Source of the DNA: Candidatus Campbellbacteria bacterium
GTDB lineage: Bacteria; Patescibacteriota; Minisyncoccia; Phycocordibacterales; UBA1006
NCBI GenBank assembly: GCA_002698305.1
Contig: NZWR01000004.1
Coordinates: 4,347-68,346 of the forward strand
Reading direction: 5' to 3'
DNA: 64,000 nt
Part shown: positions 1 to 64,000 of the stretch, piece after piece
How the letters are laid out: every line of letters starts with the position of its first letter
Numbering within the stretch: the stretch's first letter is position 1
Notes under the pieces: generated by a model
The model's database searches: none
Seen by the model: only the letters and a program-made list of their open reading frames with translations
What the model was told of the DNA's origin: nothing
Position numbers and translations under genes: made by a program

Positions 1-777
1 CTCACGAAAGAAATGCTTAACAATGCGATCCTCTATGCTGTGGAAACTGATAATTACCAATTTTCCTTTTGAGTTCAGTCGTTTCATCGATGATGCAAGT
101 ATTTTTCTTAATACTTGCATTTCTTCATTTACCGCTATGCGAAGTGCCTGAAATGTTTGTGTTGCTGGGTGAATACCTTTTTTAGCAAAGCGCCGTGGTA
201 CTGCAGAGCTAATAATCGAAGCGAGCTCGGTAGTTGTTGTGATGCGTTTTTGGTCTCGTGTCTCAACAATAGCCCTCACAATTCTCCCTGTGAATCTTTC
301 TTCTCCGTAACCCTTGATAATGTCGTACAACGAGTCTTCAGACCAATCGTTAACAATTTCTTCAGCGGTGAACTGCATGTCACGTTCAGTATCGTTAAGC
401 CTCATATCAAGCGGCCCTTCATGCATAAATGAAAATCCTCTTTCTGGGTTTTCAAACTGATTACTACTCCAACCAAGGTCAAGAAGAAGCCTATCAAATG
501 ATGCTATTTTCAAATCGTCGAGGATTTTTTCAATATGCTGAGTATTATCGTGAATTAAATGGTACGGTACCTGATACTTTTCAAGGCGTGTATCTGTAAT
601 AACTAAACCTGAACTATCTTGATCAATACCGATAAAGACCCCTGAAGTATCCATACGCTGAACGATTTCTTCAGCATGACCTCCTCCGTTGACTGTTCCG
701 TCAATAATAATTTGCTGAGGCTGAATATCGAGGCCTTCAATCACTTCACTCATAAGAACTGGAATATGCTTTGACAT
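1..777 (-). CDS. rsmH: 16S rRNA (cytosine1402-N4)-methyltransferase RsmH/MraW; C-terminus runs off the window
   Basis: My own reverse translation from ATG (775-777) gives MSKHIPVLMSEVIEGL..GGGHAEEI..HPATQTFQALRIAVNEE..VIISFHSIEDRIVKHFFRE. It lies directly downstream of mraZ, as in dcw clusters. It is not in the ORF track because there is no stop in the window. Confidence 0.9.
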   Translation of the reverse strand, partial: MSKHIPVLMSEVIEGLDIQPQQIIIDGTVNGGGHAEEIVQRMDTSGVFIGIDQDSSGLVITDTRLEKYQVPYHLIHDNTQHIEKILDDLKIASFDRLLLDLGWSSNQFENPERGFSFMHEGPLDMRLNDTERDMQFTAEEIVNDWSEDSLYDIIKGYGEERFTGRIVRAIVETRDQKRITTTTELASIISSAVPRRFAKKGIHPATQTFQALRIAVNEEMQVLRKILASSMKRLNSKGKLVIISFHSIEDRIVKHFFRE

Positions 778-781
778 ACAC

Positions 782-1216
782 CTATATCATTCCAATATCA
801 CCAAGTTTTTCTGCCACATCATCGGCTTTTTTATCAAGTGATTTTTGGTACGCTTCCCATGACTCTTCACTCCATAGTTCAACGCGTTTGTTAACTCCAA
901 CAACCATAACTTTTGTTTGTAAATGTGCTAAGTCCTTCAAGAAATCCGGAATTAATATTCGCCCAGCTGAATCAATATCAACCTCGGCAGCCCCTCCAAG
1001 AAAATATCTTGCAAACGCTCGCGTATCACTTTTTCCCATTGATAATTCATCAAGTGATTCTGCGAATTTTTTCCATTCTTTAACTGAATATACAAAGAGA
1101 CATGAGTCTAACCCTTTTGTAATAACAACTGTCTTCCCTAATTCCTTACGGAATTTTGACGGAAGAGATAATCGTTTTTTACTATCAAGTGTATGTTTGT
1201 GTTCTCCAATTAACAT
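782..1216 (-). CDS. mraZ: Transcriptional regulator MraZ
   Basis: 144 aa, MLIGEHKHTLDSKKRLSLPSKFRKELG. Two-halved MraZ architecture, immediately upstream of rsmH. Confidence 0.9.
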   Translation of the reverse strand: MLIGEHKHTLDSKKRLSLPSKFRKELGKTVVITKGLDSCLFVYSVKEWKKFAESLDELSMGKSDTRAFARYFLGGAAEVDIDSAGRILIPDFLKDLAHLQTKVMVVGVNKRVELWSEESWEAYQKSLDKKADDVAEKLGDIGMI

Positions 1217-1418
1217 AATGGTATTAACAATCAGATCTCGCGAATATGACTATTACGGTAATCAAGCGGTAGATAACAGTGAAACAAATGAATTTATTGC
1301 TACATGAACACATTTGAGTGTTTCACCGTTATCTACCACTTCATCCCACTTATATTTTATCTCATCCCACAATAGTCTGCAAACATGAAACCTATTTCTT
1401 GGGGATAACTCTATACTC

Positions 1419-2366
1419 ATGCAGCAAATGTGGTTAAATACAGATATGACATTGCTCTCGTTATTCAAGAAAAAACCTAAAATCATTGTGATTTGTGGAC
1501 CTACCGCAACAGGAAAAACCTCACTTGCTATTGATCTTGCGCAGCAGTTTGATGGTGAAATTATCTCAGCAGATTCACGGCAGGTATACCAAGGACTTGA
1601 TATCGGCTCAGCCAAAGTTACAAAAGAAGAAATGCGGAATATTCCCCATCACATGATTGATGTGGCTGACCCGCGTAACCGCTATAGTGTTGCAGAATAC
1701 AAAGAGGAGGCTCAAAAAATTATTGATGAAATTATTAGCAACAAGAAGCTACCAATAATTTGTGGTGGTACTGGTATGTATATTGATGCCTTGGTTTTTA
1801 ACCATAGCTTTCCCGAAGTACCCGAAAATAAACCACTCCGTGCCAAGCTTGAAACCAAAAGCACTGAAGAACTTTTTACTCTCCTATTATCACGTGATTC
1901 CAGGCGCGCAAAATCAATTGATAAACACAATAAGGTCAGACTTATCAGGGCTCTTGAAATAATAGAGGCTCTTGGAAAAGTGCCGCAGCAAAAAACTCAT
2001 TCACCTTATTCTCCTCTATTCATTGGTCTTGATGTTGAAAATGATTTGTTGCATACAAGAATTAAAGAAAGAATTCTTGAGCGACTTAATAACCAGTCTA
2101 TGCTCGAAGAAGCTAAAACCCTTCACTATCAAGGAGTATCGTGGCAACGCATGGAAGAACTAGGTCTTGAGTATCGATATATGGCTCGCCACCTTCAAGG
2201 AGATATTAGTTTTCAGGATATGGTTAAGCAACTATCCATAGCAACCCGTCAGTTTGCAAAGAGACAGAGAACCTGGTTTAAACGCAATAGGAACATTCAC
2301 TGGTTTAATCCATTAATTGATAAAAACAATATTCGTAAGCTTGTCACACAATTTATAAAAAAATAA
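1419..2366 (+). CDS. miaA: tRNA dimethylallyltransferase MiaA
   Basis: P-loop IVICGPTATGKTSLAIDLA, then SADSRQVYQGLDIGSAK, and a C-terminal FAKRQRTWFKR. A TATACT box at 1412-1417 suggests the true start may be ATG 1428 or 1446. Confidence 0.9.
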   Translation: MQQMWLNTDMTLLSLFKKKPKIIVICGPTATGKTSLAIDLAQQFDGEIISADSRQVYQGLDIGSAKVTKEEMRNIPHHMIDVADPRNRYSVAEYKEEAQKIIDEIISNKKLPIICGGTGMYIDALVFNHSFPEVPENKPLRAKLETKSTEELFTLLLSRDSRRAKSIDKHNKVRLIRALEIIEALGKVPQQKTHSPYSPLFIGLDVENDLLHTRIKERILERLNNQSMLEEAKTLHYQGVSWQRMEELGLEYRYMARHLQGDISFQDMVKQLSIATRQFAKRQRTWFKRNRNIHWFNPLIDKNNIRKLVTQFIKK

Positions 2367-2385
2367 CAGCCTATATTCTAGGCTG

Positions 2386-3732
2386 TTATTTTTGAGACAA
2401 GATAAAATCACGCTCCATATCTTGCTTATTAAAACGATATCCTTCTCCTAGCATTTCAGTTACCGTCTCTGCATCTCGCATTCCGTTATACAAACACACT
2501 GAAGCTCCTGGAGAAGGCGTCATATTAAAAATGATATTATCTCCTATAATTTTTCCTTCGCCTAATTCAAGTGATTGGTTGTGAACATCAACTCTTTGAA
2601 GTCTCATACCACCAACACCTTTTCCAAGTCGTAAATCAGAAGCGGAGATTGATGGGACAATCTTTTTTACATTTTTAACAAATAATCGCTTCCCTATCCA
2701 TGGAATATCGTAACTTGCGCTCTTAAGAAAATATAAAAATCGAGTTCTATCAAACATTATTTTTGTTAACGCTTTAATAGCTTTCCATCTCCCTAAACTT
2801 GCTGATTTAAAGTAATCACCCATAGTCGACCATTTACCATCCTCAAGAACAGGATAAAATTTTGCTGTAGGTCCCCATCTTGTTGTATTGGGAACGAGAA
2901 TATCTGGATCGCCATGCACTCCCGCAAAGGGCAACTTTCTATCTTGCATTGGATACACCTTACCCTTCAATACTTCGTGGGTATAGTAAAAATTCGCACC
3001 AACAGGCACCAATGAGTATTCCTCCCCGTATCCCATTTGTTTTGCTAATAGTAAACTATATGAATCAGCGCAAACGATAACCACTTGTGCTTGAAATACA
3101 TGACTATTATTCATTTGAATATGATATGTCTCGTTATTTTTTGTTATCTTCGTCACCTCATGATTAAGAAAAACATCAGCATCTCTATTATAATTTACAG
3201 CTTCTTCAACAAAAGACTCAGACAAAGCTTGGTAATTAACCGCATGGCCGTCTGGGTTATATAAGGCTAAAATTGGTACATTAGGATTCCTATCTTTTGT
3301 AATATTGGGTTCTAAGCTTTGAATTTCATCTCTTTCTATTATTCGCTGATTTGGAAATAGTCCTTCAAACTCCTTAAAGCGTTCTTTCATCTCTTCAACC
3401 TCGCTTTTACCAACAGCCAAAGCCATTTTTTGAATCTTTTTTAGGATTGTTTCTGACTGTTGGGTGTTTAATGTTTTTAGATACTCTGGAATCATCATGG
3501 CTGCAGGCTTTACCTTCTCAGCTTTTTCTCGGGTATAGTGCATTTCAATATCTCCAACATGCAGTGACTGACTGTTATTACGTCCATGTGAATTTACTGA
3601 ACCTAGTTCACCATACTTTTCTACAAGTGCTAATGAACTAATATTAGAATACTTCGCTAAGGTATAGAGCAGAGCTGTTCCTGATGCTCCACCTCCAATG
3701 ATAAGTACATCGTATTTTTTTATTTCTTTCAT
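2386..3732 (-). CDS. FAD-dependent oxidoreductase, malate:quinone oxidoreductase (Mqo)-like
   Basis: 448 aa. N-terminal Rossmann motif YDVLIIGGGASGTALL followed by NSHGRNNSQSLHVGDIEMHYT, which resembles the Mqo motif (NAWNNAGTGHSALCELNYT). Family assignment is from memory only. Confidence 0.5.
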   Translation of the reverse strand: MKEIKKYDVLIIGGGASGTALLYTLAKYSNISSLALVEKYGELGSVNSHGRNNSQSLHVGDIEMHYTREKAEKVKPAAMMIPEYLKTLNTQQSETILKKIQKMALAVGKSEVEEMKERFKEFEGLFPNQRIIERDEIQSLEPNITKDRNPNVPILALYNPDGHAVNYQALSESFVEEAVNYNRDADVFLNHEVTKITKNNETYHIQMNNSHVFQAQVVIVCADSYSLLLAKQMGYGEEYSLVPVGANFYYTHEVLKGKVYPMQDRKLPFAGVHGDPDILVPNTTRWGPTAKFYPVLEDGKWSTMGDYFKSASLGRWKAIKALTKIMFDRTRFLYFLKSASYDIPWIGKRLFVKNVKKIVPSISASDLRLGKGVGGMRLQRVDVHNQSLELGEGKIIGDNIIFNMTPSPGASVCLYNGMRDAETVTEMLGEGYRFNKQDMERDFILSQK

Positions 3733-3847
3733 AATAATATTTGATGAATGTAACTGTCGTTACTGTATTAGATATATAACTACTCTTAGTATCATACCAT
3801 TTCCCTATTAGATATTTTTGAAATTTCATGTATATTATTTAACGACT

Positions 3848-3918
3848 GGGCGATTAGTTAAATGGTATAATAGAGGTCTCCAAAACCTTAGTTGGGAGTT
3901 CGATTCTCTCATCGCCCG
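3848..3918 (+). tRNA. tRNA-Trp (anticodon CCA)
   Basis: Hand fold: acceptor GGGCGAT/ATCGCCC, anticodon loop CTCCAAA, T-arm GGGAG-TTCGATT-CTCTC, discriminator G. No encoded CCA. Confidence 0.9.
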
Positions 3919-3925
3919 CTGCATG

Positions 3926-3955
3926 AAAAAAGTAGAGATTCTTCTCTACTTTTTT
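3926..3955 (+). terminator. Rho-independent terminator after tRNA-Trp
   Basis: Hairpin agtagaga-ttct-tctctact followed by a T-run. Confidence 0.65.
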
Positions 3956-3998
3956 CTGTGCCTGTAAGATTATAAAGGTAATCCGTCAGGTTTATGCT

Positions 3999-4034
3999 GG
4001 GAGCGTAGCGAGCGGTAATTCTCTCATCGCCCGC
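3999..4034 (+). repeat. Partial direct copy of the tRNA-Trp T-arm and 3' acceptor
   Basis: GGGAG + 14-nt insert CGTAGCGAGCGGTA + ATTCTCTCATCGCCCGC. The 17-nt 3' part is identical to 3903-3919 of tRNA-Trp. No matching 5' acceptor strand is present. Confidence 0.8.
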
Positions 4035-4041
4035 ATGATAT

Positions 4042-4075
4042 AAAAAGAAAATCCCTCTAGAGGGATTTTCTTTTT
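4042..4075. terminator. Bidirectional terminator hairpin
   Basis: gaaaatccctc-taga-gggattttc, flanked by an A-run and a T-run. Confidence 0.6.
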
Positions 4076-4085
4076 AAGAAATATA

Positions 4086-4262
4086 TTATTTCTTTTTGTG
4101 CATTTTTTTAGTTTCAGTAAATTCAACTCGCTTGCGGAGTTTTTTACTAAACTTCATTAATGAAAGCTTATCAGCATTAGCAAATTTCTTTTTGTTACGT
4201 GATGTAACTACATGCTCATCTGCCTTTTTTGAATATAGTGTTATAAGATTATCTTGTGACAT
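4086..4262 (-). CDS. Hypothetical small basic protein (58 aa)
   Basis: My own translation: MSQDNLITLYSKKADEHVVTSRNKKKFANADKLSLMKFSKKLRKRVEFTETKKMHKKK. Below the ORF-track size cutoff. Followed by the 4042-4075 terminator. No family recognised. Confidence 0.3.
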   Translation of the reverse strand: MSQDNLITLYSKKADEHVVTSRNKKKFANADKLSLMKFSKKLRKRVEFTETKKMHKKK

Positions 4263-4333
4263 AGTATTGTTCGTTATGCGATTACCTCGCTAATGTGTTC
4301 TACTTTAACTGAACTTCTAAAAAAATCAATTCA

Positions 4334-4732
4334 TTATACATCTTTGCAGCTCAAAGCTTCTCGATATACTATTTTAGTTTGGCAGGTTACCCCTGCGGCG
4401 TCAGCGCAATAATAGTGACCTTTTGAATACTCACCACAAATAAGAATCTTGTTATATGCTGGAGGATTAATATTACATGCTACAGACTTGGCTTTGGCTC
4501 GTAATTCATTTGTTAAATCAATTGTCTCGGCCTCGGTGCAGGTATTCTGAAATTGACCATTTCTAATATTCATAAAAAGAATTTCAGCTTGGATCCGTTG
4601 AATACTACTTTTAACAGCACTTTCGTTGTAAGAGCGATACATACGTAGCGATGTTGGTAACAGCGCGGCAAATAACGCGGCACCAAGAATAAATATTAAA
4701 AAATACGTAGATCCAACCCTAAAATTATTCAT
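4334..4732 (-). CDS. Type IV pilin-like paralog with a degenerate prepilin N-terminus
   Basis: 132 aa. RIQAEILFMNIRNGQFQNTCTEAE and HYYCADAAGVTC..SC align by eye with pilA (38983-39384) [22 protein letters not shown] and [14 protein letters not shown]. The N-terminus is RVGSTYFLIF instead of RGFTLIEL. Confidence 0.55.
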   Translation of the reverse strand: MNNFRVGSTYFLIFILGAALFAALLPTSLRMYRSYNESAVKSSIQRIQAEILFMNIRNGQFQNTCTEAETIDLTNELRAKAKSVACNINPPAYNKILICGEYSKGHYYCADAAGVTCQTKIVYREALSCKDV

Positions 4733-4823
4733 ACTTAAAATTATATCACTAATTTCTTAGTCACGAGTAGTCAAAATTAAATCCTATGCTATACTCTTTT
4801 TTGTTAATTTAATTAACAAATAT

Positions 4824-4906
4824 GCGTCGATGGCAGAGCGGTCAAATGCACGGGACTGTAAATCCTGCGACAATCGTCTACGGGGGTTCGAATCCCTCTC
4901 GGCGCA
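4824..4906 (+). tRNA. tRNA-Tyr (anticodon GTA), long variable arm
   Basis: Acceptor GCGTCGA/TCGGCGC, anticodon loop CTGTAAA, T-arm GGGGG-TTCGAAT-CCCTC, discriminator A. Confidence 0.9.
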
Positions 4907-4914
4907 CATATATA

Positions 4915-4946
4915 AAAATACCTCGCGAATGCGAGGTATTTTTTAT
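4915..4946. terminator. Bidirectional terminator shared by tRNA-Tyr and clpB
   Basis: aaaatacctcgc-gaat-gcgaggtatttt. Overlaps the clpB stop. Confidence 0.65.
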
Positions 4947-7627
4947 TTCTTACTTTTTGTTTTCACCTTCACGGGTGATCTCTTTCGTTTTGCCTGCTTT
5001 TTAATAACGACCTCGTCATCCTTATAATCAATAGTTATTTTACTATTTTCAGGAATTTCCTTCTTAATCATCTTCAGTGCAAGTGTGTTAAGAAGCTTGT
5101 TTTGAATGACACGCTTAAGTGGTCGCGCTCCATATTGTGGATCAAAACCAGTTTCAGCGAGATGTTTCACTAATTTTTTATTGAAACTTACAGTAATTTC
5201 TTTCTCCTTTAATCTTTCAGCTACAATAGCCAGTTCTTTCTCAACAATTTCTGCAATTACTTCTTCTGAAAGTGTATCAAAGACCACAATCTCATCTAAT
5301 CGATTAAGAAACTCTGGTCTAAAGAAATCTTTCAGTGTTTCTTTTACTTTTTTCTTGGTATCGCTGTAGGTATCAGACGCTTCGTTATTAGAGAATCCAA
5401 TTGACTGCATTTTTTGAATATGATGTGAACCAATATTTGATGTCATAATAATAATCGTATTTTTGAAATCAACTGTTCGCCCCTTTCCGTCAGTCAATCG
5501 CCCGTCATCAAGCACTTGCAAGAGCACATTAAAGACATCAGGATGAGCTTTTTCAATCTCATCAAACAGAACGACTGAATATGGTCTATGACGTACCGCT
5601 TCGGTAAAGCGTCCAGCATCTTCATGTCCAACATACCCTGGCGGTGAACCAATCAATTTTGAAACAGAATGCTTCTCCATAAACTCAGACATATCAACTC
5701 GCACTAATGCCTTTTCATCATCGAACATAAGTTCTGTAAGAGCTTTAGTAAGCTCGGTCTTCCCTACTCCTGTTGGACCAAGAAACATGAATGAACCAAT
5801 TGGTTTATTAGGATCACCAATCCCGACGCGAGAGCGACGAATGGCATGTGCTATTTTTTCAATTGCTTCATCCTGCCCCTTAACACGCTGTTTTAAATCT
5901 TCTTCCATACGCCCAAGTTTTTCTGTCTCTTCTTCGAGCATTCTATTGACCGGCACGCCCGTCCATTTTGCAACAACATGAGCGACGTCTTCATCGGTCA
6001 CTTCTTCACGAAGAATACGATTATTTTTTTGAACGCGTGATAATTTCTTAATCTCTTTTTCCAGACGTTTTTCTGTTACCGGAATAATACCGTAGACAAT
6101 TTCAGCTACTTTTCCAAGATCTGCTTCAACCTCTGCTTGCTCTGCTTCAAGTTTATATTTTTCAAGCTGCTCTTTAAGTTCAGCAATCGTTGTCAGCACT
6201 GTTTTTTCATTCTGCCATTTCAATTCAAGCTCACGTGTAGATTCACGAAGGTCGGCAATTTCCTGATCAATTTTTTGCGCCCTATCAATTGCTGACTTTT
6301 TTTCTTTTTCTATATCTTTTTGCAAGGCTTCTTTTTCAACCTCAAGCCGCATAATCTTTCGGTGTGACTCTTCAAGAGCTTGAGGTTTATTTTCTAATGA
6401 AATTTTTAATGCTGCTCCTGCTTCATCAATCAAATCAACAGCTTTATCTGGAAGATAGCGGTTAGTGATATATCGTGATGATAATGTCACAGCAGACACA
6501 ATAGCGTCATCAGTAATTTGAACACCGTGATACAGCTCATATTTTGACTTCAAGCCACGCAAGATGGCTACCGCGTCATCAATAGAAGGTTCTGCAATGG
6601 TAATTGGTTGGAAACGACGAACTAAGGCTGGATCTTTTTCAAAGTGTTTCTGGTATTCGTTAAGGGTTGTCGCCCCAATAGCTCTGAATTCACCGCGCGC
6701 AAGAGCTGGCTTCAACATGTTAGCTGCATCCATTGATCCTTCTGAAGACCCTGCGCCGATAATAGTATGAATTTCATCAATAAAGAGAATTACCTTTCCT
6801 TCAGACGCCTCAATTTCTTTCATTATTTTCTTCAGACGTTCTTCAAATTCCCCTCTGTACTTGGTCCCCGCAAGTAATAAGCCAAGATCAAGAAGAACGA
6901 GTTCTTTGTCTTTTAACGAATCAGGTACATCTCCTTTTGCCATACGCTGAGCCAAGCCTTCAACCACTGCCGTCTTCCCGGTCCCCGGTTCACCAATAAG
7001 AATTGGATTATTCTTTGTTCGACGCGACAAAATTTCAATTAAGCGCATGATTTCTTTGTCTCGGCCGATAACTGGGTCAAGTTTATCTCGCGTTGCCATT
7101 TCTGTTAGGTTACGTGAGAATTTTGAAAGATTCCGGAAAGCCTTGGTAAAACTGGTCTCCATTTGCTCTTCCATATCGCGTAAATCCTTCAGAGCTTTCT
7201 CTACCTTTGTGCGGGAAATATTAGCATCCTCTAAAAACGATTGAGCTGCATTTTCAACATCAAACAATGCCAAAAAGAGATGCTCGGTTGAAATAACCTC
7301 GTCCTTCATTTCTTTTGAAACTTTCATTGATCGTTCGATAATCTGAGCAAGATCAGGAGTTAAATACATCTGTACTGAACTATCAAGCGTATCATCAGTC
7401 TTCTCACCTTCCATATCATCAATCTCATCAACAATTCCTTCTGCGAATTCTTGTGCATTAACATCAATATTGTCGATAAGGGTGTACACCAGACTATCAT
7501 CTTGCAAGACGAGTGCTGCTAAAAGATGGATGGCATTTACATGGTTTTGACCACGCTCAATAGCCAACTCATGCGAGCGGCGGATTACTTCTTTTGCTTT
7601 TTTTGTAAAATTTTGAAATGGTGGCAT
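4943..7627 (-). CDS. clpB: ATP-dependent chaperone/disaggregase ClpB
   Basis: 894 aa. Clp N-domain, two AAA+ modules ([15 protein letters not shown]; [14 protein letters not shown]), a long coiled-coil middle domain, and [10 protein letters not shown]. Confidence 0.95.
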
Positions 7628-7666
7628 ATCAATATTATTATAAGTGAATAATGCTTGTATACCTAA

Positions 7667-7694
7667 ATTATATACATGAGCTTATTTTTGACAA
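7667..7694 (-). promoter_or_regulatory. Candidate sigma70-type promoter for clpB
   Basis: On the minus strand: TTGTCA, 16 nt, TATAAT, about 40 nt upstream of the clpB ATG. Confidence 0.4.
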
Positions 7695-7730
7695 GTTTTT
7701 CATGTTTATGAATTTTATGTAAAAAATACC

Positions 7731-8942
7731 TTATCTATACTTTTCATGTGTATTTTTCAGTTTATTATATTCATCCACAAATATCTTAATGAACTCAGTG
7801 CACTGTTTCTTGGTACTCTCTCTACCAAGTGAAATACGCAGTGATTCAGTATTATTTTCTCGCATAGCTTTAATTACATGAGAATCTCCTTCGGTATCAG
7901 ATTTACACGCCGATTTTGCGCTTATCATAAAACCGCGTGCATCCATTCGTATTACCATTTCTTCATGTGAAATATCGGGCACTGTTATATTAAGAATATT
8001 AGGTAGTTTCGATGCTGCAGATGAATTAACAAACATATTAGGAATTACCTTTTTCAATTCTTCTTCGATATATTGAACAAGTGGCGCTAGTTTTTTTGAA
8101 AAAACTTCTCGTGATTCACGAGCTATTTCTGCTGCAGTAACAAGCCCAATAATTCCTGGTACATTTTCTGTTCCTGGTCTTAATCCGCTTTCTTGTCCTC
8201 CCCCTACGATTACAGGATTAATCATATCTCTATCTTTAATAAAAGCTGCTGCTGTTTTTTTAGGACCGTACATTTTTGATCCACTAACGATACATACGTC
8301 ACAGCCAAGCGATGGCATGCGCACATCAGCAACATACTGAAACGCTTGCACCGCATCAACATGCAAAAGTGGATACCGGGAATTAAATTCTTTTCTCTTT
8401 TTTCGTATTAACTTAGCAACTTGCCGAACATCATGAACTGTTCCTATCTCACCATTAGCATATCCAATACTAACTAAAACAGTATTTTCTTTAATGAACT
8501 TTTTTAGCTCTTCATAGTTATAATCAGCAGATACAGCAAGAGGTAATAAATCATACTCAATCTCCCCTCTCTCACCTAGCATCTTTACAGATTCAATCGT
8601 AGACGAATGGTCACCAGCTCCAATAACAATGTGTGGTTTAGTGTTTGGATTTTCTGAAATATATCTATCGATAATCCCAAGTATTATCAGATTATTTGCT
8701 TCGGTTGCTCCATCATAAAAAACAATCGTATTTGGGCGCGCGTCAATAAGGTGTGCAAAAGCTCCACGAGCCTGCTCTACATCCTTTTTAACATCTACAG
8801 CTTCTTTGTATAAGGCGCTTGGGTTATGAAAATAGCTGCTAAAGTATGGCTTCATCGCGGTTACTACCTTTTGATTGATTGGCGTGGTTGATGCGTGGTC
8901 AAAAAAGACTCTTTTTTTTCTTGTAGAAAATAATGACAACAT
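7731..8942 (-). CDS. Cysteine desulfurase / class V aminotransferase (NifS/IscS-like)
   Basis: 403 aa. HVDAVQA..IVSGSKMYGPKK (PLP-lysine region) and the active-site loop SAKSACKSD. Confidence 0.8.
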   Translation of the reverse strand: MLSLFSTRKKRVFFDHASTTPINQKVVTAMKPYFSSYFHNPSALYKEAVDVKKDVEQARGAFAHLIDARPNTIVFYDGATEANNLIILGIIDRYISENPNTKPHIVIGAGDHSSTIESVKMLGERGEIEYDLLPLAVSADYNYEELKKFIKENTVLVSIGYANGEIGTVHDVRQVAKLIRKKRKEFNSRYPLLHVDAVQAFQYVADVRMPSLGCDVCIVSGSKMYGPKKTAAAFIKDRDMINPVIVGGGQESGLRPGTENVPGIIGLVTAAEIARESREVFSKKLAPLVQYIEEELKKVIPNMFVNSSAASKLPNILNITVPDISHEEMVIRMDARGFMISAKSACKSDTEGDSHVIKAMRENNTESLRISLGRESTKKQCTEFIKIFVDEYNKLKNTHEKYR

Positions 8943-9018
8943 ATAATTATGATAGATGACGTAACAAGTAATGCAACAAGATATTGATAATTAACGTATC
9001 TGCGCTAGTATCTGATAT

Positions 9019-9474
9019 ATGGATTACACTCTTATTGCACTTTTGGCACTCTGCCTTATCACGATAATTCTTATTATTATGATTATTAAGCTACACAAAC
9101 GTCTTGTAGCTTTTACTCGCGGAAACAACGGCTCATCCCTTGAAACAGTAATCACAGAGCTTCACAATACAACCAGTAAAGTTATTAATGATAATAAAAA
9201 ACAGCAACAAGCAATTAGCTCACTAACTAAAAAATCTGAAACAAGCTTGCGGGGTTTGGGAATCATTCGCTTTAATCCGTTTAAAGAAACTGGTGGAAAT
9301 CAAAGTTTTGCTCTTGCTCTTACTAATGAACGTGGTGATGGTGTTGTTATCTCGTCACTATACGCTCGTGAGCGATTGAACGTTTTTGCAAAACCTGTCG
9401 TGCGAGGAAGTTCCGAATATACGCTCAGCAATGAAGAACAGCAAGCATTATCAGAATCACTTAACTCAAACTAA
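9019..9474 (+). CDS. DUF4446-family membrane protein
   Basis: N-terminal TM helix, then IIRFNPFKETGGNQSFALALTNERGDGVVISSLYARE, the family signature as I recall it. Confidence 0.6.
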   Translation: MDYTLIALLALCLITIILIIMIIKLHKRLVAFTRGNNGSSLETVITELHNTTSKVINDNKKQQQAISSLTKKSETSLRGLGIIRFNPFKETGGNQSFALALTNERGDGVVISSLYARERLNVFAKPVVRGSSEYTLSNEEQQALSESLNSN

Positions 9475-9478
9475 CGCT

Positions 9479-10981
9479 ATGTCATCATCAGAAAATAATA
9501 TTATAGAACGCTCCCCTGTCGTTGCGATTATGGGTCACGTAGATCATGGTAAATCTACGCTATTAGACTACATCAGAAGCACCAATATTGTAGATGGCGA
9601 AGCTGGAGGAATCACCCAGCATATTTCAACCTACGAAGTCAGTCTCGATTCAGGGAAACGAATTACCTTTCTAGACACACCAGGTCATGCAGCCTTTGAT
9701 ACTATGCGTCACCGAGGTGGAACTATCGCTGATATCGCTATTTTAATTGTTTCAGCAGAAGACAGCGTAAAGAAACAAACTGAGCACGCAATAGAAGTAA
9801 TAAAAAAGAACAATATTCCATATATTGTTGCTATTAACAAAATTGATAAACCAAACGCAAACCCAGAAAAAGTTAAAACTGACCTTTTAGAGCACGGAAT
9901 TTATGTTGAAGGATATGGAGGTGATGTTCCGTTTAATCTTATCTCAGCAAAAAAAGGTGACGGAGTTGATGACCTTCTTGAATCACTCGTTCTTTTGTCA
10001 GAGCTTGAAGAATTCACAGGTGACACCAGGAAATTAGCAACGGGGTATGTTGTTGAATCCCATCGCGATCCTAAACAAGGAGTGTCAGCTACACTTGTTA
10101 TCAAAAACGGAAGCATCGGAAAGGGTCAATTTGTTGTCGTTGAAGATAGTATTACACCAACACGTATGCTTCAAGACTTTACCGGTAAAGCTATTGATGA
10201 GGCCCATTTTTCAACACCAATCACGCTTGTTGGATTTGATAAACTTCCTGCAGTAGGAAGCAGATTTAGTACCTTTGAAACTAAAAAAGATGCTGAAGAA
10301 GCAATAGCAGAATTTAAAGATATAGTAGCAGAAATCGAAGAGCAGCAGACCCTTCTTAACATTCCAGAAGGTGTTGCACTTATCCCAGTAATAATTAAAA
10401 CAGATGTAGCAGGTACCGGAGAAGCAATCCGAGAGCAAATTGAAGCCATGACGACAGATGATGTTATCTTTAAGGTTGTGAAGGTAGAAACTGGTGCTAT
10501 TAATGAGTCGGACGCCAAGCTTGCTCTTTCGGATCCGAACACTGTTATTGTAGGATTCCATGTTGATGAAGAAGCGGCTATTAAAAATCTGAACAATTAC
10601 GAAACACTCACCATTAAAACCTTTAATATTATTTACAAACTTACTGAGTGGTTTGAAGAATTGTACGAAGAACGTCGTATTAAAAAAGAAGTAGATACAG
10701 CTCTTGGTGAACTTAAGGTACTGAAAGTATTTTCATCTCAAAAAAATCAAACGCTCGTTGGTGGATCAGTTGCCTCAGGTACCCTTTCTAAAAAAGAATC
10801 ATGTAAAATTATTCGCAATAACGAACTGGTAGGAACAGGGACCGTCGTTGCTATCCAGCAAGGAAAAACAGCTGTTGATAAAATATCAGGTGCAGGAACT
10901 GAATGTGGAATAATGATAGAGAATGCTTCAGAAATTTTAGAAAAAGACCGTATTCAGACATTTGTAACTGAAGTTAAATAA
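9479..10981 (+). CDS. infB: Translation initiation factor IF-2 (short form)
   Basis: VVAIMGHVDHGKSTLLD, DTPGH, NKID. The start is placed at ATG 9479 (MSSSENNIIERSPV) because the track ORF start at 9386 overlaps the upstream gene by 89 nt. Confidence 0.93.
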   Translation: MSSSENNIIERSPVVAIMGHVDHGKSTLLDYIRSTNIVDGEAGGITQHISTYEVSLDSGKRITFLDTPGHAAFDTMRHRGGTIADIAILIVSAEDSVKKQTEHAIEVIKKNNIPYIVAINKIDKPNANPEKVKTDLLEHGIYVEGYGGDVPFNLISAKKGDGVDDLLESLVLLSELEEFTGDTRKLATGYVVESHRDPKQGVSATLVIKNGSIGKGQFVVVEDSITPTRMLQDFTGKAIDEAHFSTPITLVGFDKLPAVGSRFSTFETKKDAEEAIAEFKDIVAEIEEQQTLLNIPEGVALIPVIIKTDVAGTGEAIREQIEAMTTDDVIFKVVKVETGAINESDAKLALSDPNTVIVGFHVDEEAAIKNLNNYETLTIKTFNIIYKLTEWFEELYEERRIKKEVDTALGELKVLKVFSSQKNQTLVGGSVASGTLSKKESCKIIRNNELVGTGTVVAIQQGKTAVDKISGAGTECGIMIENASEILEKDRIQTFVTEVK

Positions 10982-10985
10982 CTAT

Positions 10986-11318
10986 ATGAAAGGAGACCGA
11001 CTGATAAAACTTAATAAGGAACTACAAAAAGCATTTGGTGCCTTCGTAGAGCGCGAATCAAACAAGGAGTCATTAATCACCGTAACTCGCTGTGACATTA
11101 GCCCGGACTTAAAAAACGTCATTGTATTTATCTCAGTATTTCCAGAAGATAAGGAGGATAGTGTCATTAAATTTCTAGAACGCAGAAAATGGGATGCCCG
11201 TGAGTATATTAAATCACGAATCACTACGCGAGTTATTCCATTTGTAGATTTTCAAATTGATTACGGTGACAAAAACAGACGTCATATTGATAGTCTTCTA
11301 AAAAAAGAAAATCTATAA
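10986..11318 (+). CDS. rbfA: Ribosome-binding factor A
   Basis: 110 aa, RLIKLNKELQKAFGAFVE..ITVTRCDISPDLKNVIVFISV. Follows infB, the conserved gene order. Confidence 0.85.
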   Translation: MKGDRLIKLNKELQKAFGAFVERESNKESLITVTRCDISPDLKNVIVFISVFPEDKEDSVIKFLERRKWDAREYIKSRITTRVIPFVDFQIDYGDKNRRHIDSLLKKENL

Positions 11319-11381
11319 CACCCTGATTTGTGAGCCGAGCTTTTGCATGATACTGTAGTAACAGCATATTCATGCGTTATT

Positions 11382-11453
11382 GGCGTGGTGGCGAAGTGGT
11401 AACGCTGCGGTCTGCAAAACCGCCATGCGCGGGTTCGAATCCCGCCCACGCCT
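11382..11453 (+). tRNA. tRNA-Cys (anticodon GCA)
   Basis: Acceptor GGCGTGG/CCACGCC, loop CTGCAAA, discriminator U73 (the Cys identity element). Confidence 0.9.
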
Positions 11454-11570
11454 CATATAAAAACCTTTTTAAGGTTTTTCCTTTATCTTTAAATGGGAAT
11501 GTTTCAAGGCTCAAAATCTAAACTTTTTTATATAAATTTTCTTTTTGGAAATCTATCGATGAGATACTTG

Positions 11571-11659
11571 TGGTGCCGAGAGCGGGGGTCGAACCCGCAC
11601 GCCAATAATTAGCAAGGGATTTTAAGTCCCTCGTGTCTACCAATTCCACCATCTCGGCA
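11571..11659 (-). tRNA. tRNA-Leu (anticodon TAA), CCA encoded
   Basis: The reverse complement folds with acceptor GCCGAGA/TCTCGGC, loop CTTAAAA, a long variable arm and a terminal ACCA. Confidence 0.9.
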
Positions 11660-11720
11660 TGATGATTATTATACACAGTTATCGTAAAACGAAAAATATG
11701 TAACGCTATTTTATAAATAA

Positions 11721-11750
11721 AAATCACAAACATAGATATGTTTGTGATTT
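11721..11750 (-). terminator. Terminator after the tRNA-Lys/tRNA-Leu(TAG) pair
   Basis: 14-bp perfect stem aaatcacaaacata/tatgtttgtgattt, with a T-rich tract on the minus strand. Confidence 0.6.
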
Positions 11751-11759
11751 ACTTATGTG

Positions 11760-11841
11760 TGCCCAAGAGAGGGCTCGAACCTCCACGCGTTGCCGCACTG
11801 GTTCCTAAGACCAGCGTGTCTACCAATTCCACCACCTGGGC
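11760..11841 (-). tRNA. tRNA-Leu (anticodon TAG)
   Basis: Acceptor GCCCAGG/CTTGGGC, loop CTTAGGA, long variable arm, discriminator A. Confidence 0.9.
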
Positions 11842-11862
11842 AGGTGTTTGTATTACCTCTTG

Positions 11863-11935
11863 TCCGCCTGGAAGGACTCGAACCTTCGACCGTCTGGTTA
11901 AGAGCCAGCTGCTCTACCGACTGAGCTACAAGCGG
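11863..11935 (-). tRNA. tRNA-Lys (anticodon CTT)
   Basis: Acceptor CCGCTTG/CAGGCGG, loop CTCTTAA, T-arm GAAGG-TTCGAGT-CCTTC. Confidence 0.88.
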
Positions 11936-12009
11936 TAACAGAAACGATTATATATCAACATTCATTTTGTGCAAGAACACATATAAAAAATACTCGTGAT
12001 TGAGTATTT

Positions 12010-12369
12010 TTAGCCAACAGATAAATCTCCGCCTGCAAATAAGTTAAAGGTTCGCCCAATAACCTGAATAATTCCCCATAGAGATAAAATGATAAATAAC
12101 CCAAGAAGTCCAGAAATGATTTGTTGTTTTCTTCCCTCTTTTGTTTGTGAATCGCTTTCAAGAATATAGCGTGTAATTGATACAATCGTGAAGAATAATG
12201 CCAGTGATACAAGAATCGGGATCACCAAATCATTAATAAATTTAGTTGCTGAACTTGCGACAGTCGTCACATTGCTTGAATCAATTTGCGCGTAGACTTT
12301 GCGTGCTGCAAAAAACCATGTCGATATACCAATCACAGCAGTCTTCTTTTGTGTAAAAAATTTCTTCAT
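12010..12369 (-). CDS. VirB2/TrbC-like (T4SS-pilin-like) small membrane protein, paralog 1
   Basis: Signal peptide ending YAQ, TM1 (LVIPILVSLALFFTIV), polar loop ESDSQTKEGRKQ, TM2 (IISGLLGLFIILSLWGII). The start is taken at MKKFF, one nt after the upstream stop. Confidence 0.6.
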   Translation of the reverse strand: MKKFFTQKKTAVIGISTWFFAARKVYAQIDSSNVTTVASSATKFINDLVIPILVSLALFFTIVSITRYILESDSQTKEGRKQQIISGLLGLFIILSLWGIIQVIGRTFNLFAGGDLSVG

Positions 12370-12370
12370 A

Positions 12371-12715
12371 TTAATTAGTGAACAGTTGTGGTAGGAATAC
12401 GTTTGTTCCAAAGAAGCTTTGAGTTACCACAGACGTCAGACTCAGGTATGCGATCATTGCAAACAGTGCGATGATTCCCCACAACATGCGCTGCTTCCCT
12501 TTTTTGCGTTGTTCTGGGTTATCTGACCCTTGAATAAACATAACAACGCCAAATATAAACCACGCAAGAGCTGCAGACATCAATAGCGGTACTACAACAT
12601 CACTAATCTTTACTACCTCTCCTACAGCATTTCTAAAGGTCTGTGCGCTTGTTATAGCTGGTATGAAGGGAGATGAAACTGCAATAGTTTTTTTGTTTAA
12701 TAGATATTTCATCAT
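12371..12715 (-). CDS. VirB2/TrbC-like small membrane protein, paralog 2
   Basis: Signal peptide ending SAQ, TM1, loop GSDNPEQRKKGKQRMLWG, TM2. Confidence 0.6.
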   Translation of the reverse strand: MMKYLLNKKTIAVSSPFIPAITSAQTFRNAVGEVVKISDVVVPLLMSAALAWFIFGVVMFIQGSDNPEQRKKGKQRMLWGIIALFAMIAYLSLTSVVTQSFFGTNVFLPQLFTN

Positions 12716-12719
12716 ACGA

Positions 12720-13139
12720 CTACCCTGTTATGGCTGTTACCGTTGCAAAGATCCCTTGAGCAATCGCATACGCCCCAAGAAGAATAGCAGCTCCTACAAC
12801 AATATAGATTAATGTTTGTTTTGCTGATTTTAGCTTTTCAGAATTTCCTTGCGCAGCAACAAATTTAAAACCAGCATAAATTAATGCAATAACAATTAAC
12901 GGTACCGCAACAGTTAATACAATATCCATAAAGGTCTCAACTAGAGTTGGGATGTCATCGACATTGTTTAGTGGGTTGTTAAGTTTTTCTGAACTAGGAT
13001 TTGTTATTCCTCCCTGTGGTTCAGGATTTGTTATTCCTCCCTGTGGTTCAGGATTATCACCTTGCGCAAACAAACTTTCTGCACTAAAAAGGGCTAAAAA
13101 AATTAAAGATGGTGCTAAAAAATTTTTTACTTTTTCCAT
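12720..13139 (-). CDS. VirB2/TrbC-like small membrane protein, paralog 3 (with NPEPQGGIT repeat)
   Basis: Signal peptide ending FAQ, duplicated NPEPQGGIT, TM1, loop AAQGNSEKLKSAKQ, TM2. Confidence 0.6.
   Translation of the reverse strand: MEKVKNFLAPSLIFLALFSAESLFAQGDNPEPQGGITNPEPQGGITNPSSEKLNNPLNNVDDIPTLVETFMDIVLTVAVPLIVIALIYAGFKFVAAQGNSEKLKSAKQTLIYIVVGAAILLGAYAIAQGIFATVTAITG
12996..13055. repeat. 27-bp in-frame tandem repeat, 2.2 copies
   Basis: aggatttgttattcctccctgtggttc occurs twice perfectly, followed by a 6-nt partial copy. It encodes NPEPQGGIT x2 in paralog 3. Confidence 0.95.
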
Positions 13140-13244
13140 ATCATAATATTAACATAAAATACGCGTAATCTTTCATAAAAATATTGACATAAAATATATA
13201 TAATATATAATATAATTAAACATAACCTTAAAAATTTCAGAACC

Positions 13245-13625
13245 ATGGTAAGAAAAATATTAGTTGCTTTCTTTAGCATTGTATTAACCTTTTTCTTAAT
13301 TTGGCTTTTCCTTAAGCCATCTGAAAAAGAAATTCCTAAAAAACTGATTCAGGATAAAGAAGAAGTAATAAAGTTTTCATACAATGAAAACTTAACATCT
13401 GATTCAATATTAAAAATACCTGTTTTTTATACCTCATTTTACCAATCTTTTTCACCACGAGACGCAGTAAGCTGCGTTAAGGTAAGAAACGGTAGCCGAG
13501 GTAAATGGACTGGCGCAAATAAGTTTCAGTCAGCGAATGTAGATAGTAATGTCTACTATAAAATAATGTGTAACCACTTCGATCATGAAAACATTACTGT
13601 ACATGTTAGAAGTCAAAATAACTAA
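13245..13625 (+). CDS. Hypothetical membrane-anchored protein
   Basis: 126 aa with one N-terminal TM helix. No family recognised. Confidence 0.4.
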   Translation: MVRKILVAFFSIVLTFFLIWLFLKPSEKEIPKKLIQDKEEVIKFSYNENLTSDSILKIPVFYTSFYQSFSPRDAVSCVKVRNGSRGKWTGANKFQSANVDSNVYYKIMCNHFDHENITVHVRSQNN

Positions 13626-13628
13626 ATT

Positions 13629-14993
13629 ATGACAGTAGATAGAAAAAAAGTTGAAGGGCTTATAAAAGACCAAAAAGAATGTATAGAAATATTTGCCAAA
13701 GAAAAAGAACAAGAAGGTAAAGGTGTCTATGAAATTCATGATGACACACAATCCTTTTGGAACTCTGTAATGCTATATGCAGCCGCTTCATTTGCTGTGG
13801 TTGTGTTGCTCTACATCATTTCAGGATCCGATAAGAGTTTCTGGTTATGCTTTCTCATTGGGCCAATTCCAGGTTTAATCCTTGGTTTTCTTGATGCAGA
13901 AACAATTCCACGGAATCGACTTAAAACAATTTTTGACTATAAAAATCAAAAAGCAGTGTGTGTAGCCAAAGAGGGTTATCACCCAAGAAGATTTTTTACG
14001 ATTGCTGAGTCAGGAAATTATCCTGCTCAACCATTTTTTGTAAAAATTCCGCTCTCTGGTTTTATAACTAAAGATGAAGTTGAGATTACTAAGGGGCAGA
14101 TGGTTTTAACCGTCCAGCATATTAATCCTCTACTTTTTGAAGATCGGGGTTCAAATGCCAGTAGTTCAATGCTTTCGACCAACAAATCGGGAGTAAAGAG
14201 TAGTGATAGTGATGGTATAAATTTTGTACGAAACGAAGCACTAGATGCTGCTCAAAACTATATAGTTGAGCGAGATTATAAATTTATTGAAAAAGAATCA
14301 AAAAATCTCATAGGTTTATTCCTTAAAGATGAAGATTCTGACACTACTGACACAGTAGCGAAATTTAATGAATTTAAATACGAGATTAATTATGCAGGGA
14401 TGGTTGTACATAAAATCGATATCGTTGGACTTGATCCAGAGGAAGATTACAAAAAAGCACGTACTCAGCCAAAAAGAGAAAAATTAAAGGCAGAGTCAGT
14501 TGCAATTGAGACAGATAATTTACGGAAACTTGCAAATGATCAAGTACTGGAAGAAATAGTGAATCATCAACCAAATAGCTCGATCAAAGACGCACAAGAT
14601 TTCTTAGACGAAGCATATGAAAAAATCAAGGATGAACCCAAAATGAAAATTTATTTAGGGATAGCTGATGATGATGAAAAAAAGATGTATCCAGGTATTG
14701 AGAAATCTCTTGAAAAATTTGAACAAGAGCAGGTAAAAACTGCTATTCAGATTGCGTTAAGAACTGCAGTTCATGTTAAACCAGATGGTTCAACATATTC
14801 TGTTTCTGGAGGAGACGTGAGACATTGGAGAACTGAAGCTCTGAAAAATGTTAAAATTATCAATGGAAAAAGTGCTCAACGTTATAATGAGAACTCGTTT
14901 GATGGTGGTGAAAACATGGATCCAGCAGCCAAGGCTTATGCCATGGGACAAATTATGGCCGATAACGCCCGGGAAAGTAGCGCAAAAGATTAA
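13629..14993 (+). CDS. Hypothetical membrane protein, weakly SPFH/band-7-like
   Basis: 454 aa with two TM helices near residues 45-95. The stretch GMVVHKIDIVGLDPEEDYKKA..KLKAESVAIETDNLRKLA is reminiscent of the SPFH core plus the following helix. Assessed by eye only. Confidence 0.35.
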   Translation: MTVDRKKVEGLIKDQKECIEIFAKEKEQEGKGVYEIHDDTQSFWNSVMLYAAASFAVVVLLYIISGSDKSFWLCFLIGPIPGLILGFLDAETIPRNRLKTIFDYKNQKAVCVAKEGYHPRRFFTIAESGNYPAQPFFVKIPLSGFITKDEVEITKGQMVLTVQHINPLLFEDRGSNASSSMLSTNKSGVKSSDSDGINFVRNEALDAAQNYIVERDYKFIEKESKNLIGLFLKDEDSDTTDTVAKFNEFKYEINYAGMVVHKIDIVGLDPEEDYKKARTQPKREKLKAESVAIETDNLRKLANDQVLEEIVNHQPNSSIKDAQDFLDEAYEKIKDEPKMKIYLGIADDDEKKMYPGIEKSLEKFEQEQVKTAIQIALRTAVHVKPDGSTYSVSGGDVRHWRTEALKNVKIINGKSAQRYNENSFDGGENMDPAAKAYAMGQIMADNARESSAKD

Positions 14994-15047
14994 TACACCT
15001 TAAGGTATCACAAATATTTAATTGAATTTATTTTAATTAAATCATAC

Positions 15048-15077
15048 AAAGCCAGTTGCAATGCAACTGGCTTTTTT
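15048..15077 (+). terminator. Terminator of the 13245-14993 unit
   Basis: aaagccagttgc-aat-gcaactggcttt followed by a T-run. Confidence 0.7.
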
Positions 15078-15081
15078 ATTT

Positions 15082-15108
15082 AAAAAACAACATCCAAGAT
15101 GTTGTTTT
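15082..15108 (-). terminator. Terminator of the convergent minus-strand gene
   Basis: aaaacaacatc-caa-gatgttgtttt, with a T-run on the minus strand. Confidence 0.65.
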
Positions 15109-15118
15109 ATTAATAGTA

Positions 15119-15490
15119 CTATTGCCCAGGCCTGAGTCCAGAAAAATCAGCGGATTCATCTGGGTTAATACGGTCTAGACCCAAGGTTCCTCCAATGAAA
15201 TTCATAATACCGAATACCGATACCATAATAGCCATACCGATAATTCCCCACACCATATTACGCTTCCCTTTTTTAAGTGCCTCGTCTGAGCCACCATCAC
15301 CACTTTGTGCTTGGAAAAAATTAAACAAACCAACCAAGAATAAAATGATTGCAGCCGTAAACATTAAAATAATCAACGGGTTTAATAACTGTTCATTAAT
15401 CTTTCCCATAAGCGTTACCACCTCTTCTGGAGCCTGTGCGTGTGCAACAGGGATCGCGATATATTCTTTAATAAAAGACGAAATATTCAT
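15119..15490 (-). CDS. VirB2/TrbC-like small membrane protein, paralog 4
   Basis: Leader ending HAQ, TM1, loop AQSGDGGSDEALKKGKRNMVWG, TM2. Confidence 0.6.
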   Translation of the reverse strand: MNISSFIKEYIAIPVAHAQAPEEVVTLMGKINEQLLNPLIILMFTAAIILFLVGLFNFFQAQSGDGGSDEALKKGKRNMVWGIIGMAIMVSVFGIMNFIGGTLGLDRINPDESADFSGLRPGQ

Positions 15491-15543
15491 ATCACAACTA
15501 TACCATCTGGTGATGTATTTTTCTATACAACAAAAAAAACCTT

Positions 15544-15927
15544 TTATGAAAGGTTTTTTGTTTCAAAGGTATCTTCAAATGTATATTCAATACCTGGTAG
15601 GTATTGATTTTCAATCGTACCTCCATCAAGTCCAAATGTTCGTTGCACAACCCCAATCAGTCCGCGAACTGAAAAGATAACAATCAAACCGATAATTCCA
15701 TTGATAACAATTCTTCGAGCGTCACCCTTGGCATCTGAATCTTTAGCAGTAATGAATTTTACTACTCCGTAGATAAAGAAGAGCATTGCTGCACCAACCA
15801 AAATTGGTGTTGCAAGCTGAATTAGGTTTCCAATTGTCGCCAAAATAGACGTAGCGTCTTGAGCGTGTGCAAACATCGGTAATGATGCTGATACAAGTAA
15901 GGTTCCTTTTAATAGATGTTTTAGCAT
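15544..15927 (-). CDS. VirB2/TrbC-like small membrane protein, paralog 5
   Basis: Signal peptide ending HAQ, TM1, loop AKDSDAKGDARR, TM2. Confidence 0.6.
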   Translation of the reverse strand: MLKHLLKGTLLVSASLPMFAHAQDATSILATIGNLIQLATPILVGAAMLFFIYGVVKFITAKDSDAKGDARRIVINGIIGLIVIFSVRGLIGVVQRTFGLDGGTIENQYLPGIEYTFEDTFETKNLS

Positions 15928-16032
15928 GTTCTAAATATAATTATGTAAATAAATAATAGCTGCTTCATTGGATGCCCAAGAAGTTGAATATATTATACCA
16001 TCCTGTGGCGATTTTCGGCAAGACATTTAGTA

Positions 16033-17337
16033 TTAAATCTGTTCTAGGTAATATGCATCGTTCTCAGATGAAGTATCATAACCGAGCGTCGCTACAACCG
16101 TACGCACCAAGAGCCATGCACCCAAGACCACCGCAATCCCGATAATAAGGCTGGTCATTGCTTTTTTAGCAAGATCCCTCTTTCGGCTATTTCCTCCACT
16201 AGTTAGAAACAAGAATCCTGTGTACGCTAACACAATAACAGCAATCGGAAGGATTAAAATAATAATCCATGTAACAACATTATTTAAAAGCCTAATAAAA
16301 TCATCAAACCCGCATGCATCTGAAATGCTTGCCAAATTATATCCGCAATCAGTCGATACAATACCTGAAGCGAGAGTTTGTTGCTGATCCGTATTAAAGA
16401 CTGAGCCAGAGCTTCCTGGGGCGGTAGGATCGGTTCCACCAGATTGATTTCCACCCGAAGGATCAGGATCTGCCGGATCACCTGGGTTAGAAATAACAGG
16501 AGTCTCTAGATTCGTCACGGGGCTTACTGCCCGAGGATCGTTTACCCTATCTGAAAAATATAATGAATATGCGAACCCTGGTTCAATCCCCCAATCAACA
16601 ACTGATAGATTATTAACATCGCAATCCCCGTTTATATCAGCAAGAACGGGTGTTGGTAGACACACTCTAAATAATTGAGGTTCATAGGTTCCTAAAAATT
16701 GGTATGTTGTTTCCCCTGCTGGCGATACTTTTTGTAGAACAAGGTAGACCGGATCACCTGCATTTTTTGCTATATTTGATTGGCTTTTAAGATGATAAGT
16801 ATAGGTTCCATTTGACTGAGTGATCAAATCTTTTTTCTCCCACGTAAGATCAGTAACAGTAACAGACGGAGGTAATTCTTCTAATAAATTTTGTATTAGA
16901 TACGGTGGAGTGAGCGAGATAATATCGTATGTTTCTGGGATAATTTCGTTAGGAACGATTGCCTCTGCTATGATTTGATCGTACTCAACATCACCACCAG
17001 GAATAATTTTTGTAATAATTCCTGATTGACTTACATTATATTCATTTTCTGATAGCTCTATAACAGCTGAAACTGGTTGTTGCGCTCCTTGAATACCTCC
17101 TTGACTGATATCAAACTGACTTCCTGTCGCTGCGTTTCTTAAAATAATTGCCACCGCGGTTTCTTCAAGATTGGCTGTAAGCTGAACATTAACGGAGTCA
17201 CTATCAACGCTGATAGATTCTATATAATTATTGACATTCGTAGATTGGAGAGCTTGTTGTGCATGCGTGCTCTGGCTAGCCACCGCAATAGCAAAAAGAC
17301 CAAGTACCAAAAGGACACGTGAAATACTTTTTTTCAT
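16033..17337 (-). CDS. Secreted ~330-aa domain fused to a C-terminal VirB2/TrbC-like two-helix module (paralog 6)
   Basis: 434 aa. Signal peptide ending HAQ. Contains a dockerin/EF-hand-like DINGDCDVNNLSVVD and a P/G/D-rich linker. The C-terminus reads VVTWIIILILPIAVIVLAYTGFLFLTSGGNSRKRDLAKKAMTSLIIGIAVVLGAWLL. Confidence 0.55.
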   Translation of the reverse strand: MKKSISRVLLVLGLFAIAVASQSTHAQQALQSTNVNNYIESISVDSDSVNVQLTANLEETAVAIILRNAATGSQFDISQGGIQGAQQPVSAVIELSENEYNVSQSGIITKIIPGGDVEYDQIIAEAIVPNEIIPETYDIISLTPPYLIQNLLEELPPSVTVTDLTWEKKDLITQSNGTYTYHLKSQSNIAKNAGDPVYLVLQKVSPAGETTYQFLGTYEPQLFRVCLPTPVLADINGDCDVNNLSVVDWGIEPGFAYSLYFSDRVNDPRAVSPVTNLETPVISNPGDPADPDPSGGNQSGGTDPTAPGSSGSVFNTDQQQTLASGIVSTDCGYNLASISDACGFDDFIRLLNNVVTWIIILILPIAVIVLAYTGFLFLTSGGNSRKRDLAKKAMTSLIIGIAVVLGAWLLVRTVVATLGYDTSSENDAYYLEQI

Positions 17338-17374
17338 ACCAACAGTATATCAAAAAAATGAGAAATAATTCTCA

Positions 17375-18694
17375 TTAGTTGTTTAAGGTCTGGTTAATTG
17401 AATTTTCTAGTACATCGTTAAGTGCGGTGTGTGTTCTTCGTACCGCTTCATTAGTGGTAAGTGCAGACGCATTGACGTTTCGCACTAGTGTTCGTAGTAA
17501 TGATTCAGTTTGATTACGCTCAGGATCAATCCAACCATCAGATATAATTGCCGAATTGTATACCAGCGTTCCGAAAGTATCATCAGGTTTCACTCGCAAG
17601 AGTGATTTATGAGCAGGTGCCATCAGCATAGCGTCAGCTATTTTCCCAGCTACCTCAGGACCAGCAATGAGCGCAGAAACCGTCGCTGCTCCTATAGGAT
17701 TTTGTGTCTGCTTACTCATTGCAATACCAATCATTGACCCATGGGTTCGTTTTATGGTTGTGTCTCTAATTTGTGGAAACAGTTCAATACCAAAATCAAG
17801 GTTTGGATTTTTCTTCCTGATTTCTTCTACCTCGCTTGCCTTTCCAAAATAGATAGCAAGTTCTCCAGCGATAAATTTATTTTTTGAATCAATAAGAGCC
17901 TCGTTCCATGAATAAGTATTACTACTGAAATCTGCAAACGATGTGTAGAAATCAATAGCCTGGACGGTTTTATTAGTGAGTCCTTCATCCAAAGCTAAGA
18001 CTGATTGATATGTATCATTAATAGGATTAATGCCTACCATCGGGTTATCATTTTGCAATATTAATGCGGTAATAATCTCTTTAGCGTTTTCAATATTATC
18101 AAAGGTTCCCATGGCAACAGCACTAATAGCAACATCTCCTGACCCTGAGGCATCAGTTATTTGGGGTGCGAAATCAATCATTTCATCCCAATACTGAGGG
18201 ACGTCTAAAATAAATGACGAGTTAATCAATGATTTGTTGTAGTACATAATAATCGGATCAACCACCATAGGAACTGCTAAAATACCGGTGTCAGTTAAAA
18301 ATAGCTTTGATTGATTAATATATGTAGATTCATATTGAGCTTTGGGGAAATTAGCATACGGTACCTCAAAAATTTTATCTTTGTGCCTCAGAATATTTTC
18401 GTGTGGCATTAAAAATAAATCTGGACCACTTCCTGCAGCAAATGCATTGATGAGTTCAGACTCATAGGTTGACTCATCTTTTTCTTCATAACTAATTCGT
18501 AGGTCTTGATTTCTTAAAGAGTCAATTTGTGGAAGCATCACAGATGATGGTACCGTTCCCCATATCTCAACACTTCCTCGCGCAACAGAGGTATCTTCAG
18601 AAAGTTTAATCGCCCCAGAGAAAATCAAAAAAGCGATTATTGCCGCAACGGCAAAAATTCCGATTATGATGTTTTTTATTCCTATATCTTTCAT
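17375..18694 (-). CDS. Extracellular solute-binding protein (ABC family-1 type), TM-anchored, orphan
   Basis: 439 aa with an N-terminal TM helix. GSVEIWGTVP..AFAAGSGPDLFLMPHE is typical of sugar-type SBPs. No permease or ATPase is adjacent. Confidence 0.6.
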   Translation of the reverse strand: MKDIGIKNIIIGIFAVAAIIAFLIFSGAIKLSEDTSVARGSVEIWGTVPSSVMLPQIDSLRNQDLRISYEEKDESTYESELINAFAAGSGPDLFLMPHENILRHKDKIFEVPYANFPKAQYESTYINQSKLFLTDTGILAVPMVVDPIIMYYNKSLINSSFILDVPQYWDEMIDFAPQITDASGSGDVAISAVAMGTFDNIENAKEIITALILQNDNPMVGINPINDTYQSVLALDEGLTNKTVQAIDFYTSFADFSSNTYSWNEALIDSKNKFIAGELAIYFGKASEVEEIRKKNPNLDFGIELFPQIRDTTIKRTHGSMIGIAMSKQTQNPIGAATVSALIAGPEVAGKIADAMLMAPAHKSLLRVKPDDTFGTLVYNSAIISDGWIDPERNQTESLLRTLVRNVNASALTTNEAVRRTHTALNDVLENSINQTLNN

Positions 18695-18704
18695 AATGTA
18701 TGTT

Positions 18705-19244
18705 TTACGCTTTCTTAAAAATTAAACCAAAATGATGTTCGCCAGCATCGATATTCTTAACGAATTCAAATCCTTTTTTTTGTGCCATCTCTTTTACCTG
18801 ATCAGTGTTCATAATCTCTGATTCTTTGGGCCCAATGTTTCCAAATGAATCTGACCAATCTACTACCAAACACAAAGCTTCTGGTTTGAGCACTCGATAC
18901 GCTTCATGTATAACTGCCGCTGGATCATCTGTTTGAAATAACATGTTCGCGATACACACCATATCAATAGAGTCATCTCGCAACTGAGAACCTTTGTCAG
19001 ACTCCAAATCTGACCATACCGTATGGACAACTTCATGTTTTTGTTCAGGGAGATCTCCGTGCAGAGATTCTAATAATTCCTTTTGGACATCAATTGCATA
19101 TACCCGCCCACTTCTATTAGACGATAAACTTTCTACGAGAGCTTTGGTATAGGCACCTGAACCCGCTCCAAAATCAGCAACGTGATAGTGTGCATCAATC
19201 GGTAGACTTTCAATAATTTTTTTAGGGTCTGAGAATGTATTCAT
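18705..19244 (-). CDS. Class I SAM-dependent methyltransferase
   Basis: 179 aa, motif I VADFGAGSGAYT. Post-I and motif II are spaced as in class I methyltransferases. Confidence 0.7.
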   Translation of the reverse strand: MNTFSDPKKIIESLPIDAHYHVADFGAGSGAYTKALVESLSSNRSGRVYAIDVQKELLESLHGDLPEQKHEVVHTVWSDLESDKGSQLRDDSIDMVCIANMLFQTDDPAAVIHEAYRVLKPEALCLVVDWSDSFGNIGPKESEIMNTDQVKEMAQKKGFEFVKNIDAGEHHFGLIFKKA

Positions 19245-19298
19245 AGATTAATCTAAGTATATCAAACCTTTATACAAAAAAACACACGTGAGTGTGTT

Positions 19299-21746
19299 TT
19301 AGATAATCGTAAGTGAAGCAACAGAATCACCATCACGTAACTTCATAACCCTGACTCCTTGTGTTGCTCTACCAAGTTTCGAAACTGAGTCTAGTGATGT
19401 TCGAATCACTTGTGATTGTTGTGACATAGCAAGAATCTCTGTTTGAGTGTCGACTATTTTTGCCCCGGCAATGCGACCTGTTTTATTGGTGACATTCAAG
19501 GTTTTAATTCCTGACCCTCCTCGGTTTTGATTTTTGTATTCACTAATTGCTGTACGTTTTCCGTATCCATTTTCGGTAAGTACCAATAAATCAGCTGATT
19601 CGAGCGTATGGGAAATAATTCCTAATCCAACAACCTCGTCATCCTTTTTAAGCTTAATTCCTCTTACCCCTCCAGCAGTTCGTCCCATCGTTCTAAAATC
19701 TGAAACATGTGAACGAATTGATTGGCCATCTCTGGTAACTAATATTGATTCATCTTTTTCATGAACAAGACGTACTGACCATAGTTCGTCATCTGCTTTC
19801 AGATTAATTGCAATCAGTCCATTTGAGCGGACATTTTTGAATGCCTCAGCTTCAACACGTTTTACAACTCCTTTTTTGGTTGCAAACAACAAAGTCAAAT
19901 CATGTAGTTCTTTATCTTTTGGTATTGAAAGGATTGAGGTGATTTTCTCTTCTCCTTCAAGTGGTAAGAAATTCTTGATTGATTTTCCTTTTGTTGAGCG
20001 TCGCCCTTCTGGCAAGTCATACATTTTTGTTTGATATACTTTTCCAGCGTCAGAGAAGAACAGCATGTCACTGTGAGAATTTGCAATTACAAAATGAGTG
20101 ACAATATCGTCATCTTTAGTATCTAGATCAATGACTCCTACCCCACCTCGTTTTTGAGATTTGTATTCAGTTGGGTCAGTTCGCTTGATGTATCCGTTTT
20201 CTGTGTACACCATTGCAAATTCTTTTTGCGGAATAAGGTCCTCATCCTTGATTGAATTAACAGCACCTTCAACAATTCGTGTACGTCTTTCGTCTGCATA
20301 CCTCTCTTTGATTTCAAGAAGCTCGTCTTTAATAACCGCAAGCATTTTAGGAACGCTTTTAAGCAAGGATTTCAACTCTTTAATATATTTTAGAATCTCC
20401 TTTAATTCATCTTCAATTTTCTTGCGTTCAAGACCTGCCAGTTTCTGTAATTTCATATCTAGAATTGCCTGAGCTTGAATTTCAGAAAACTTGAACTTCT
20501 TCATAAGGTTTGTCTTGGCTGTCTTTGAATCCTTTGATTTTTTAATCAGTGCGATTACCTCATCAATATGATCAAGAGCAGTATTTAATCCTTCTAAGAT
20601 ATGTGCTCTCGCCTCTGCTTTTTTTAAATCATATTCGGTACGCCGCCTGACGACCTCTTGTCTATGAGTAATAAAATGTTCAAGAATATCTTTAAGACCG
20701 AGGGTCTGCGGAACTCCATCAACCAGACACACAACGTTAAAGTTAAAGTTCTCTTGTAGTTGAGTATGCTTGTAGATATAGTTCAAAACACGCCTAGGTT
20801 GTGCTGATGATTTTAAGTCAATCACGACACGAATATCTTTAGTAGATTCATCTCGAAGTCCTTTAATTCCTTTAATTTTTTTGTCACGGACTAAGTCTGC
20901 GATTTTAACAATAAGATTTTGTTTATTTACACGGAACGGAATAGAACTAATGATAATCTGGTGTCCGCCTTTTTTTGTTTCAATAATTTCAGCTTCACCA
21001 CGTGTTACAACCCGGCCACGACCACTTGCGTAGGCATTTTTAATATCTTCAACATTATAAGCAATTCCTCCAAGCGGAAAATCAGGCCCCTTTACATGCT
21101 CAAGAAGATCATCAACGGTCGACTTTGGATCATCAATAAGAGCAACAGTAGCGTCAATAACTTCTCCTAGGTTGTGCGGGGGAATATTTGTCGCCATTCC
21201 GACTGCAATACCAAGTCCACCATTAAGAAGCAAGGTTGGAATTGCTGTTGGTAGTACCGTTGGTTCTTGCTGAGAGTCATCGTAGTTAGGGATAAAATTA
21301 ACCGTATCCTTTTCAATATCACGCAGCATTTCCCCTGTTATTTTTTGCATTTTAGCTTCGGTATAACGCATTGCCGCAGGACTATCTCCATCAATTGACC
21401 CAAAGTTTCCTTGTCCCCATACCATTGGGTAACGCGTTGAAAAATCTTGTGCAAGGTTTACCATTGCATCATATACAGACGTATCTCCGTGTGGGTGATA
21501 TTTACCAAGCACCTCTCCTACAACCGTTGCTGATTTTCGGAAACGTGATGATGCTGAAAGATTTAAATCATTCATGGCATAGAGAATACGCCTGTGCACC
21601 GGCTTCAAGCCGTCGCGAACATCAGGTAGTGCACGCGAAGTAATTACACTCATTGCATATGCAATGAAGGACTCTTTCATTTCTGAGGTAATACTCATTG
21701 GTACAATATTTGATCTTTTTGTGTTGTTTGTATCGTTTTCTGCCAT
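19299..21746 (-). CDS. gyrA: DNA gyrase subunit A
   Basis: 815 aa. [34 protein letters not shown], and C-terminal beta-pinwheel repeats. Confidence 0.95.
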
Positions 21747-21747
21747 A

Positions 21748-22092
21748 TTAATTTTGTTCTTCGTTATCTGCTTCTGCTTCTGCTTCTGCTTCTGCTTCTG
21801 CTTCTGCTTCTGCTTCTGCTTCTGCTTCTGCTTCTGCTAATTCTGAATCTTCAACTTCATAATTTGGAAATTCAATGTTGTTAAATTCTTCAGAGCTTTT
21901 TGAAAATATTTCACCCAATCCATCAATTAAGGATGGATTATTTGCATTAGTAGCTGGCTCGCCTGCAAAAACTATCCTTAACAAAATATACACAACGACA
22001 ATAATACCAATAACAATAAATGCCATTATCTTTGCCATATGCTTCTTTTTTTCAGGATGAGCTTCACGAGCCTTATCTAAAATCTTTTTCAT
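21748..22092 (-). CDS. Hypothetical single-pass membrane protein with an (EA)n tail
   Basis: 114 aa with one TM helix and a C-terminal AEAEAEA.. tract. Its stop lies 1 nt before the gyrA ATG. Confidence 0.5.
21767..21838. repeat. Hexanucleotide microsatellite (TCTGCT)x12, in-frame
   Basis: 72 nt of perfect tctgct units, encoding the 23-residue alternating Ala/Glu tract. Confidence 0.95.
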
Positions 22093-22095
22093 ATC

Positions 22096-22734
22096 TTATT
22101 GAGCCTCTAGAATCACCACATGGCTGGTTAAGGTATCGAGGTCACTTTTCTTGAACACATATTTTTCAATAGGCGCTGGTGACGAAGACATTTCTTTTTT
22201 AAAGACCTCTAATGTAGCTGGATCGCGGTCTTTTCCATAATCCATTGGTATAATAATTTTTGGTGAGAAAAATTTTAAAACCTTGGCTGCCTCTTGAGGG
22301 CTTAATGTCCCCTCTCCACCAATTGGTACAAAAATAACATCAACTGACTCTATATGTTCTTTTGTTTTTTGATCAATATCTGGGGAATGGAGGTCGCCTA
22401 TAAAACAAAAACTGATACCTTCTGCTTTAAAAAAATAAATAGTGTTTAAATATTCTTTTCCGTCAATCAGTGCTTTTGATCCATGCCCGACGTAAGTATT
22501 ATCTTTCACTTCATAGTTTCCTGGACCATAAATTTTAAATGGCTCATTGCCATTATATTCGGTCATATCAAACCCATCATAGTTAGGATGACGAACGCTA
22601 CATAAGGTTACATCTGCGCCAAATTTTGTTGTTGGCAATCCTGCAGGATTATCTTTTGCAAGTGGATTAACTGCAATAGTTAAATCACCTTGCTGAATCT
22701 TAAAAAATTGCTTTCCGTGGTATGTAATTATCAT
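22096..22734 (-). CDS. MBL-fold metal-dependent hydrolase (UPF0173-like)
   Basis: 212 aa, MIITYHGKQFFKIQQGDLTIAVNP. His/Asp-rich motifs are spaced as in small beta-lactamase-fold hydrolases. Confidence 0.6.
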   Translation of the reverse strand: MIITYHGKQFFKIQQGDLTIAVNPLAKDNPAGLPTTKFGADVTLCSVRHPNYDGFDMTEYNGNEPFKIYGPGNYEVKDNTYVGHGSKALIDGKEYLNTIYFFKAEGISFCFIGDLHSPDIDQKTKEHIESVDVIFVPIGGEGTLSPQEAAKVLKFFSPKIIIPMDYGKDRDPATLEVFKKEMSSSPAPIEKYVFKKSDLDTLTSHVVILEAQ

Positions 22735-23108
22735 GCTACTAGTATATCACAAAGGGTCTAGAATCCCTTATTTTTTCCGCTGAAATAAAAACTCATTAAT
22801 ATGCTCAAAATAGAGCCATTCTAGGCGATTGTAGAGGTTTAGTAGTATAAAATTTACCTAAAATCTAAAAAATACAGCTTTGTGCCTTATTTTAAGTCCT
22901 GAAATTAACATCTTAGATAAAATCCATTACCTATAAAGCAAATATTTTATTTGCATTCACAGTAAATATCCGTAATATGAATATCAACCTAATATTATTA
23001 GCGGTTTAAACGTAACCCTTCCCTTTCGCATTATGATAGAGACAGATAAAGGAAAGAGCGTTTAACTATTTAGGAACACCGCGACTTTTTAGTTGCGGAA
23101 TTTATATT

Positions 23109-24185
23109 ATGGAAAATGAAAATCTAAACACTCCTCTAGGGAAAATTCTTTCTCAAGAAGAGCATGTTACACCTGAAGTCGGAGAACTGATCGAAGGAAA
23201 CGTTATCAGCATTCAAGGAACACAAGTTTTTGTAGACCTGCACCCACACGGAACAGGAATTATCTACGGAAAAGAGTATTTGACCGCTCGGGATATGATT
23301 CGAGCACTTAATGCTGGCGACACCATCAAGGCAAAAATCGTAGAACTTGAAAATGAAGATGGCTACATCGAATTATCTCTCAAAGAAGCAAAACAAGCTC
23401 TTGCTTGGGGAGAAGCTGAAGAAGCAATCAAAGAAGGAACAACACTTGAAATTATTGTTAAAGAAGCTAACAAAGGAGGGCTTATGCTTGACTGGAATGG
23501 TATTTCTGGATTCCTTCCAGCATCTCAATTAAATGCTGAGCACTACCCACGAGTAGAGTCAGGTGATAAAGATGCTATTGTTAACCAATTAAAAAAATTA
23601 GTTGGTCAAAAACTATCAGTTAACGTATTGTCACTGAATCCAAAAGAAGGAAAACTTATTTTCTCTGAGAAAGGTGAAAAAGCTGGATCACGAGAGAAAT
23701 CGGTCCCATCTAAATACAGCGTTGGTGACGTCCTTGAATGTGAAGTTACTGGTATCGTAGATTTTGGAATCTTCTTGAAACTTGAAGAAGGTGTTGAAGG
23801 ATTAGTTCACATTTCTGAGCTGGACTGGTCGCTGGTTGATAACCCTCGAACATTGTACAAAGTTGGAGACACAGTAAAAGCAAAAATTATTGAAATTAAA
23901 GATGGGAAAATTTCATTCTCAATCAAAACGCTAACTGAAAACCCATGGACCACTGTTGAAGGTAAATATACCGTTGGTGATACGGTTAACGGTGCAGTTA
24001 TCAAGCACAATAAACACGGAGCTCTTGTTTCTATTGAACAAGGAGTTGCTGGACTGGTTCATATTTCAGAATTTGAATCAGAGAAAGACCTCAAATCAAC
24101 ACTTGGTCTTGGTCAATCATATGAATTTACCATCACCACTTTTGATCCAAAAGACGAAAAACTTACTCTTTCGTTCACTCAATAA
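23109..24185 (+). CDS. rpsA: 30S ribosomal protein S1 (four S1 domains)
   Basis: 358 aa. The S1 motifs (G.V..I...G.FV.L) repeat four times. Confidence 0.85.
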   Translation: MENENLNTPLGKILSQEEHVTPEVGELIEGNVISIQGTQVFVDLHPHGTGIIYGKEYLTARDMIRALNAGDTIKAKIVELENEDGYIELSLKEAKQALAWGEAEEAIKEGTTLEIIVKEANKGGLMLDWNGISGFLPASQLNAEHYPRVESGDKDAIVNQLKKLVGQKLSVNVLSLNPKEGKLIFSEKGEKAGSREKSVPSKYSVGDVLECEVTGIVDFGIFLKLEEGVEGLVHISELDWSLVDNPRTLYKVGDTVKAKIIEIKDGKISFSIKTLTENPWTTVEGKYTVGDTVNGAVIKHNKHGALVSIEQGVAGLVHISEFESEKDLKSTLGLGQSYEFTITTFDPKDEKLTLSFTQ

Positions 24186-24186
24186 T

Positions 24187-24211
24187 AAAAACACGACTAT
24201 GTCGTGTTTTT
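24187..24211. terminator. Bidirectional terminator (rpsA / convergent pseudogene)
   Basis: aaaaacacgac-tat-gtcgtgttttt. Confidence 0.7.
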
Positions 24212-24456
24212 ATTATTGTTAAATTGCGTATATATCTCATCAATATGTTTAGCTAATACTTTATCTGTATCAGTTATCATATTCCTTCATCGTGCGTTGT
24301 TAGCTGCACAGAAACTTTATTATACGTATTTGACCATGACGGATGATGATTCATTTCCTTAGCAAGCTGTGCAACCTGCTCCATAAATGACCACGCTTCA
24401 TTAAAATCTTTAAAGGTAAAATCTTGTATTAATGTATTGTTCTTCTCTCTCCACAT
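24197..24456 (-). pseudogene. Pterin-4a-carbinolamine dehydratase (PCD/DCoH-like) interrupted by a 1-nt frameshift
   Basis: Frame 1 (24456 to stop 24277-24279): [59 protein letters not shown]. The family C-terminus continues in another frame from 24283: [28 protein letters not shown] (stop 24197-24199). Confidence 0.7.
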
Positions 24457-24462
24457 ATATAA

Positions 24463-25014
24463 TTATTTTGTATTATGTATATTCATTGTCTTCTCTAAGC
24501 CATCGCTTGTGAGGCTTTTAATAATTCGCTCTACCTGAGGTGTGACTGTATCAGCTATAAATTGCCTCTCTTTGCTAGCAAAATTACTGAGAACATTCGG
24601 TTTTATCATTCTTCCGTCTTCTAGTAATCGCGATACTCCAATTCGAATTCTAATACTTTTTTTTGAGCCGAGGTGCTCGGTAATGGATTTAACCCCATTA
24701 TGACCTCCATCACCTCTGTCATAAGAAATACGAATCTGACCAAGAGGTAGATCAACGTCATCATAGATAACAAGTACCTGTTCAGGGTTTAATTTCTCTT
24801 CTTTTTTAAGAAAGGAGATGACTTCACCTGATTTGTTCATAAATGTCTGAGGCTTAATATAGAGCCCATCATGGCCAGTTTTTACTTCGGCATTCATGTA
24901 TTTATGAAAGGTCCACCCTTCAGGAAACAACGAATCGAGAATAATCCATGCTACATTATGAATATTCAAAGCGTATTTTTCTCCAGGATTTCCTAATCCG
25001 ATAATATACTTCAT
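24463..25014 (-). CDS. pth: Peptidyl-tRNA hydrolase
   Basis: MKYIIGLGNPGEKYALNIHNVAW, GHNG. The start is taken at the conserved MKYIIGLGNPG rather than the longer track ORF. Confidence 0.9.
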   Translation of the reverse strand: MKYIIGLGNPGEKYALNIHNVAWIILDSLFPEGWTFHKYMNAEVKTGHDGLYIKPQTFMNKSGEVISFLKKEEKLNPEQVLVIYDDVDLPLGQIRISYDRGDGGHNGVKSITEHLGSKKSIRIRIGVSRLLEDGRMIKPNVLSNFASKERQFIADTVTPQVERIIKSLTSDGLEKTMNIHNTK

Positions 25015-25058
25015 ACTATTGAGTATATATTTTAAAGGCAAATAAAAAAAGCATAAGG

Positions 25059-26390
25059 CTAAGTCACCTTATGCTTTAGTATTCTGCGATTTGAAATTTC
25101 GCTCTTTAATTGTGAAAGATAATCTACAAAATCATTCAAGTCACCTTGTGTCGTGTTTGGGTTAACAGCAACAAAGCGTAGAACAAATGTACCCTTCCAA
25201 TATCCTTTTGCAATTTTAAAATCTGATTCTTTTTCTATTCTATAAAAAATTTGCTCAGTTAGTTCACTGCTCGTTATCGTCTCGTTAGCTGAAACAATCT
25301 GTATACAAATATTAAGATAGTGTTTCTTGAGTATCTGAATATCTGCAGCTTTGGAAAAAATATCCTCAGCAGTCTCATAAATATCATATAAATGATTCAT
25401 AAGACCTGACAGACCATCAACACCTAGCTCCTTGTACATAAAATAAAAACCTAATGAACCGGCATCCCTCCCACATGATTGATTTGTGTTAATAAGATTA
25501 TACTCATCATATTCAGGACGCTCTTTGGCTATATAGGAAACATTACAATCATTCGCCTTTCGTAATAACTTAGGGCGAGTAGTCAAGAAATAGGCATTTG
25601 TAAGACCGGCTCCAAGAGCCTTATGGGCATCAAAGGTTAATGAATCAACATTACTCATTCCTTGAAAAAGGTTCTTTTTTTTACCAAAAACTGCAGCTCC
25701 TCCCCATGAGGCATCGACGTGATGGTAAATATTACGTCCTTGTATGCATTGATTTATTTCTTGAACATTATCAAACTGGCCACCGATAGTAGCACCTGCG
25801 GTTGAAAAAATAGCAACTACATTCACGTTTTCAGCCTCACTTTCATCAAGAACTTGTTGTATATGTCTTATGGACATTTGACCCTGATGATCTGTTTTTA
25901 TTTTTACCATTGACGAAACTCCCAAGCTCATAAATAGAGCACTTTTGGTTATTGAATAGTGACTGTTCTCTGAAACAAGTATTTTTACGGGTTTTGTTTG
26001 AATCCCTGTTGTCAAAAAATCTGGAAATCTTTTAGTCAAGGCCATAAAAATCGCCATTGCATTTGCATAACTTCCTCCAGGAACAACAGTGCCTCCACCA
26101 ATCATGCCAAATTGATTAAGGAGCATAGAAATAATATTTTTCTCTATCACTGCTAGGGCAGGAAAAGCACTAAGAGTATTTCCTGCCGCATTTAGCTCAA
26201 CAGCTTTTATTCTTCCTTTACGTGCAGCTGGATGTATCTGTGAATATAATCTGCCGAAATTTTTCCCATCAGAATTGTTTGGTGTCGTTAGATCTAAATA
26301 ATCACAGAGCTTATCAAGCGTCTGTATGTTCTTAAGATCATAATCAATCTCTTCTGGTTTCTTTTGAGTAAATAAATTTTTACTTTGCAT
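25059..26390 (-). CDS. PLP-dependent group II amino-acid decarboxylase
   Basis: 443 aa. HVDASWGGA and SLTFDAHKALG (PLP-lysine motif). Substrate not assignable. Confidence 0.65.
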   Translation of the reverse strand: MQSKNLFTQKKPEEIDYDLKNIQTLDKLCDYLDLTTPNNSDGKNFGRLYSQIHPAARKGRIKAVELNAAGNTLSAFPALAVIEKNIISMLLNQFGMIGGGTVVPGGSYANAMAIFMALTKRFPDFLTTGIQTKPVKILVSENSHYSITKSALFMSLGVSSMVKIKTDHQGQMSIRHIQQVLDESEAENVNVVAIFSTAGATIGGQFDNVQEINQCIQGRNIYHHVDASWGGAAVFGKKKNLFQGMSNVDSLTFDAHKALGAGLTNAYFLTTRPKLLRKANDCNVSYIAKERPEYDEYNLINTNQSCGRDAGSLGFYFMYKELGVDGLSGLMNHLYDIYETAEDIFSKAADIQILKKHYLNICIQIVSANETITSSELTEQIFYRIEKESDFKIAKGYWKGTFVLRFVAVNPNTTQGDLNDFVDYLSQLKSEISNRRILKHKVT

Positions 26391-26451
26391 AATTTATTTT
26401 TTAAGTGTTTGTGTGTAGATTATCATTGATAATAAAAAAACCAACCCGAGG

Positions 26452-26976
26452 TTAGTTTTCTTCTAAAAATGTGACCATTCCCTGAAGTGTGTTAGGTCCA
26501 ACACGACCATCACCCCCATTAAGCTCTTCTTGTTGGAATTCCTGAACAAGATTTTTTGTTCCCGGACCAAAATCACCATCAATTGTTATGTCTTGATCAT
26601 GATAAATCGCTAAAAATTCTTGAACTGTTCGTACAGCCTCACCGCTTGATCCGTTATTAAGCATTGTTTCTGAATCAGCCAAGTCATTCAATCGATCAAT
26701 CAGATCAGACGTATCCAATGTATTATCATCTTCTGAAGGAACGTCATTGTTCTCATCATTACTTTCATCAGGAATATCTGTAGTATCACTCGTATCTACT
26801 ACTGGTGGTTCAGTAACATCATCAACAGGTAGTTGATTTCCTTCATCTATTATTGCAACCCTATCTTCACGTTCATAGCTCATGCCAGAATCAAGGTTAG
26901 TAAATGCCCAATACGCTCCAAATCCAAGAAGCAAAAGAAAAATCAACTGAGTAATTTGGTATTTAAATTCATTCAT
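26452..26976 (-). CDS. Membrane-anchored protein with a C-terminal peptidoglycan-binding (PG_binding_1-like) domain
   Basis: N-terminal TM helix, acidic D/E/T-rich linker, then GSSGEAVRTVQEFL..IDGDFGPGTKNLVQEFQ. Confidence 0.6.
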   Translation of the reverse strand: MNEFKYQITQLIFLLLLGFGAYWAFTNLDSGMSYEREDRVAIIDEGNQLPVDDVTEPPVVDTSDTTDIPDESNDENNDVPSEDDNTLDTSDLIDRLNDLADSETMLNNGSSGEAVRTVQEFLAIYHDQDITIDGDFGPGTKNLVQEFQQEELNGGDGRVGPNTLQGMVTFLEEN

Positions 26977-27051
26977 GCAGATAGTATACCAAAAAATGGT
27001 AGCACTCAAAACTCTTGGTTTTTCGGGAGCTTTTGATAGTATTGTGTGTAT

Positions 27052-27285
27052 ATGAATCTTATAGATATTTTACCGTACATTCAGATAGTACTTTCAATAC
27101 TTCTTGTTATTGTTATTTTACTTCAAAAATCTGACGAATCATTAGGTGGTGCTTTTGGAGGATCAGACTCAGTAGATACCGTTAAGACAACACGTCGCGG
27201 AAGTGAAAAAACACTTTTTAATACTGCGATTATTGTTGCAGTGCTCTTTACTATTGTTTCCATTATTGTCGTTATTACCAAGTAA
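27052..27285 (+). CDS. secG: Preprotein translocase subunit SecG
   Basis: MNLIDILPYIQIVLSILLVIVILLQKSDESLGGAFGG with a second TM helix. The track ORF begins at GTG 27046. The TAGTAT box at 27037-27042 favours ATG 27052. Confidence 0.8.
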   Translation: MNLIDILPYIQIVLSILLVIVILLQKSDESLGGAFGGSDSVDTVKTTRRGSEKTLFNTAIIVAVLFTIVSIIVVITK

Positions 27286-27287
27286 CT

Positions 27288-28910
27288 ATGAAGAAATTAC
27301 TACGAAATCAACATCATTCGCGTCTCTTTCGCGCTTTTTTGATTATTGGAATAATCGGTATTCTCACTTTACTCTACCAGCTTCACAAAGAAATTACTGT
27401 CCCAGTAATAACTCCAGGTGGATCCTACACCGAGGGCTTGGTAGGTGCACCACGTTTTATTAATCCGATCCTCGCACAAACAATCACCGACCAGGATGTG
27501 ACACGCCTTGTATTCACACCTATTTTGCAAATAACCAATAATTCTACTGAGTACCTATTAGCTGAATCATTTGAAAAAAATTCTTCAGGAAATAAATACA
27601 CGCTAGTACTTAAAGATAATTTGTATTTCAGCGATGGGAATAAACTCGACGCCAATGACGTATTTTTTACGATTAGTCAAATCCAAAATCCTGAAATAAA
27701 CAGCCCTCTTTACCGGCAATGGCAAGGTGTCACAGTAACAAAAATCGATGATCTCACTCTTGAATTCAATTTAGCAGCTGCATACCAGGATTTCATTTAC
27801 AATTTTGAAATTGGCGTTCTTCCCGAACACCTATGGTCACAAACCCTAGGTTCTGATTTTATTTTTGAAAACCTGAATCTCGATCCAATCGGTAATGGTC
27901 CTTTTGCTGTATCATCTTTGAATAGCAATACAAAAAACCTTTCAGCTGAATACACACTTACAAGAAACGAATTAGCTTATGAAAAAGCATATTTAGATCA
28001 CATTCATCTAAAATTCTATGAAAATGTAGGTGCTCTTGAAGAAGCATTAAATAAAGGTAATGTCGATGCTGCCTATGGAATATCAGCTTCAGAAGATCAA
28101 GAGTATGAGGTAAGTAAATCAGTGCTTCCTCGCTCTTTTGGTATCTTCTTCAATACCAAAAACCAAAGCCCTGTATTTACCCAAGAGATACGGAGAGCTA
28201 TCTCCCATGCAATCAATCGAGATGCTTTGGTAAGCGATATTTTTGACAACCAAGCTATCGGACATAATCAATATACGCGATACCAAGCAAGCTCAGAAAA
28301 TATCTATAATCCAACGCTCGCACGAGAGTTAATTAGTAATGAAGGGTTTACTTTGGGAGCTGATAATATTTACCAGAAAGATAACCGCCCGTTGAGTTTT
28401 GAACTGTCAGTTCCGAATGTCGAAGAACTGAACCAGGTTGCTGAATTTGTTAAAAATTCACTTACCAGTATTGGAGTAGAGGTTATTATTGAAACATTTG
28501 ATCAGGGAAATTTTGTCCAAGAAGTACTGCGTCCGCGAGATTATGATGCTATTCTCTATGGTTATGAATTACTCAGACCAAGTGATCTGTATGCATTTTG
28601 GCACTCATCTCAAATAAATGAACCAGGTCTTAACGTCAGCATGTTTGAGTCGAAATCTCTAGATACACACCTAGAGGATCTCCGAAAAGATGGTAGCCAA
28701 GAAGAACTATTATCAGAAATCTCTGAAAGCCTTGTGCAAGCACATCCTGCGATCATATTGTACTCCCCTCTTGGTAGATATATTACAGCTCCACATGTTA
28801 AGGGAATCAGCGCAACCGTCGAGCAGTCGCAAGATAGGTTTGCTGATGTAGCATCATGGTACACAAAAACAAGACGTATGTGGCCATTTTTCACTGATTC
28901 AACCTTATGA
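27288..28910 (+). CDS. ABC-type substrate-binding protein, family 5 (peptide/nickel type), TM-anchored, orphan
   Basis: 540 aa with an N-terminal TM helix. Length and motifs are consistent with SBP_bac_5. No transporter genes adjacent. Confidence 0.6.
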   Translation: MKKLLRNQHHSRLFRAFLIIGIIGILTLLYQLHKEITVPVITPGGSYTEGLVGAPRFINPILAQTITDQDVTRLVFTPILQITNNSTEYLLAESFEKNSSGNKYTLVLKDNLYFSDGNKLDANDVFFTISQIQNPEINSPLYRQWQGVTVTKIDDLTLEFNLAAAYQDFIYNFEIGVLPEHLWSQTLGSDFIFENLNLDPIGNGPFAVSSLNSNTKNLSAEYTLTRNELAYEKAYLDHIHLKFYENVGALEEALNKGNVDAAYGISASEDQEYEVSKSVLPRSFGIFFNTKNQSPVFTQEIRRAISHAINRDALVSDIFDNQAIGHNQYTRYQASSENIYNPTLARELISNEGFTLGADNIYQKDNRPLSFELSVPNVEELNQVAEFVKNSLTSIGVEVIIETFDQGNFVQEVLRPRDYDAILYGYELLRPSDLYAFWHSSQINEPGLNVSMFESKSLDTHLEDLRKDGSQEELLSEISESLVQAHPAIILYSPLGRYITAPHVKGISATVEQSQDRFADVASWYTKTRRMWPFFTDSTL

Positions 28911-29611
28911 TTCGTATAGAAAAATACCTCTCAGAAAACGGGATTATGTCGCGAAGAGAGGCGAAGAAAATGCTTCTTGAAGGAAACATACTTCTCAACA
29001 ATACGCGAGCTCAACCAGGTGACAAACTTAATCCAAAAAAAGATACTTTACAGTATACAGACAAAGTACAGGAATTCTTGGAGAAAAAAGAAACAGTACT
29101 GGTTCACAAACCTCGTGGAGTCGTATCATCAAAAGATAGTGATGGTGAGAAAAATATCTTTGATGTTTTTCCTCAATATGCTCATCTTAATACCGTAGGA
29201 AGACTTGATAAAGAAAGTGATGGACTTATTCTTTTATCAAATGATGGCATGGTAACCAAAGCAATAACAGGAAGAGACCATCTTATTGAAAAAGAATATT
29301 ATGTCACAGTACGAGAAAAAGTTACTAACGATATGATGAGAAAAATGTCTGAAGGTATTAAAATTGAAGATGGATGGACTTTACCAGCAGTTGCAAAGAA
29401 GCGAGGGCCCCATGCTTTTTCAATTGTTTTAAAAGAAGGTCGTAAGCATCAGATCAGACGCATGGCTAATGCTGTCAAACTGACGATTAATTCGTTAACA
29501 AGAGTGCGTATAGACACAATAACTGCACCTAAAATGCTACCAGGAAATTTTAGAACTCTTACTCATAAAGAGATGACGTCATTAAAAGCTGCAACACAAA
29601 AGAAGGTGTAA
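28907..29611 (+). CDS. Pseudouridine synthase, RsuA/RluB family, with S4 domain
   Basis: 234 aa. S4-like N-terminus, catalytic GRLDKESDGLILLSNDG, KHQIRRM. Confidence 0.85.
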   Translation: MIRIEKYLSENGIMSRREAKKMLLEGNILLNNTRAQPGDKLNPKKDTLQYTDKVQEFLEKKETVLVHKPRGVVSSKDSDGEKNIFDVFPQYAHLNTVGRLDKESDGLILLSNDGMVTKAITGRDHLIEKEYYVTVREKVTNDMMRKMSEGIKIEDGWTLPAVAKKRGPHAFSIVLKEGRKHQIRRMANAVKLTINSLTRVRIDTITAPKMLPGNFRTLTHKEMTSLKAATQKKV

Positions 29612-29624
29612 ACACCTTCTTTTT

Positions 29625-30188
29625 TTATTTATCTGAACCAGCTTGGAAATCAAGTTGATTATCAGTTTCAAGCTCAAATGCCAATTCTTGCCCATTAATA
29701 TCTACAACATAGACACCTGCAGGTAAGCCAATTGTTTCCAGAACAATTCGTTCTTCAAAAGCAATTGGTTCAGTACCACAGCTTCCGCTATCTTCTATAC
29801 GAGTAGTGAGTAATACATTGAAGACATTACCATCACGCGTTTGCTCTGAATTGTTCAAATAAACACAATCATTTGCCAACGTTCCATTTACCACCAAAGT
29901 ATGACTTGCTGGGAAACCTTCTGAACTTTCAATTGAAGTTTGATCAATAGATGGAATATTCAAAGGCAAGGCCCCATCACCAATACCATTATCTTGTTCT
30001 ACAGGAATACGGTCATCTGCACTAGGAGCGCTGCCAAACCATCCTTGTGAGTACCCAAGCCATCCAAGAACAGCTAGTAATAGAATAGCAACAATTACAT
30101 ACCAAAGTGTATTATTACCTGAATTCTTTTCTTGTAGTACGACTCCTTCTTGAGAGACGTTATTTTTATCATTGTTATATGGTTCCAT
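29625..30188 (-). CDS. Hypothetical membrane-anchored extracytoplasmic protein
   Basis: 187 aa with a single TM helix (LWYVIVAILLLAVLGWLGY). No family recognised. Confidence 0.4.
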   Translation of the reverse strand: MEPYNNDKNNVSQEGVVLQEKNSGNNTLWYVIVAILLLAVLGWLGYSQGWFGSAPSADDRIPVEQDNGIGDGALPLNIPSIDQTSIESSEGFPASHTLVVNGTLANDCVYLNNSEQTRDGNVFNVLLTTRIEDSGSCGTEPIAFEERIVLETIGLPAGVYVVDINGQELAFELETDNQLDFQAGSDK

Positions 30189-30283
30189 ATTTTTTTTATT
30201 ATTCGGCTAATGTCAATACCATTATATCAAAGTTTAACACCCTGTCATTTAAAAATATTCTAAATAAAGAGGTCTATAGTGTG

Positions 30284-30357
30284 AGCCACCTCCCGGAATT
30301 GAACCGGGGACCTCTGCCTTACCATGGCAACGCTCTAACCAACTGAGCTAAGGTGGC
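30284..30357 (-). tRNA. tRNA-Thr (anticodon GGT)
   Basis: Acceptor GCCACCT/AGGTGGC, anticodon loop ATGGTAA, T-arm CCCGG-TTCAATT-CCGGG. Confidence 0.88.
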
Positions 30358-30382
30358 AAATCTCGAGATGAGATTTTAAGTG

Positions 30383-30456
30383 TGTCGAGGGTGGGAATTG
30401 AACCCACGACCTTAGGTTTATGAGTCCTACGCTCTAACCAACTGAGCTACCCCGAC
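30383..30456 (-). tRNA. tRNA with anticodon CAT, elongator type (Met or Ile2)
   Basis: Acceptor GTCGGGG/CCTCGAC with a paired 1:72, so not an initiator. Loop CTCATAA. Confidence 0.85.
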
Positions 30457-30543
30457 ATGAGTTCCAAGATACCATACTGACAATGATTTTCAACTTTAGA
30501 CGGCTATTGCAAAGGTGTTCTAATATGCTATATTTATCTCGTT

Positions 30544-30620
30544 GCGCTGGTAGCTCAACTGGTTAGAGCACCCGCCTGTCACGCGGGAGGTTGCGGGTTC
30601 GAGTCCCGTCTGGCGCGCCA
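30544..30620 (+). tRNA. tRNA-Asp (anticodon GTC), CCA encoded
   Basis: Acceptor GCGCTGG/CTGGCGC, loop CTGTCAC, terminal GCCA. Confidence 0.9.
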
Positions 30621-30802
30621 GCAACATAGTAAAACATACCTTACATGTACTCCTAGAGTGCAGAAAAAAATAAAACTGAAAGCTTTGCTTTCAGTTTTAT
30701 TTTATATAAAGACAAGTATCCTTCATAAAATTTTGACATATACATTACCCAAATGAAATAAAAACAAAAATCTGAGGGAGAACTTCAGATTTCTGTTAAA
30801 TG

Positions 30803-30873
30803 TTGCGGGGGCTCGATTCGAACGAGCGTCTTCAGGTTATGAGCCTGATGAGATACCATTACTCCACCCCGCG
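30803..30873 (-). tRNA. Initiator tRNA-fMet (anticodon CAT)
   Basis: Acceptor CGCGGGG/CCCCGCA gives the C1:A72 mismatch characteristic of bacterial initiators. Loop CTCATAA. Confidence 0.8.
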
Positions 30874-30904
30874 ATGTGATAGTTATATTACATTAAAATC
30901 ACAT

Positions 30905-31405
30905 TTACGCAAGAAAGCCCGATCCGAGCAAAATACTTTCATAAATCTTAAAAGCACGGAATGCCTCCCTATTATTGAGCTTAAATTGTGCACCTTGATG
31001 AGCTATTTTATTACGCGTCAAGTGAACGTCCCACGCAGAATCCACCCAACTCACTCCTTGACGCTGCATCGCCTTGAGTTTCTCCCCAAAGGTTTCACCG
31101 GGGTACCCTAAGCTTGTTACAAATTCTTCTAACAAAGCATCTGCATTAATAATAGCAATCTTCCATAACTCAGGATCAGAACTATTAAATTGACTTGCAA
31201 TATTTTCCCACACTTTCATTTTTTCACTTTTAACCTGAGGTTCCTTGTTAAAACGCTTAAAGTGATTAAGAAAATCAGTATCATTCTTTTTAGTTATTTC
31301 ACCTAATTCATAAAGAAGATATATTCCAATGAGCAAAAAAACCACTGTCAAAAAAATTGAAAGTGATTGAACGGTTGTCCCTAGTGAACTAAAAAATTCC
31401 TCCAT
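30905..31405 (-). CDS. TM-anchored protein with a DUF4145/HEPN-like C-terminal domain
   Basis: 166 aa with an N-terminal TM helix. The helical C-domain reads AIINADALLEEFVTSLGYPGETFGEKLKAM..AWDVHLTRNKIAHQG and contains an R-x4-H motif. Confidence 0.4.
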   Translation of the reverse strand: MEEFFSSLGTTVQSLSIFLTVVFLLIGIYLLYELGEITKKNDTDFLNHFKRFNKEPQVKSEKMKVWENIASQFNSSDPELWKIAIINADALLEEFVTSLGYPGETFGEKLKAMQRQGVSWVDSAWDVHLTRNKIAHQGAQFKLNNREAFRAFKIYESILLGSGFLA

Positions 31406-31407
31406 GA

Positions 31408-32799
31408 TTATAGTATAGCACGTTCAAAGTCCTTCCCGACCTCAAAAAGTTTTTCTTCACAAAACATCGGTGCAGTAAAATGCATGGCAAATGGCAAGCC
31501 ATTATCATTGAATCCACTTGGAATAGAGATAGCTGGGTTCCCAGAAAGATTATATGGAACAGTAAAAATATCTTCGAGATATAAAGTTATTGGGTCTTTT
31601 TTTTCTCCAAACTTAAAAGGTAAGCTTGGTGCAGTTGGCGTAGCGATAATATCTACTTTTTCAAAAGCTTTTTTGATTTCATCTGTAATTTTTTTTCTTA
31701 ATTTTTGTGCTTTATAGTAATATTCATCGTGATATCCAGAAGAAAGTACATAGGTACCAAGCATAATTCGACGTTGGACTTCTTTTCCAAACCCTTCCCC
31801 TTTGGTATTTTTATACATTTCTTCCAGCGTTGCTCCATCCTTATGCAGACCAAAACGTACTCCATCGTACCGTGCAAGATTTGAAGACGCTTCAGCAGGT
31901 TGAAGAATATAATATACAGCTAGTGCATATTGAATATGGGGAAGTTCAATATCAACCATAGTGTATCCAGCATCCCTCAAAGCATCCAATGATGTTTGAA
32001 AGTTTGCTTTTACCTCATCACTAACTCCTTCACCATTTACAAATGAACGTGGTACTCCGATAACTTTGTTATTAACATTTTTCACCTTAAAAGGCGCTCT
32101 TTTTTCTTCTGGAATACAAGTACTATCTAGCGGATCATAGGTATTAATAGCATTAAAAACAATCTCAGCATCGCGCACATTATTTGTAATAGGACCAATA
32201 ACATCCAAAGAAGATGCCATTGCAATGAGCCCATTACGAGATACTGACCCATAACTTGGTTTTAAACCTACAACACCACACATAGCAGCGGGTTGGCGGA
32301 TAGATCCTCCCGTATCACTTCCCAAGCTGTAGTTAACCATTCCTGCTGCCACAGCCGCAGCTGGGCCGCCTGAAGAGCCTCCTGGGACACGTGTTAGATC
32401 TATTGGATTTTTTGTTGGCCCGTAGTATGAAGATTCTGTCGATGTACCCATTGCTGAGTCATCCATGTTTAATCTTCCTACAATAGTTGCACCATGTTTT
32501 TTAAGCTCTGAAACAACATGTGAATCATAGCTTGCTGTATAGTTTTCTAGAATTTTTGATGCTGCTGATGCACCTCGCCCTTTATATAAAATATTATCCT
32601 TTATCCCCATTGGAATCCCTGAAAGAAGCGTGTCTTTGGTACTATTAGTTTCAATATCTTTGTAAACTTCAACAAAGGCATTAATGTCACTGTCTTTTTT
32701 ATTAATTACATCTAGTGCTGTTTCTAATAGCTCCTCTTTCGAAAATTTATTTTTAGAGAGCGCTGTATATAATTGCTCAATTGTTTGTTGTAAATTCAT
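31408..32799 (-). CDS. gatA: Asp/Glu-tRNA(Asn/Gln) amidotransferase subunit A
   Basis: 463 aa. Amidase signature GGSSGGPAAAVAAG..GSDTGGSIRQPA. Confidence 0.93.
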   Translation of the reverse strand: MNLQQTIEQLYTALSKNKFSKEELLETALDVINKKDSDINAFVEVYKDIETNSTKDTLLSGIPMGIKDNILYKGRGASAASKILENYTASYDSHVVSELKKHGATIVGRLNMDDSAMGTSTESSYYGPTKNPIDLTRVPGGSSGGPAAAVAAGMVNYSLGSDTGGSIRQPAAMCGVVGLKPSYGSVSRNGLIAMASSLDVIGPITNNVRDAEIVFNAINTYDPLDSTCIPEEKRAPFKVKNVNNKVIGVPRSFVNGEGVSDEVKANFQTSLDALRDAGYTMVDIELPHIQYALAVYYILQPAEASSNLARYDGVRFGLHKDGATLEEMYKNTKGEGFGKEVQRRIMLGTYVLSSGYHDEYYYKAQKLRKKITDEIKKAFEKVDIIATPTAPSLPFKFGEKKDPITLYLEDIFTVPYNLSGNPAISIPSGFNDNGLPFAMHFTAPMFCEEKLFEVGKDFERAIL

Positions 32800-33074
32800 A
32801 GTACCTTTTTTACTTGTATGTATGCGGCTTCACGCTGTGGCGCTTCACTCAAAAGTGTTTCAGTAAATACCCCTGATTGATATGCCTCTTCATCACTTCT
32901 CATTGTATTGTCATTTGGACTCCTGCCAGTATGTTCTTCATCAACCTCAACAGAATTAATCAAATCAATATAGCCCAAGATACCCTTAAAATCCTGTGCA
33001 TACTGCTCAAGATCACTATCATCTATCTTAATTTTAGATAAATGAGCTAATTGTTGTATTTCTTCTTTATTCAT
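32796..33074 (-). CDS. gatC: Asp/Glu-tRNA amidotransferase subunit C
   Basis: 92 aa, IQQLAHLSKIKIDDSDLEQY. 4-nt overlap with gatA. Confidence 0.85.
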   Translation of the reverse strand: MNKEEIQQLAHLSKIKIDDSDLEQYAQDFKGILGYIDLINSVEVDEEHTGRSPNDNTMRSDEEAYQSGVFTETLLSEAPQREAAYIQVKKVL

Positions 33075-33106
33075 ACTGTTTAGTATACAAAAATCTATCG
33101 TAATGG

Positions 33107-35092
33107 CTACGATAGATAAGTATTGGTAAAGTTTTGAATATCCATAATAGGGATATCAAGTTCACGTGCCTTAACAAGCTTTGATCCTGCCTTGTTCCCA
33201 GCAAGAACAAAACTTGTTTTACTACTTATGGATGACGTCACCTTACCTCCTCTCCTAGAAATAATTTCCTTTAACTCATCCCTTGAGAAGTTTTCAAAAC
33301 TTCCCGTAATTACTACGGTAGTATCATCAAGGCTAGTATCAATGGTCTCATCCTTCTGTTCTAGTTGTATATGTGTGAGTAGATGAGTTATTATTTTTTG
33401 AGTCGCATCGTTATGAAGATAATCATATAACGAGCGAGCTGTCTTTTCTCCGATTCCATGAATTGCCGCTATTTCTTTTAGGGTTGCATTCATTAGTTCA
33501 TCTACGGTAGTAAATGCTTGCGCTATTAATACAGCAGCTTCTCCTCCAACATGACGAATACCAAGCGCGCGAAGTATAACGTGAAAGGGTCTTCTTTTGG
33601 CTCGGTTAATTGCAGAGATAATATTATTTACAGACTTTTCTTCAAATCCCGGAAGTTTTTTAATCTCTTCTGCCTTAAGAGTATAAAAATCAGCCGGTTC
33701 AGTAATAAAACCTTGATCGTAAAAAAGTTCAACTATTTTTTTTCCGAGCCCTTCAATATCCATTCCATTTTTTGAAGCAAAGAATATTAACTGCCTTTTC
33801 TTTTGGATGACATTATCACCCTTAATATATACATGACTGACTCCGTTTTCAGATGTCTGTGTATGGATCGTGTAGTCGTTTTCTAAAGCCCATGCCTCTA
33901 CATCAATAGGTTTCTCAGAACCATCTCGTAATTCCTTAAGCACTGCCGTTATTTTAGGAATAATATCTCCCGCTTTTTCAAGAATAACCGTATCACCTAC
34001 CTGTAAACCTAAGCGTTCAATCTCGTCAAAATTATGAAGCGTAGCTCTTTGAACCAAAGAACCATCAACCCTAACAGGTTCAACATTTGCAACTGGGGTA
34101 ACAACTCCTGTTCGCCCAATCTGGAACCTTACTGAAGTAACACGAGTTGTTACACTTTCAGCTGGGAATTTATACGCAATAGCATATCGTGGCCCCTTTG
34201 CTGTGTATCCAAGCTGTTGTGCTATTTTTTTATCGTTGAGCTTAATGACCATACCATCGATTCCATATGGTTGATCACTGCGCTTCTCTACCCACGACTC
34301 ATACCATGACTGAATTTCATCAAGCGAAGATGTTACAAGGTAATCGTTATTTACATTGAAACCTTGTTTCTTGAGAAAATTGAGTTCATCAATGTGGTAA
34401 TCAAAAGATTTACTATCTGAATTCAAGTCATAAAAATATGTCGTAAGATTTCTTTTTTTGACTTTATCGCTATCAATTTGCCTTAAGGTACCTGCAGCTA
34501 AATTTCGTGGATTCGCATAGATTTTCTCATTTTTTAACTTCTGTTTTTTATTGATAACTATAAACTCTTCTTTTGAAATCCAAGCTTCTCCAATACATGA
34601 AATATACTCAGGATCAGATATTGTATGAGGAATATCATTAATCGCCTTAATATTATCAGTAATTTTCTCACCTTGAACACCATCACCTCGAGTTGCACCA
34701 TACAAAAGCTTTCCATGTTCATAATCTACAATAACCTTCAGACCATCTATTTTTAATTCGCACACATACTCAAGAGCTGTACGTATATCAATACCAGCTC
34801 TTCTTTTTAATTTTTTATCCCACGCAACAAGTTCTTGAAATGAAAAAACATTATCAAAAGACCACTGCCGATAGCGGTGGTCAACTTTCTCAAAATTACG
34901 ACTCGAAGATGCTCCAATGCTAGAAAATTGCTCTTCCTCACTTGCCACCATATGGTTATAGCGTTCAACCAAACTATCATAGGCAGTGTCGCTTATCTCT
35001 GGTGCGTCCTGATCGTGATACAACTTGTTATGTCGCTCTATTTCCTGGCGCATTTTTTGAATCATATCTTTTTTTGTATCTTTTTGATTCAT
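33107..35092 (-). CDS. ligA: NAD-dependent DNA ligase
   Basis: 661 aa. Adenylation motif CELKIDG, OB fold, HhH repeats and a C-terminal BRCT (VVITGSF..SR.ELK). Confidence 0.95.
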   Translation of the reverse strand: MNQKDTKKDMIQKMRQEIERHNKLYHDQDAPEISDTAYDSLVERYNHMVASEEEQFSSIGASSSRNFEKVDHRYRQWSFDNVFSFQELVAWDKKLKRRAGIDIRTALEYVCELKIDGLKVIVDYEHGKLLYGATRGDGVQGEKITDNIKAINDIPHTISDPEYISCIGEAWISKEEFIVINKKQKLKNEKIYANPRNLAAGTLRQIDSDKVKKRNLTTYFYDLNSDSKSFDYHIDELNFLKKQGFNVNNDYLVTSSLDEIQSWYESWVEKRSDQPYGIDGMVIKLNDKKIAQQLGYTAKGPRYAIAYKFPAESVTTRVTSVRFQIGRTGVVTPVANVEPVRVDGSLVQRATLHNFDEIERLGLQVGDTVILEKAGDIIPKITAVLKELRDGSEKPIDVEAWALENDYTIHTQTSENGVSHVYIKGDNVIQKKRQLIFFASKNGMDIEGLGKKIVELFYDQGFITEPADFYTLKAEEIKKLPGFEEKSVNNIISAINRAKRRPFHVILRALGIRHVGGEAAVLIAQAFTTVDELMNATLKEIAAIHGIGEKTARSLYDYLHNDATQKIITHLLTHIQLEQKDETIDTSLDDTTVVITGSFENFSRDELKEIISRRGGKVTSSISSKTSFVLAGNKAGSKLVKARELDIPIMDIQNFTNTYLS

Positions 35093-35099
35093 GGTAAAT

Positions 35100-35699
35100 T
35101 TAGCTGTTATCTTGAGTATACGTGATACTTATTCTTCTTTCTACAAGACGTGGATCATTGAAATCAGGGAAAATCATATCCCCACTGTTGGTACCATTAT
35201 CATCGACACACACATTAAAACCAACAGCAGTCACGCGAACGTGAACGAGTGCTGGATTTAAATTTGATCTTAAGTTTTTTTCAATTAACGCATACGCACA
35301 CCCACCTTCTGCTTCTTGATTAAGGTATCTCATAACATACGGTGTCGTATACAAATCAGTTCCTCCACTTTCTGATAAATGATAAGAATTGACCGTTCCG
35401 TTTCCGCATGAAAATGATCGTGGTTCTCTACTTCCAGGTGCAGGAGTTGGACTAAAGGGAGTAACTGGATTTGGTGAACCAATACCCTTAAGATCAACAT
35501 ACAAAGCACATTCAAGTGTGGCATCAGCAGCATAGAAGGCAAGCTGTGATTCCCTTGATGACGATGATAGAATTGATGATTTCTGCGTAACATTAAAAAT
35601 TCCTACTGCCATTAGCAAGATAAGTGAAGAAATAAGCACTGCAAAAAGAATAACAAAGCCTTTTTTGTCGCTATTCAATTTTTGATATGTTATAGCCAT
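35100..35699 (-). CDS. PilX-like minor pilin/pseudopilin (hydrophobic N-helix, no canonical cleavage motif)
   Basis: MAITYQKLNSDKKGFVILFAVLISSLILLMAVGIF. Last gene of the minor-pilin run; it overlaps the upstream gene by 10 nt. Confidence 0.4.
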   Translation of the reverse strand: MAITYQKLNSDKKGFVILFAVLISSLILLMAVGIFNVTQKSSILSSSSRESQLAFYAADATLECALYVDLKGIGSPNPVTPFSPTPAPGSREPRSFSCGNGTVNSYHLSESGGTDLYTTPYVMRYLNQEAEGGCAYALIEKNLRSNLNPALVHVRVTAVGFNVCVDDNGTNSGDMIFPDFNDPRLVERRISITYTQDNS

Positions 35700-36229
35700 A
35701 AATATAAATCTTGGGCGTAGGATACTGAACCTCCTGACCACTCAACAAAGACCTCCATAATAATTTCATCTGGATTAGAGCCGAGTTGATTAAGAGTTAT
35801 TCTGCGCGTGAACGCTGTATCCTCATATCCCGTTCCAGGGTTATCATTCACAAATTGTTTATAATCTCTAAAATTAGGGTGGTAAAAGACTTCACATGAA
35901 TTACATGGCCTTAAGGTAATGTCACTTCCTGAGAGAATAAGTGAGCAATTCCCACCTGAAGAAAGGCAATTATCTTGATCAAAAATATCATCCCAAGTAG
36001 TACTTTCATTCACTAGAACAAGTTGAGTGTCACGAATATTCCGAGCACCCTCTACTGCTTCTAGAGCCAAATACTCAGCAATAACCTGATTCTGTGACTC
36101 TCGTGACGACTTCAGCCCGCCAGCAGCAATATTCATAAGGGCCACCAGTGCAAGTGTAAAAATAAATACAGCCACCATCATCTCAATCATCGTAAAACCT
36201 TGTTTAGTTGTATTAAAATTATACATCAT
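35690..36229 (-). CDS. Type IV minor pilin (prepilin-type N-terminal cleavage/methylation motif)
   Basis: KQG|FTMIEMMVAVFIFTLAL. Confidence 0.7.
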   Translation of the reverse strand: MMYNFNTTKQGFTMIEMMVAVFIFTLALVALMNIAAGGLKSSRESQNQVIAEYLALEAVEGARNIRDTQLVLVNESTTWDDIFDQDNCLSSGGNCSLILSGSDITLRPCNSCEVFYHPNFRDYKQFVNDNPGTGYEDTAFTRRITLNQLGSNPDEIIMEVFVEWSGGSVSYAQDLYLWL

Positions 36230-36798
36230 ATATTTAATGTTCTCTGGGAAACAAGTGTCTGTACTACCGTTGAAACTTGGTCGGTATCACGGACATCATG
36301 ACCTGCTAAGGTTATCCAAACTCTTGGTTGTCTATTGTTTCCGCTCGGGGTTTGGCTATTACCGCTTATAGTAAATGATAATTCGTCAATTTGTACTGAA
36401 GTACTATCAGTTAAAGAAAATGTTCCGTTTAATCGAGGAATACTTGCCCCTGACCTATCAAGAACCACGGCCCCGCCACTGAGTGAATAGCGAACTTCCC
36501 CCCTATTATCTGTTGCATCAAAGGTGATCTCATTATTTGTACCATCCCCTGAGCCAATTCCGTCATAGCCATAATTCTTACCAAGTCTAATTTCACGCAC
36601 CATTGTATCAAGGGCATAATTGAGAGCTTGATTAAGATTTTTCTGTTGTTGGGTTTTTTGATATGAATCAAGAATAGTGACAAGTGCACCAATCCCAGAA
36701 GTAATAATAATTGCAAAAATAGCAACAGATACAATGATTTCAACCAAAGTAAATCCTTTTGTTGTGTTTTTCTTTTTATTCATACTCTCTTTTTGCAA
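36226..36798 (-). CDS. Type IV minor pilin
   Basis: TKG|FTLVEIIVSVAIFAIII. 4-nt overlap with the next gene. Confidence 0.7.
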   Translation of the reverse strand: MQKESMNKKKNTTKGFTLVEIIVSVAIFAIIITSGIGALVTILDSYQKTQQQKNLNQALNYALDTMVREIRLGKNYGYDGIGSGDGTNNEITFDATDNRGEVRYSLSGGAVVLDRSGASIPRLNGTFSLTDSTSVQIDELSFTISGNSQTPSGNNRQPRVWITLAGHDVRDTDQVSTVVQTLVSQRTLNI

Positions 36799-37441
36799 TT
36801 ATCCTCCCTGCTGCGGTTACCTCTACATAGAAAGAAACTGATCCATCATTGACGAGTATAGAAGCAAAATCAAAAGTTGTTGAAGGGTTTCCATTAATAC
36901 TTATAAAGGCTTCTGAATAAGGTCTCTGAAAAGCTATGAGTACTGGGTCAGTAACAATATTCCCGCAGTTTGGTGCATTATCACACAAATCAATACCAGA
37001 AATAGATATGCCTGAAGCAATAACTGATCGCTCATCAATCACCCTATCTCCTCCGCTTTGATACACAAAGTTTCTGTTAATATCCTCAAAAATAATCATG
37101 CTATTTGATGCTGGTTCTATATATACCCCTCGTACCGCTCGGTCATCGGCGATATTTGAAATCTCATCATTAAATCCAAATAAGTCATCAGCGTTTGTTC
37201 CTGTGTCGAGTTCCTCGTTACCAATATTTCTATCTGACGACGCGATTCCGTACACCTGAGCTTGTCGTATCGTTAGCGCAACATCTTGAGCCACATTTGT
37301 TTTTTTAATTTCATCTCGGTACTGGTTATAGTTAAAAATTGAAACACCAGACATAATCGAAAAAATAGTGAGCACTACGACGAATTCGATAAGTGAGAAT
37401 CCTTTATTATTTTTTATCTTAGATCTTAGTAATTGTTTCAT
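36776..37441 (-). CDS. Type IV minor pilin (FimT/GspH-like)
   Basis: NKG|FSLIEFVVVLTIFSIM. Confidence 0.7.
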   Translation of the reverse strand: MKQLLRSKIKNNKGFSLIEFVVVLTIFSIMSGVSIFNYNQYRDEIKKTNVAQDVALTIRQAQVYGIASSDRNIGNEELDTGTNADDLFGFNDEISNIADDRAVRGVYIEPASNSMIIFEDINRNFVYQSGGDRVIDERSVIASGISISGIDLCDNAPNCGNIVTDPVLIAFQRPYSEAFISINGNPSTTFDFASILVNDGSVSFYVEVTAAGRIIAKREYE

Positions 37442-38268
37442 AGTGTAAATAAATTAAGTGTAGTTATTACCACAAGCCATGTGCCCAAAATAAGAAATGG
37501 AGCAAATGGAACCTCTGCCTTCATTATACGGGTATTAGAACCGAGCAGCAATCGTTTGCTTGATATTTTATTCACTATCATAATTATTACAGCGTAGGCT
37601 GCCCCTGCCCAAAATGAAAAGATAACAGCACTAAAGCCTGCGGAGACACCTAACAACAAACCAATACCTACCATAAGTTTTGGGTCACCCAGCCCAATAA
37701 GCTTTCCTTTTGAAAAAAGCCAAATTAATGCAAATGGAAGCGGGACGATAATCCCAGCAAGTACATGCATCCAGTCAATCGCTAAAGCTGTTGAAAGAAC
37801 AAAACCAGCATCGAAAAAGAAAATACTTAGGAAGGAGAGGAACCCGAAAGCAAGCGAAAGACTGTCAGGAATTATTTTATGTCTTAGATCGTAGAGCAAA
37901 ATAATAACAAGGATACTAAATAACAGAGAGAGGAAAATCGTTCCTATAAGATAAGAAAATGATAGAACATTAGCTATATCATAAAAGAATGCTCTGAACG
38001 CAATACCTGCAAAAAGCAATCCTGTCGTAAGTTCTCCAAAAACATACATTGGACTAATTTTACTTTTACATGACCGACATCTTCCTTTTTGAAAAAGCCA
38101 AGAAAAAACTGGAAATAATTCATACCATCGCAGCTGATGCCCACAGGAATAGCACCCGGAACGACCCTCAAGACTTTTACCAGTATTAAAACGCAGCGCA
38201 ACAACGTTTAAAAAACTTCCTATTAAAAAACCAAGGACACCCCAAATAATTGTAAAAGGAACTAGCAT
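37438..38268 (-). CDS. pilD: Prepilin peptidase / N-methyltransferase (A24 family)
   Basis: 276 aa, polytopic. CysxxCys pairs CYSCGHQL..CRSCKSKI and conserved Asp-containing TM segments. Confidence 0.85.
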   Translation of the reverse strand: MLVPFTIIWGVLGFLIGSFLNVVALRFNTGKSLEGRSGCYSCGHQLRWYELFPVFSWLFQKGRCRSCKSKISPMYVFGELTTGLLFAGIAFRAFFYDIANVLSFSYLIGTIFLSLLFSILVIILLYDLRHKIIPDSLSLAFGFLSFLSIFFFDAGFVLSTALAIDWMHVLAGIIVPLPFALIWLFSKGKLIGLGDPKLMVGIGLLLGVSAGFSAVIFSFWAGAAYAVIIMIVNKISSKRLLLGSNTRIMKAEVPFAPFLILGTWLVVITTLNLFTL

Positions 38269-38274
38269 ACACTG

Positions 38275-38910
38275 TTATTGATTGTTCGTACTTCTAAAAT
38301 CGTATAGTCCCCAGTCATCATCATCTTCAGGATTGGCTGAGCCAAAATCATTATTCGACCCCTGACATCTTTGGGCATCGGTTCCTCCTGGCCGTAGTGC
38401 CTGCCTATCTTCAAAATCATGATCATCATTAAGATATATCGACCTATCTTCTCCTTTTTCAATTGCATGCTCAAGCTCAGTACCTATATGGTATTCATAA
38501 CATGGTCCGCCAAGGCTATCTGAGAGTGCCGCATAGAAAAATCCTTCAGGAGTAATTGATCCCGAGTCGACAAGTCCAGCCGATACTGTTTCAAAACCAT
38601 CCGGTAACTCAGGTAGTGTTGGTAGTTCGGCTATTACGTCACCTAAACTAAAGGGTTGACCATTGAGGGTACAGGTACCAAATTTTGCATTGTTAGCACT
38701 GAGATCTAGCTCATTTGGATAGGCATTACAGATGCGACGATATTCTTCTAATGCAAGTCGCACTTCATCAATTCCTGCTACCCGTAGATTTTCACGTGAA
38801 TTCTTTTTAGTATCTCCGAGGCTTGCTAAAACCATCGTCAGCAATATTGCAATTCCAGCTATTACCACCATAAGCTCAACAATAGTAAATCCTTGTTTAT
38901 TATTTCTCAT
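38275..38910 (-). CDS. Type IV pilin (second, larger pilin)
   Basis: KQG|FTIVELMVVIAGIAILL. Confidence 0.75.
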   Translation of the reverse strand: MRNNKQGFTIVELMVVIAGIAILLTMVLASLGDTKKNSRENLRVAGIDEVRLALEEYRRICNAYPNELDLSANNAKFGTCTLNGQPFSLGDVIAELPTLPELPDGFETVSAGLVDSGSITPEGFFYAALSDSLGGPCYEYHIGTELEHAIEKGEDRSIYLNDDHDFEDRQALRPGGTDAQRCQGSNNDFGSANPEDDDDWGLYDFRSTNNQ

Positions 38911-38948
38911 GGCTTGATTATACCAGATAGATCATTAAATTTCTGCAT

Positions 38949-38973
38949 AAAAAAAACTCATATAGATGAGTTT
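38949..38973 (-). terminator. Terminator after pilA
   Basis: aaactcat-atag-atgagttt, with a T-run on the minus strand. Confidence 0.65.
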
Positions 38974-38982
38974 AATTTAAGC

Positions 38983-39384
38983 TTAACAAGATGTTCCTGT
39001 TGGTGCTGCTGCTTGATCTAGTTCTCCTGCAAACCCTGTTGAGTCAGCACAGAAGAATACTGTGTTAGTACCAGCTTTGTTCATTTGAGATTGGATCATG
39101 AATCCATTAGCATCGTCTGTACAAGTAGCTGTTCCTGGTGAATCTGCTGTAGCAGATGCTACGATAGCAACAATTTGTGAATCTGTACAAACTGCGTCGT
39201 AGTTTCCATCATTAACTGCAACAAGTTCTGCTTGCGCTCGTGACGCTGAGATTGATGCTGAGATTGATGAATCTCGAGCTGAATCTCGAGCTGAACCTAG
39301 TGATGTAAGAACAATTGCTGATAGAATTCCGATAATCGCAATCACAACAAGAAGTTCAATAAGAGTAAATCCTCGTTTTTTCAT
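38983..39384 (-). CDS. pilA: Major type IV pilin
   Basis: 133 aa, MKKRG|[19 protein letters not shown], with a C-terminal Cys pair. It has its own promoter and terminator. Confidence 0.8.
39245..39292. repeat. Two adjacent 12-bp tandem duplications inside pilA
   Basis: gctgagattgat x2 followed by gaatctcgagct x2. Together they encode [17 protein letters not shown]. Confidence 0.9.
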
Positions 39385-39452
39385 TTCTGTAAAAAGTTAA
39401 ATAAATAATAATAAATAACCGAAATTCCTTCTTCTCAGAATTGGTTAACTTT

Positions 39453-39482
39453 ATTATAGCAAAGACCTATATAGATTCACAA
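39453..39482 (-). promoter_or_regulatory. Candidate pilA promoter
   Basis: On the minus strand: TTGTGA, 18 nt, TATAAT, about 65 nt upstream of the pilA ATG. Confidence 0.4.
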
Positions 39483-39584
39483 TTTTAGTGTATTGACATA
39501 GTTAATTATTAGTTGTGATTCAATTATGTACAATAGATGGTCTTATCAAAACACAGCGCCTGAGGATGATCATTTAAAAAAATA

Positions 39585-39607
39585 AAACAAGTCAACATGA
39601 CTTGTTT
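39585..39607 (-). terminator. Terminator after pilC
   Basis: aaacaagtca-aca-tgacttgttt, with a T-run on the minus strand. Confidence 0.65.
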
Positions 39608-39612
39608 ATAAT

Positions 39613-40818
39613 TTAAATATTTCCCGCAACACTGTAAATTGGAATCATCACTGACATGAGGAGACCTCCAACTCCAAGTCCAAGCAGAATAATCATAGCA
39701 GGCTCAATTAATCCAATCAAAGTGTCAACCGCACCTGTTACTTCTTTGTTATAAAAGTTCGCAAGGGTCTTAAGAATTTTACCAACTGACCCAGTCTCTT
39801 CTCCAACCTTAATCATTTGCACCATAATCTGAGGAATCTCTTCGTGCCTATCAAAAGCACTTGAAAGACTATTACCTCCTTTTACCTGCTCAACAGCGTC
39901 TTCAAGCACCTCTTGGAATACTTTATTCCCAACAACGTCCCCCGCAATTTCAAGCGTTCGTACGACTGGGATACCTGAGGTCAACATCGTATTGATGTTA
40001 TCTGAAATACGTGCAAGATAAATTTTTCGGTACAGATTACCAAAACCAGGAAGACTGATCTTTAATCTATCAAACCACGCACGCCCTGATTCAGTAGCAA
40101 GAACACGCCCAATAGCAGCTCCGGCCACTACCACCAAAATAAGAAGTACCCATCCGTAGTTAACAAAAAAATCAGAAATACCGAGGGTAACCTTAGTATA
40201 GGCTGGAATTTCACTTCCTTGCCCTTCGAGGATTCCTGCAATCTGAGGAATTACCTTTACCAACATAAGAATCATGACTCCAATGAAGGTAGTAATAATA
40301 AATGATGGATACACCAAGGCATTTTTTGTTTTAGAGGTGAGCGCGTAACTCCGCTCAAGGTAATCAGCCAAGAAGATAAAGGTCTCGGTTAACTGCCCTG
40401 ACTCTTCTCCTGCTCGAACCATATTTACATAGAAGTTAGAAAAGACCTTTGGCTGTTTTGCCATGGCTCCAGAAATTGATGTTCCTCCTCTAATATCATC
40501 CGTCACTTGGGCGAGTGCTTTTTGAATACCTTTACTTTCAGAGTTTTGCCCCAATAGCTCAAAGGTTTTCACCGCTGAAACTTGCGCTTCAAATAATGTT
40601 GAAGCTTGTTTTGACATTAACACAATGTCTTTCATCTTTACCCCCCCTAAAAATGGAATATCTCCCCCGAAAATACCTCCTTGTTTATCAGGAACGACTG
40701 ATACGACAACATATTCACGACGTTGGAGTGTTGCAACAGCAATCTCACTTGAGGCTGCTTCAATTTGCCCTTTTTTTTCTTGCCCCTCTTTGGTGACAAC
40801 TTTGTAGTTAAATAACAT
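39613..40818 (-). CDS. pilC: Type IV pilus platform protein PilC
   Basis: 401 aa with two T2SSF-type repeats and three TM segments. Confidence 0.88.
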   Translation of the reverse strand: MLFNYKVVTKEGQEKKGQIEAASSEIAVATLQRREYVVVSVVPDKQGGIFGGDIPFLGGVKMKDIVLMSKQASTLFEAQVSAVKTFELLGQNSESKGIQKALAQVTDDIRGGTSISGAMAKQPKVFSNFYVNMVRAGEESGQLTETFIFLADYLERSYALTSKTKNALVYPSFIITTFIGVMILMLVKVIPQIAGILEGQGSEIPAYTKVTLGISDFFVNYGWVLLILVVVAGAAIGRVLATESGRAWFDRLKISLPGFGNLYRKIYLARISDNINTMLTSGIPVVRTLEIAGDVVGNKVFQEVLEDAVEQVKGGNSLSSAFDRHEEIPQIMVQMIKVGEETGSVGKILKTLANFYNKEVTGAVDTLIGLIEPAMIILLGLGVGGLLMSVMIPIYSVAGNI

Positions 40819-40825
40819 ATGACAA

Positions 40826-41884
40826 TTATATCATTGAATCGAGTAATTTAGGATTAAGTGAATGCTGATAGGCCTGATCAACAGTAATATGACCTCGTTC
40901 AACAAGATCAATAAGTGATTTATTCATATCAATCATTCCCTTTTCACTTCCTGTTTCAATCACGGTGTTAATTTCATGGGTTCGTCCTTCCCGAATAAGA
41001 TTTGCAACTGCTTTAGTGTTAATCATAAGCTCGTATGCTGGAACCATTCCACCACGCTGTGATTTAAGTAATCGTTGTGAGAAAATTCCAATTAATGAAC
41101 CAGCTAGTTGTGCTCGAACCTGATTTTGTTGATTTGCTGGAAACGAATCAATGATTCTATCAATTGTTTGTGCCGCGCTATTGGTGTGGAGTGTTGAGAA
41201 CACAAGGTGTCCTGTCTCGGCAGCCGTTACTACCGTGTTGATGGTTTCTGAGTTTCTCATCTCTCCTACCATGATAACGTTTACATCTTGCCTAAAGACT
41301 GCTTTTAATCCCGTTTCAAATGACAAGGTGTCAATACCAACCTCTCGTTGATCAATAATTGATTGATCATCTTTGAAAATATATTCAATAGGGTTTTCAA
41401 TAGTAACAATATGTTCTTTGCGGGTTTGATTAATCATCGAAAGCATAGCCGCCATAGTCGTTGATTTTCCTTGTCCAACAGGACCTACCACCAAGAAGAG
41501 CCCTTGTTCTTTTTGGGTAAACTGATTAAGAATTTCAGGTAGATTCAGTTCACTCATTTCACGAACTTCTTGAATAACCCTAAATGTTAAGTTAATTCCC
41601 CCACTCTGAACATACGCTGTTGAACGAAGGCGCAGCTCGTCATGGAATGAATATGAAAAATCAATTTCCTCAAGATTCATAACCTTAGTGAGTTTCTCCT
41701 CATTTACAATCTCCTTAAGAATACCAAAGGTATCTTCTTTACTTAATACTTCCCTGGCTTCAAGAGTAATTAATTCACCTTCAACACGCATAATAGGTTT
41801 TCTATTAGGTGATAAATGAAGATCAGAGGCATTCTCTCGTTCAACAGTTAGTAATAAATTTTCAAGTAATTGTTTATAGTTCAT
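40826..41884 (-). CDS. pilT: Type IV pilus retraction ATPase PilT
   Basis: 352 aa. Walker A GPVGQGKSTT and PilT-type AVANLIREGRTHE. Confidence 0.85.
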   Translation of the reverse strand: MNYKQLLENLLLTVERENASDLHLSPNRKPIMRVEGELITLEAREVLSKEDTFGILKEIVNEEKLTKVMNLEEIDFSYSFHDELRLRSTAYVQSGGINLTFRVIQEVREMSELNLPEILNQFTQKEQGLFLVVGPVGQGKSTTMAAMLSMINQTRKEHIVTIENPIEYIFKDDQSIIDQREVGIDTLSFETGLKAVFRQDVNVIMVGEMRNSETINTVVTAAETGHLVFSTLHTNSAAQTIDRIIDSFPANQQNQVRAQLAGSLIGIFSQRLLKSQRGGMVPAYELMINTKAVANLIREGRTHEINTVIETGSEKGMIDMNKSLIDLVERGHITVDQAYQHSLNPKLLDSMI

Positions 41885-41887
41885 ATA

Positions 41888-43606
41888 TTATAATTCGTTA
41901 ATTTCACTAAACGGAACTTCTTTATCTAAACCTTTCAGAATAGCAGCTTCTTTTAGGGTGATCATTCCTTTTCTTCGCGCTGCCTGATAAATATTTTGTT
42001 CTGTTGGGTCATTTAAAATGATATTCTCCATTTCTTTATCAACCTCATACATTTCAAGAATCGCAGCTCGACCAGACATCCCGTTCGGTGCATCTTTAGT
42101 TGGTTGAACGGTGTACAGATTTCTATCAAGATCATATTTTACTTTATGTTCTTCAGGCATATCTGCAAATTGTTCTTCAATCATTTTCTTAACACTCGCC
42201 TCTTCTTTAACAGGTACTGCTGCTCCTGGTGCAATTCTACGAAGTAATCGCTGAGCAACACCTAAAATAAGAGTAGGAGCAATAAGGTATGGATCAACCC
42301 CCATATCCACCAGACGCGGAATAATACCGAAGGAACTATTGGTGTGGAGTGTCGCGAATACCAAGTGACCAGTCAGCGCTGCCTGAATAGCAAGATTTGC
42401 GGTTTCTTTATCACGAATCTCCCCCACCATAATTACATCTGGATCCTGACGCACGATACTTCGCAATCCTTCAGCAAAGGTATACCCAATATCAGCACGC
42501 ACCTGAGATTGGTTTACCCCCGGGAATTGATATTCAATTGGGTCTTCAAGAGATACCACATTCTTTGTATCCCTATCCACCTCTCCAAGCATCGAATACA
42601 GCGTGGTGGTCTTACCTGATCCAGTAGGTCCAGTAATAAGAATCAGTCCATGCGGTCGATCAATTGCGTACCGAATCATTCGCTCCTGTTCTTCTGAAAG
42701 GCCAAGCTTATCTAATTTTCTAATTCCTTTTTGAGAATCCAAAACACGAATTACTACTTTTTCACCGTGATAGGTAGGCATAATAGAGACACGAAATGAG
42801 ATTTTTCTTCCTTCAATAATTGCCTGAAAACGTCCATCCTGAGGCTTTCTTCGCTCATCAAGTTTCATCGATTTCGTCATAATCTTGATGCGAGCTACCA
42901 CCGCTGCATGAGTAGCCTTCGGCACCTCAAGAAATACTGACAGCTGTCCATCGATTCTAAATCGAACCTTCACATCTTCACCAGTGTGTTCAATGTGAAT
43001 ATCTGAAGCATTTTCAGCTACTGCATGCTTGATAATAGCTGCAACCATTTTAGTAATCGGGGCATCTTCTTTAATAGTCTCACCTTTTGAAGGATCTGCT
43101 TGCTGGTCTTCTTCTGGAGTCTGAGGGATATCTATGTCAACATATTCGTGAACCACATCACTTACCTGACCTGAAAGCCCAGAGTAGCTTTCCATAATGG
43201 TTTCATACCCATGCTCAGTAATCGCATACATCTCATAGGGTATTCCTGTTTCAGCAGTAATAAACTGCAGAACATTTTGAGCCTCGATATTTCGAGGGTT
43301 AAGCATTCCAACCTGCAGAATACCATCTTCCGTCTTACCAAAAGCAACCATTTGATACGTGCGTGCGCTGTCTTCCGGAATTAGTTTTACAATATCATCA
43401 TCTACTTCGTTGTAATCAATTTGATATTTCTTGAGACCGAAGTAACTACTTTTTGCATCTAAAAGAGCCTGGTCATTAATTCCCATTTCTTTAAGAATCT
43501 TCTCAATCGTTAAATTTTCTTTTGTTGTGCGTTCTACGATTTCATCAATTTGATATCTATTGATGAGCCCACGTTCCACCAGACTTTCAAGGAAATTCAT
43601 AATCAT
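41888..43606 (-). CDS. pilB: Type IV pilus assembly ATPase PilB (GspE family)
   Basis: 572 aa. N-terminal T2SSE_N-like domain and Walker A GPTGSGKTTT. Confidence 0.88.
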   Translation of the reverse strand: MIMNFLESLVERGLINRYQIDEIVERTTKENLTIEKILKEMGINDQALLDAKSSYFGLKKYQIDYNEVDDDIVKLIPEDSARTYQMVAFGKTEDGILQVGMLNPRNIEAQNVLQFITAETGIPYEMYAITEHGYETIMESYSGLSGQVSDVVHEYVDIDIPQTPEEDQQADPSKGETIKEDAPITKMVAAIIKHAVAENASDIHIEHTGEDVKVRFRIDGQLSVFLEVPKATHAAVVARIKIMTKSMKLDERRKPQDGRFQAIIEGRKISFRVSIMPTYHGEKVVIRVLDSQKGIRKLDKLGLSEEQERMIRYAIDRPHGLILITGPTGSGKTTTLYSMLGEVDRDTKNVVSLEDPIEYQFPGVNQSQVRADIGYTFAEGLRSIVRQDPDVIMVGEIRDKETANLAIQAALTGHLVFATLHTNSSFGIIPRLVDMGVDPYLIAPTLILGVAQRLLRRIAPGAAVPVKEEASVKKMIEEQFADMPEEHKVKYDLDRNLYTVQPTKDAPNGMSGRAAILEMYEVDKEMENIILNDPTEQNIYQAARRKGMITLKEAAILKGLDKEVPFSEINEL

Positions 43607-43652
43607 TTACATTGTAACAAAAAAAGCACGTGTTGAAACGTACTTAGCTCTA

Positions 43653-44120
43653 TTATACTTGAGGAATATCACTCTGCCCTCCGGTATCTGTTGTCCCGGC
43701 GCTTCCAGAGCTACCAGCACCTCCCGATAGACTTGAATCAGGAAGCGTTTCATTTTGGAATTGACTATTTGCCGCAAAGTCAAAGCCAATAGGGAGAAAC
43801 GGGTTTGGCCGTCCAGCAGGGCCTGGAGCTGGAATCCTAAACCGACTGTCTTCGAGCATAGCAAAGACTGGATTTGAAAAAATTTCATCATCCAAAGCAA
43901 TAGTTCTGATATTACCGAGAATGCGGAGAATATCAGCATTTGCAAGCTGTGTGTCTGTTTCTTTAATTTGTCCGTAGGTATCTGAATTTACGATAGAACT
44001 CAATGTACCACTATCTGTTGGAACATCAGGGTTACCATTTACAAACGCATACCCAGCTACAAGCACTATTGCCACAAAAAGTCCGATAATAATATTTCTT
44101 ATTGTTTTCTTATTTTTCAT
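43653..44120 (-). CDS. Hypothetical TM-anchored protein within the pilus operon
   Basis: 155 aa with an N-terminal TM helix and a G/S/T-rich tail. It occupies the slot between pilO-like and pilB. Confidence 0.4.
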   Translation of the reverse strand: MKNKKTIRNIIIGLFVAIVLVAGYAFVNGNPDVPTDSGTLSSIVNSDTYGQIKETDTQLANADILRILGNIRTIALDDEIFSNPVFAMLEDSRFRIPAPGPAGRPNPFLPIGFDFAANSQFQNETLPDSSLSGGAGSSGSAGTTDTGGQSDIPQV

Positions 44121-44133
44121 AGTAGTGGCTCTT

Positions 44134-44691
44134 TTAAATGTTATCTTTTAACCAGTAAGTATCAACGGTGATATCAAAGCTAAATGATGTTGTTGAATCT
44201 CCATTAGGTGAAATATTGATAGCTTTGATATCAGTTATGCGAAGATTTTTTTCTATATCTTTTAAGAATAAAATAAAATCTTGATAATCACCTTCGATAG
44301 TAAAATCAAGTGTTACCACCCCGTAGTCATTAGTCTCTACGTCGAAGCTTGTATTTTGTGAATCATCTTCCTCCTCTTTGTCTGCAGCAGCTGCAGCAAT
44401 TTCAAGGTTTCTCCGCCCTGCAATTTGCTCAAATTCTAAAATTAACCGAACATTATCTGCTGAGTCAGGGATAAGTTTTTCAAGACGAGCTATATCAACT
44501 GCTTGTAGAGCTTGCTCTTTTTCAAGAAGATCATCTCGTAATGCCCGCAACGTTCGTGCATTATCAAGAACATCATCAAGCTCTGAACCTTTTGTCTGAA
44601 GCTCTTGTACTTCAGCATACTGAGGTTGAACAACGAGAACGAAGGTCGCTATTGACACCAGGGTTACAATTATTGGAATAATATTTTTCAT
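44134..44691 (-). CDS. pilO: PilO-like pilus assembly protein
   Basis: 185 aa with an N-terminal TM helix and a coiled coil (AEVQELQTKGSELDDVL). Synteny after the pilN-like gene. Confidence 0.45.
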   Translation of the reverse strand: MKNIIPIIVTLVSIATFVLVVQPQYAEVQELQTKGSELDDVLDNARTLRALRDDLLEKEQALQAVDIARLEKLIPDSADNVRLILEFEQIAGRRNLEIAAAAADKEEEDDSQNTSFDVETNDYGVVTLDFTIEGDYQDFILFLKDIEKNLRITDIKAINISPNGDSTTSFSFDITVDTYWLKDNI

Positions 44692-44703
44692 AATAACAAT
44701 CGA

Positions 44704-45402
44704 TTAATTAGTAAATGCTCCGAAGTTAATGTCTTCTCCTTCTTGAAACTGATCACCGTTATTATCAATTTCAATAATAGCTGAATCAGGTACGATAATA
44801 TCTGATTCATCTCTATCATTTGACTGACCAAAGATAAGGAGTTCTGGATTTACGGTGAAATCTAAGCTGAATGATATTCTTCCTATATCAGTTTTTGCAA
44901 AATCTTGGAAGATATGATTTTGAATATATCGGTTGTCTTCGTAAATATCAGATTGCTGGGCAATTTGAAGATATCCACGTGCTTCACCTGAAAGAGACAC
45001 AGTGGATCCTTCTGGATCATATTCAAAAGATAAATCATTGAAGCTTACATCAGGCAGTGTAGATGCAGCAAATGATTCTAGAAATCCTGAGACGGCGATA
45101 TGCCTTTCCAAAAGTTCAGTTCCCGCTTGTAAACGGATATCGAGCTCTTTGAGTTTCAATATTGCTTGTGGTTCAAATTCACGTTCTACCGAATTAATAT
45201 CTTCAATATCTGCCTTGATTGATTCTGCAACACTAAATTTATATACATACACAACAGCTGTTGAAATAATAGCTACGATAAAAAGAAGAATAGACAAAAG
45301 ACTAAAGAGACTTCTTCGTGATTTTGATTTTACACTTTCAGTTTTTGGAACACTGGAAAGGTTCTTTTTTGGTATAAACGTTGTTTTAAATTCTTTATCC
45401 AT
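44704..45402 (-). CDS. pilN: PilN-like pilus assembly protein
   Basis: 232 aa. Short cytoplasmic N-terminus, one TM helix, periplasmic-type domain. Directly follows pilM. Confidence 0.45.
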   Translation of the reverse strand: MDKEFKTTFIPKKNLSSVPKTESVKSKSRRSLFSLLSILLFIVAIISTAVVYVYKFSVAESIKADIEDINSVEREFEPQAILKLKELDIRLQAGTELLERHIAVSGFLESFAASTLPDVSFNDLSFEYDPEGSTVSLSGEARGYLQIAQQSDIYEDNRYIQNHIFQDFAKTDIGRISFSLDFTVNPELLIFGQSNDRDESDIIVPDSAIIEIDNNGDQFQEGEDINFGAFTN

Positions 45403-45424
45403 ATTAAATAATACTTACTAATAA

Positions 45425-46537
45425 CTACTCAAGTCCCTGTAATGCTAATCCCGTCGCCACTGCAAATTCTGGTCCCGCCTGCCGCAAGACGTCTTCCAGA
45501 AACTCTGGAGATAATGCCTTACTGAAAGGGTTTGCATGTACGGTATTAATATTAAATCGTGCCTCTATAGTAGGTTGAATGTTTTTTAAGAGAGCACCTC
45601 CTCCGGTCAAAATAATTTTACTAATTGGCTTTTTGTATTCTTTTTCAAAATCAAAGATAACATTTTTAAGTTCAGAGAAAATATACTCTGTTCCGACCTC
45701 AATAACATTATAAGCTTCTGAGTTTGTTGCACTTTTATCAAGCCCTATTTCTCTCTTCATTGCCTCCGCTTCTTTAAAAGGTATCTCAAAAGATTTCTGA
45801 AGTGATGAAGAAATATATGCTGAACCTCTACTGATTGCTCTAAATTTTCTAACAACCCCATGCTCAACAATGCTCATACGTGTTCCTGAAGCTCCTAAAT
45901 CAATAATCATGACAGGTGATAATTCATGCTTTAGTGAGCCACGAAGTGCACTAAAGGTTTCAATTTCATATTGAATATCATTAAAAGAAAGAGATTTAGA
46001 AACGGTATTGTATCGGGTTACTACCTCATTTCGAACCGCTGCAACCAAAACATCAATGGTACTATCTTTTGATGAACCAGAGTGGTCATCACTATATGAT
46101 TCATTTTTCGGAATCATCCAATAATCAAGCGAAACTTCTGTCAGTGGTACAGGAATATATTTACGAGCTTCGTTTTGAATGACTCCTGATAATTCACGTT
46201 GGCTTATTTGTGGAACCTTGAGAATAAAAATAAGACTGGTTGCTGAAGAAATAGAGATCAAGGCGTTCGTAGCTGTTACGTTAGCCTGACTTAGTAAATT
46301 TTTAATCGCCTTGGTTAGTGGTTCAATTTCAAGGTTGGTCAATTCACCTGCTACCCCATCTTCTTTTTGATATGGACCCAAGGCCACTTCACCATAGGTA
46401 TCAAGAAGAATTCGCCCCTTTTCTTTTTTTAGTTGAACAACCTTAATGGCTGAAGAACCTATATCAATCCCGACGAAGCTATCTTTTTTTGAGCCTAAGC
46501 CGGAAAATGCTGACTGAAGGCTGTCTAATATACTCAT
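45425..46537 (-). CDS. pilM: Type IV pilus assembly ATPase-like protein PilM (actin/HSP70 fold)
   Basis: 370 aa, FVGIDIGSSAIKVVQLKKEKG..IIDLGASGTRMS. Confidence 0.85.
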   Translation of the reverse strand: MSILDSLQSAFSGLGSKKDSFVGIDIGSSAIKVVQLKKEKGRILLDTYGEVALGPYQKEDGVAGELTNLEIEPLTKAIKNLLSQANVTATNALISISSATSLIFILKVPQISQRELSGVIQNEARKYIPVPLTEVSLDYWMIPKNESYSDDHSGSSKDSTIDVLVAAVRNEVVTRYNTVSKSLSFNDIQYEIETFSALRGSLKHELSPVMIIDLGASGTRMSIVEHGVVRKFRAISRGSAYISSSLQKSFEIPFKEAEAMKREIGLDKSATNSEAYNVIEVGTEYIFSELKNVIFDFEKEYKKPISKIILTGGGALLKNIQPTIEARFNINTVHANPFSKALSPEFLEDVLRQAGPEFAVATGLALQGLE

Positions 46538-46580
46538 GAAAAAAGTATACCATACTTAACCCATGGTAAAATAGTGTGTA

Positions 46581-47198
46581 ATGAAAAAAGTATTCATATA
46601 TATGTATCGTTTTCTTTTTCCAAGTCCGTATACAGCGACAACTCTTAAAACTATCCCCCTCGCGCCTCAGCCAAATCTTGATTGGCTCTATAGTTTGTAC
46701 AGCTATCATTCTACTATGGGAAGAAAATTATTATACGATTTTAAAAGAAGAAAGGATCTTGTTCGCGACTACAATTTGGCTATTGAATTAGCAGATTCAT
46801 TGAAGGAGATCTTGTCAGAAAAACAGCAGTATGGATATTTTCTACATCCAATAATTATCACCGTACCTTTGTCGAAAATGTCTCGTAAGGAACGTGGTTT
46901 CCATCAAGTCAAGATACTTGCTCGATATTGTGCGAACATTATTGATGCCATGTACATACACAAAGCTGTAAATACAACTAGAGCTGTTCAAAAGCAAGCA
47001 CTTCTTAGTAAAAAAGAGAGGTATAAAAATGTATATAAAGCTTTTGAAATTAAACAAAAGTACATAGAACACATTGCTTATAAAGATGTGCTTATTCTTG
47101 ATGATATTATTACAAGTGGTGCAACCATGGAAGAAATACGAAGAGTTCTTAAAAGTGCAGGAGCACGAGAAATAATAGGCGTATCTATTGCGCACTAA
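46581..47198 (+). CDS. comF: ComF family protein (phosphoribosyltransferase domain)
   Basis: 205 aa. PRTase motif VLILDDIITSGATMEE. Divergent from pilM. The N-terminal zinc-finger region is not evident. Confidence 0.7.
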   Translation: MKKVFIYMYRFLFPSPYTATTLKTIPLAPQPNLDWLYSLYSYHSTMGRKLLYDFKRRKDLVRDYNLAIELADSLKEILSEKQQYGYFLHPIIITVPLSKMSRKERGFHQVKILARYCANIIDAMYIHKAVNTTRAVQKQALLSKKERYKNVYKAFEIKQKYIEHIAYKDVLILDDIITSGATMEEIRRVLKSAGAREIIGVSIAH

Positions 47199-47632
47199 TC
47201 TCTATGATATGGGTGATTGTTTTGTATGGTTTTTGAACGGTAGAGTGCTTCGGTGAGTATTAGCGTTGCTATGTCATGCGGATAGGTTAAGCGAGAAAGT
47301 GAAATCATAAGGTGAGCATCTTTTTTAAGATCTTCAGTGTGACCATCTGGTCCACCAATAATAAAAAATATATCGCCATATACTGATTCTAAATGAGTAA
47401 TTTTATTAGATAATTCACGTGATGACAAAAGATCTCCAGCTTCATCAAGTAATACCATAACACCACCGGAAACTTTCTTTCTTATTAACGCATCTACTGC
47501 TGATGCTTTTTTTTGGGTAATCTCATGAATACTAATCTTAGAAAATCGAGATAGTCGCTTGATATATTCACCTATACCCTGTCTTGCGAAAGGAAGTTCT
47601 GGTGAGCCAACGGTTATGATGTGTAGTGCCAT
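47195..47632 (-). CDS. rlmH: 23S rRNA (pseudouridine1915-N3)-methyltransferase RlmH
   Basis: 145 aa SPOUT protein, IIGGPDGHTEDL..LSLSRLTYPH. Confidence 0.88.
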   Translation of the reverse strand: MALHIITVGSPELPFARQGIGEYIKRLSRFSKISIHEITQKKASAVDALIRKKVSGGVMVLLDEAGDLLSSRELSNKITHLESVYGDIFFIIGGPDGHTEDLKKDAHLMISLSRLTYPHDIATLILTEALYRSKTIQNNHPYHRD

Positions 47633-47661
47633 ATTATTTCAATTATATAAAAAAGATGACC

Positions 47662-48486
47662 TTAGTCATCTTTTTGCATATGAACCACACGCTGAGGAAA
47701 TGGAATATCAATCCCTGCTTCATCCAACCTACGTTTTGCAGCTTCATACAAATCAAAACGAACAGCATAATAGCTCTCTGCGGTTGTCCATGGCTCCATT
47801 CTAATAACAACAGCACTATCTCCAAGCTCAGTAACCCGAACTTGAGGTTTCGGATCACTCATAACCTTATCGTGTTTTTCCATAACCTCTATAAGAATAT
47901 CTCGAGCTACATCGATAGGTGCAGCATATCCAATTCCAATGGATACATCGCTTCGAATTTTTCCTTCTTTGGAATAATTGGTTATTACATCATTAGAAAG
48001 TTTTCCATTTGGAATAATGTGGATTTTATTTTGAACACCAAGAAGACAAGTCTGGAAAATTTGAATATCTTGAACAAAACCAGTCACGCCCTGAGCTTCA
48101 ATAAGATCACCGCTCTTAAATGGTTTGAATAAAAAGATAATAACGCCTCCAGCAAAATTTGAAAGTGATCCCTGTAGTGAAAGACCAATAGCAAGACCAA
48201 CGGCACCCAAAATAGCTGCCATTGATGTTGTTACGATTCCTAGCTGAGACAGTACTGTAACAAACAGCAGAATCCGCAGTGCCCATGCAACCAATCTGAG
48301 AATAAAAGTTTCAACAATTCGATCTAAATGTCGCGCTCGTACTGCTTTTTTTAGCAGTTTAATAATTTGCCTAATCAACCACAACCCCCCAACAATCAAA
48401 ACAATAGCACCTATAACTCGTGGACCGTAATCAAAGAGAAATGCTATTGCTTGGTCATAATATGTCTGTACCGTTTCTTGTTCCAT
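47662..48486 (-). CDS. mscS: Small-conductance mechanosensitive channel (MscS family)
   Basis: 274 aa. Three TM helices followed by FKPFKSGDLIE..G.V..I....T. Confidence 0.85.
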   Translation of the reverse strand: MEQETVQTYYDQAIAFLFDYGPRVIGAIVLIVGGLWLIRQIIKLLKKAVRARHLDRIVETFILRLVAWALRILLFVTVLSQLGIVTTSMAAILGAVGLAIGLSLQGSLSNFAGGVIIFLFKPFKSGDLIEAQGVTGFVQDIQIFQTCLLGVQNKIHIIPNGKLSNDVITNYSKEGKIRSDVSIGIGYAAPIDVARDILIEVMEKHDKVMSDPKPQVRVTELGDSAVVIRMEPWTTAESYYAVRFDLYEAAKRRLDEAGIDIPFPQRVVHMQKDD

Positions 48487-48546
48487 ATATCTCTATCGTA
48501 CCATAGACCCTTCACACGCTATACGATAACCGTTATAGTTATTCAT

Positions 48547-49296
48547 ATGTACATACTTTTTCACGACATTACCGAGTCGGATAAAACAAAAGCAATAGAT
48601 TCGCTTATACATGACTCTGCACCTAAACCATCTTTTTTCTTTTTGGTCATCATGTCAGTTTTGATGGCAAGTTTCGGGCTTTTGATTAACAATGCATCGG
48701 TGATTATTGGATCAATGCTGATTGCTCCGATTCTCTCCCCTATTCTTTCTATAGCTCTTGGGATAACTCTTGGTGATAATAAGCTTATTTCCGCTTCTGG
48801 TTATACCATCTTGAAATCTCTTTTCTATTCGATAAGTCTCTCAGCCCTTACCACCTGGCTTTTATGGAGTGTGATTGGTGCTGGGGAATTACGTGATGTC
48901 CTTAATCCTGAGATTCTTTCAAGAATTGAGCCAAATATTGTATATCTCTTTATTGCTATTGTGGCTGGTCTTGCTACAGCATATGCACGGGTAAAGCCGG
49001 AATTAAACGAAGCACTTCCGGGAACAGCTATTGCTGTTGCCTTGGTTCCGCCTATTGCCACTATTGGAATAGGTATCGCCTTTTGGAACCTTACTATTAT
49101 TTCTGGAGCCTTATCACTGTTTATTCTCAATGCTATTGGTATTATCTTAGCAGCGATGGTTATGTTTTCGCTTATGAATATTTATTCAAAAAAGCGTGCG
49201 GTTGAGTCAGCGTTAAAAAAAGTTGAAAAAGAAAAGAAAGATCTAGAGAAAAAAGTCCAAAAACTTAAGCAAGATGAAGAAAAAAAAGAAGCCTAG
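48547..49296 (+). CDS. DUF389-family integral membrane protein
   Basis: IGSMLIAPILSPILSIALG and a repeated TM core. The start is at ATG 48547, 7 nt after a TATAGT box. The longer track ORF overlaps mscS. Confidence 0.6.
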   Translation: MYILFHDITESDKTKAIDSLIHDSAPKPSFFFLVIMSVLMASFGLLINNASVIIGSMLIAPILSPILSIALGITLGDNKLISASGYTILKSLFYSISLSALTTWLLWSVIGAGELRDVLNPEILSRIEPNIVYLFIAIVAGLATAYARVKPELNEALPGTAIAVALVPPIATIGIGIAFWNLTIISGALSLFILNAIGIILAAMVMFSLMNIYSKKRAVESALKKVEKEKKDLEKKVQKLKQDEEKKEA

Positions 49297-49329
49297 TGCT
49301 TCTTTTTTTTCTTCATCAAACAATATAAT

Positions 49330-49722
49330 TTATGACTCGTAGCTCCCCCTTAAAACCTGCTCCACATGATCAACTATTTTTTTTAATTTTGTTGATGATT
49401 TAACAAAAAATGAAACAGGATTATTTTCAAAAACGGTTTTTGCTACATTCTTTTCAGCCAAACTAAAGTTCGTAAGAATAACCACCTTAGCATCTTTCCC
49501 CCAATCATCTTTACGTAATTCAACAAGAAACTCTTCACCACTCATAACCGGCATCAAAAGATCAAGTAAAATAATATCGGGCTTCACCTTAAGTGCATGT
49601 TCAAGCCCTTCCTTGCCATGATAGGCTTGAATAATTTCCCATTGAGGGCCGTCAAACGCGGCCGCAAGAGCGTTATTTAATGATGCTTCATCTTCAATTA
49701 TTAAAATTGTATTTTTTTTCAT
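49330..49722 (-). CDS. Stand-alone response-regulator receiver domain (CheY-like)
   Basis: 130 aa. ILIIEDE, phospho-acceptor context DIILLDLLMP, ILTN and FVKS are all present. Confidence 0.8.
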   Translation of the reverse strand: MKKNTILIIEDEASLNNALAAAFDGPQWEIIQAYHGKEGLEHALKVKPDIILLDLLMPVMSGEEFLVELRKDDWGKDAKVVILTNFSLAEKNVAKTVFENNPVSFFVKSSTKLKKIVDHVEQVLRGSYES

Positions 49723-49734
49723 AATAGTTGTTGA

Positions 49735-50535
49735 TTAGTGACTACTTACTCGCTTATCTGAATAATGATGATCAAGTATTACATTAAGATGTTTACCTGA
49801 TATCTCGTGATACTTTTGCATAAGCACTGGGATAATATCTACAATAGGTGCAGAAATTTCTAGCACATGCTCTCCATCATCACTCATACGCAGCCCCGGT
49901 ATATTTTTACTAATTCTCTTGATAGCATCGTCACCAACATGATAATGAAGTTCATGAATAATACCGTGAATAATTTCATAGTAGATACGTTCATCTTCAG
50001 AAACATGTGTGTACGTGGTTGGCCCATGTTTTTGTGTGAATATAGATTTTTGTAAGAAAATCACAAGAAGCACTATTACCAATAGAATAAGTAGTGCATT
50101 AATCCAATGAGTAATAGGATATCCAAAAGCCTTCCGCACCACAACAAAACCGCTTTCAGACAATGCTGGGAAAATTTGACCTTGGTAGCGTACATCAACA
50201 GAAATAGAGTAATCACCATAAGGAAAATCATTTGGAATAATAATATCCCGATTAAATGAAGCTGTTGTCTCAACCGCAACCGTTTCGGTCGTTCTAAATA
50301 ATTCAGCTCCATTTTCCTTATACGTAATACTATATACAAGGGTTGCGTCAACCCGCTCATTTGGGGTACCAAAGTTTACCAACTGTATTTCAACGGGCAA
50401 TTCCTCCCCTCTTCCAATTTCTGTAATCCGCAATTCACCAGCCGAGAAGACTTTTGGTTCTGTTTGAGCATACCCATTACCTGCAACAATGAAGGTTAGT
50501 GCACATATAAAAATGTAGAGTAATTTATTTTTCAT
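49735..50535 (-). CDS. Hypothetical secreted/membrane protein
   Basis: The start is taken at MKNKLLYIFICALTFIVAGNGYAQ (signal peptide). It has a beta-rich ectodomain, one TM helix and a His-rich cytoplasmic tail. Confidence 0.45.
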   Translation of the reverse strand: MKNKLLYIFICALTFIVAGNGYAQTEPKVFSAGELRITEIGRGEELPVEIQLVNFGTPNERVDATLVYSITYKENGAELFRTTETVAVETTASFNRDIIIPNDFPYGDYSISVDVRYQGQIFPALSESGFVVVRKAFGYPITHWINALLILLVIVLLVIFLQKSIFTQKHGPTTYTHVSEDERIYYEIIHGIIHELHYHVGDDAIKRISKNIPGLRMSDDGEHVLEISAPIVDIIPVLMQKYHEISGKHLNVILDHHYSDKRVSSH

Positions 50536-51892
50536 AATAAGAAACATATTTATCTTCTTTTTGATGTAAGTATTTGATAAGACGAATAAGACCGAAAATA
50601 AATAGACCAATTCCCCCAACAACAATATATGGGAAGGTATTATTTGACTCATTACTTGTGAGGGTATTTCTCAAGAAAACATCAAATAATGGATTTTTCA
50701 TAGGTCTTAAACTTGCCTGTTCCTCTTGATTATCAATTTTTGTTATTGCTAACGTTTGACTTTGCCTGGTCGAATTTTGATATCTATTTTGAATAAATAT
50801 TCTTGTTATTTGGTTTTCAAGAACATCGGCTGGAAGATTAATTTGAAATCGCCCGTTTCTGTCAGTAGCCACATTCTGATACAAGATGCCCCCAAGATAC
50901 AGAGCAATCTGACTGTTTGGAATACCGTAACCAAAGGCAACAACATCATCAACAACATTTTCATTAATCGTCTCGTAATTCACATATAAAGTAGGAGGGA
51001 TAATAATTGTATCGAGGAAAATATATTCACCATCTCGTACCGTAAACGTTTGATTTACCGAAGGAGACGCTGTGCCAAGCACATCATTTCCAATTAATGT
51101 CAGTGTATGGTCACCGTCAGCAAGATTTGTTGTTATAAAAAAGAATTCACCACTCTCACTACTTCGAACAGAATCATAGAACACTCCATCAATAAGAACT
51201 CTTACAATTCCGTCTGGGTAAGAAAAGCCTCTTACCTGCAAGAATCCCTGAACGTCATCTGGGTTTGCAATAAGGATACCGCAGGTAGCACATGCATCAT
51301 TAGCACCAAAACCTCTTCGGTTTGAACTACTAGAACCTCCTCCCCCGCCATTATTACCTCCTGGATTCACCACAGGAGGCCCCTGGACTTCTGCACCAAT
51401 AAAGATACTTGAGTCTCGGATAATAATTGACCGAGCGACCCCACTATAGGTACCAAACGGGTCTTCGAGATCAATTTCTGTTTGACCAACGTTTGATATA
51501 TTTTGAACCTTGTTAGTACTCGTTCCTATTTCAACAATAAAGGTATCGCCTACACTGTGGGTCGTAAAGAAATTTATCGATACCGTTTGACCAATTACAG
51601 AACTACTGTAATCACCTAAGGGCAACAATGTTCCGTTTTTAGCTACGCTAACATCCGATGATGTAATAGTACTAAGATTATATCCCGCTGGGTAAATAAT
51701 CTCTAAGGTATCACCACTTGTAATTGCATCTGTGGTTGTAAAAGAAATTGTTTGGATAGATTCACCACCAGCTGTTTGGTTAGAAAAATCAACGCGCTCA
51801 TCATCCAGAGTAAAAGCTAAAGCTGTATTAGCAGCGAAGAAAACAGTAATTATTCCTATACTATACAATGCTTTTTTAACAAGGCATTTCAC
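50525..51892 (-). CDS. Hypothetical cell-surface protein with Ig-like/beta-sandwich repeats and a C-terminal TM anchor
   Basis: 455 aa. Signal peptide ..ANTALA, a poly-G/S linker (GGNNGGGGGSSSS), and a C-terminal helix IVVGGIGLFIFGLI. Confidence 0.45.
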   Translation of the reverse strand: MKCLVKKALYSIGIITVFFAANTALAFTLDDERVDFSNQTAGGESIQTISFTTTDAITSGDTLEIIYPAGYNLSTITSSDVSVAKNGTLLPLGDYSSSVIGQTVSINFFTTHSVGDTFIVEIGTSTNKVQNISNVGQTEIDLEDPFGTYSGVARSIIIRDSSIFIGAEVQGPPVVNPGGNNGGGGGSSSSNRRGFGANDACATCGILIANPDDVQGFLQVRGFSYPDGIVRVLIDGVFYDSVRSSESGEFFFITTNLADGDHTLTLIGNDVLGTASPSVNQTFTVRDGEYIFLDTIIIPPTLYVNYETINENVVDDVVAFGYGIPNSQIALYLGGILYQNVATDRNGRFQINLPADVLENQITRIFIQNRYQNSTRQSQTLAITKIDNQEEQASLRPMKNPLFDVFLRNTLTSNESNNTFPYIVVGGIGLFIFGLIRLIKYLHQKEDKYVSYYEK

Positions 51893-52090
51893 ACTTTTAG
51901 TATACCATGTGAAATGAGTGTGGTTACTTAATTACAAGAGGTTTACTGCTTACTACACCTCAAGAGTACTTGTAAAACATAATCGCTACTACTCTTTGTT
52001 TTTGAGCCCGCTTCCAGTATAAACTTGATGGAGTAGCCAAGGTCTCAAAAATATAAAAACCGAAACGCCTTGCGTTTCGGTTTGCAGTTG

Positions 52091-52177
52091 CGGAGAGTAA
52101 GGGATTCGAACCCTTGAAACCTTTGACAGTTTACTTCGTTAGCAGTGAAGCGCTTTCGACCACTCAGCCAACTCTCC
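52091..52177 (-). tRNA. tRNA-Ser (anticodon GCT)
   Basis: Acceptor GGAGAGT/ACTCTCC, loop CTGCTAA, long variable arm, T-arm AAGGG-TTCGAAT-CCCTT, discriminator G. Confidence 0.88.
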
Positions 52178-52194
52178 GTGTTTTTTAAATATAA

Positions 52195-52316
52195 TGAAGA
52201 GTGGTCGAACCAGTTCGCCTGTTTTGATCTGATCATGTACATTCACAACGATCAATCACTTCGCGACCACCTGAAACGATACGCAGGTATCCTTTCAGCC
52301 ACTCAGCCAACTCTCC
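52195..52316 (-). other. Aberrant 122-nt tRNA-Ser-like element (not a foldable canonical tRNA)
   Basis: The first 18 nt are identical to tRNA-Ser, and 23 of the first 27 match. The 3' end ACTCTTC-A pairs with the 5' GGAGAGT. Internally it has a 12-bp hairpin and a GGTCG/CGACC helix instead of anticodon and T arms. Confidence 0.4.
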
Positions 52317-52382
52317 ATTACCAGTCATCCTACCATGCTCACTTGGCATTTCAACTGTTTAAAGTTTGCTATACTAAGCTAT

Positions 52383-52541
52383 ATGCCAGCAGATTCAGAA
52401 CAACAGCGCCGTGCAGCCGGTGCAGCATTATCAGCAAAACGTGATGACACCCGCGTATCAGACCTCAAAGGAGCCTCAAAAGAAATGTATGACTCAATGA
52501 CAGAAGAAGAATTGTCAGACATGGCTAGTAAAGATGAGTAA
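52383..52541 (+). CDS. DUF3008-family small protein
   Basis: MPADSEQQRRAAGAALSAKRDDTRVSDLKGASKEMYDSMTEEELSDMA. ATG 52383 lies 7 nt after a TATACT box. Confidence 0.6.
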   Translation: MPADSEQQRRAAGAALSAKRDDTRVSDLKGASKEMYDSMTEEELSDMASKDE

Positions 52542-52598
52542 TCATCTTTTTTATTTTAAAAATAAGAATAGAAAGTAAAAATAGTTTATACTGAGTAA

Positions 52599-52949
52599 AT
52601 GGCATATCAAAATAAAATTCTCATTATTGAACATGATGATTTTTTGCGAGAACTCATCGGAAACCTTCTACATAAAAAAGGTGGGTATATTTTAAATGGT
52701 CACACAATCAAACGCGGGATTCAAAATAGTCATAATCATGAAATTTCTACGATAATTCTTGGTAATAGCTGTCCATCATTTAAAGGAAAGCAGACGCTGC
52801 ATTATCTTAAAAAGGAATTAAACGCTCCCACGCTCGATATTTTTCTCCTTAATCATCACCCAAAGAGTGCTGATTATATTCCTGAAGACCATCAATTCAT
52901 GACTAATGAATTGTCAGTAAAAGAAATTCTAGATAGAATACCTGTCTAG
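52599..52949 (+). CDS. Receiver-like domain lacking the phospho-acceptor Asp (pseudo-receiver)
   Basis: 116 aa. KILIIEHDD is conserved, but the beta3 position reads TIILGNSCP instead of ..D..MP. Confidence 0.5.
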   Translation: MAYQNKILIIEHDDFLRELIGNLLHKKGGYILNGHTIKRGIQNSHNHEISTIILGNSCPSFKGKQTLHYLKKELNAPTLDIFLLNHHPKSADYIPEDHQFMTNELSVKEILDRIPV

Positions 52950-52976
52950 TTTTTTTATTTGGTATACTTCACGTAC

Positions 52977-55172
52977 GTGAAAAATCTCAATCTACAATCA
53001 GATATTGTTGGAAATTTCAGAACGACTGATACCCAAAAAAAGGCATTACAACGTCTTGGTATTAAAACGGTGCGTGATCTTTTGTACTACTTCCCTACCC
53101 GTTACAGCCATATGAGTGAAGTCACTACGATTGAAATGGCGACACCAGGAGAACTGGTTACTGTATACGGGATTATCAGTAATCCAAAAACTGGAAAAAC
53201 CTACACAACCAAGGTTCCAACTGCTAGCGCGACCTTAACTGACATCAACGGTGATACGATAAAAATTACATGGTTTAACCAAGCCTTCATTGCAAAAAAA
53301 ATACAAAACGGGGAGTCTGTAAAACTAACTGGAAAAATAACAGAATCCAAAGGCATGCGGACAATGGTTAACCCTGAATTTGAACAGGTGCCTAATATGC
53401 CGATTGATATTCATGACTCACTCTTCAAAAATCATGACACAGAAGTAGTAGCTTTTGGATATCCTATCTACCGCGAGTCGCGAGGCATCAGCAGCAAATG
53501 GATGTATCACACGATTATAAAAATAATGTCATCTGGGATGTTAGAACATCTTGAAGATCCACTGCCTGAATATTTGCTAAAAAAATACAGTCTCCCCTCT
53601 CTTCAAACAGCACTTGTTTGGATTCACGCACCAAAAAAACAACGCGATGCTGACGCAGCAAAAAAACGATTTGCTTTTGAAGAAATATTTTTTATTCAAT
53701 TACGTAACCAGCAAAGACGGGCGCGGCACAGAAAGGTTCATGCATATGATTTGGCAGTAGATGAAAATAAGACGCAGCGGTTCATGGATTCTTTTCCATT
53801 CACACCAACCGACGCGCAGGCATCAGCGATTGAATCAATTATTGCTGATATGACCAGTGATATACCTATGACACGGCTCCTTGAAGGGGATGTAGGTTCT
53901 GGTAAAACCTTTGTTGCAGCAGTCGCCGCTCACGCTGCTATTCAAAATAGACCAAAGAAAAAAACCGGTGGGAGCTATGATTTTGGGCGTATGCAGGTTG
54001 CTTATATGGCCCCGACGGAAGTATTAGCGACACAATTATTTGAAAATTTTGTTGAATATTTTGAAAATACCGGGATTCAAATTGGGCTTATGACCGGTGG
54101 TGGCTGCAGGAAATATCCATCAAAAGTTCCAGGTGAATCATGGACCACCATTTCAAAAAACCAATTACTTAAATGGGTGAAAAATGGTGAGGTGCCGATT
54201 GTTATCGGAACGCATGCTCTTATTCAAAAGAAAGTAGAATTCCAAGATTTAGCCCTGGTTATTATTGACGAACAACATAGGTTTGGGACCAAACAACGTA
54301 TGAAATTATCGAGTAAAGACAACCGACTCCCTCACTACTTATCAATGACAGCAACGCCCATTCCACGTACCCTTGCTCTAACTATCTACGGTGATCTTGA
54401 TTTATCAATCGTTGATCAAATGCCGTCAGGACGTAAACAGGTTATTACAGAAATCGTCCCACCCAAACCCGAGGCGCGTGATAAAGTCTACGTAGATATG
54501 CGGGAACGACTTGCGGAAGGACGCCAATGTTATGTTATTTGTCCGCGTATTGCAGAACCTGATCCAGAGAAAGAAAATGCTCTCCAATTAAAATCAGTTA
54601 CAGCTGAAGCCAAGCGGCTACAAACGACTGAGTTTAAAGACTACCGCGTAGATATCATGCACAGCAAAATGAAGAAAGCAGAGAAAGAAGCCGTCATGAA
54701 TCGATTCTACGCTCATGAAATTGATGTGCTTGTTTCTACCTCTGTAGTCGAGGTTGGAGTGAACGTTCCTAATGCAACCAGCATTATTATTGAAGGAGCC
54801 GAGCGATTCGGGCTTGCCCAACTTCATCAATTGCGTGGGCGTGTTATTAGATCAAACCATCAAGCTTATTGTTATCTCTTTGCTGATGCTAAATCAGAAA
54901 AAACAATTGATCGATTAAACGCGATCGTGGAAGCAAAAAATGGATTTGAACTTGCAGAAATTGACCTCTCTCTGCGTGGGGCTGGAGACCTTGCAGGACA
55001 AAAACAATGGGGCATGTCAGACCTTGCCATGGAAGCCATTAAAAATATCAAAATGGTTGAATATGCCAGAGACGAAGCAAAAAATATTATTGAACATGAT
55101 GAAGCGCTAGAAAGCTATCCCGAGTTGAAACAAATCATTGATCAAGACATCTACCACATTCATTTTGAATAA
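52977..55172 (+). CDS. recG: ATP-dependent DNA helicase RecG
   Basis: Wedge domain plus helicase motifs GDVGSGKT, DEQHRFG and QLRGRV. The track ORF starts at TTG 52959. A TATACT box at 52963-52968 favours GTG 52977. Confidence 0.92.
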   Translation: MKNLNLQSDIVGNFRTTDTQKKALQRLGIKTVRDLLYYFPTRYSHMSEVTTIEMATPGELVTVYGIISNPKTGKTYTTKVPTASATLTDINGDTIKITWFNQAFIAKKIQNGESVKLTGKITESKGMRTMVNPEFEQVPNMPIDIHDSLFKNHDTEVVAFGYPIYRESRGISSKWMYHTIIKIMSSGMLEHLEDPLPEYLLKKYSLPSLQTALVWIHAPKKQRDADAAKKRFAFEEIFFIQLRNQQRRARHRKVHAYDLAVDENKTQRFMDSFPFTPTDAQASAIESIIADMTSDIPMTRLLEGDVGSGKTFVAAVAAHAAIQNRPKKKTGGSYDFGRMQVAYMAPTEVLATQLFENFVEYFENTGIQIGLMTGGGCRKYPSKVPGESWTTISKNQLLKWVKNGEVPIVIGTHALIQKKVEFQDLALVIIDEQHRFGTKQRMKLSSKDNRLPHYLSMTATPIPRTLALTIYGDLDLSIVDQMPSGRKQVITEIVPPKPEARDKVYVDMRERLAEGRQCYVICPRIAEPDPEKENALQLKSVTAEAKRLQTTEFKDYRVDIMHSKMKKAEKEAVMNRFYAHEIDVLVSTSVVEVGVNVPNATSIIIEGAERFGLAQLHQLRGRVIRSNHQAYCYLFADAKSEKTIDRLNAIVEAKNGFELAEIDLSLRGAGDLAGQKQWGMSDLAMEAIKNIKMVEYARDEAKNIIEHDEALESYPELKQIIDQDIYHIHFE

Positions 55173-55178
55173 AAGACC

Positions 55179-55730
55179 TTACACAAGGTCTTTTAGTTTG
55201 TGAAGTTTCTCTTTAAAAACATGTATCATTGTTTTATTGTCAAAATACCTTTCAAAGTTGACTAGAGAATTTTCAAAATATTGCGTATAGCCTTTTCTGT
55301 CAAAAGTTTTCCATACGTCAGCTGTATTTGAATCATTAATGAGACTCATCATGTTATGAATCCTATCTGCGCACATAACGGTTAATGATTTTTGAGACGC
55401 GTGCTCCATCTTACCTAGATATAATTCTTTTCTGCGTTTTTTGTCTGTTATTGATTTATCTTCACTGCATTCAAGTACTATTTTGATCACCTCAGCACCA
55501 AACGTTTCTTCGATAACGTCTGCAGAATACTCAGGTTTATATACATCTTCAACTACATCATGAAACAAAGCTGCTATAAGAGTAGCCTCGTCCTGTGCAA
55601 ACTCAGAACAGATTAATGCTACAGAAAAAGGGTGTGAGATATATGGAGTTCCCGTGTTCTTCCGCAGCTGACTATCATGAGCACGAGCAGCAAAATTTAC
55701 TGCCTCATACATTTTTGGTGTAAAAATCAT
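55179..55730 (-). CDS. HD-domain (p)ppGpp hydrolase-like protein (small alarmone hydrolase type)
   Basis: 183 aa, AHDSQLRKNTGTPYISHPFSVA..ALFHDVVEDV. Confidence 0.7.
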   Translation of the reverse strand: MIFTPKMYEAVNFAARAHDSQLRKNTGTPYISHPFSVALICSEFAQDEATLIAALFHDVVEDVYKPEYSADVIEETFGAEVIKIVLECSEDKSITDKKRRKELYLGKMEHASQKSLTVMCADRIHNMMSLINDSNTADVWKTFDRKGYTQYFENSLVNFERYFDNKTMIHVFKEKLHKLKDLV

Positions 55731-55889
55731 GCCAGCAGTATAACAAAACTGATGTGATTAAGAAATTTACTAGATTTTTATAACATAACTGAGCAGATAA
55801 ATAAAATAATTAAAAAACCTTTGTTTTTGATTACAAAGGTTTTTAAAAAATAAACTGCATCAATTGATAATTATGTGCTCGTTGAGGAT

Positions 55890-56942
55890 TTAAGGTGTAG
55901 TAACTGATTCTAAAGAATCTTCCACAATTAAATCAGATTCATCGGCTTCGCGCTTTGCTTCTTCTCGAGTATCGACAATTTCATCTGTTTCATCGACAAT
56001 TTCACCTACCAATTGCTCAAGCACGTCTTCAAGTGTTACCAAACCACTCGTTCCCTCAAATTCATCTTTCACAATGGCGATATGTTCACGTCTTTTGAGA
56101 AATAGCTGCAACAAATCATCCACGCGCATATTTTCACCAACATAGAGTACGTCATGCATAAAAGATTTAATGGTTCGATTATCTTCATCTTTTGCTAAAG
56201 CAATCAATAAATCTCGGCGATAACACAACCCTAAAATATCATCATAATCTTCTCCATACACAGGAAGCCGTGAATTTGTTAATTCAAAAATCTCGTCACG
56301 AGCATCGGTAAGCGTTGCGTCTACCTGGAATCCAACCATCATCCTACGAGGGGTCATAATGTCACGTGCCGTTATATCATTCAACGTGAAAACTCTTTGA
56401 ATAAGATCACGCTCATCTTCTTCGATACTTCCCTCAAGGTGCCCAAGTTCAGATAACATATGTAACTCCTCTTCTGATACTACTTTTCTAATAACACTGA
56501 ATCGTTTGGTTAATTGTTCAAGTAGCCATACCAAGGGTGAAAATATTTTAATAGCTACAGTAAGAGGTCTCGACACAAGGAGCCCTATTTTTTCCGAATT
56601 ATTTTCACCAATTGTTTTTGGCAAAATTTCACCAAAAATAATAATGAAGAAAGTAAGCAGTGCAGAAACAATACCAATCATTGCATCACCTAAGATATTG
56701 GTTGCAACTACCCCAACAAAAATAGAACCAACAATATTTACAATATTATTAGCAATAACAATTACAATAATAGCTTTTTGTGGATTTTCTTTTATGTCAG
56801 CGAGTGCTGCTGCTCCTGTTTTATTTTGCTCTTTTAAAAGAAGAACTCGTGAATGCGGTACCGAGAAAAGTGCCGCCTCAATTCCTGAAAATAGTCCTGA
56901 ACCGATAACAACTGCCAGTGCAAGTAAAATAAGTGTAGTCAT
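55890..56942 (-). CDS. CNNM/hemolysin-family transporter (DUF21 + CBS pair)
   Basis: 350 aa. N-terminal 4-TM DUF21 domain followed by two CBS repeats. No CorC_HlyC tail. Confidence 0.75.
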   Translation of the reverse strand: MTTLILLALAVVIGSGLFSGIEAALFSVPHSRVLLLKEQNKTGAAALADIKENPQKAIIVIVIANNIVNIVGSIFVGVVATNILGDAMIGIVSALLTFFIIIFGEILPKTIGENNSEKIGLLVSRPLTVAIKIFSPLVWLLEQLTKRFSVIRKVVSEEELHMLSELGHLEGSIEEDERDLIQRVFTLNDITARDIMTPRRMMVGFQVDATLTDARDEIFELTNSRLPVYGEDYDDILGLCYRRDLLIALAKDEDNRTIKSFMHDVLYVGENMRVDDLLQLFLKRREHIAIVKDEFEGTSGLVTLEDVLEQLVGEIVDETDEIVDTREEAKREADESDLIVEDSLESVTTP

Positions 56943-57018
56943 GATTATAGTTTAAAGTATACATAGAATTTTATTTTTGGTAACAAAAAACCCACTTTAG
57001 CGGGTTTTTTATGTGGGA

Positions 57019-57219
57019 CTAAACTTTTGAAACGTTTACTGCTGAAAGTCCTTTTGGTCCTTCTTCAGTTTCGAATTCAACTTTGTCTCCATCTCGTAGA
57101 TCGTCAAAGTGAGCGTTTTGAACTTCGTTCATGTGGAAGAAAAGATCTTTTTCTTGTCCTTCTACAGCGATAAATCCATACCCTTTGTCCATCAAACGTG
57201 CGACTGTTCCTTGTTGCAT
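57019..57219 (-). CDS. cspA: Cold-shock protein (CspA family)
   Basis: 66 aa. RNP1 KGYGFI and RNP2 LFFHM. Confidence 0.9.
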   Translation of the reverse strand: MQQGTVARLMDKGYGFIAVEGQEKDLFFHMNEVQNAHFDDLRDGDKVEFETEEGPKGLSAVNVSKV

Positions 57220-57410
57220 TGTATTTTAGAAATTATTTCGAATAAACTTCAAACACCAGGTAAAACGAAATACTTCTTTCTACAAACTATTTGATACCTT
57301 GTATACTACGTCAAGGCTGTTCTAAGTCAAGGAACATCTGGGTAAAAACAGCACATTGAAAAAATCTTTAAGTCCGCTATTCTATATACGAGCACAACCA
57401 TGTGCCATCA

Positions 57411-57484
57411 TGCGCCTATAGCTCAATTGGCTAGAGCGCCGAGCTTATTCCTCGGATGTTGGGGGTTCGAGTCCCTCTGGGCGT
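57411..57484 (+). tRNA. tRNA with anticodon TAT (nominally Ile) and a non-canonical anticodon loop
   Basis: Acceptor GCGCCTA/TGGGCGT (G1:U72 wobble), perfect stem CCGAG/CTCGG, loop CTTATTC (U37, C38), T-arm GGGGG-TTCGAGT-CCCTC. Confidence 0.6.
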
Positions 57485-57551
57485 ACTAAAAATTTTAGAA
57501 CATAACGCGTTGCGTTATGTTCTTTAATTTTCTACGCCCAGAGGGACTCGA
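57465..57551. repeat. 87-nt near-perfect palindrome built on the 3' end of the tRNA(UAU)
   Basis: The 20-nt ttcgagtccctctgggcgta (57465-57484) recurs as a perfect inverted copy at 57532-57551. The centre is a 12-bp hairpin at 57496-57522. Confidence 0.9.
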
Positions 57552-57804
57552 AAAGAATGAAGCGGTATACAAGACGAGCGAAAGCGAGTGCTTGTCGCGA
57601 ACGCCCAGCCTAGGACGATGAGTGCTAAGACGAATCTTTGCACCACAGGAGTATTTCTAAAAATATATTCACTATGTTCATTATTTTTATGTCATTCTAG
57701 TCGTGAGCCATCGTGGTAGGTGAGTCTTCAAAAATAGAGCTTTCGCGGAAAAACACGTATGTGTTTTATCTGTGACCGAGTCCTTATTTATGCAAAAAAA
57801 AGAC

Positions 57805-59748
57805 CTACGCGGTCTTTTCTTCTTTTATTTTTGGTAATTCTTTTAGAGCTATACCATGCTTGGTCAATATTTCGTTATATTCTTTTTGTTCGAGTGTTTC
57901 TACTTTGATTAACGTTTCTGCAATCTCTACAAATGCATCATGGTATTCATTCAACACTTCTCGAGCTCGATTGAGACCTCTTTGAATAATCTTTGAAACT
58001 TCTGCATCAATCGTTTCAAGCATCTTTTCGCTACGATGATTACCTTCTACGCGATTACCAAACATTGTTTGTGCTGGTTTTCCGTCAACAACGATTGGAC
58101 CTATTTCAGATAACATTCCAAATTTCATCACCATATCACGAGCCGTTGCTGATACCACCTTCAAATCATTAGATGGACCTGTTGAGATATCACCATAGAT
58201 TTTTTCTTCTGCCGCGTATCCACCAAGCCCCATAGCAATATCATCCTCATAGGCTGATTTTGTTGGGAGTTTACGCTCATCAAGCGGCAGCTTCATGGTA
58301 AACCCTCCTGCTTTTGCTCGTGGAATAATAGTTACTTTGTGCACCGGATCAGCATCAGGTAATACCGATGCAACAATGGCGTGCCCTGCTTCGTGATAGG
58401 CTGTTTTCTTCTTCTCTTTTTCTCCTGCAAGGTGTGACTGGCGTTTTGGACCAATCATTACTTTTTCAAGCGCTTCAAGAAGGTCATCTTGATTAATAGT
58501 TTTTCTATCATGCAGTGCTGCAATAATTGCTCCTTCATTCATTAATGACTCTAGGTCAGCTCCAGAAAATCCAGCGGTTCGTTCAGCAATCGTTGTTAAA
58601 TTAACTGCATCAGCCAAAGGTTTTTTAGCTGCATGGATCTCTAGAATCTTTTTTCTATCGCGCCGGTCTGGTAAATCAAGCGTTACCCTTCGGTCAAAGC
58701 GACCAGGGCGCAGCAGTGCTGGATCAAGAACATCAGACCGATTGGTTGCTGCCATAACGATTAATTTTTCATTAGCCTCAAATCCATCCATTTCAACAAG
58801 GATTTGATTCAAGGTCTGTTCACGTTCATCGTTTCCCCCTCCGATTCCAACACCACGTGATCGTCCTACCGCATCAATTTCGTCAATAAAGATAATGGCT
58901 GGCGACATTTTTTTTGCCATCTTGAATAAATCACGCACACGTGATGCACCAACCCCAACAAACATTTCGACAAAATCTGAACCAGATAGGTAGAAAAATG
59001 GGACTTTTGCTTCACCAGCAACTGCTCGGGCCAGCATAGTCTTTCCTGTTCCTGGTCGCCCTGTCATTAATACTCCTTTTGGAATTTTTGCCCCCATTGA
59101 AATAAATTTCTTTGGGTTTTTCAAAAACTCAACCATTTCTTCGAGCTCTTTTTTGGCTTCTCTATTTCCAGCAACGTCCTTAAATGTAACGCGTTTTGCC
59201 TTGTTGTTTGGTAAAATGACGCGGGCTTTTGAGTTTCCAAAATTCATGGCCTTTCCATTCGTACCTTTTACCTGGCGCATAAAGAACCAAATAATAAAGA
59301 TAAGTCCTGCAAGTGGTAGCAAAAATGGAGCAAGTTGACCAAACCAATATCCAAACCCTGACGGCTCATCAATCTCAATATCTACTGTCTGCAAAGCCTC
59401 ATTGGTAACCCCATAGTTCACCAAAGACTCTGACAAAGCTGTGCCTACTTCTTTTTTAGATTCTTTAATAATTGGCTCTTGCCCTTCTTCTGCTGTTAAG
59501 GTAATTTCAAGATTTTCTCCTTTGACAAGTATTTTTTCAACCTGCCCTTCTGCAACAAGCATTGCTGTTTCAGAAATACTGATATTTATATCGTCATCTT
59601 GCGGTGCAAATGAATCAATCAATAAACTAAAAGCGAAAAAAATAATCAGACCCAACAATATCTGCATCGACAGATTTGGTCGTTGGTTTTTTCCTTTGGA
59701 TTTCTTCTTTTTTTTATTATTTCCAATTGGTTGTAATGGTAGTTTCAT
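57805..59748 (-). CDS. ftsH: ATP-dependent zinc metalloprotease FtsH
   Basis: Two N-terminal TM helices, AAA module [17 protein letters not shown] and zinc site HEAGHAI. The start is at ATG 59748, 7 nt after a TATAAT box. The track ORF extends to 59787. Confidence 0.95.
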
Positions 59749-59823
59749 AGTTTCGATTATAGCTATTCCCTGTGTACGTGCAATCAATATGGATGATGTT
59801 ATTAGTTTAGGTATACTACGAAT

Positions 59824-60267
59824 ATGAATTTACTCGTGAATAAAACCTTACGGCAAAAATATGAAGTGCTTGATACCTATGAATCGGGAATAAAACTCTC
59901 TGGCTGGGAGGTTAAAAGCTTGCGGCAAAAGCATGGCTCACTGAAAGAAGCCTATATTTCAGTTGATGCTGAGGTTTGGTTAAAAAACTGTTTTATTCCA
60001 ATATACCAACCTGGACACAAAGACCATGAAGGTCTTGATCCATATCAGCAAAGAAAATTGTTACTGAAGAATAAGGAAATTGAAAAAATATATGCACAGC
60101 AAAAACAACAAGGTCTCACTGTTGTACCTGTCCGCATCTATGAAAAAGAAAATCTTATTAAAATAGAAATTGCTGTAGCACGAGGGAAAAAATTGTATGA
60201 TAAGCGTAAAGATATGAGGGATAGAACAAGCAAAAGAGACGCCGAGCGAGCTGCAAAGAACTTTTGA
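59824..60267 (+). CDS. smpB: SsrA-binding protein SmpB
   Basis: 147 aa, YETGIKLSGWEVKSLR..IAVARGKKLYDKR. Confidence 0.92.
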   Translation: MNLLVNKTLRQKYEVLDTYESGIKLSGWEVKSLRQKHGSLKEAYISVDAEVWLKNCFIPIYQPGHKDHEGLDPYQQRKLLLKNKEIEKIYAQQKQQGLTVVPVRIYEKENLIKIEIAVARGKKLYDKRKDMRDRTSKRDAERAAKNF

Positions 60268-60286
60268 TTTTATTTTAATAAGATAC

Positions 60287-60314
60287 TTGACATATTAATT
60301 TTGAAGTGTATATT
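60287..60314 (+). promoter_or_regulatory. Strong sigma70-like promoter with no obvious gene
   Basis: TTGACA (60287-60292), 16 nt, TATATT (60309-60314). The next terminator is at 60446-60477. Confidence 0.45.
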
Positions 60315-60445
60315 TATGTTAATTCATTCACATATTGTTTATGAAGGAGGGTAATTCCTCAAAAAATAAAATAACTTAAATATCAGGAAATGAAAAAATA
60401 CCTGAGATCAAAATTTAACATCAAAAAGATCCCGAATTAAGGATT

Positions 60446-60477
60446 AAAACCATGTCTACACAACATGGTTTTATTTT
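60446..60477 (+). terminator. Rho-independent terminator
   Basis: aaccatgt-ctacaca-acatggtt followed by ttatttt. Confidence 0.6.
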
Positions 60478-60502
60478 ATATGAATGATTGCGTAGCTCCT
60501 TT

Positions 60503-60650
60503 AAACAGTTCTCAAAAAATTAACAAGTCTTGCAGCTATTTTTTATGCATCACGATGATATGTAGTTCTCCTTAACCTACCTCGACTACGCTCGAAGAGG
60601 TCTCAGACAGTCCGCAGGCCATACTTTATTCTCTTGTATGGTATTTTTAT
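60503..60650 (+). other. Possible decayed partial copy of the ssrA upstream/5' region, ending in a terminator
   Basis: AAACAGTTCTCAAAAAATT (60503-60521) matches AAACAATTCTCAAGAATT (60728-60745). Loosely collinear blocks ACAAGTCTTGCAGCTA, GTAGTTCTCCTTAAC and a hairpin follow. There is a terminator hairpin at 60619-60648. Confidence 0.3.
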
Positions 60651-60751
60651 TTGAGTATCATATATTACATAGCTCGCTCTGCCTGCTTCGCTGTCGCTCA
60701 GATTGGCAGTTACAGGCAACCGCGCTCAAACAATTCTCAAGAATTGTTTTC

Positions 60752-61130
60752 GGGGATGACAGGCTTCGCTAAGAAGATTGTTGTTCCTTAATTGCATATC
60801 GTGATTGACGCGATCACGTTAAACAGTGTCACTCCTTAAATGGAAAATCAATTGCTTCACCCTACAAGGTGAACACTCTAGCAATCGCGTAACAAACCTC
60901 GCGGCTAGTGCACCCTACCCTAATGTTCATACGGGGTAATGGTGTATCATAACCTTTGAACTAGATAGATAGAGCTTTCTCCTCTATCCACTCGAAGTAC
61001 AGAAGAATCGAGTAACTATCGCTTTTGTTTATCTTTTAGATAACTTGCTCTAAATAAATTAAGGTAGACTATATATGTAGACGTTAAGGGATTTCCTTTT
61101 TACACGGCGGTTCGATTCCGCCCATCTCCA
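60752..61130 (+). ncRNA. ssrA: tmRNA (SsrA), one-piece
   Basis: The 5' GGGGATG pairs with the 3' CATCTCC, including G3:U70. T-arm GGCGG-TTCGATT-CCGCC, discriminator A. The internal tag frame ends ..NTLAIA-TAA (stop 60890-60892). Adjacent to smpB. Confidence 0.85.
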
Positions 61131-61137
61131 CATCGGG

Positions 61138-61164
61138 AGAGCCATCTTCGGATGGTTCTTTTTT
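61138..61164 (+). terminator. Terminator after ssrA
   Basis: agagccatc-ttcg-gatggttct followed by a T-run. Confidence 0.7.
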
Positions 61165-61180
61165 AAGTTATACTATATAT

Positions 61181-61543
61181 ATGAAAAATTTTTTGAAAAA
61201 ATATTGGCCGTATATTATCATTGCAATTATTCTACTTCAGACATTGAGGTATAAATTTACTGCTCACCCTGAATCAGTCGCATTATTTACAGAACTATCC
61301 CTCTTTGGACAATCTGAAGCATATGGAAGAATTGGATCTGGTATCGTAGAACTTCTCGTAGCTATTGGCCTCTTTATTAGGCCATTGCGTCAGATTTCTC
61401 TCCTTGGTGTTGTTACTTTGATGGGTGGTGCATTATATTTCCATATTACAAAACTTGGATTTGAAGGAAACAACTTACCTCTTGCAATCTCAGCTGGAGT
61501 AGCATTAGTTTTAGCAACATATACATTGGCGCGTAAAAAATAG
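61181..61543 (+). CDS. DoxX-like membrane protein
   Basis: 120 aa with about 4 TM helices. LRYKFTAHPESVALFTEL..GRIGSGIVELLVAIGL. Confidence 0.5.
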   Translation: MKNFLKKYWPYIIIAIILLQTLRYKFTAHPESVALFTELSLFGQSEAYGRIGSGIVELLVAIGLFIRPLRQISLLGVVTLMGGALYFHITKLGFEGNNLPLAISAGVALVLATYTLARKK

Positions 61544-61655
61544 CATTATGCATGCTGTTTTTTTCTGTATTAATGATACATATATGCTAAAATGTACATG
61601 TATTACATAATACAACCTAAAAAATAATAGGTATTTATACATTAAAATAATTTAT

Positions 61656-62090
61656 ATGAAAAAATATTTAAAATTCTTGCCACAGGTATTATTTGCAGCG
61701 GGACTCCTCTTTATTGGAGCCATTGGAAAACTAACAGGGGCAGAACCTGCTGTTGCAATGTTTCAACAAATTAACTTGTTTGAACAAGGTGAAGCATTTG
61801 GGCGCATCCTTGTAGGTCTAACTCAGTTATTCGCAGCCATTGGTGTATTCTTTAGACCAACACGTAAAATTGCAGCGCTAGCTGGTATCGTCACCATGAT
61901 TGGTGCAATTTACTTCCACTTAACTCTTTTCGGTGGAACAATAATAATGCCAGTAATTGTTCTTCTTCTTGGCGCTTGGATTTTTATCAAAGGAGGGTGT
62001 GGATGCTGTGGTAATAAGTGTGGTTCAAAAAATTGCACAAGTGGAACGTGTTCAGTAGAAGAACCTGAATCACACGAATCTACAGAATAA
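61656..62090 (+). CDS. DoxX-like membrane protein paralog with a Cys-rich C-terminal tail
   Basis: 144 aa with the same fold pattern (GKLTGAEPAVAMFQQI..GRILVGLTQLFAAIGV), plus the tail KGGCGCCGNKCGSKNCTSGTCS. Confidence 0.5.
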   Translation: MKKYLKFLPQVLFAAGLLFIGAIGKLTGAEPAVAMFQQINLFEQGEAFGRILVGLTQLFAAIGVFFRPTRKIAALAGIVTMIGAIYFHLTLFGGTIIMPVIVLLLGAWIFIKGGCGCCGNKCGSKNCTSGTCSVEEPESHESTE

Positions 62091-62124
62091 TACAAAAATA
62101 AAACACCTATAGGTGTTTTATTTT

Positions 62125-64000
62125 TTATGAATTGATAACTTCCCAACCGGCATCAAGATAACTTTGCAATTTTTTCTTTTTTACGATTCGTTGTTCTCCT
62201 TTTTTGATAATTTTAACTGAATCAGCATCAAAAACTGGACTTTCTTCTTTGTTGTCGTTTTCTTGTTTTTGTTCTCGCTGATTTTTTACTTCAACATGTG
62301 CAAGTAGTTCTGCAACTTTATTAGTGAAGGTATCTCCCATTTCTTGATAAAGACGAAGTCCTTCTTTTTTGTATTCAACTAATGGATCACGTTGCGCATA
62401 AGCACGGAGGTTTACTGATTGCCGCGTATAGTCCATGACCTGTAAGTGCTGCATCCACAGCATATCGGTCACGTACAAACTGATTTGCACCAGTACATTT
62501 TCAAACTGCTCTTTGGTAAGCTCTTGTTTCTTAGCAGTTATCATCTCTGACCATTCGTCTTTGACGTTCATGACATCAGACTCAATTTCTTTTAGAATGT
62601 CCTGATCTCTGAATAATATCTTTTGGCGACGTTCGTAGACAGTATCTCGTTGATATGACAACACATTATCATAATCAAGCACTGATTTTCGGCCATCAAA
62701 ATGGAATCCTTCAACTTTTTCTTGGGCCCCTTCTAATTGACGCGAAATCATTTTATTTTGAATAGCCTCATCATCTTTCAAACCAAGAGTTTTCACAATA
62801 TTTTTGATGCGATCTCCTCCGAAAATTTTCATGATTGGATCGTCCATCGATACGTAAAACTGGGTTTCCCCTGCATCTCCCTGACGTCCAGCACGACCAC
62901 GTAACTGGTCATCAATACGACGCGCATCATGACGCTCGGTTCCAAGCACAAAGAGTCCACCAAGATCTTTTACTTCTTGTTCTTGCTCCGGGGTTGCTGG
63001 ATTTCCTCCGAGTTTGATATCTACCCCACGCCCTGCCATATTCGTAGCAATAACCACTGAACCAGGTTTTCCTGCTTGGGCAATAATTTCCCCTTCTCTT
63101 TCATGGTTTTTTGCATTTAATGCCTGATGAGGAACACCAAGTTGATTAAGGTATGCAGATAACAGCTCATTCTTTTCAACAGAAGCGGTACCAATCAACA
63201 CTGGTTGACCCTTTTTCTGTTTTTCTTTTACTTTTTGTGCAATTGCTTTGAATTTTGCTTCTTCGTTTTGGTAAATCAGGTCAGTTTCATCAATACGTTT
63301 GATTGGTCGGTGCGTCGGGATAACCACAACATCAAGCCCATATACCTTTTGAAATTCTTCTTCTGAAGATTTTCCAGTACCCGTCATACCAGAGAGTTTG
63401 GTATAGAATTTGAAATAATTCTGATAGGTAATTGATGCCATGGTCTTTGATTCTTGTTGAATAGGAACACGTTCTTTTGCCTCAAGTGCCTGGTGTAATC
63501 CGTCAGAATAGCGTCTCCCCTCTTGCAAGCGCCCAGTAAACTGATCAACAATAAGCACCTCATTATTTTGAATAACGTAATCCTTGTCACGTTTAAATAC
63601 CGCATGAGCACGCAGAGATGTTTCAAGGTGATGCACTAATTTAATATTATCTTGCGTATAAATATTTTTAATTTTTAAGAGTTTTTCTGCCTTGCTAATC
63701 CCCTCATCAGTAATTGAAACAGCTCGCAATTTTTCATCTACCGTGAAATCAACATCCCTCTTCATAGCTTTGGCAACATTATTCATGGCTGTATATAAGC
63801 CCTCAGCATTATCTGCAGCAGTAGAAAGAATCAATGGTACTCGGGCTTCGTCGATGAGGATCGAATCAACCTCATCTATAACGACATAATGATGATCTCG
63901 CTGAACCACATTTTCACGCCTTTGGGTTGTGTGGTCACGCAAATAATCAAAACCAAATTGATTATTGGTACCATAGGTAATATCACACTGGTATGATTCT
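62125..64000 (-). CDS. secA: Preprotein translocase ATPase SecA; N-terminus runs off the window
   Basis: VVIDEVDSILIDEARVPLILS, TNMAGRGVDIKLGG. The frame stays open upstream to the window edge (..ITYGTNNQFGFDYLRDH..), so the track's M at 63942 is internal. Confidence 0.93.
   Translation of the reverse strand, partial: ESYQCDITYGTNNQFGFDYLRDHTTQRRENVVQRDHHYVVIDEVDSILIDEARVPLILSTAADNAEGLYTAMNNVAKAMKRDVDFTVDEKLRAVSITDEGISKAEKLLKIKNIYTQDNIKLVHHLETSLRAHAVFKRDKDYVIQNNEVLIVDQFTGRLQEGRRYSDGLHQALEAKERVPIQQESKTMASITYQNYFKFYTKLSGMTGTGKSSEEEFQKVYGLDVVVIPTHRPIKRIDETDLIYQNEEAKFKAIAQKVKEKQKKGQPVLIGTASVEKNELLSAYLNQLGVPHQALNAKNHEREGEIIAQAGKPGSVVIATNMAGRGVDIKLGGNPATPEQEQEVKDLGGLFVLGTERHDARRIDDQLRGRAGRQGDAGETQFYVSMDDPIMKIFGGDRIKNIVKTLGLKDDEAIQNKMISRQLEGAQEKVEGFHFDGRKSVLDYDNVLSYQRDTVYERRQKILFRDQDILKEIESDVMNVKDEWSEMITAKKQELTKEQFENVLVQISLYVTDMLWMQHLQVMDYTRQSVNLRAYAQRDPLVEYKKEGLRLYQEMGDTFTNKVAELLAHVEVKNQREQKQENDNKEESPVFDADSVKIIKKGEQRIVKKKKLQSYLDAGWEVINS

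Follow-up and report, generated by a model that had tools for sequence, protein, structure and literature searches.

Transcription unit starts in the window

The stretch analyzed here (the window) is 64,000 nt of CPR/Patescibacteria (Paceibacteria-like) DNA from a marine ultra-small bacterium. Its promoter and start-codon layout raises the question of how translation begins where TATACT-like hexamers lie just ahead of start codons and Shine-Dalgarno (SD) motifs are missing. The arrangement suggests that about two-thirds of the transcription units are probably expressed as leaderless mRNAs, with a -10 box that ends 6 to 8 nt ahead of the start codon and without a usable SD sequence at any gene. 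A preliminary description had proposed pervasive leaderless mRNAs, and this reading is supported in silico by position, motif, promoter signatures, and conservation. "Pervasive" here means that the box precedes ~69% of first genes, or 46% of the whole gene set; the others are coupled or leadered, likewise without SD.

All 13 pairs of hexamer and start codon listed in that description were found where it had placed them; 8 hexamers are TATACT and 5 are variants (TATAAT, TATAGT, TAGTAT, and TAAAAT twice), and they lie 6 to 8 nt from ATG or GTG. The boxes of the window are given below (coordinates, strand, gene, TGn triplet where present, box, spacer, start codon).

1412-1430, plus: miaA (IPPT); TATACT 1412-1417, with a spacer of 1 nt to ATG 1419 or 10 nt to ATG 1428
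4730-4745, minus: 132-aa ORF; tga, TATAAT, 7 nt, ATG 4732
8940-8954, minus: aminotransferase class V; TATCAT (weak), 6 nt, ATG 8942
9006-9021, plus: DUF4446; TAGTAT 9006-9011, 7 nt, ATG 9019
13137-13151, minus: TrbC/T4SS-pilin-like; tgt, TAATAT, 6 nt, ATG 13139
15488-15502, minus: 123-aa ORF; tgg, TATAGT, 6 nt, ATG 15490
15925-15939, minus: T4SS-pilin-like; TATATT, 6 nt, ATG 15927
17335-17349, minus: 434-aa T4SS-pilin-domain protein; tga, TATACT, 6 nt, ATG 17337
19242-19261, minus: methyltransferase; tga, TATACT 19256-19261, 11 nt, ATG 19244; predicted leader of ~4-5 nt
22732-22746, minus: MBL-fold hydrolase; tga, TATACT 22741-22746, 6 nt, ATG 22734
25012-25027, minus: peptidyl-tRNA hydrolase; TATACT, 7 nt, ATG 25014; new relative to the preliminary list
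26974-26988, minus: PG_binding_1 protein; tgg, TATACT, 6 nt, ATG 26976; also new
27040-27054, plus: secG; TATTGT (weak), 6 nt, ATG 27052; divergent with the ATG 26976 gene
31403-31417, minus: 166-aa ORF; tgc, TATACT, 6 nt, ATG 31405; internal promoter within the gatA 3' end
33072-33087, minus: gatC; TATACT 33082-33087, 7 nt, ATG 33074
38908-38922, minus: pilin-like (N_methyl); tgg, TATAAT, 6 nt, ATG 38910
40816-40830, minus: T2SSF/PilC; tga, TATAAT, 6 nt, ATG 40818; promoter 7 nt past the upstream gene
46535-46549, minus: pilM; tgg, TATACT 46544-46549, 6 nt, ATG 46537
46567-46583, plus: comF-like; tgg, TAAAAT 46567-46572, 8 nt, ATG 46581; TATACT at 6 nt in relatives
48484-48500, minus: MscS channel; tgg, TACGAT, 8 nt, ATG 48486
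48534-48549, plus: DUF389, 249 aa; TATAGT 48534-48539, 7 nt, ATG 48547
51890-51904, minus: 455-aa Ig-like-domain protein; tgg, TATACT, 6 nt, GTG 51892; new
52370-52385, plus: DUF3008; tgc, TATACT 52370-52375, 7 nt, ATG 52383
52587-52601, plus: receiver-like 116-aa protein; TATACT 52587-52592, 6 nt, ATG 52599; box and spacing kept in three relatives
52929-52979, plus: recG; terminator hairpin 52929-52949 and T-run, then tgg, TATACT 52963-52968, 8 nt, GTG 52977
55728-55742, minus: HD-domain protein; tgt, TATACT, 6 nt, ATG 55730; new
56940-56961, minus: CNNM; TATACT 56956-56961, 13 nt, ATG 56942; TATACT at 11 nt in relatives
59746-59795, minus: ftsH; -35-like TTGCAC, 16 nt, TATAAT 59756-59761, 7 nt, ATG 59748
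59812-59826, plus: smpB; TATACT 59812-59817, 6 nt, ATG 59824; kept in three relatives
61169-61183, plus: weak DoxX-like protein; TATACT 61169-61174, 6 nt, ATG 61181
61643-61658, plus: weak DoxX-like protein 2; TAAAAT 61643-61648, 7 nt, ATG 61656

As a separate observation, the T-run of the tmRNA terminator extends into the box of the first DoxX-like gene (61169-61174).

Placement of the boxes

TATACT as such is not over-represented in the window (40 copies versus 35 ± 6 expected), yet half of the copies (20/40) are intergenic and 14/40 end 6 to 8 nt before a gene start, so that it is their placement that is nonrandom. Enrichment was measured on longest-ORF starts, picked blind to the motif, with 2,188 ATGs as controls. 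TANNNT at a spacer of exactly 6 nt preceded 17 of 66 such starts (26%) and 2.0% of the control ATGs (binomial p = 1.4e-14), a sharp peak that bears out the positional enrichment expected from the preliminary description. At other offsets (12 to 40 nt) in the same upstream regions, the mean was ~2 per offset, about 8-fold lower, and for spacers of 5 to 8 nt combined the count was 28/62, versus 9.2% in controls (p = 1e-13). Motif discovery likewise returned the -10 box and no SD: the top 5-mers in an unbiased enrichment over positions -20 to -1 were ATACT (13 versus 0.9 expected) and TATAC.

With curated starts, a box lies 5 to 8 nt before 31 of 68 genes, and nearly all of these are first genes (29/42) and not operon-internal ones (2/26; Fisher p = 4e-7 for first versus internal). 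Some curated starts were picked with the motif in view, a circularity from which the longest-ORF statistic is free. At the 9.2% control rate, ~4 of the 31 box sites would be expected by chance, and several of the 31 are weak (TATCAT, TATTAT, TAGATT, and TAAACT). The start codon is ATG at 29 of the 31 box-bearing starts.

These data bear on the idea that the pattern is an artifact of AT-rich intergenic DNA and of starts chosen to suit the motif. The unremarkable TATACT total and the revision of some starts with the motif in mind would fit that idea, as would a generic two-hexamer scan (-35 plus -10) of the window, which gave 68 sites versus 64.8 in shuffles. It is nonetheless scarcely credible, given that the motif-blind starts show the same single-offset peak, that Firmicutes control loci of equal or lower GC content show no box peak, and that orthologous conservation and independent start-codon checks concur.

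Promoter character and conservation

We consider it likely, judging from the layout of the DNA, that the hexamers are sigma-70-type -10 elements that place the transcript start on the first base of the ATG or no more than 1 to 2 nt away, giving leaderless mRNAs. Because the two-hexamer scan stays at the shuffle level, promoter calls depend on the -10 box and TGn alone. A TGn extension stands ahead of 16 of the 31 boxes in the window. When sites from CPR loci were pooled (n = 237), 38 boxes read TATAAT and 31 TATACT, TGn occurred at 34% versus 7.6%, and a -35 TTG occurred at 14% versus 7.6%; the -35 is weak. The same box lies 9 to 11 nt before the mature 5' end in 7 of 10 tRNA units, where translation plays no part. 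Upstream of recG, ftsH, smpB, and the receiver-like, comF, and pilM genes, the box and its 6- to 8-nt spacing are kept while the flanks have diverged (the relatives being 72 to 84% identical in RecG); for ftsH, the -35 (TTGCCn), the -10, and the 16-nt spacing between them are kept in three relatives. The box signature was found again in most CPR loci sampled, which points to a lineage trait. Divergent gene pairs are 43 to 76 nt apart, with just 43 nt between comF-like and pilM, which leaves no space for 5' untranslated regions.

Alternatively, the TATA-like motif could be a non-SD ribosome-binding or translation-enhancer element on the mRNA, as in the SD-poor genomes of GeneMarkS-2 group B (e.g., Bacteroidota), with transcripts beginning further upstream. 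Where SD is missing another signal could be expected, and the regions upstream of all genes, boxed or not, are A/T-rich. Yet such a motif should precede all genes (PMC6028130), and only 2 of the 26 internal genes have the box; moreover, the box carries a TGn extension and a -35, also stands ahead of tRNA genes, and occurs in divergent regions too small to house promoters further upstream. We regard this alternative as highly improbable.

Absence of Shine-Dalgarno motifs

The claim that SD motifs are absent held throughout. AGGAG precedes none of the 66 starts; GGAG, GAGG, or AGGA at -18 to -4 occurs at 5% of starts versus 7% of controls; and the same pipeline detects SD at 35 to 83% of genes in Firmicutes loci. 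The mean anti-SD duplex energy is weaker at starts than at control ATGs (-1.07 versus -1.73 kcal/mol), GGAGG copies are few and all at least 17 nt from a start, and none of the coupled or leadered genes has an SD core <15 nt from its start. Upstream of non-box genes we saw only A-richness and stop-codon k-mers, and the leaders of the minority of leadered genes are A-rich and G-poor. No 16S rRNA gene was found in the window or among the 88 loci searched.

The statement that internal genes are joined by 1- to 23-nt overlaps stands for 7 of 26 tight junctions (-1 to -23); the other 19 have gaps of 1 to 13 nt. These downstream genes, -23 to +13 nt from the previous stop and without SD, would most likely be translated by termination-reinitiation or 70S scanning.

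Choice of start codons

Among the start codons that the preliminary description had revised, homologue lengths together with Pfam coverage support those of recG, ftsH, and DUF389, and that of secG matches the public call; for miaA, ATG 1428 with a 3- to 4-nt leader is a plausible start. In relatives, recG has ATG at the same codon and TATAAT or TATACT at 6 to 7 nt. The longest ORF for DUF389, 309 aa, was rejected because relatives have 243 to 245 aa, versus 249 aa from ATG 48547, and TTG 59787 was rejected for ftsH since the 647 aa from ATG 59748 fit the 636 to 644 aa of relatives. The DUF4446 start is also backed, as Pfam covers positions 3 to 149 of 150 only with ATG 9019; the public start at 9079 truncates the domain.

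Transcript starts and leader length

RNA polymerase usually starts ~7 nt past the -10 box. With a box 6 to 8 nt from the ATG, about two-thirds of the transcription units would thus be leaderless: a TATACT/TATAAT consensus, often extended by TGn and with a weak -35, would set the polymerase to start either on the A of the start codon or 1 to 2 nt from it. The 5'-terminal AUG would then be bound directly by the ribosome (presumably by a 70S/leaderless route) and initiator tRNA, with no SD pairing. Whether a given mRNA is strictly leaderless or has a 1- to 3-nt leader we infer from the usual distance between -10 box and start.

It is also conceivable, although unlikely, that these real promoters start transcripts 1 to 5 nt before the AUG, giving very short leaders whose nucleotides aid initiation. 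Spacers in the pooled CPR sites rank 6 > 7 > 8 > 5, and the 92/237 sites with 7 or 8 nt fit this possibility, as do the clear 9- to 13-nt cases (clpB, SPOUT, CNNM, and the methyltransferase), the tRNA-gene boxes, whose distances indicate that short leaders do occur, and a T strongly favored at -1 across all starts. For CNNM the 11- to 13-nt spacing is kept in relatives, so a short leader is predicted; more generally, the 7- to 8-nt and 9- to 13-nt spacers imply some leaders of 1 to 6 nt. Against short leaders as the rule, 6 nt is the dominant spacer (123/237), which puts the canonical start on the A of the ATG, and in other phyla that show this signature, the 5' ends that have been mapped fall at the start codon (PMC6028130). 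Functionally, very short leaders would be almost the same as the leaderless reading that we prefer.

Relation to other leaderless and non-SD systems

The layout is already well known in other phyla; we found no description of this -10/start-codon arrangement in the literature for the CPR/Patescibacteria phylum. A Pribnow box 6 to 8 nt from a gene start is accepted as the mark of leaderless transcription, which dRNA-seq has validated for Mycobacterium and Deinococcus, and GeneMarkS-2 group C (Actinobacteria, e.g., Mycobacterium tuberculosis, and Deinococcus-Thermus) is predicted to have 25 to 50% leaderless transcripts (PMC6028130). As in group C, the box here is localized 6 to 8 nt before first genes and the start codon is mostly AUG or GUG (PMC6028130); the promoter-type signal is nearly absent from internal genes (2/26). 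The first-gene fraction here (~69%) is at the high end, and the local consensus favors TATACT. What is unusual relative to group C is that SD is missing at the remaining genes too: there these genes use SD sites, whereas internal and leadered genes in the window show no SD above controls. The lineage also differs, CPR/Patescibacteria being unmentioned in the text of PMC6028130.

Group B (Bacteroidota) has a non-SD motif before all genes, internal ones included (PMC6028130). The window resembles it in almost nil SD use and A-rich start regions, but the group B motif sits on leadered mRNAs at all genes, while TANNNT here marks first genes almost exclusively and bears the features of a promoter. 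Within the same broad clade, Tsurumaki et al. 2022 (PMC9297842) could detect the anti-SD motif (CCTCCT) in no more than 48% of the 16S genes of Parcubacteria, a rarity and subgroup loss that fit the SD absence here; that study concerns rRNA, not mRNA start regions, and makes no mention of leaderless mRNAs, whereas we read the mRNA starts. On the mRNA side, the lack of SD enrichment upstream of starts is what a genome without SD/anti-SD pairing should show.

In haloarchaea such as Haloferax volcanii, leaderless mRNAs are the majority and SD is not known to be used on leadered mRNAs; their archaeal TATA/BRE promoter lies ~22 to 26 nt upstream, and initiation factors are archaeal. The window would share with them a leaderless default combined with SD-independent initiation elsewhere, but its promoter is of the bacterial -10 or extended -10 type.

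Placement of -10-like hexamers ahead of start codons

Taken over the full window, the hexamer TATACT shows no excess (40 copies, versus 35 ± 6 in shuffled sequence); it is its placement, rather than its abundance, that is non-random, since 20 of the 40 lie between genes and 14 end 6 to 8 nt ahead of a gene start. All 13 pairs of hexamer and start codon picked out in the preliminary description are present where it had put them, with a spacer between the two of 6 nt in six cases, 7 nt in five, and 8 nt in two. To place these cases against a background, open reading frames were called by a crude codon-usage score and the start of the longest frame was taken, blind to any motif, so that circularity was avoided. 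A TANNNT hexamer (referred to here as a box) stands at a spacer of exactly 6 nt before 17 of 66 such starts (26%), compared with 2.0% of 2,188 other ATGs (p = 1.4e-14); at offsets of 12 to 40 nt in the same upstream regions, there are on average about 2 per offset. When spacers of 5 to 8 nt are allowed, the count is 28 of 62 starts versus 9.2% of controls. Unbiased 5-mer enrichment over positions -20 to -1, the motif discovery that had been proposed as a check, returned -10-box words at the top (ATACT, 13 versus 0.9 expected; TATAC; ATAAT) and no words resembling a Shine-Dalgarno (SD) sequence.

In a curated set of 68 protein genes, 31 carry TANNNT 5 to 8 nt upstream, around four of which would be expected by chance, while 24 lack a box and are tightly coupled to the preceding gene on the same strand, leaving 13 others. 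The box is present at 29 of the 42 genes without such tight coupling (69%) and at 2 of the 26 with it (Fisher p = 4e-7). The hexamers at the 31 sites are TATACT (14), TATAAT (4), TATAGT (2), TAAAAT (2), and single variants, and 16 of them are preceded by the TGn triplet of extended -10 elements. ATG is the start codon of 29 of the 31 box-bearing genes and of 66 of all 68. Clear sites beyond the original 13 include the following.

25014, ATG of pth
26976, PG_binding protein
17337, pilin-domain protein of 434 aa
51892, GTG of an Ig-domain protein of 455 aa
55730, HD protein
40818, pilC
38910, pilin-like gene
31405, predicted internal promoter within the end of gatA

Several of the other genes (clpB and those for a SPOUT methylase, CNNM, and a methyltransferase) have a box at 9 to 13 nt, for which leaders of 2 to 6 nt are predicted. 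Those that are truly leadered are few: the cold-shock gene, S1, L33, and the major pilin, where tgcTATAAT sits 68 nt upstream. Three intergenic TATACT boxes (57302-57307 on the plus strand, 22844-22849 and 52016-52021 on the minus strand) have no start codon 5 to 8 nt downstream. A tRNA-Ile gene, or a gene with a start-proximal box of its own, follows each of them at 104 to 123 nt, and they could be tandem promoters or mark small RNAs.

Two surface-apparatus clusters are each divided into several units that are predicted to be leaderless. TrbC/T4SS-pilin-like genes make up the first (12010-17337); the second (35100-46537), for a type IV pilus, comprises pilM, a pilO-like gene, two T2SSE ATPases, pilC, a prepilin peptidase, and several N_methyl pilins.

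The box as a promoter element

A conserved hexamer this close to the start codon might serve either the ribosome or RNA polymerase. Its restriction to first genes, its sigma-70 features, its occurrence ahead of tRNA genes, phylogenetic footprints, and the compaction of the surrounding DNA argue for a promoter and not a ribosome signal. When start-proximal boxes from the window and from CPR loci of other genomes were pooled (n = 237; spacers of 6 nt in 123, 7 nt in 55, 8 nt in 37, and 5 nt in 22), the consensus was TATAAT/TATACT, TGn preceded 34% of them versus 7.6% of control boxes, T was enriched at -35/-34, and TTG occurred at 16 to 18 nt in 14% versus 7.6%. A generic scan for combined -35 and -10 elements in the 44- to 64-kb interval, uninformative in such AT-rich DNA, gave 68 sites versus 64.8 ± 8.8 in shuffles, a chance-level result that points to -10 or extended -10 promoters with a weak -35.

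A TANNNT hexamer also lies 9 to 11 nt upstream of the mature 5' end in 7 of 10 tRNA transcription units (p = 5e-7), as listed here.

tRNA 5' ends with a box: 3848, 11658, 11935, 30456, 30544, 30873, and 52177

At that distance, the predicted 5' leaders are only about 2 to 4 nt long, and the extent to which RNase P has to process such precursors comes into question.

Upstream of recG, ftsH, smpB, the receiver-like gene, comF, and pilM, both the TATAAT/TATACT hexamer and its distance of 6 to 8 nt to the ATG are kept in three relatives (L089, L090, and L091, with RecG 84%, 79%, and 72% identical), while the flanks have diverged. The -35 element of ftsH, TTGCCn at 16 nt, is present in all four genomes. 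Divergent gene pairs are separated by only 43 nt (pilM/comF), 60 nt, and 75 to 76 nt. Terminator-like sites are enriched in the 44- to 64-kb interval (20 versus 11.6 ± 3.0), and the T-runs of terminators adjoin the next box at recG (52929-52968) and at the DoxX-like gene after the tmRNA gene; terminator, promoter, and start codon are compressed into about 45 nt.

The best consensus promoter in the same interval (TTGACA, 16 nt, TATATT; 60287-60314, plus strand) is followed by a terminator-like hairpin (60445-60473), and the two bound a putative RNA of about 150 nt that would lie between smpB and the tmRNA gene (60287-60480, plus strand). It has a fold z-score of -3.05 and no Rfam match, and it contains AAGGAGG, though the genome makes no use of the SD. 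A second observation from this region is a tRNA-Ile gene with the anticodon UAU (57412-57486, plus strand; ARAGORN). Such a tRNA is unusual in bacteria, where AUA is normally read by a lysidine-modified CAU tRNA.

Absence of the Shine-Dalgarno motif

The lack of SD motifs noted at the outset extends to the whole set, with AGGAG found at 0 of 66 starts. GGAG, GAGG, or AGGA occurs between -18 and -4 at 5% of starts versus 7% of control ATGs, and duplexes with an anti-SD oligonucleotide are on average weaker in energy at starts than at controls. Among the curated starts, including even those of the cold-shock gene and of ribosomal protein genes (L33 and S1), no SD core lies less than 15 nt away and no GGAGG copy less than 17 nt. 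The same pipeline recovered an SD at 35 to 83% of genes, and AGGAG as the leading 5-mer, in loci of Streptococcus, Mammaliicoccus, and Furfurilactobacillus, so that the negative result for the window is not a failure of the method.

It had been claimed that internal operon genes are joined by overlaps of 1 to 23 nt. This holds for 7 of the 26 tight junctions, whereas the other 19 have gaps of 1 to 13 nt; distances run from -23 to +13 nt, and two of the downstream genes bear a box. A pyrimidine at -1, considered as a signature of transcription starts, does not discriminate box-bearing from other genes (86% versus 88%). Position -1 itself is T at 61 to 82% of starts and G at 0 of 62, whereas control ATGs have T in 21% and G in 27%; the preference for T is alike in both groups and constitutes a start-context signal outside the promoter model.

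Start-codon assignments

Several of the starts that had been favored on account of the box agree with homologs. GTG 52977 of recG fits, as most of the RecG matches listed have about 731 aa and three relatives have ATG at the aligned codon. ATG 59748 of ftsH (647 aa) suits the 636 to 644 aa of relatives, which TTG 59787 (660 aa, the public call) does not; likewise, ATG 48547 of the DUF389 gene (249 aa) matches relatives of 243 to 245 aa, which a 309-aa frame does not. The Pfam model for DUF4446 (150 positions) is covered from 3 to 149 only from ATG 9019, and the public call at ATG 9079 cuts 20 residues. From such comparisons, the public calls for ftsH and DUF4446 appear to be wrong, and the favored starts carry a -10 box; the -10 rule would thus correct both. 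For secG, ATG 27052 is identical to the public call. For miaA (1419-2366), either of two ATGs is a candidate start: the TATACT box stands 1 nt ahead of 1419 and 10 nt ahead of 1428. The public call for a pilus ATPase begins two codons downstream of the start of its 572-aa form. The practical value lies in gene-start annotation of CPR genomes. In those assembled from metagenomes, a gene caller that looks for a ribosome-binding site would bias the choice of start.

Host lineage and spread across CPR

The window belongs to a marine metagenome contig of 133 kb (ENA ERZ829075 NODE_1471344, whose positions exceed those of the window by 4346), and Tara Oceans assemblies and the NCBI assembly GCA_002291735.1 contain the stretch too. 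It has a GC content of about 37.5% and contains 12 tRNA genes and a tmRNA gene. No rRNA gene was found within it, and no usable 16S/23S signatures were found in it or in the 88 other loci searched. RecG homologs of 61 to 84% identity are labeled Candidatus Pacebacteria, Minisyncoccia, or Patescibacteria group, which by sequence similarity places the host in CPR/Patescibacteria of the Parcubacteria/Paceibacteria type.

The spread of the signal was surveyed with the same motif-blind pipeline in 80 loci, obtained by scanning GTDB species genomes with a RecG alignment. The 6-nt peak comprises 16.4% of 397 Paceibacteria-like genes and 15.2% of 269 other CPR genes (controls, about 1.7%), and falls to 3.2% in Firmicutes and to 4.2% in the remaining non-CPR loci. 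Among CPR loci with at least 10 genes, 28 of 38 have a clear excess of boxes and only 4 a clear excess of SD motifs; an excess in most CPR loci sampled makes it a trait of the lineage. Upstream of genes that lack a box, the sequence is A-rich and G-poor and contains stop-codon k-mers; the enrichment of SD cores there is only 1.3- to 1.6-fold. Four CPR loci from other genomes (L010, L061, L062, and L077) use the SD clearly, at 29 to 60% of starts. SD loss is therefore not uniform over CPR, and a few branches still use the motif. Across the 38 loci, with about 15 genes each, an anticorrelation between -10 excess and SD excess was not significant (rho = -0.14, p = 0.40).

Probable initiation without leaders and relation to known systems

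Transcription by RNA polymerase usually starts about 7 nt past the -10 element; with the dominant 6-nt spacer, the expected start is the A of the ATG. Box position, promoter features, and SD absence support in silico the leaderless interpretation offered in the preliminary description, and the most likely mechanism would be translation of leaderless mRNAs from a 5'-terminal AUG. Downstream genes would be reached by reinitiation over junctions of -23 to +13 nt, and the leadered minority may rely on SD-independent initiation on A-rich leaders. The transcription step is based on the known distance from -10 element to start and on the validation of the same box signature by dRNA-seq in other phyla (PMC6028130).

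In the work of Tsurumaki et al. (2022), the anti-SD motif was detected in just 48% of the 16S genes from Parcubacteria, and the question of what takes the place of the SD was not taken up (PMC9297842). A link between that loss and the leaderless layout is a plausible conjecture, and the layout is a concrete candidate for the replacement where half of the 16S genes reportedly lack the motif. Among the hits considered in the literature searched, which included few subscription journals, none describes leaderless mRNAs in CPR/Patescibacteria, Saccharibacteria, or Parcubacteria. A TM7x transcriptome preprint is silent on transcription starts and untranslated regions, and a 2025 promoter survey gives 188 RNA-seq-derived transcription starts for Nanosynbacter lyticus, with no statement of leader length found there.

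We put forward, tentatively and with the balance tilting somewhat against so broad a claim, that much of CPR/Patescibacteria has abandoned the SD, uses leaderless extended -10 promoters by default with reinitiation downstream, and has lost the anti-SD at least in the Paceibacteria-like branch, the layout perhaps including tRNA genes. If true, CPR would be the largest bacterial group with essentially 70S/leaderless initiation, and there would be a functional explanation both for the reduced ribosome and for the loss of the anti-SD that has been reported. The layout is in keeping with extreme genome compaction as well. Discussions of leaderless initiation often treat it as ancestral, and a deep, very large bacterial radiation built on it would be a useful point of evolutionary comparison. 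For cultivated CPR, it would suggest an expression cassette of extended -10, 6 nt, and ATG, without a ribosome-binding site.

The closest described counterpart is "group C" of GeneMarkS-2, which covers 90% of Actinobacteria and 97% of Deinococcus-Thermus genomes (PMC6028130). The box pattern is shared; the difference is that the remaining genes of the window lack the SD. In this last respect, the window resembles the haloarchaea, whose genes that are not leaderless also do without it.

Follow-up and report, generated by a model that had tools for sequence, protein, structure and literature searches.

The window, the whole stretch of 64,000 nucleotides of Candidatus Campbellbacteria DNA that was analysed, carries at 35100-47198 on its minus strand the genes pilM, a putative divergent pilN, pilO, a gene for a 155-aa membrane protein, pilB, pilT, pilC, pilA, a second pilin gene, pilD and four minor pilin genes, in that order (Table 1). 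An initial annotation had proposed a contiguous minus-strand pil set here; all of its open reading frames were found in place and the family assignments were upheld by profile searches. Proteins encoded in the window match GenBank entries MAQ77099-MAQ77103 and CL684_01020 at 100% identity; these belong to a Candidatus Campbellbacteria MAG from Tara Oceans, in which they are unannotated ("hypothetical").

Table 1. Genes and sequence signals of the pilus region, with positions in the window; arrows mark the prepilin processing site.
Feature	Position	Strand	Evidence
comF, ComFC-like phosphoribosyltransferase-fold protein	46581..47198	+	TIGR00201 2.7e-25, below cutoff; PF00156 (PRTase) 1.5e-7
pilM, cytoplasmic actin-like ATPase-fold protein, alignment subcomplex	45425..46537	-	PF11104 1e-38; TIGR01175 158.6 bits, cutoff 133
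putative divergent pilN	44704..45402	-	orthologs, anatomy and position
pilO	44134..44691	-	PF04350 1e-7, above gathering score
155-aa bitopic membrane protein	43653..44120	-	family without Pfam match; found here in Patescibacteria genomes only
hairpin and U-tract separating the 155-aa gene from pilB; may be a partial terminator	43624..43645	-	-12.1 kcal/mol, z -2.6
pilB, extension ATPase, GspE/PilB family, MshEN-type N-terminal domain	41888..43606	-	PF00437 (T2SSE) 1.9e-114; PF05157 2.4e-6
pilT, retraction ATPase	40826..41884	-	TIGR01420 405.6 bits, cutoff 319.1; AVANLIRE motif in sequence
pilC, platform protein	39613..40818	-	PF00482 (T2SSF) 1.5e-56, two repeats; GspF/PilC NCBIfam models up to 1.3e-100
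intrinsic-terminator-like hairpin and U-tract 3' of pilC	39585..39607	-	-9.9 kcal/mol, z -3.1
sigma-70-like promoter match upstream of pilA, TTGTGA-18-TG-TATAAT	39453..39482	-	10/12 matches, extended -10
pilA, candidate major pilin	38983..39384	-	KRG↓FTLIE; head with 4 Cys; PF07963 1.2e-9; TIGR02532 38.7 bits
hairpin and U-tract 3' of pilA	38954..38973	-	-12.5 kcal/mol, z -4.1
second pilin, 211 aa, KQG↓FTIVE	38275..38910	-	PF07963 1.9e-5; N-terminal GspG/GspH similarity
pilD, prepilin peptidase/N-methyltransferase	37438..38268	-	PF06750 (A24_N_bact) 1.2e-28; PF01478 (Peptidase_A24) 1e-9; CxxC...CxxC and GLGD motifs
minor pilin 1, NKG↓FSLIE, weakly GspH/PpdA-like	36776..37441	-	PF07963 1.5e-7; N-terminal NCBIfam matches
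minor pilin 2, TKG↓FTLVE, weakly GspJ/HpsC-like	36226..36798	-	PF07963 4.2e-7; NCBIfam
minor pilin 3, KQG↓FTMIE, weakly PilV/GspI-like	35690..36229	-	PF07963 5.4e-7; TIGR02523 1.4e-8, below cutoff
minor pilin 4 (last gene), KKG↓FVILFAV, without Glu5	35100..35699	-	predicted pilin fold; conserved residues

Both motor ATPases were recovered by profile searches, in keeping with the dynamic pilus that had been deduced from the presence of PilB and PilT. PilB scored 458.8 bits with TIGR02538 and 461.8 bits with TIGR02533, reaching neither equivalog cutoff. The earlier PilN-like and PilO-like calls fared differently under profile search. The PilO call stood, and a profile from 40 pilO orthologs matched M. 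xanthus PilO (3jc8_O) at 1.4e-8. The PilN-like protein of the window had no match in Pfam or NCBIfam, although 5 of 48 syntenic orthologs matched the Pfam PilN family PF05137 (best 1.4e-5). No PilN was found when a profile of its orthologs was compared with the PDB, and similarity of the family to PilO by hhalign was weak (E 0.031). The protein begins with a short cytoplasmic segment that bears the motif FxTxFIPKK (F5, T7, F9, I10, P11 and K12 being invariant among the orthologs), followed by one transmembrane helix, a coiled coil and a C-terminal domain, and in related loci its gene always lies between pilM and pilO. In the cultivated Saccharibacterium Southlakia epibionticum, the protein at this position is classed as EpsM/PilN-like by structure (PMC10633639). 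The orthologs and the anatomy support the view that the protein is probably a divergent PilN.

An N_methyl prepilin motif was found in PilA, the second pilin and three minor pilins. The proposal that pilA has its own promoter and terminator agrees with a promoter-like match upstream and a terminator-like hairpin downstream of the gene; the promoter match is the joint best of the region, one plus-strand site also matching at 10/12, and the scan overall was not enriched over shuffles. Four minor pilins with G↓F(T/S)xxE motifs had been counted. Three were confirmed (G↓FSLIE, G↓FTLVE and G↓FTMIE), while the fourth is the last gene of the locus itself, which had been described as having no cleavage motif. 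This description was not borne out: a prepilin-like site with Gly-1, Phe+1 and a hydrophobic helix, deviating only by the loss of Glu5, is present and kept in 34 orthologs. The orthologs also conserve G14, F15, four Cys and a C-terminal ER..Y, and 3 of the 34 weakly match PilX_N. Structure prediction, which the initial annotation had suggested for this gene, gave a confident pilin fold (AF2 pLDDT 89, pTM 0.76) with a helix at 13-71 and a six-stranded sheet. The prediction of a pilin fold for the last gene carries high confidence; such a fold is what a GspK/PilX-type tip subunit should have, and the gene product is a candidate for one. The S. epibionticum equivalent at this position, SEML1_0116, was classed with GspK (3ci0 chain K; PMC10633639), and the PilX pilins of TM7x have no predicted PilD signal (PMC12206443).

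The order comF (opposite strand), pilM, pilN, pilO, the 155-aa gene, pilB, pilT, pilC, pilA (1-4 copies), pilD, the four minor pilin genes and ligA was found almost invariant in essentially all of the 80 species-level genomes compared, labelled Paceibacterota, Nomurabacteria, Parcubacteria, Minisyncoccia or Patescibacteria; the synteny comparison across Patescibacteria that had been proposed thus gave a near-invariant locus. The gene after the last pilin in most related loci, ligA, encodes an NAD-dependent DNA ligase. Of the earlier claim that comF is coupled to the pilus locus, the conserved adjacency stood: comF is divergent from pilM across a 43-bp gap and lies beside pilM in about 69 of 82 related loci. 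comF and the pil genes are not transcribed together, and the link is one of position only. The ComF protein of the window has no Cys in its N-terminal region and lacks the 4-Cys zinc finger, while 55 of the 69 comF orthologs adjoining pilM carry CxxC...CxxC.

Among the scanned open reading frames of the window (all of at least 300 aa and most of 110-300 aa), none had a Secretin, PilP, ComEC or ComEA domain, and TsaP and PilF/Tgl were not found within the window. The locus is accordingly without PilQ and PilP, as first annotated. The monoderm-type envelope proposed with that annotation is supported, and agrees with the absence of PilQ and the proposed lack of an outer membrane in CPR, as given by Meheust et al. 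(2019; PMC6744442).

The 155-aa protein and the last gene had been singled out as the uncharacterised parts of the locus, and this choice was correct. The 155-aa protein consists of an N-terminal transmembrane helix, a low-complexity linker, a helix, F-NPVF..L.D, GRPNPFLPIGFD and an S/G/T-rich tail. No match was found in Pfam, NCBIfam or the PDB; its family has 2608 cluster representatives at E<=1e-3. Within the GRxNPFxPIG motif G103, R104, N106, P107, F108 and P110 are invariant or near-invariant, and the tail that follows is Thr/Pro/Ser-rich and variable (5-137 residues). The gene always has pilO on one side (median gap 1 nt) and pilB on the other (median gap 7 nt). The structure prediction proposed for this protein was of low confidence (AF2 pLDDT 60), defining only the transmembrane helix and a helix at 56-69. 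Since basic residues precede the transmembrane helix in the sequence, the C-terminus is expected to be outside by the positive-inside rule. Similarity of the family to PilP, PilO and PilN by hhalign was not found outside the transmembrane helix.

We propose the 155-aa protein as a candidate fourth member of the PilMNO module. It would be a lineage-specific, bitopic (N-in, C-out) protein made together with PilN and PilO, whose conserved extracytoplasmic segment (helix and GRxNPFxPIG) would most likely dock on the PilN-PilO ectodomains; it would have the place of PilP and not its fold. It is conceivable, if somewhat doubtful, that the protein instead acts outside the alignment complex, as a cell-wall or S-layer spacer or as an assembly or regulatory factor on the pilins, PilC or the wall at the fibre exit. 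The variable tail is typical of wall-spanning or glycosylated linkers, and similarity to alignment-complex proteins was not detected. However, the simplest explanation for the near-universal tight juxtaposition with pilO is that the protein assembles stoichiometrically with PilN and PilO. We consider it improbable that the protein is a degenerate PilP, a true homolog stripped of its lipid anchor and its secretin-binding HR domain and reduced to the N-terminal segment that binds PilN/O. This region of PilP is reported to bind PilN/PilO and is unstructured, with which the disorder-like prediction for the 155-aa protein is compatible. The gene directly follows pilO, as pilP does, the product is membrane-anchored and outward-facing like PilP, and GRxNPF recalls the RSPFQPP that is invariant in the N-terminal region of aligned Pseudomonas PilP. 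Yet hhalign of the 61-sequence family with a PilP alignment (Pseudomonas only, and of limited sensitivity) gave a probability of 0.09% and E 0.6 and did not align the two motifs, none of the 61 members matched Pfam PilP, and the protein has no Cys, lipobox or beta domain. Judged by sequence, the candidate fourth subunit is not PilP.

The region is very probably the chromosomal type IVa-like pilus (T4P) locus of an ultrasmall marine Candidatus Campbellbacteria bacterium (Patescibacteria/CPR), and suited to an envelope that lacks an outer membrane. Its gene content supports a complete type IVa-like machine, without secretin or PilP, with extension and retraction ATPases, and beside comF. The roles given to the components are established family knowledge; family membership and gene order were tested here. 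Prepilins would be cleaved and methylated at G↓F by PilD. The filament would be primed by the four minor pilins, three with Glu5 and a fourth without it, GspK/PilX-like and of the kind found at the tip. PilA, presumably transcribed separately and probably strongly, would be polymerised by PilB acting on the PilC platform and depolymerised by PilT, giving a fibre that extends and retracts. Cytoplasmic PilM would bind the N-terminal FIPKK peptide of the divergent PilN, which would pair with PilO in the membrane. The absence of secretin and PilP would be due to the lack of an outer membrane through which the fibre would have to pass.

In cultivated Saccharibacteria T4P drive twitching and host binding (PMC12206443); by analogy, the pilus would be used for twitching and for attachment to a host or surface. 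A further role in DNA uptake, with ComEC, DprA and the neighbouring ComF, is probable; ComEC, ComF and DprA occur in CPR genomes, and ComEC in 86% of them, according to Meheust et al. (PMC6744442). The attachment and/or DNA-uptake role first assigned to the locus is supported by agreement with the Saccharibacteria results (PMC12206443; PMC10633639).

That the locus is primarily a competence pilus functionally coupled to ComF, with DNA scavenging rather than attachment or motility as its main role, appears unlikely. The divergent comF beside pilM and the ligA gene 3' of the last pilin in most loci fit such a role, as do the enrichment of ComEC in CPR, which lack nucleotide synthesis (PMC6744442), and the transformation mediated by T4P and Com proteins in Saccharibacteria (PMC10633639). 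In S. epibionticum, however, the syntenic T4P1 locus SEML1_0104-0116 is class I essential (Wang 2023; PMC10633639), whereas comF, dprA and comEC are dispensable, comEC being needed for transformation and not for growth, and in the authors' conclusion the essentiality of T4P has nothing to do with competence. In TM7x, T4P-2 mutants have wild-type competence and T4P-1, the pilT-bearing locus, is inferred to drive twitching (PMC12206443). In addition comF is transcribed apart from the pil genes, its zinc finger is lost in the clade of the present locus, and the adjacency of ligA may be mere conserved synteny. It is highly improbable that the cluster encodes a type II secretion system or a Com-type pseudopilus, with no extended pilus ever formed at the surface: PilB and PilC score about equally with GspE and GspF models and with PilB and PilC models, pilin N-termini match GspG/H/I/J and ComG models, and there are four minor pilins as in T2SS, but the locus has a bona fide PilT above the TIGR01420 cutoff, which T2SS and ComG systems lack, a PilM/PilN/PilO module instead of GspL/GspM/GspC and no GspD, and microscopy shows thin pili on CPR cells and in Saccharibacteria (PMC12206443; PMC6744442).

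The type IVa-like pilus locus resembles diderm type IVa systems (P. aeruginosa and M. xanthus PilMNOPQ-PilBTC) in having PilM, PilN, PilO, PilB, PilT, PilC, PilD, a major pilin and four core minor pilins, one without Glu5. It differs in that the window is without PilQ and PilP, the pilP position being held by a protein that matches no described family. The T4P of Gram-positive bacteria (Clostridium, Streptococcus sanguinis) are monoderm-type, with PilB, PilT, PilC, PilD, PilMNO and several pilins and no secretin; their gene order differs from that of the Campbellbacteria locus, and we know of no described equivalent of the GRxNPF protein after pilO. In Meheust et al. (2019; PMC6744442) the CPR T4P is similarly composed, with PilB/PilT, PilC, PilM, PilN, PilO, PilD and pilins co-localised and PilQ absent; the transmembrane GRxNPF protein is not singled out as a locus component in the passages of that paper cited here. 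T4P1 of S. epibionticum ML1 likewise has, in the same gene order, PilM, PilN-like and PilO-like proteins, a small hypothetical ORF, PilB, PilT, PilC, a pilin, PilD, three pilins and a GspK-like last gene, and it lacks a secretin (PMC10633639). Saccharibacteria are a different class of Patescibacteria from Campbellbacteria, and the S. epibionticum locus is flanked by ychF and an integrase rather than comF and ligA. Its last pilin has an additional galactose-binding-like domain (PMC10633639), and its small ORF after pilO (SEML1_0107), likened by position, has 75 aa compared to 155 aa here. Nanosynbacter lyticus TM7x T4P-1 (TM7x_00415-00475) has the same component set (PMC12206443). The secretin-less T4P cluster of Patescibacteria is already well described, and reading the present locus as one is correct and not novel; the only fresh item is the small conserved membrane protein encoded between pilO and pilB.

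The ORF listing and profile searches agreed on a contiguous minus-strand cluster running from 46537 down to 35100, in line with the complete type IV pilus gene set, comF included, that the initial annotation had placed at 35100-47198. The extension ATPase (PilB), platform protein (PilC) and prepilin peptidase (PilD) of a type IVa pilus were all identified by Pfam, and PilT scored over the TIGR01420 cutoff for the retraction ATPase, so both motor ATPases claimed for the locus are encoded. The PilM-PilN-PilO module was also found, its PilN part recognized through orthologs, position and anatomy alone, and PilO additionally matched 3jc8_O. Five proteins with an N_methyl domain represent the pilins that bear a class III signal (G↓F...E5), and the set of core minor pilins includes a fourth member that lacks Glu5 and has a confidently predicted pilin fold.

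Features of the type IV pilus locus and its flanks (aa, amino acids)
Feature	Position	Strand	Profile match or remark
ligA (flank)	33107-35092	-	NAD-dependent DNA ligase, directly after last minor pilin gene
last ORF (minor pilin 4)	35100-35699	-	no profile match
minor pilin 3	35690-36229	-	N_methyl
minor pilin 2	36226-36798	-	N_methyl
minor pilin 1	36776-37441	-	N_methyl
pilD	37438-38268	-	A24_N_bact (PF06750) and Peptidase_A24 (PF01478)
second pilin	38275-38910	-	N_methyl
pilA	38983-39384	-	N_methyl
pilC	39613-40818	-	T2SSF (PF00482) 1.5e-56
pilT	40826-41884	-	TIGR01420 405.6 bits, cutoff 319.1
pilB	41888-43606	-	T2SSE (PF00437) 1.9e-114; MshEN domain
155-aa ORF	43653-44120	-	no profile match
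pilO	44134-44691	-	PF04350 above gathering score
pilN-like, 232 aa	44704-45402	-	no direct profile match
pilM	45425-46537	-	PF11104 1e-38; TIGR01175 above cutoff
comF	46581-47198	+	divergent from pilM, 43 bp between start codons
rlmH (flank)	47195-47632		followed by mscS

No Secretin, PilP, ComEC or ComEA domain was detected by Pfam in the scanned ORFs of the window; the PilQ secretin and PilP lipoprotein of the diderm form of the machine were not found among them, as had been noted for the locus. We conclude that the locus is genuine and complete and encodes a type IVa-like pilus of monoderm type. The earlier reading as a dynamic pilus of monoderm type was supported, and the same kind of system is known in Patescibacteria. 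A type II secretion system or ComG pseudopilus was ruled against by the presence of PilT together with PilM and PilO, and by the lack of GspC, GspD and GspL matches. One weak, sub-cutoff GspM match fell on PilO (0.0028; 17.3 bits vs. a cutoff of 60), and the ComG models scored far under the PilB, PilC and GspE/F models on the window proteins. The window proteins were identical to GenBank MAQ77099-MAQ77103 and CL684_01020 from a Tara Oceans metagenome-assembled genome (MAG) of Candidatus Campbellbacteria bacterium, and all GenBank entries checked for the pil proteins carried the label "hypothetical protein". This places the source within Patescibacteria (CPR), on the Parcubacteria/Paceibacteria side.

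The calls of pilN- and pilO-like genes fared differently under profile search: pilO stood, while the 232-aa pilN-like protein of the window matched nothing in Pfam or NCBIfam. Among its syntenic orthologs 5 of 48 matched the Pfam PilN family PF05137 (best 1.4e-5). Within the family, FxTxFIPKK is invariant in the cytoplasmic N-terminus, and one TM helix and a coiled coil come after it. In PilN an N-terminal INLLP-type peptide binds PilM; we take FxTxFIPKK to resemble this motif and the anatomy to match that of PilN. The family profile found no match in the PDB, and its hhalign alignment with PilO profiles was co-linear and not significant. The positional equivalent in Southlakia epibionticum was classed as EpsM/PilN-like. 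We assign the 232-aa protein, with moderate confidence, as a divergent PilN.

Synteny across Patescibacteria, a comparison that the initial annotation had proposed, was assessed by scanning one genome per GTDB species with a motif of the 155-aa family, which gave 189 confirmed relatives. A more diverse alignment of the family offered no stretch conserved enough to serve as scan motif; the motif came from a closer set, and this biases the 80 related loci (handles up to L082), the best of the 189 relatives, to members that carry GRPNPF[AL]PI exactly. All but one of these 80 had a Patescibacteria-type or uninformative ("bacterium") title. When ORFs of the related loci were searched with the window proteins, the order divergent comF, pilM, pilN, pilO, 155-aa gene, pilB, pilT, pilC, pilA (1-4 copies), pilD, minor pilin genes 1 to 4 and ligA was seen in virtually all loci of sufficient length. 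The pil block is ancient and rigid within the lineage. The exception by title, L006 (JBLIKX010000018.1), was labelled Crocinitomicaceae bacterium MAG (Bacteroidota) and carried a full Patescibacteria-type locus with a 155-aa homologue of 62% identity; this contig is probably mis-binned.

The neighbors of the block were conserved as well. The gene ligA directly followed the last minor pilin gene in most related genomes (the window and L003-L082), with a median gap of 8 nt in 35 loci, and this conserved adjacency raises the possibility that the DNA-repair enzyme is co-transcribed with the pilin operon. At the other end, the adjacency of comF and pilM was strongly conserved. The two genes are divergent, however, and the "coupling" of comF to the locus that had been proposed is for this reason a positional inference. 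The comF product contains a PRTase-like domain and matched the ComF model TIGR00201 (2.7e-25), under the cutoff of 233 bits. An N-terminal CxxC...CxxC (4-Cys) zinc finger was absent from the window ComF and from relatives such as those of L001-L003, L005 and L006, and was kept in 55 of the 69 orthologs that occupy this position in other Patescibacteria.

Hairpins followed by a U-tract were found 3' of the 155-aa gene, of pilC and of pilA (z -2.6, -3.1 and -4.1, respectively). The first of these lies at 43624-43645 on the minus strand, inside the 46 nt that separate the 155-aa gene from pilB, where it could set the transcript ratio of alignment complex to motor. Upstream of pilA lies the region's best sigma-70-like match, which has an extended -10. 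Since the promoter scan returned 42 matches vs. 39 expected from shuffles, and thus no enrichment, the pilA site is cited alone and as a match. At the level of such matches, the promoter and terminator previously ascribed to pilA were both recovered. Together, the hairpins and the promoter-like match suggest four transcription units: pilMNO with the 155-aa gene; pilBTC; pilA; and the second pilin, pilD and the minor pilins.

Searches of Pfam, NCBIfam and PDB sequences gave no match for the 155-aa protein, and neither did a comparison of the family profile with the PDB. An exhaustive profile search of the family gave 2608 cluster representatives (50% identity) at E<=1e-3 and 655 at 1e-10, and in the present data the family occurred in Patescibacteria genomes only. 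No description of it was found in the literature consulted on Patescibacteria pili. The members listed had one architecture: a basic N-terminus with a TM helix, a low-complexity linker, an amphipathic helix, a (D)SIF-x-P-x-F..L.D segment and a near-invariant GRxNPFxP(I/L)G, after which follows a Thr/Pro/Ser-rich tail of 5-137 residues. The gene was tightly packed, with median gaps of 1 nt to pilO and 7 nt to pilB (80 loci). An AF2 model, built from 18 homologues in line with an earlier proposal, reached pLDDT 60 and contained no more than two defined elements, the TM helix and a second helix, which suggests that this may be a linear-motif protein.

Its gene position after pilO is the sole trait that the 155-aa protein shares with PilP. 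Cysteine and a lipobox are absent, as is any HR or beta domain in the AF2 model, and PF04351 matched none of 61 family members. The hhalign probability against a PilP alignment rebuilt from Pseudomonas PilP, with the query verified against PDB 2lc4 and 2y4x, was 0.09%, a weak negative because this alignment is narrow. A truncated PilN or PilO paralog was likewise rejected, as hhalign aligned the TM helix only, or nothing. We tentatively infer, at somewhat less than even confidence, that the 155-aa protein joins the PilMNO module as a fourth subunit specific to this lineage, docking on PilN/PilO through its outward-facing motif. Likewise short of even confidence is the wider proposal that the family might form an obligatory fourth PilM-N-O subunit of ultrasmall bacteria lacking an outer membrane; it would then stand in for PilP in function and might tie the machine to the cell wall or S-layer. 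A genuine subunit of this kind would help to explain how the basal body of a type IV pilus can be built in the absence of PilP and PilQ.

The last gene of the cluster had been described as having no cleavage motif. This needs correction: its product begins with a prepilin-like KKG↓FVILFAV in which Glu5 alone is missing, and 34 orthologs keep this N-terminus, as well as four cysteines and an ER..Y at the C-terminus. Structure prediction, also suggested initially, gave a confident pilin "lollipop" (pLDDT 89, pTM 0.76), in which 59 residues form an N-terminal helix that leads into a six-stranded sheet. Foldseek comparison of the model with the PDB returned only generic helix-on-sheet matches (E >= 0.12); most deposited pilins lack the N-terminal helix. 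The family profile had no match in the PDB. PilX_N matches were weak (3 of 34 orthologs, 0.0036), and the GspK-type alpha-domain insertion was absent. The pilin fold and the conserved final place in the minor-pilin operon agree with a GspK/PilX-type protein. The product is best read as a tip subunit of this type, because it lacks Glu5, is encoded last in a set of four minor pilins and has an S. epibionticum counterpart classed with GspK. Minor pilins 1-3 showed weak likeness to GspH, GspJ and PilV/GspI in turn, through their N-termini only.

Elsewhere in the window, TrbC/VirB2-type T4SS_pilin domains (PF18895/PF04956) were found in three minus-strand ORFs (12010-12411, 12720-13139 and 16033-17337), one of which encodes 434 aa with the pilin domain C-terminal. 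ORFs lacking a Pfam match lie between them (13245-13625, 13629-14993 and 15195-15680). A monoderm-type type IV secretion system has reportedly been described for Patescibacteria, and this group may be part of it. At 49330-49722 and 49735-51892 (minus strand), only a few kb away from the pilus genes, a stand-alone receiver gene of response-regulator type adjoins two large membrane or secreted proteins, which had no Pfam family or a weak Big_13 match only. A tRNA-Ile with anticodon UAU was predicted at 57412-57486 (+); this anticodon reads AUA directly, with no need for lysidine modification.

Ultrasmall episymbiotic Patescibacteria appear to depend on few machines, and type IV pili belong to these. 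In Saccharibacteria they are essential, drive host binding and twitching, and act alongside the Com system in DNA uptake. Co-localised PilB/PilT, PilC, PilM, PilN, PilO, PilD and pilins were reported from Patescibacteria genomes without PilQ and with ComEC enriched (Meheust et al., 2019; PMC6744442). Nanosynbacter lyticus TM7x has two functional type IV pilus systems, of which the pilT-containing locus was inferred to drive twitching (Grossman et al., 2025; PMC12206443). In S. epibionticum the T4P1 locus is essential, whereas comEC is dispensable for growth and required for transformation (Wang et al., 2023; PMC10633639). According to the supplementary tables of that study, SEML1_0104-0116 encode PilM, PilN-like, PilO-like, a 75-aa hypothetical protein, PilB, PilT, PilC, a pilin, PilD, three pilins and a GspK-like protein (PMC10633639), an order identical to that of the window locus. 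The central claim of the initial annotation thus holds, and the kind of system is not new: it has been described and experimentally studied in Patescibacteria, and the present instance was simply unannotated. Its description is useful for annotation and leaves the current picture unchanged. Two novelties remain: the small TM-GRxNPF protein is recognized as a family that is very large and fixed in its synteny, and the nature of the last gene is corrected. The first of these, the small conserved membrane protein encoded between pilO and pilB, is the one lead that deserves to be handed on. The same 14-gene block reaches marine Campbellbacteria and Paceibacteria almost unchanged, and there it is in addition flanked by comF and ligA. 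If SEML1_0107, the essential 75-aa ORF of S. epibionticum, is homologous to the 155-aa gene, a genetic system would be at hand in which the role as fourth subunit could be tested directly.

Follow-up and report, generated by a model that had tools for sequence, protein, structure and literature searches.

A conserved chimeric element derived from tRNA-Ser(GCU) in Paceibacteria, with a possible part in tRNA maturation

What should we make of a piece of DNA that begins as a tRNA gene, continues as something else, and lies just ahead of the very tRNA that it imitates? The question is raised by the window, a stretch of 64,000 nucleotides from a Candidatus Campbellbacteria genome (contig NZWR01000004.1), where an element of 122 nt occupies positions 52195-52316 of the minus strand, 17 nt 5′ of an intact tRNA-Ser(GCU) carried by the same strand (52090/1-52177, called by ARAGORN and scoring 57.7 bits against the Rfam tRNA model). 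ARAGORN called only the tRNA, at 52090-52177, and left the element uncalled. The original prediction had placed the element at this site and noted that its first 18 nt are those of the tRNA, with 23 matches over the first 27; both points are correct. In what follows we argue that the element is not a tRNA, and that it is not a pseudogene in decay either. The reading that we favour, tentatively and at somewhat less than an even chance, is drawn from sequence comparison: the element would be a leader or small RNA, selected at the RNA level and tied to the maturation of tRNA-Ser.

Seen from its 5′ end, on the minus strand throughout, the element is a chimera, in which a copy of tRNA-Ser nt 1-18 (GGAGAGTTGGCTGAGTGG, 52299..52316, assigned by sequence identity) is followed by a 75-nt module, here called M, and then by an antisense fold-back made of a hairpin, hp3, and an antisense tract. 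Module M opens with hp1, CTGAAAGGATAC-CTGC-GTATCGTTTCAG (52271..52298), a 12-bp hairpin with a CUGC loop, comprising 11 Watson-Crick pairs and one G.G mismatch, which occurs once in the window while none is expected by chance at up to three mismatches. It continues with a junction, G(U/A)GG, and a mini-hairpin, J (UCGC-GAA-GYGA), nearly invariant in sequence (52256..52270), and ends with hp2 (52224..52255), a K-turn-compatible hairpin made of a 6-bp outer helix, the tandem G.A motif UGUGA...GA, a 2-bp helix and a loop of 3-4 nt. The 5′ strand of hp3 (52203..52220) resembles tRNA nt 17-23, and its 3′ strand is antisense to these same nucleotides, while in the antisense tract (52196..52209) UUCGACCACUC is the complement of tRNA-Ser nt 13-23 and ACUCUUC pairs with nt 1-7. 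The minimum free energy (MFE) fold of the element reaches -42.7 kcal/mol (z = -2.9 against shuffled sequences). Neither an anticodon loop nor a T-loop is present, as had been anticipated: hp1 sets a 4-nt loop on 12 bp, and the loop of hp3 consists of 3-4 nt of variable sequence.

Transcription signals enclose the element and the tRNA together, with a promoter-like site 5′ of the former and the only called terminator 3′ of the latter. The promoter-like site (TTGAAA, a 16-nt spacer, then (TG)TAGGAT; 52327..52354, minus strand) stands 10 nt 5′ of G1 of the element; A122 and the A/U-rich spacer of 17 nt (52178..52195, minus strand) hold no terminator ahead of the tRNA, and an intrinsic terminator with a 12-bp stem and a U run (52057..52083, minus strand) is the sole one called in the unit. 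In the loci of related genomes that were compared with the window, numbered L001 to L095, the TAGGAT box is found 5′ of the element in L002, L003 and L084, and immediately 5′ of tRNA-Ser in L004, which is free of the element. The sequence of the spacer differs between genomes and is unconserved, unlike that of the element. In L094 a perfect 56-nt repeat spans the promoter plus 18 nt, and between element and tRNA stands a hairpin with a U run behind it, which was recognised by eye and also forms in the MFE fold; there the element appears to have its own promoter and its own terminator, and may be expressed separately.

Is this arrangement the accident of a single genome? Nine further copies exist in related Paceibacteria, every one of them directly 5′ of tRNA-Ser and on the same strand, and together with that of the window they form an alignment of ten distinct copies, from hosts whose RecG is 72-84% identical to the window's. 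Over this alignment 95.9% of the cells are paired, against 35-45% in slid controls, and 15 pairs display changes on both sides, against 5.8 in shuffles and at most 5 in slid controls, so that the homologous loci, submitted to the covariation check that had been proposed, speak for a structured element rather than for random decay. The 12-bp hairpin of the original prediction (52271-52298), our hp1, draws strong backing from compensatory changes, with 8 of its 12 pairs doubly changed and 99.2% of cells paired in the ten copies; the same holds for the predicted TTGATC/GATCAA helix, which is present and whose pairing compensatory changes strongly support. Five pairs of hp2 have double changes. 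Across hp1, J and hp2, the strand that is sense for the tRNA contains 9 G.U cells and 0 A.C cells, and this bias, together with the compensatory changes, indicates, at the level of sequence, long-term selection on the RNA of one strand. The loop and GA motifs are kept while the stems covary. A small open reading frame behind the GGAGG-like junction was considered and rejected, since indels of 1 nt in L087, L092 and L094 shift its frame and substitutions there compensate pairs.

The closing parts of the structure behave differently. The acceptor-like helix has 85.7% of its cells paired, is fully paired in 7 of 10 copies and shows zero double changes; the closing helices 1-7/118-124 and 13-18/116-121 show none either in the ten copies, because their 5′ strand hardly varies. 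The 7-bp acceptor stem that had been described does exist in the window (ACTCTTC-A facing GGAGAGT, with one G.U), but L094 has lost it, and in L087 and L005 it is weak. As for the T-stem proposed from GGTCG/CGACC, its letters are there, but they do not covary, and the helix breaks in L003, where a local hairpin partner compensates instead; this part of the original prediction finds no support. A D-stem-like pairing (10-12/57-59 and 15-18/51-54) could form in place of J, and covariation cannot choose between the two because the columns concerned are nearly invariant in the alignment; the sequence of L092 (GUCG-CUUG-CGAU) favours, if anything, the local mini-hairpin. A second, sequence-divergent family occupies the same locus in L015 and L040, and has in common with the first the CUGC loop and the CGACCAC tract; its closing helix compensates, G11-C becoming A11-U. 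The idea of a tRNA scaffold survives partially: a copy of the tRNA is clear for no more than the first 18 nt, the T-stem is unsupported, the acceptor inconstant and the 3′ part antisense.

It is worth dwelling on this last feature, as the two ends of the element follow the tRNA next to them. The sense copy takes the form of the local tRNA, GGAGGCG in L094 and GGAGGGT in L005, and the 5′ copy of the second family likewise tracks its cognate tRNA. The direct repeat extends upstream in L092 and L094, to a total of 26-56 nt as against 18 nt in the window. At the other end, UUCGACCACUC is the reverse complement of tRNA-Ser nt 13-23 in 11 positions out of 11, and this exact antisense match to the D-loop supersedes a T-arm origin for the motif GTTCGA; an antisense origin, from tRNA nt 13-23 and nt 1-7, explains the 3′ segment better than descent from T-arm and acceptor does. 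In L003 both strands of hp3 have been replaced (UUAAAG/CUUUAA), in step with the D-loop of its own tRNA (UUUAAAG), and the antisense matches this altered D-loop in 12 of 13 positions. Duplexes between the antisense tract and the 5′ part of the cognate tRNA are computed at -14 to -25 kcal/mol; for L003 the value is -18.7 kcal/mol with its own tRNA against -13.4 with the standard one. Complementarity thus covaries with the neighbouring tRNA, and this three-way covariation, of D-loop, antisense strand and 5′ strand of hp3, represents one independent event in a single lineage, L003/L085. We must also keep in mind that complementarity to the tRNA would follow automatically if all that the element needs is to pair with its own tRNA-identical pieces.

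How could such a device work? In the scheme that we infer, where the processing, the exchange of strands, the binding of a protein and whatever regulation results are all part of the proposal, the tRNA-Ser(GCU) promoter would drive an element-spacer-tRNA precursor of 227 nt that begins with the element, and the antisense tract of the element would pair with its own tRNA-like pieces, closing the RNA. RNase P, by cutting where the real tRNA begins, would then release the element. Alternatively, the antisense tract might pair with the D-arm and the 5′ strand of the adjacent tRNA as this is being made; the element would then behave as a decoy and antisense strand-exchange device acting on the folding or maturation of tRNA-Ser, and M, by binding a protein or a ligand, would set the balance between the two pairings. 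The swapped fold of the precursor lies 2-8 kcal/mol below the separate fold in 6 of 6 species according to a nearest-neighbour model, the energies of which are unreliable for tRNAs, and the two states may be taken as energetically comparable. Riboswitches and attenuators rest on mutually exclusive pairings, and rRNA leaders pair transiently with the mature RNA. The likeness lies in an antisense tract endowed with two possible partners, the internal decoy and the real tRNA end, with a sensor-like domain between them; the difference is that, in the proposal, a tRNA would take the place that a terminator or a ribosome-binding site has as expression platform.

Does the element belong to a known class? 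Rfam, scanned at gathering thresholds and, over 51950-52450, at E<=10, returned no relevant match over 52195-52316, nor any over the related elements of L040, L002, L085, L094 and L095; this includes T-boxes, known riboswitches, tmRNA, Y RNA, self-cleaving ribozymes and group I introns, all without match at E<=10. Box C/D or H/ACA guides, hammerheads and SRP RNA were set aside, as inspection found their boxes absent and Rfam gave no match. A pattern scan of metagenomes with TTTCAGGNGGTCGCGAAGNGA produced 13 loci, of which 3 are genuine, namely L076 and two that are identical to the window, L071 and L081; the remaining 10 arose by chance in unrelated, GC-rich DNA. Literature searches found no earlier description of the element. 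If functional, this would be a new RNA family of Paceibacteria, absent from Rfam 15.

Among known structures, the K-turn is the one that hp2 calls to mind. K-turn hairpins such as the U4 snRNA 5′ stem-loop, in which a helix is followed by a 3-nt bulge, G.A/A.G, 2 bp and a small loop, and the box C′/D′ K-loops bind proteins of the L7Ae family. All ten copies of hp2 fit the K-turn sequence, with a UGU bulge and invariant GA/GA, and share with it the helix, the 3-nt bulge ending in U, the tandem G.A/A.G, the 2-bp helix and the small variable loop. A single compensatory event speaks for the K-turn register (68-86, 69-85): in L003, 69-85 changes from U-A to C-G; the rival, kink-free register (70-72/85-87) pairs equally well, with zero compensatory events. 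A Pfam scan of 20 small open reading frames of the window, which is a fraction of the genome, found no partner of the L7Ae (PF01248) or Ro60 type, only housekeeping proteins such as RbfA, SecG, GatC, SmpB and pilins.

Other systems reuse tRNA in comparable ways. YrlA mimics the elbow formed by the T-arm and D-arm and sits beside rsr/rtcB. This bacterial Y RNA with a tRNA-like domain (PMC4201824; bioRxiv 10.1101/312249) resembles our element in being small and structured, in putting tRNA-like features to new use and, probably, in relying on the machinery that processes tRNAs. Our element, in contrast, has no T-loop, no Rfam match at E<=10 and no rsr/rtcB neighbours. Group I introns run to hundreds of nucleotides. 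In Patescibacteria they interrupt tRNA genes in the anticodon loop, at 35/36, and are self-splicing (PMC13011429). They likewise make tRNA loci of this phylum escape standard annotation, but the element, with its 122 nt, lies outside an intact tRNA.

Module M is not confined to tRNA-Ser. A weak paralogue of hp1-J-hp2, with GAGC-GACA-GCGA as mini-hairpin, lies at 60679..60752 of the minus strand, where it abuts the 5′ end of the tmRNA gene on the opposite strand (30.1 bits; E = 8e-4 over 84 sources, 1e-4 over 5 sources), and stronger tmRNA-linked copies exist at L085:13951-14024 (66 bits) and L004:12165-12241 (43 bits). Beside the tmRNA gene these copies of M are inverted and lie antisense to the single promoter-like site identified, an orientation that does not fit a simple RNA model, and they match the non-kinked register of hp2 only. 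Weaker M-like matches follow tRNA-Ile, and a mirror-image layout, with an antisense copy, hairpins and a sense duplicate, is found 3′ of this tRNA and tracks its lineage-specific sequence. Mini-hairpins of the form GAGC-N3-4-GCGA occur four times in the window, three of them beside tRNA-Trp, tRNA-Ile and tmRNA. Duplicates of tRNA ends, defined as a copy of the terminal 16 nt with at most one mismatch or an inverted copy of the terminal 12 nt within 450 nt, accompany 29 of the 151 tRNAs in the related loci. One may imagine behind this, though we consider it doubtful, a class of undescribed RNA devices of the Paceibacteria (CPR) built as triads, in which a sense copy and an antisense copy of one end of a stable RNA are combined with a conserved hairpin module that would bind a protein or a ligand, and which would gate by strand exchange the folding and maturation of tmRNA and of specific tRNAs (Ser, Ile, perhaps Trp). 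If true, this would amount to a riboswitch-like control in which the tRNA itself is the expression platform.

The recurrence of M and of end duplicates around the tRNAs of this clade raises the chief alternative, one that we regard as possible while leaning against it, a miniature non-autonomous mobile or integrative element, or a long-resident remnant of one, that targets tRNA-like gene ends and carries or duplicates the end that it displaces, thereby making the gene whole again. The hairpins would then serve the element itself, as recombinase sites, DNA hairpins or mobility RNA, and the 5′ leader, being removed by RNase P, would be a safe site. The insert does have the target end repeated directly on either side, over 18 nt in the window and up to a perfect 56 nt in L094; precise element-free tRNA-Ser sites are known in L001, L004, L088, L091 and L095, interspersed on the RecG tree; and the inverted M at tmRNA, the M-like matches 3′ of tRNA-Ile and the mini-hairpins beside other stable RNAs go in the same direction. 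Similarity between elements does not follow that between RecG proteins (r = 0.21; Mantel 1104/5000, not significant), so that we make no claim of vertical-only inheritance, and the core of L094 is 87-88% identical to those of L002/L005 for a RecG identity of 71-72%, which, with its perfect repeat, hints at movement; patchy presence and incongruence also fit mobility. L028 has a comparable insert, with an open reading frame that resembles, by eye, GIY-YIG. tRNA genes are generally used as att sites by integrases. An archaeal precedent is found at the Caldiarchaeum tRNA-Thr locus, where an integrating element left a 5′ tRNA fragment upstream of the restored tRNA (PMC3293823), with the same succession of tRNA 5′ copy, insert and complete tRNA, the same flanking direct repeats and empty sites in relatives. 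Here, in contrast, the insert has about 120 nt and no recombinase, is orthologous across species, shows compensation at the RNA level and contains an antisense copy of the tRNA end. Moreover, no recombinase or transposase was found within or beside the insert, two scans of viral contigs gave 0 matches, there are about 1-3 copies per ~14-64 kb examined, and there is no sign of recent spread, because the paralogues linked to Ser, Ile and tmRNA (17-66 bits with our R2 model) are far more divergent than the orthologues (84-99 bits). Compensatory changes with a 9:0 ratio of G.U to A.C likewise speak of long-term selection on one RNA strand.

A further reading makes of the element a stand-alone small RNA or RNP scaffold, in which M would bind a protein through its K-turn-like GA hairpin and CUGC loop and act in trans on a target unconnected with tRNA-Ser, while the tRNA would merely lend a strong promoter and processing by RNase P and exonucleases, the tRNA-like ends being leftovers of birth by duplication. 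The apparently separate expression in L094, the conserved loop and GA motifs on covarying stems and the K-turn consensus of hp2 would suit this proposal, which we nevertheless judge improbable: two deeply diverged families share the linkage to tRNA-Ser, 5′ copy and antisense tract both follow the cognate tRNA, which would be unnecessary for a mere promoter hitch-hiker, and the 20 small open reading frames scanned in this fraction of the genome offer no L7Ae- or Ro60-like protein. A functionless tRNA-Ser pseudogene, decaying after tandem duplication, would account for the proximity of the parent tRNA, the 18 nt in common, the silence of tRNA finders and the losses in several lineages; it is strongly disfavoured, to the point of being scarcely credible, by the persistence of the element in genomes with a RecG only 72% identical, by the 15 compensated pairs, with pairing far above the slid controls, by the strand-specific G.U bias and by the contrast between a conserved element and an unconserved spacer. 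Just as implausible is a non-canonical tRNA-like molecule, CCA-tailed and aminoacylated for a non-ribosomal use. The 7-bp acceptor-like helix abutted by a hairpin of about 7 layers in 7 of 10 copies would suggest such a molecule, and G2.U71 in 8 of 10 and an A at position 73 in most would point to an identity other than Ser; against it, T-loop, anticodon loop and variable arm are all absent, the acceptor pairing, poor in L087 and L005, is destroyed in L094, and the 3′ strand is better read as D-loop antisense. The tRNA-Other of Bacillus cereus keeps a recognisable tRNA fold. That retained pseudo-tRNA with a non-translational role (PMC3399842) is comparable as a non-decoding, tRNA-derived gene maintained near tRNA or island boundaries; our element, in contrast, keeps 18 nt of tRNA sequence only, every arm having been replaced.

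We may finally come back to the leader or small RNA tied to tRNA-Ser, and ask what it would mean. If functional, the element would illustrate how the end of a tRNA gene can be recycled into a structured RNA, in a phylum that is very poorly understood, and it would offer a concrete case in which to test whether RNA controls tRNA maturation where genomes are tiny and protein regulators few. If it is a mobile element, it would be a widespread source of tRNA-flanking repeats in CPR genomes, to judge from the proportion of end duplicates in the sampled loci, repeats that confuse annotation and may drive rearrangements. Under either reading, the covariance models R1 and R2 built here provide a direct means to survey the family.

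A normal tRNA-Ser(GCU) lies on the minus strand of the window at 52090/1-52177 (ARAGORN, Rfam), and 17 nt upstream of it stands the 122-nt element, at 52195-52316(-). As a description, the original prediction is accurate, since nt 1-18 of the element are identical to nt 1-18 of tRNA-Ser (23 matches over the first 27), its final 8 nt are able to pair with its initial 7, the 28-nt hairpin at 52271-52298 occurs only once in the window, where its chance expectation is nil, the whole folds at -42.7 kcal/mol (z = -2.9 against shuffles), and neither ARAGORN nor Rfam, even with a cut-off as loose as E<=10, calls it. The anatomy has to be revised. When the whole element-tRNA precursor was folded, the element turned out to carry, in its 3' tract UUCGACCACUC, an exact reverse complement of tRNA-Ser nt 13-23 (GAGUGGUCGAA); ACUCUUC, complementary to tRNA-Ser nt 1-7, comes next. 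This is an antisense copy of the tRNA 5' end, and the element is not, as had been proposed, a tRNA whose anticodon and T domains were replaced. The 5' strand of the hairpin hp3 (GGNCGAA) is, besides, similar to tRNA nt 17-23. Because of this exact antisense tract and of the likeness of hp3, the element is best described, as far as its sequence tells, as a copy of the tRNA 5' end, broken after nt 18 by insertion of a 75-nt module M (hairpin hp1, mini-hairpin J and hairpin hp2) and folded back onto an antisense copy.

Covariation support for the hairpins is solid. In pairing statistics computed helix by helix on an alignment of 10 element sequences, both sides have changed in 8 of the 12 pairs of hp1 (99.2% of cells paired), in three pairs of the hp2 outer helix (98.8%), in two of its apical 2-bp helix (100%) and in two of the inner 4 bp of hp3 (100%, a single event in locus L003), with 95.0% of cells paired in hp3 when its two outer pairs are included. 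The total of compensated pairs is 15, whereas shuffles give 5.8 and slid partners no more than 5. On the tRNA-sense strand, 9 cells of hp1, J and hp2 are G.U and none is A.C, which indicates selection on the RNA of that strand and is evidence against neutral decay as well as against a DNA signal that is purely double-stranded. The GGTCG/CGACC helix formerly placed at the position of a T-stem does not covary and breaks in L003, where the partner in a local hairpin compensates instead. The acceptor pairing (alignment positions 1-7/118-124) stands only in part: 85.7% of its cells are paired, but it displays no double changes, is destroyed in L094 and is weak in L087 and L005; an alternative, overlapping helix, GAGUGG(13-18)/CCACUC, is 91.7% paired. 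The junction, being nearly invariant, is compatible with either the mini-hairpin (UCGC-GAA-GCGA) or a D-stem-like pairing, the sequence of L092 favouring the former. Finally, hp2 fits the K-turn consensus (helix, UGU bulge, G.A/A.G, 2 bp, small variable loop), a register supported by one compensatory change, in L003, while a non-kinked tandem-G.A register fits too.

The element follows the tRNA that it precedes. Its 5' copy tracks the local tRNA, reading GGAGGCG in L094 and GGAGGGT in L005; L003 and L076 each deviate at one position. The tRNA of L003 has an altered D-loop (GGUUUAAAGUG), and both strands of hp3 are altered in step (GGAUUAAAG / CUUUAAACC); the antisense tract is complementary to its own tRNA at 12 of 13 positions, with a duplex energy of -18.7 kcal/mol for the cognate tRNA versus -13.4 for the standard one, and the duplexes of the other elements with the L003 tRNA are weaker by 2-11 kcal/mol (mostly 5-7). 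Gene conversion is an unlikely cause of this co-change, to judge from this one lineage, because the altered island spans only ~9 nt and is devoid of flanking homology.

The element is flanked by genes of the kind usual in bacteria (RecG, receiver-domain proteins, SmpB, RbfA, SecG, GatC, pilins), a tmRNA gene is also present in the window, and the nearest RecG loci among GTDB genomes all come from Patescibacteria/Paceibacteria MAGs: the window is a CPR chromosome rather than a phage. Using RecG as an anchor, together with one metagenome pattern scan, ten distinct copies were gathered (window, L043, L002, L076, L005, L003, which equals L085, L084, L087, L092 and L094), every one of them directly 5' of tRNA-Ser(GCU) on the strand of the tRNA, with covariance-model scores of 124-152 bits. 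Five relatives (L001, L004, L088, L091, L095) lack the element and have tRNA-Ser straight after the promoter. The distribution is narrow, and presence and absence are intermixed on the RecG neighbour-joining tree, so that the element is either old and repeatedly lost or was gained more than once. Some details of these loci deserve mention on their own account. The start of metagenome contig L076 (1-22) resembles an Illumina adapter (CTACACGACGCTCTTCCGATCT), and its first bases are therefore an assembly artefact. L090:4850-5360(+) is a rearranged locus without intact tRNA-Ser, unmatched by either of our covariance models (R1, and R2 for M alone), made of two units each ending in a tRNA-3'-like ...CTCCGC and a terminator; one comprises J-like, GA-hairpin (GAACGATAGTGAA) and extended hp3-like (GAAC-TT-GTTC) pieces, hp1 being absent. 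Divergent from the element's promoter region, a small ORF at 52385-52541(+) (MPADSEQQRRAAGAALSAKRDDTRVSDLKGASKEMYDSMTEEELSDMASKDE), which may resemble a DUF3008-type small protein, had no tblastn match at E<=1e-5 in the ten close relatives searched.

A promoter-like TTGAAA-16-(TG)TAGGAT precedes the element, the only called terminator lies 3' of the tRNA, and an identical -10 box is found immediately before the tRNA in the element-free L004. We infer that element and tRNA are co-transcribed, the element being freed by the RNase P cut at the tRNA 5' end. In L094 a perfect 56-nt direct repeat, made up of the promoter and the first 18 nt, stands before the element and again before the tRNA. Between the two, the MFE fold has an AU-rich hairpin with a U run behind it, which a simple terminator scan did not call; this element, which has no acceptor-complementary tail, looks independently expressed.

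Our preferred reading, held tentatively, is that of a leader or small RNA whose function is bound up with tRNA-Ser. Such a tie would account for the requirement that the sense copy remain identical to the tRNA, for compensation by its partner, for decay of the acceptor-complementary tail in elements with their own promoter (L094, perhaps L087), and for a mirror-image design after tRNA-Ile. What the data show is an RNA structure selected on the sense strand, an element set between a strong putative promoter and a tRNA, and an antisense tract with two possible partners, the tRNA-like pieces of the element itself or the 5' part of the real tRNA. A nearest-neighbour model, whose energies are weak evidence for tRNAs, makes a 'swapped' precursor fold, joining the element 5' strand to the tRNA 3' strand and the antisense tract to the tRNA D region, more stable than the 'separate' fold by 2-8 kcal/mol in six of six species. 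The fold-back would keep the antisense tract, like the decoy 5' end, neutralised; its opening would free the tract to invade the nascent tRNA, and M would be the binding module setting the balance.

Searching with the covariance model of M alone retrieved inverted copies at the tmRNA 5' end, at L085:13951-14024(-) (66 bits), L004:12165-12241(-) (43 bits) and window 60679-60752(-) (30 bits; tmRNA 60752-61131(+)). They occupy a leader of ~90 nt that runs from a promoter-like site to the start of tmRNA, the sole such site before tmRNA being TTGTGA-16-TATCAT in L085; inverted within that leader, they read antisense to the presumed transcript of pre-tmRNA, and their GAGC-NNNN-GCGA motif is kept on the minus strand. 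The intergenic stretch at ~60480-60650(+), with smpB (59824-60267) on one side and the tmRNA promoter on the other, is partly conserved with L085 (CCTACCTCG, ACAGTCC), ends in a hairpin and T run (CCATAC...GTATGG TATTTTT), has no Rfam match and may be an unannotated small RNA. Weaker M-like modules, a CUGC-loop hairpin and a GAGC...GCGA hairpin, lie 3' of tRNA-Ile(UAU) in L085, L087 and L095. The layout there (tRNA, terminator palindrome, antisense 3'-end copy, hairpins, second direct copy of the last 17-18 nt) mirrors the tRNA-Ser case and tracks the lineage-specific tRNA sequence; in L085, L087, L094 and L095 the last 16-18 nt of the tRNA are repeated directly at the end of the region, in the version proper to each lineage. 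In the window, the region downstream of tRNA-Ile(UAU) (57412-57486), 57487-57610(+), opens with a terminator-like palindrome; the last 20 nt of the tRNA then come back, exact but inverted, at 57533-57552, and 57569-57595 form a GAGC-GAAA-GCGA hairpin. GAGC-N3-4-GCGA occurs four times in the window versus 1.3 expected, three of the four beside tRNA-Trp, tRNA-Ile and tmRNA.

Duplicated tRNA ends are common in this collection: 29 of the 151 tRNAs of all loci have a near-exact terminal 16-nt copy or an inverted terminal 12-nt copy <=450 nt away. A second family, sequence-divergent from the tRNA-Ser element, sits between promoter and orthologous tRNA-Ser at L015:223-340(-) and L040:5035-5150(-) (116-118 nt; RecG ~58-60%). 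Its first 15 nt reproduce the 5' end of the tRNA; its 8-bp hairpin, fully compensated, bears a CUGC loop identical to that of hp1; it includes a CGACCAC tract, and in its closing helix a change linked to the tRNA is compensated (G-C to A-U). Model R1 gives L040 only 17.7 bits. Loci L009-L069 (RecG 55-60% group, e.g. L040:4945-5034) contain two divergently transcribed tRNA-Ser genes, one GCU, the other with anticodon ACU according to ARAGORN (loop TTACTAA), unusual in bacteria. Downstream of the window tRNA-Trp (3848-3919), 3920-4033(+) consists of a terminator, a ~60-nt segment with GAGCGTAGCGA (4001-4011) and a direct duplicate of the tRNA 3' 16 nt (4018-4033), a design met in the other tRNA-flanking inserts. 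At L028:8620-8995(-) a copy of the tRNA-Ile 5' ~16 nt, 301 nt upstream of tRNA-Ile, is followed by two hairpins, both found again 3' of tRNA-Ile, and a small ORF. Further duplicates occur at L037:5638-5809(-) (tRNA-Asp 5' 16 nt, then a terminator-like hairpin), L087:2345-4503 (several tRNA-Ser 3' fragments close to an ART-PolyVal gene) and L002:1636-1826 (a ~175-nt GC-rich structured insert 3' of tRNA-Ser, whose end repeats the tRNA 3' 19 nt).

The main rival, somewhat less probable than the preferred reading, is a miniature element, mobile or integrative, that targets tRNA genes, or else what remains of one in residence. Several points favour it: direct repeats flank the insert, perfectly so in L094, empty sites exist, several paralogues occur in either orientation, a relative in L028 bears an ORF that is GIY-YIG-like by eye, element similarity is weakly congruent with that of RecG (r = 0.21, Mantel 1104/5000), and the sequence of 5' fragment, insert and restored tRNA is documented at an archaeal locus (PMC3293823). 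Against mobility stand the absence of a recombinase within or beside the insert, the low copy number, paralogues far more divergent than orthologues, strand-biased compensatory evolution and scans of viral contigs that returned no match. The remaining readings are less likely than either this one or the preferred leader or small RNA. A stand-alone RNP scaffold is improbable; an aminoacylated tRNA-like RNA is scarcely credible, and equally so a neutral pseudogene, as the 15 compensated pairs and the strand-specific G.U bias speak against neutral decay, in agreement with the original prediction.

In Rfam 15 the element falls in no tRNA, tmRNA, Y RNA, T-box, riboswitch, ribozyme or group I intron family, and the literature searched yielded no earlier description of it. 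It is similar, in differing respects, to tRNA fragments left by integrating elements, to pseudo-tRNAs with non-translational roles (PMC3399842), to tRNA-mimicking Y RNAs (PMC4201824), to K-turn protein platforms and to attenuator-type alternative pairing. We rate it as belonging with the tRNA-derived or tRNA-linked structured RNAs, its link to the adjacent tRNA being unusual.
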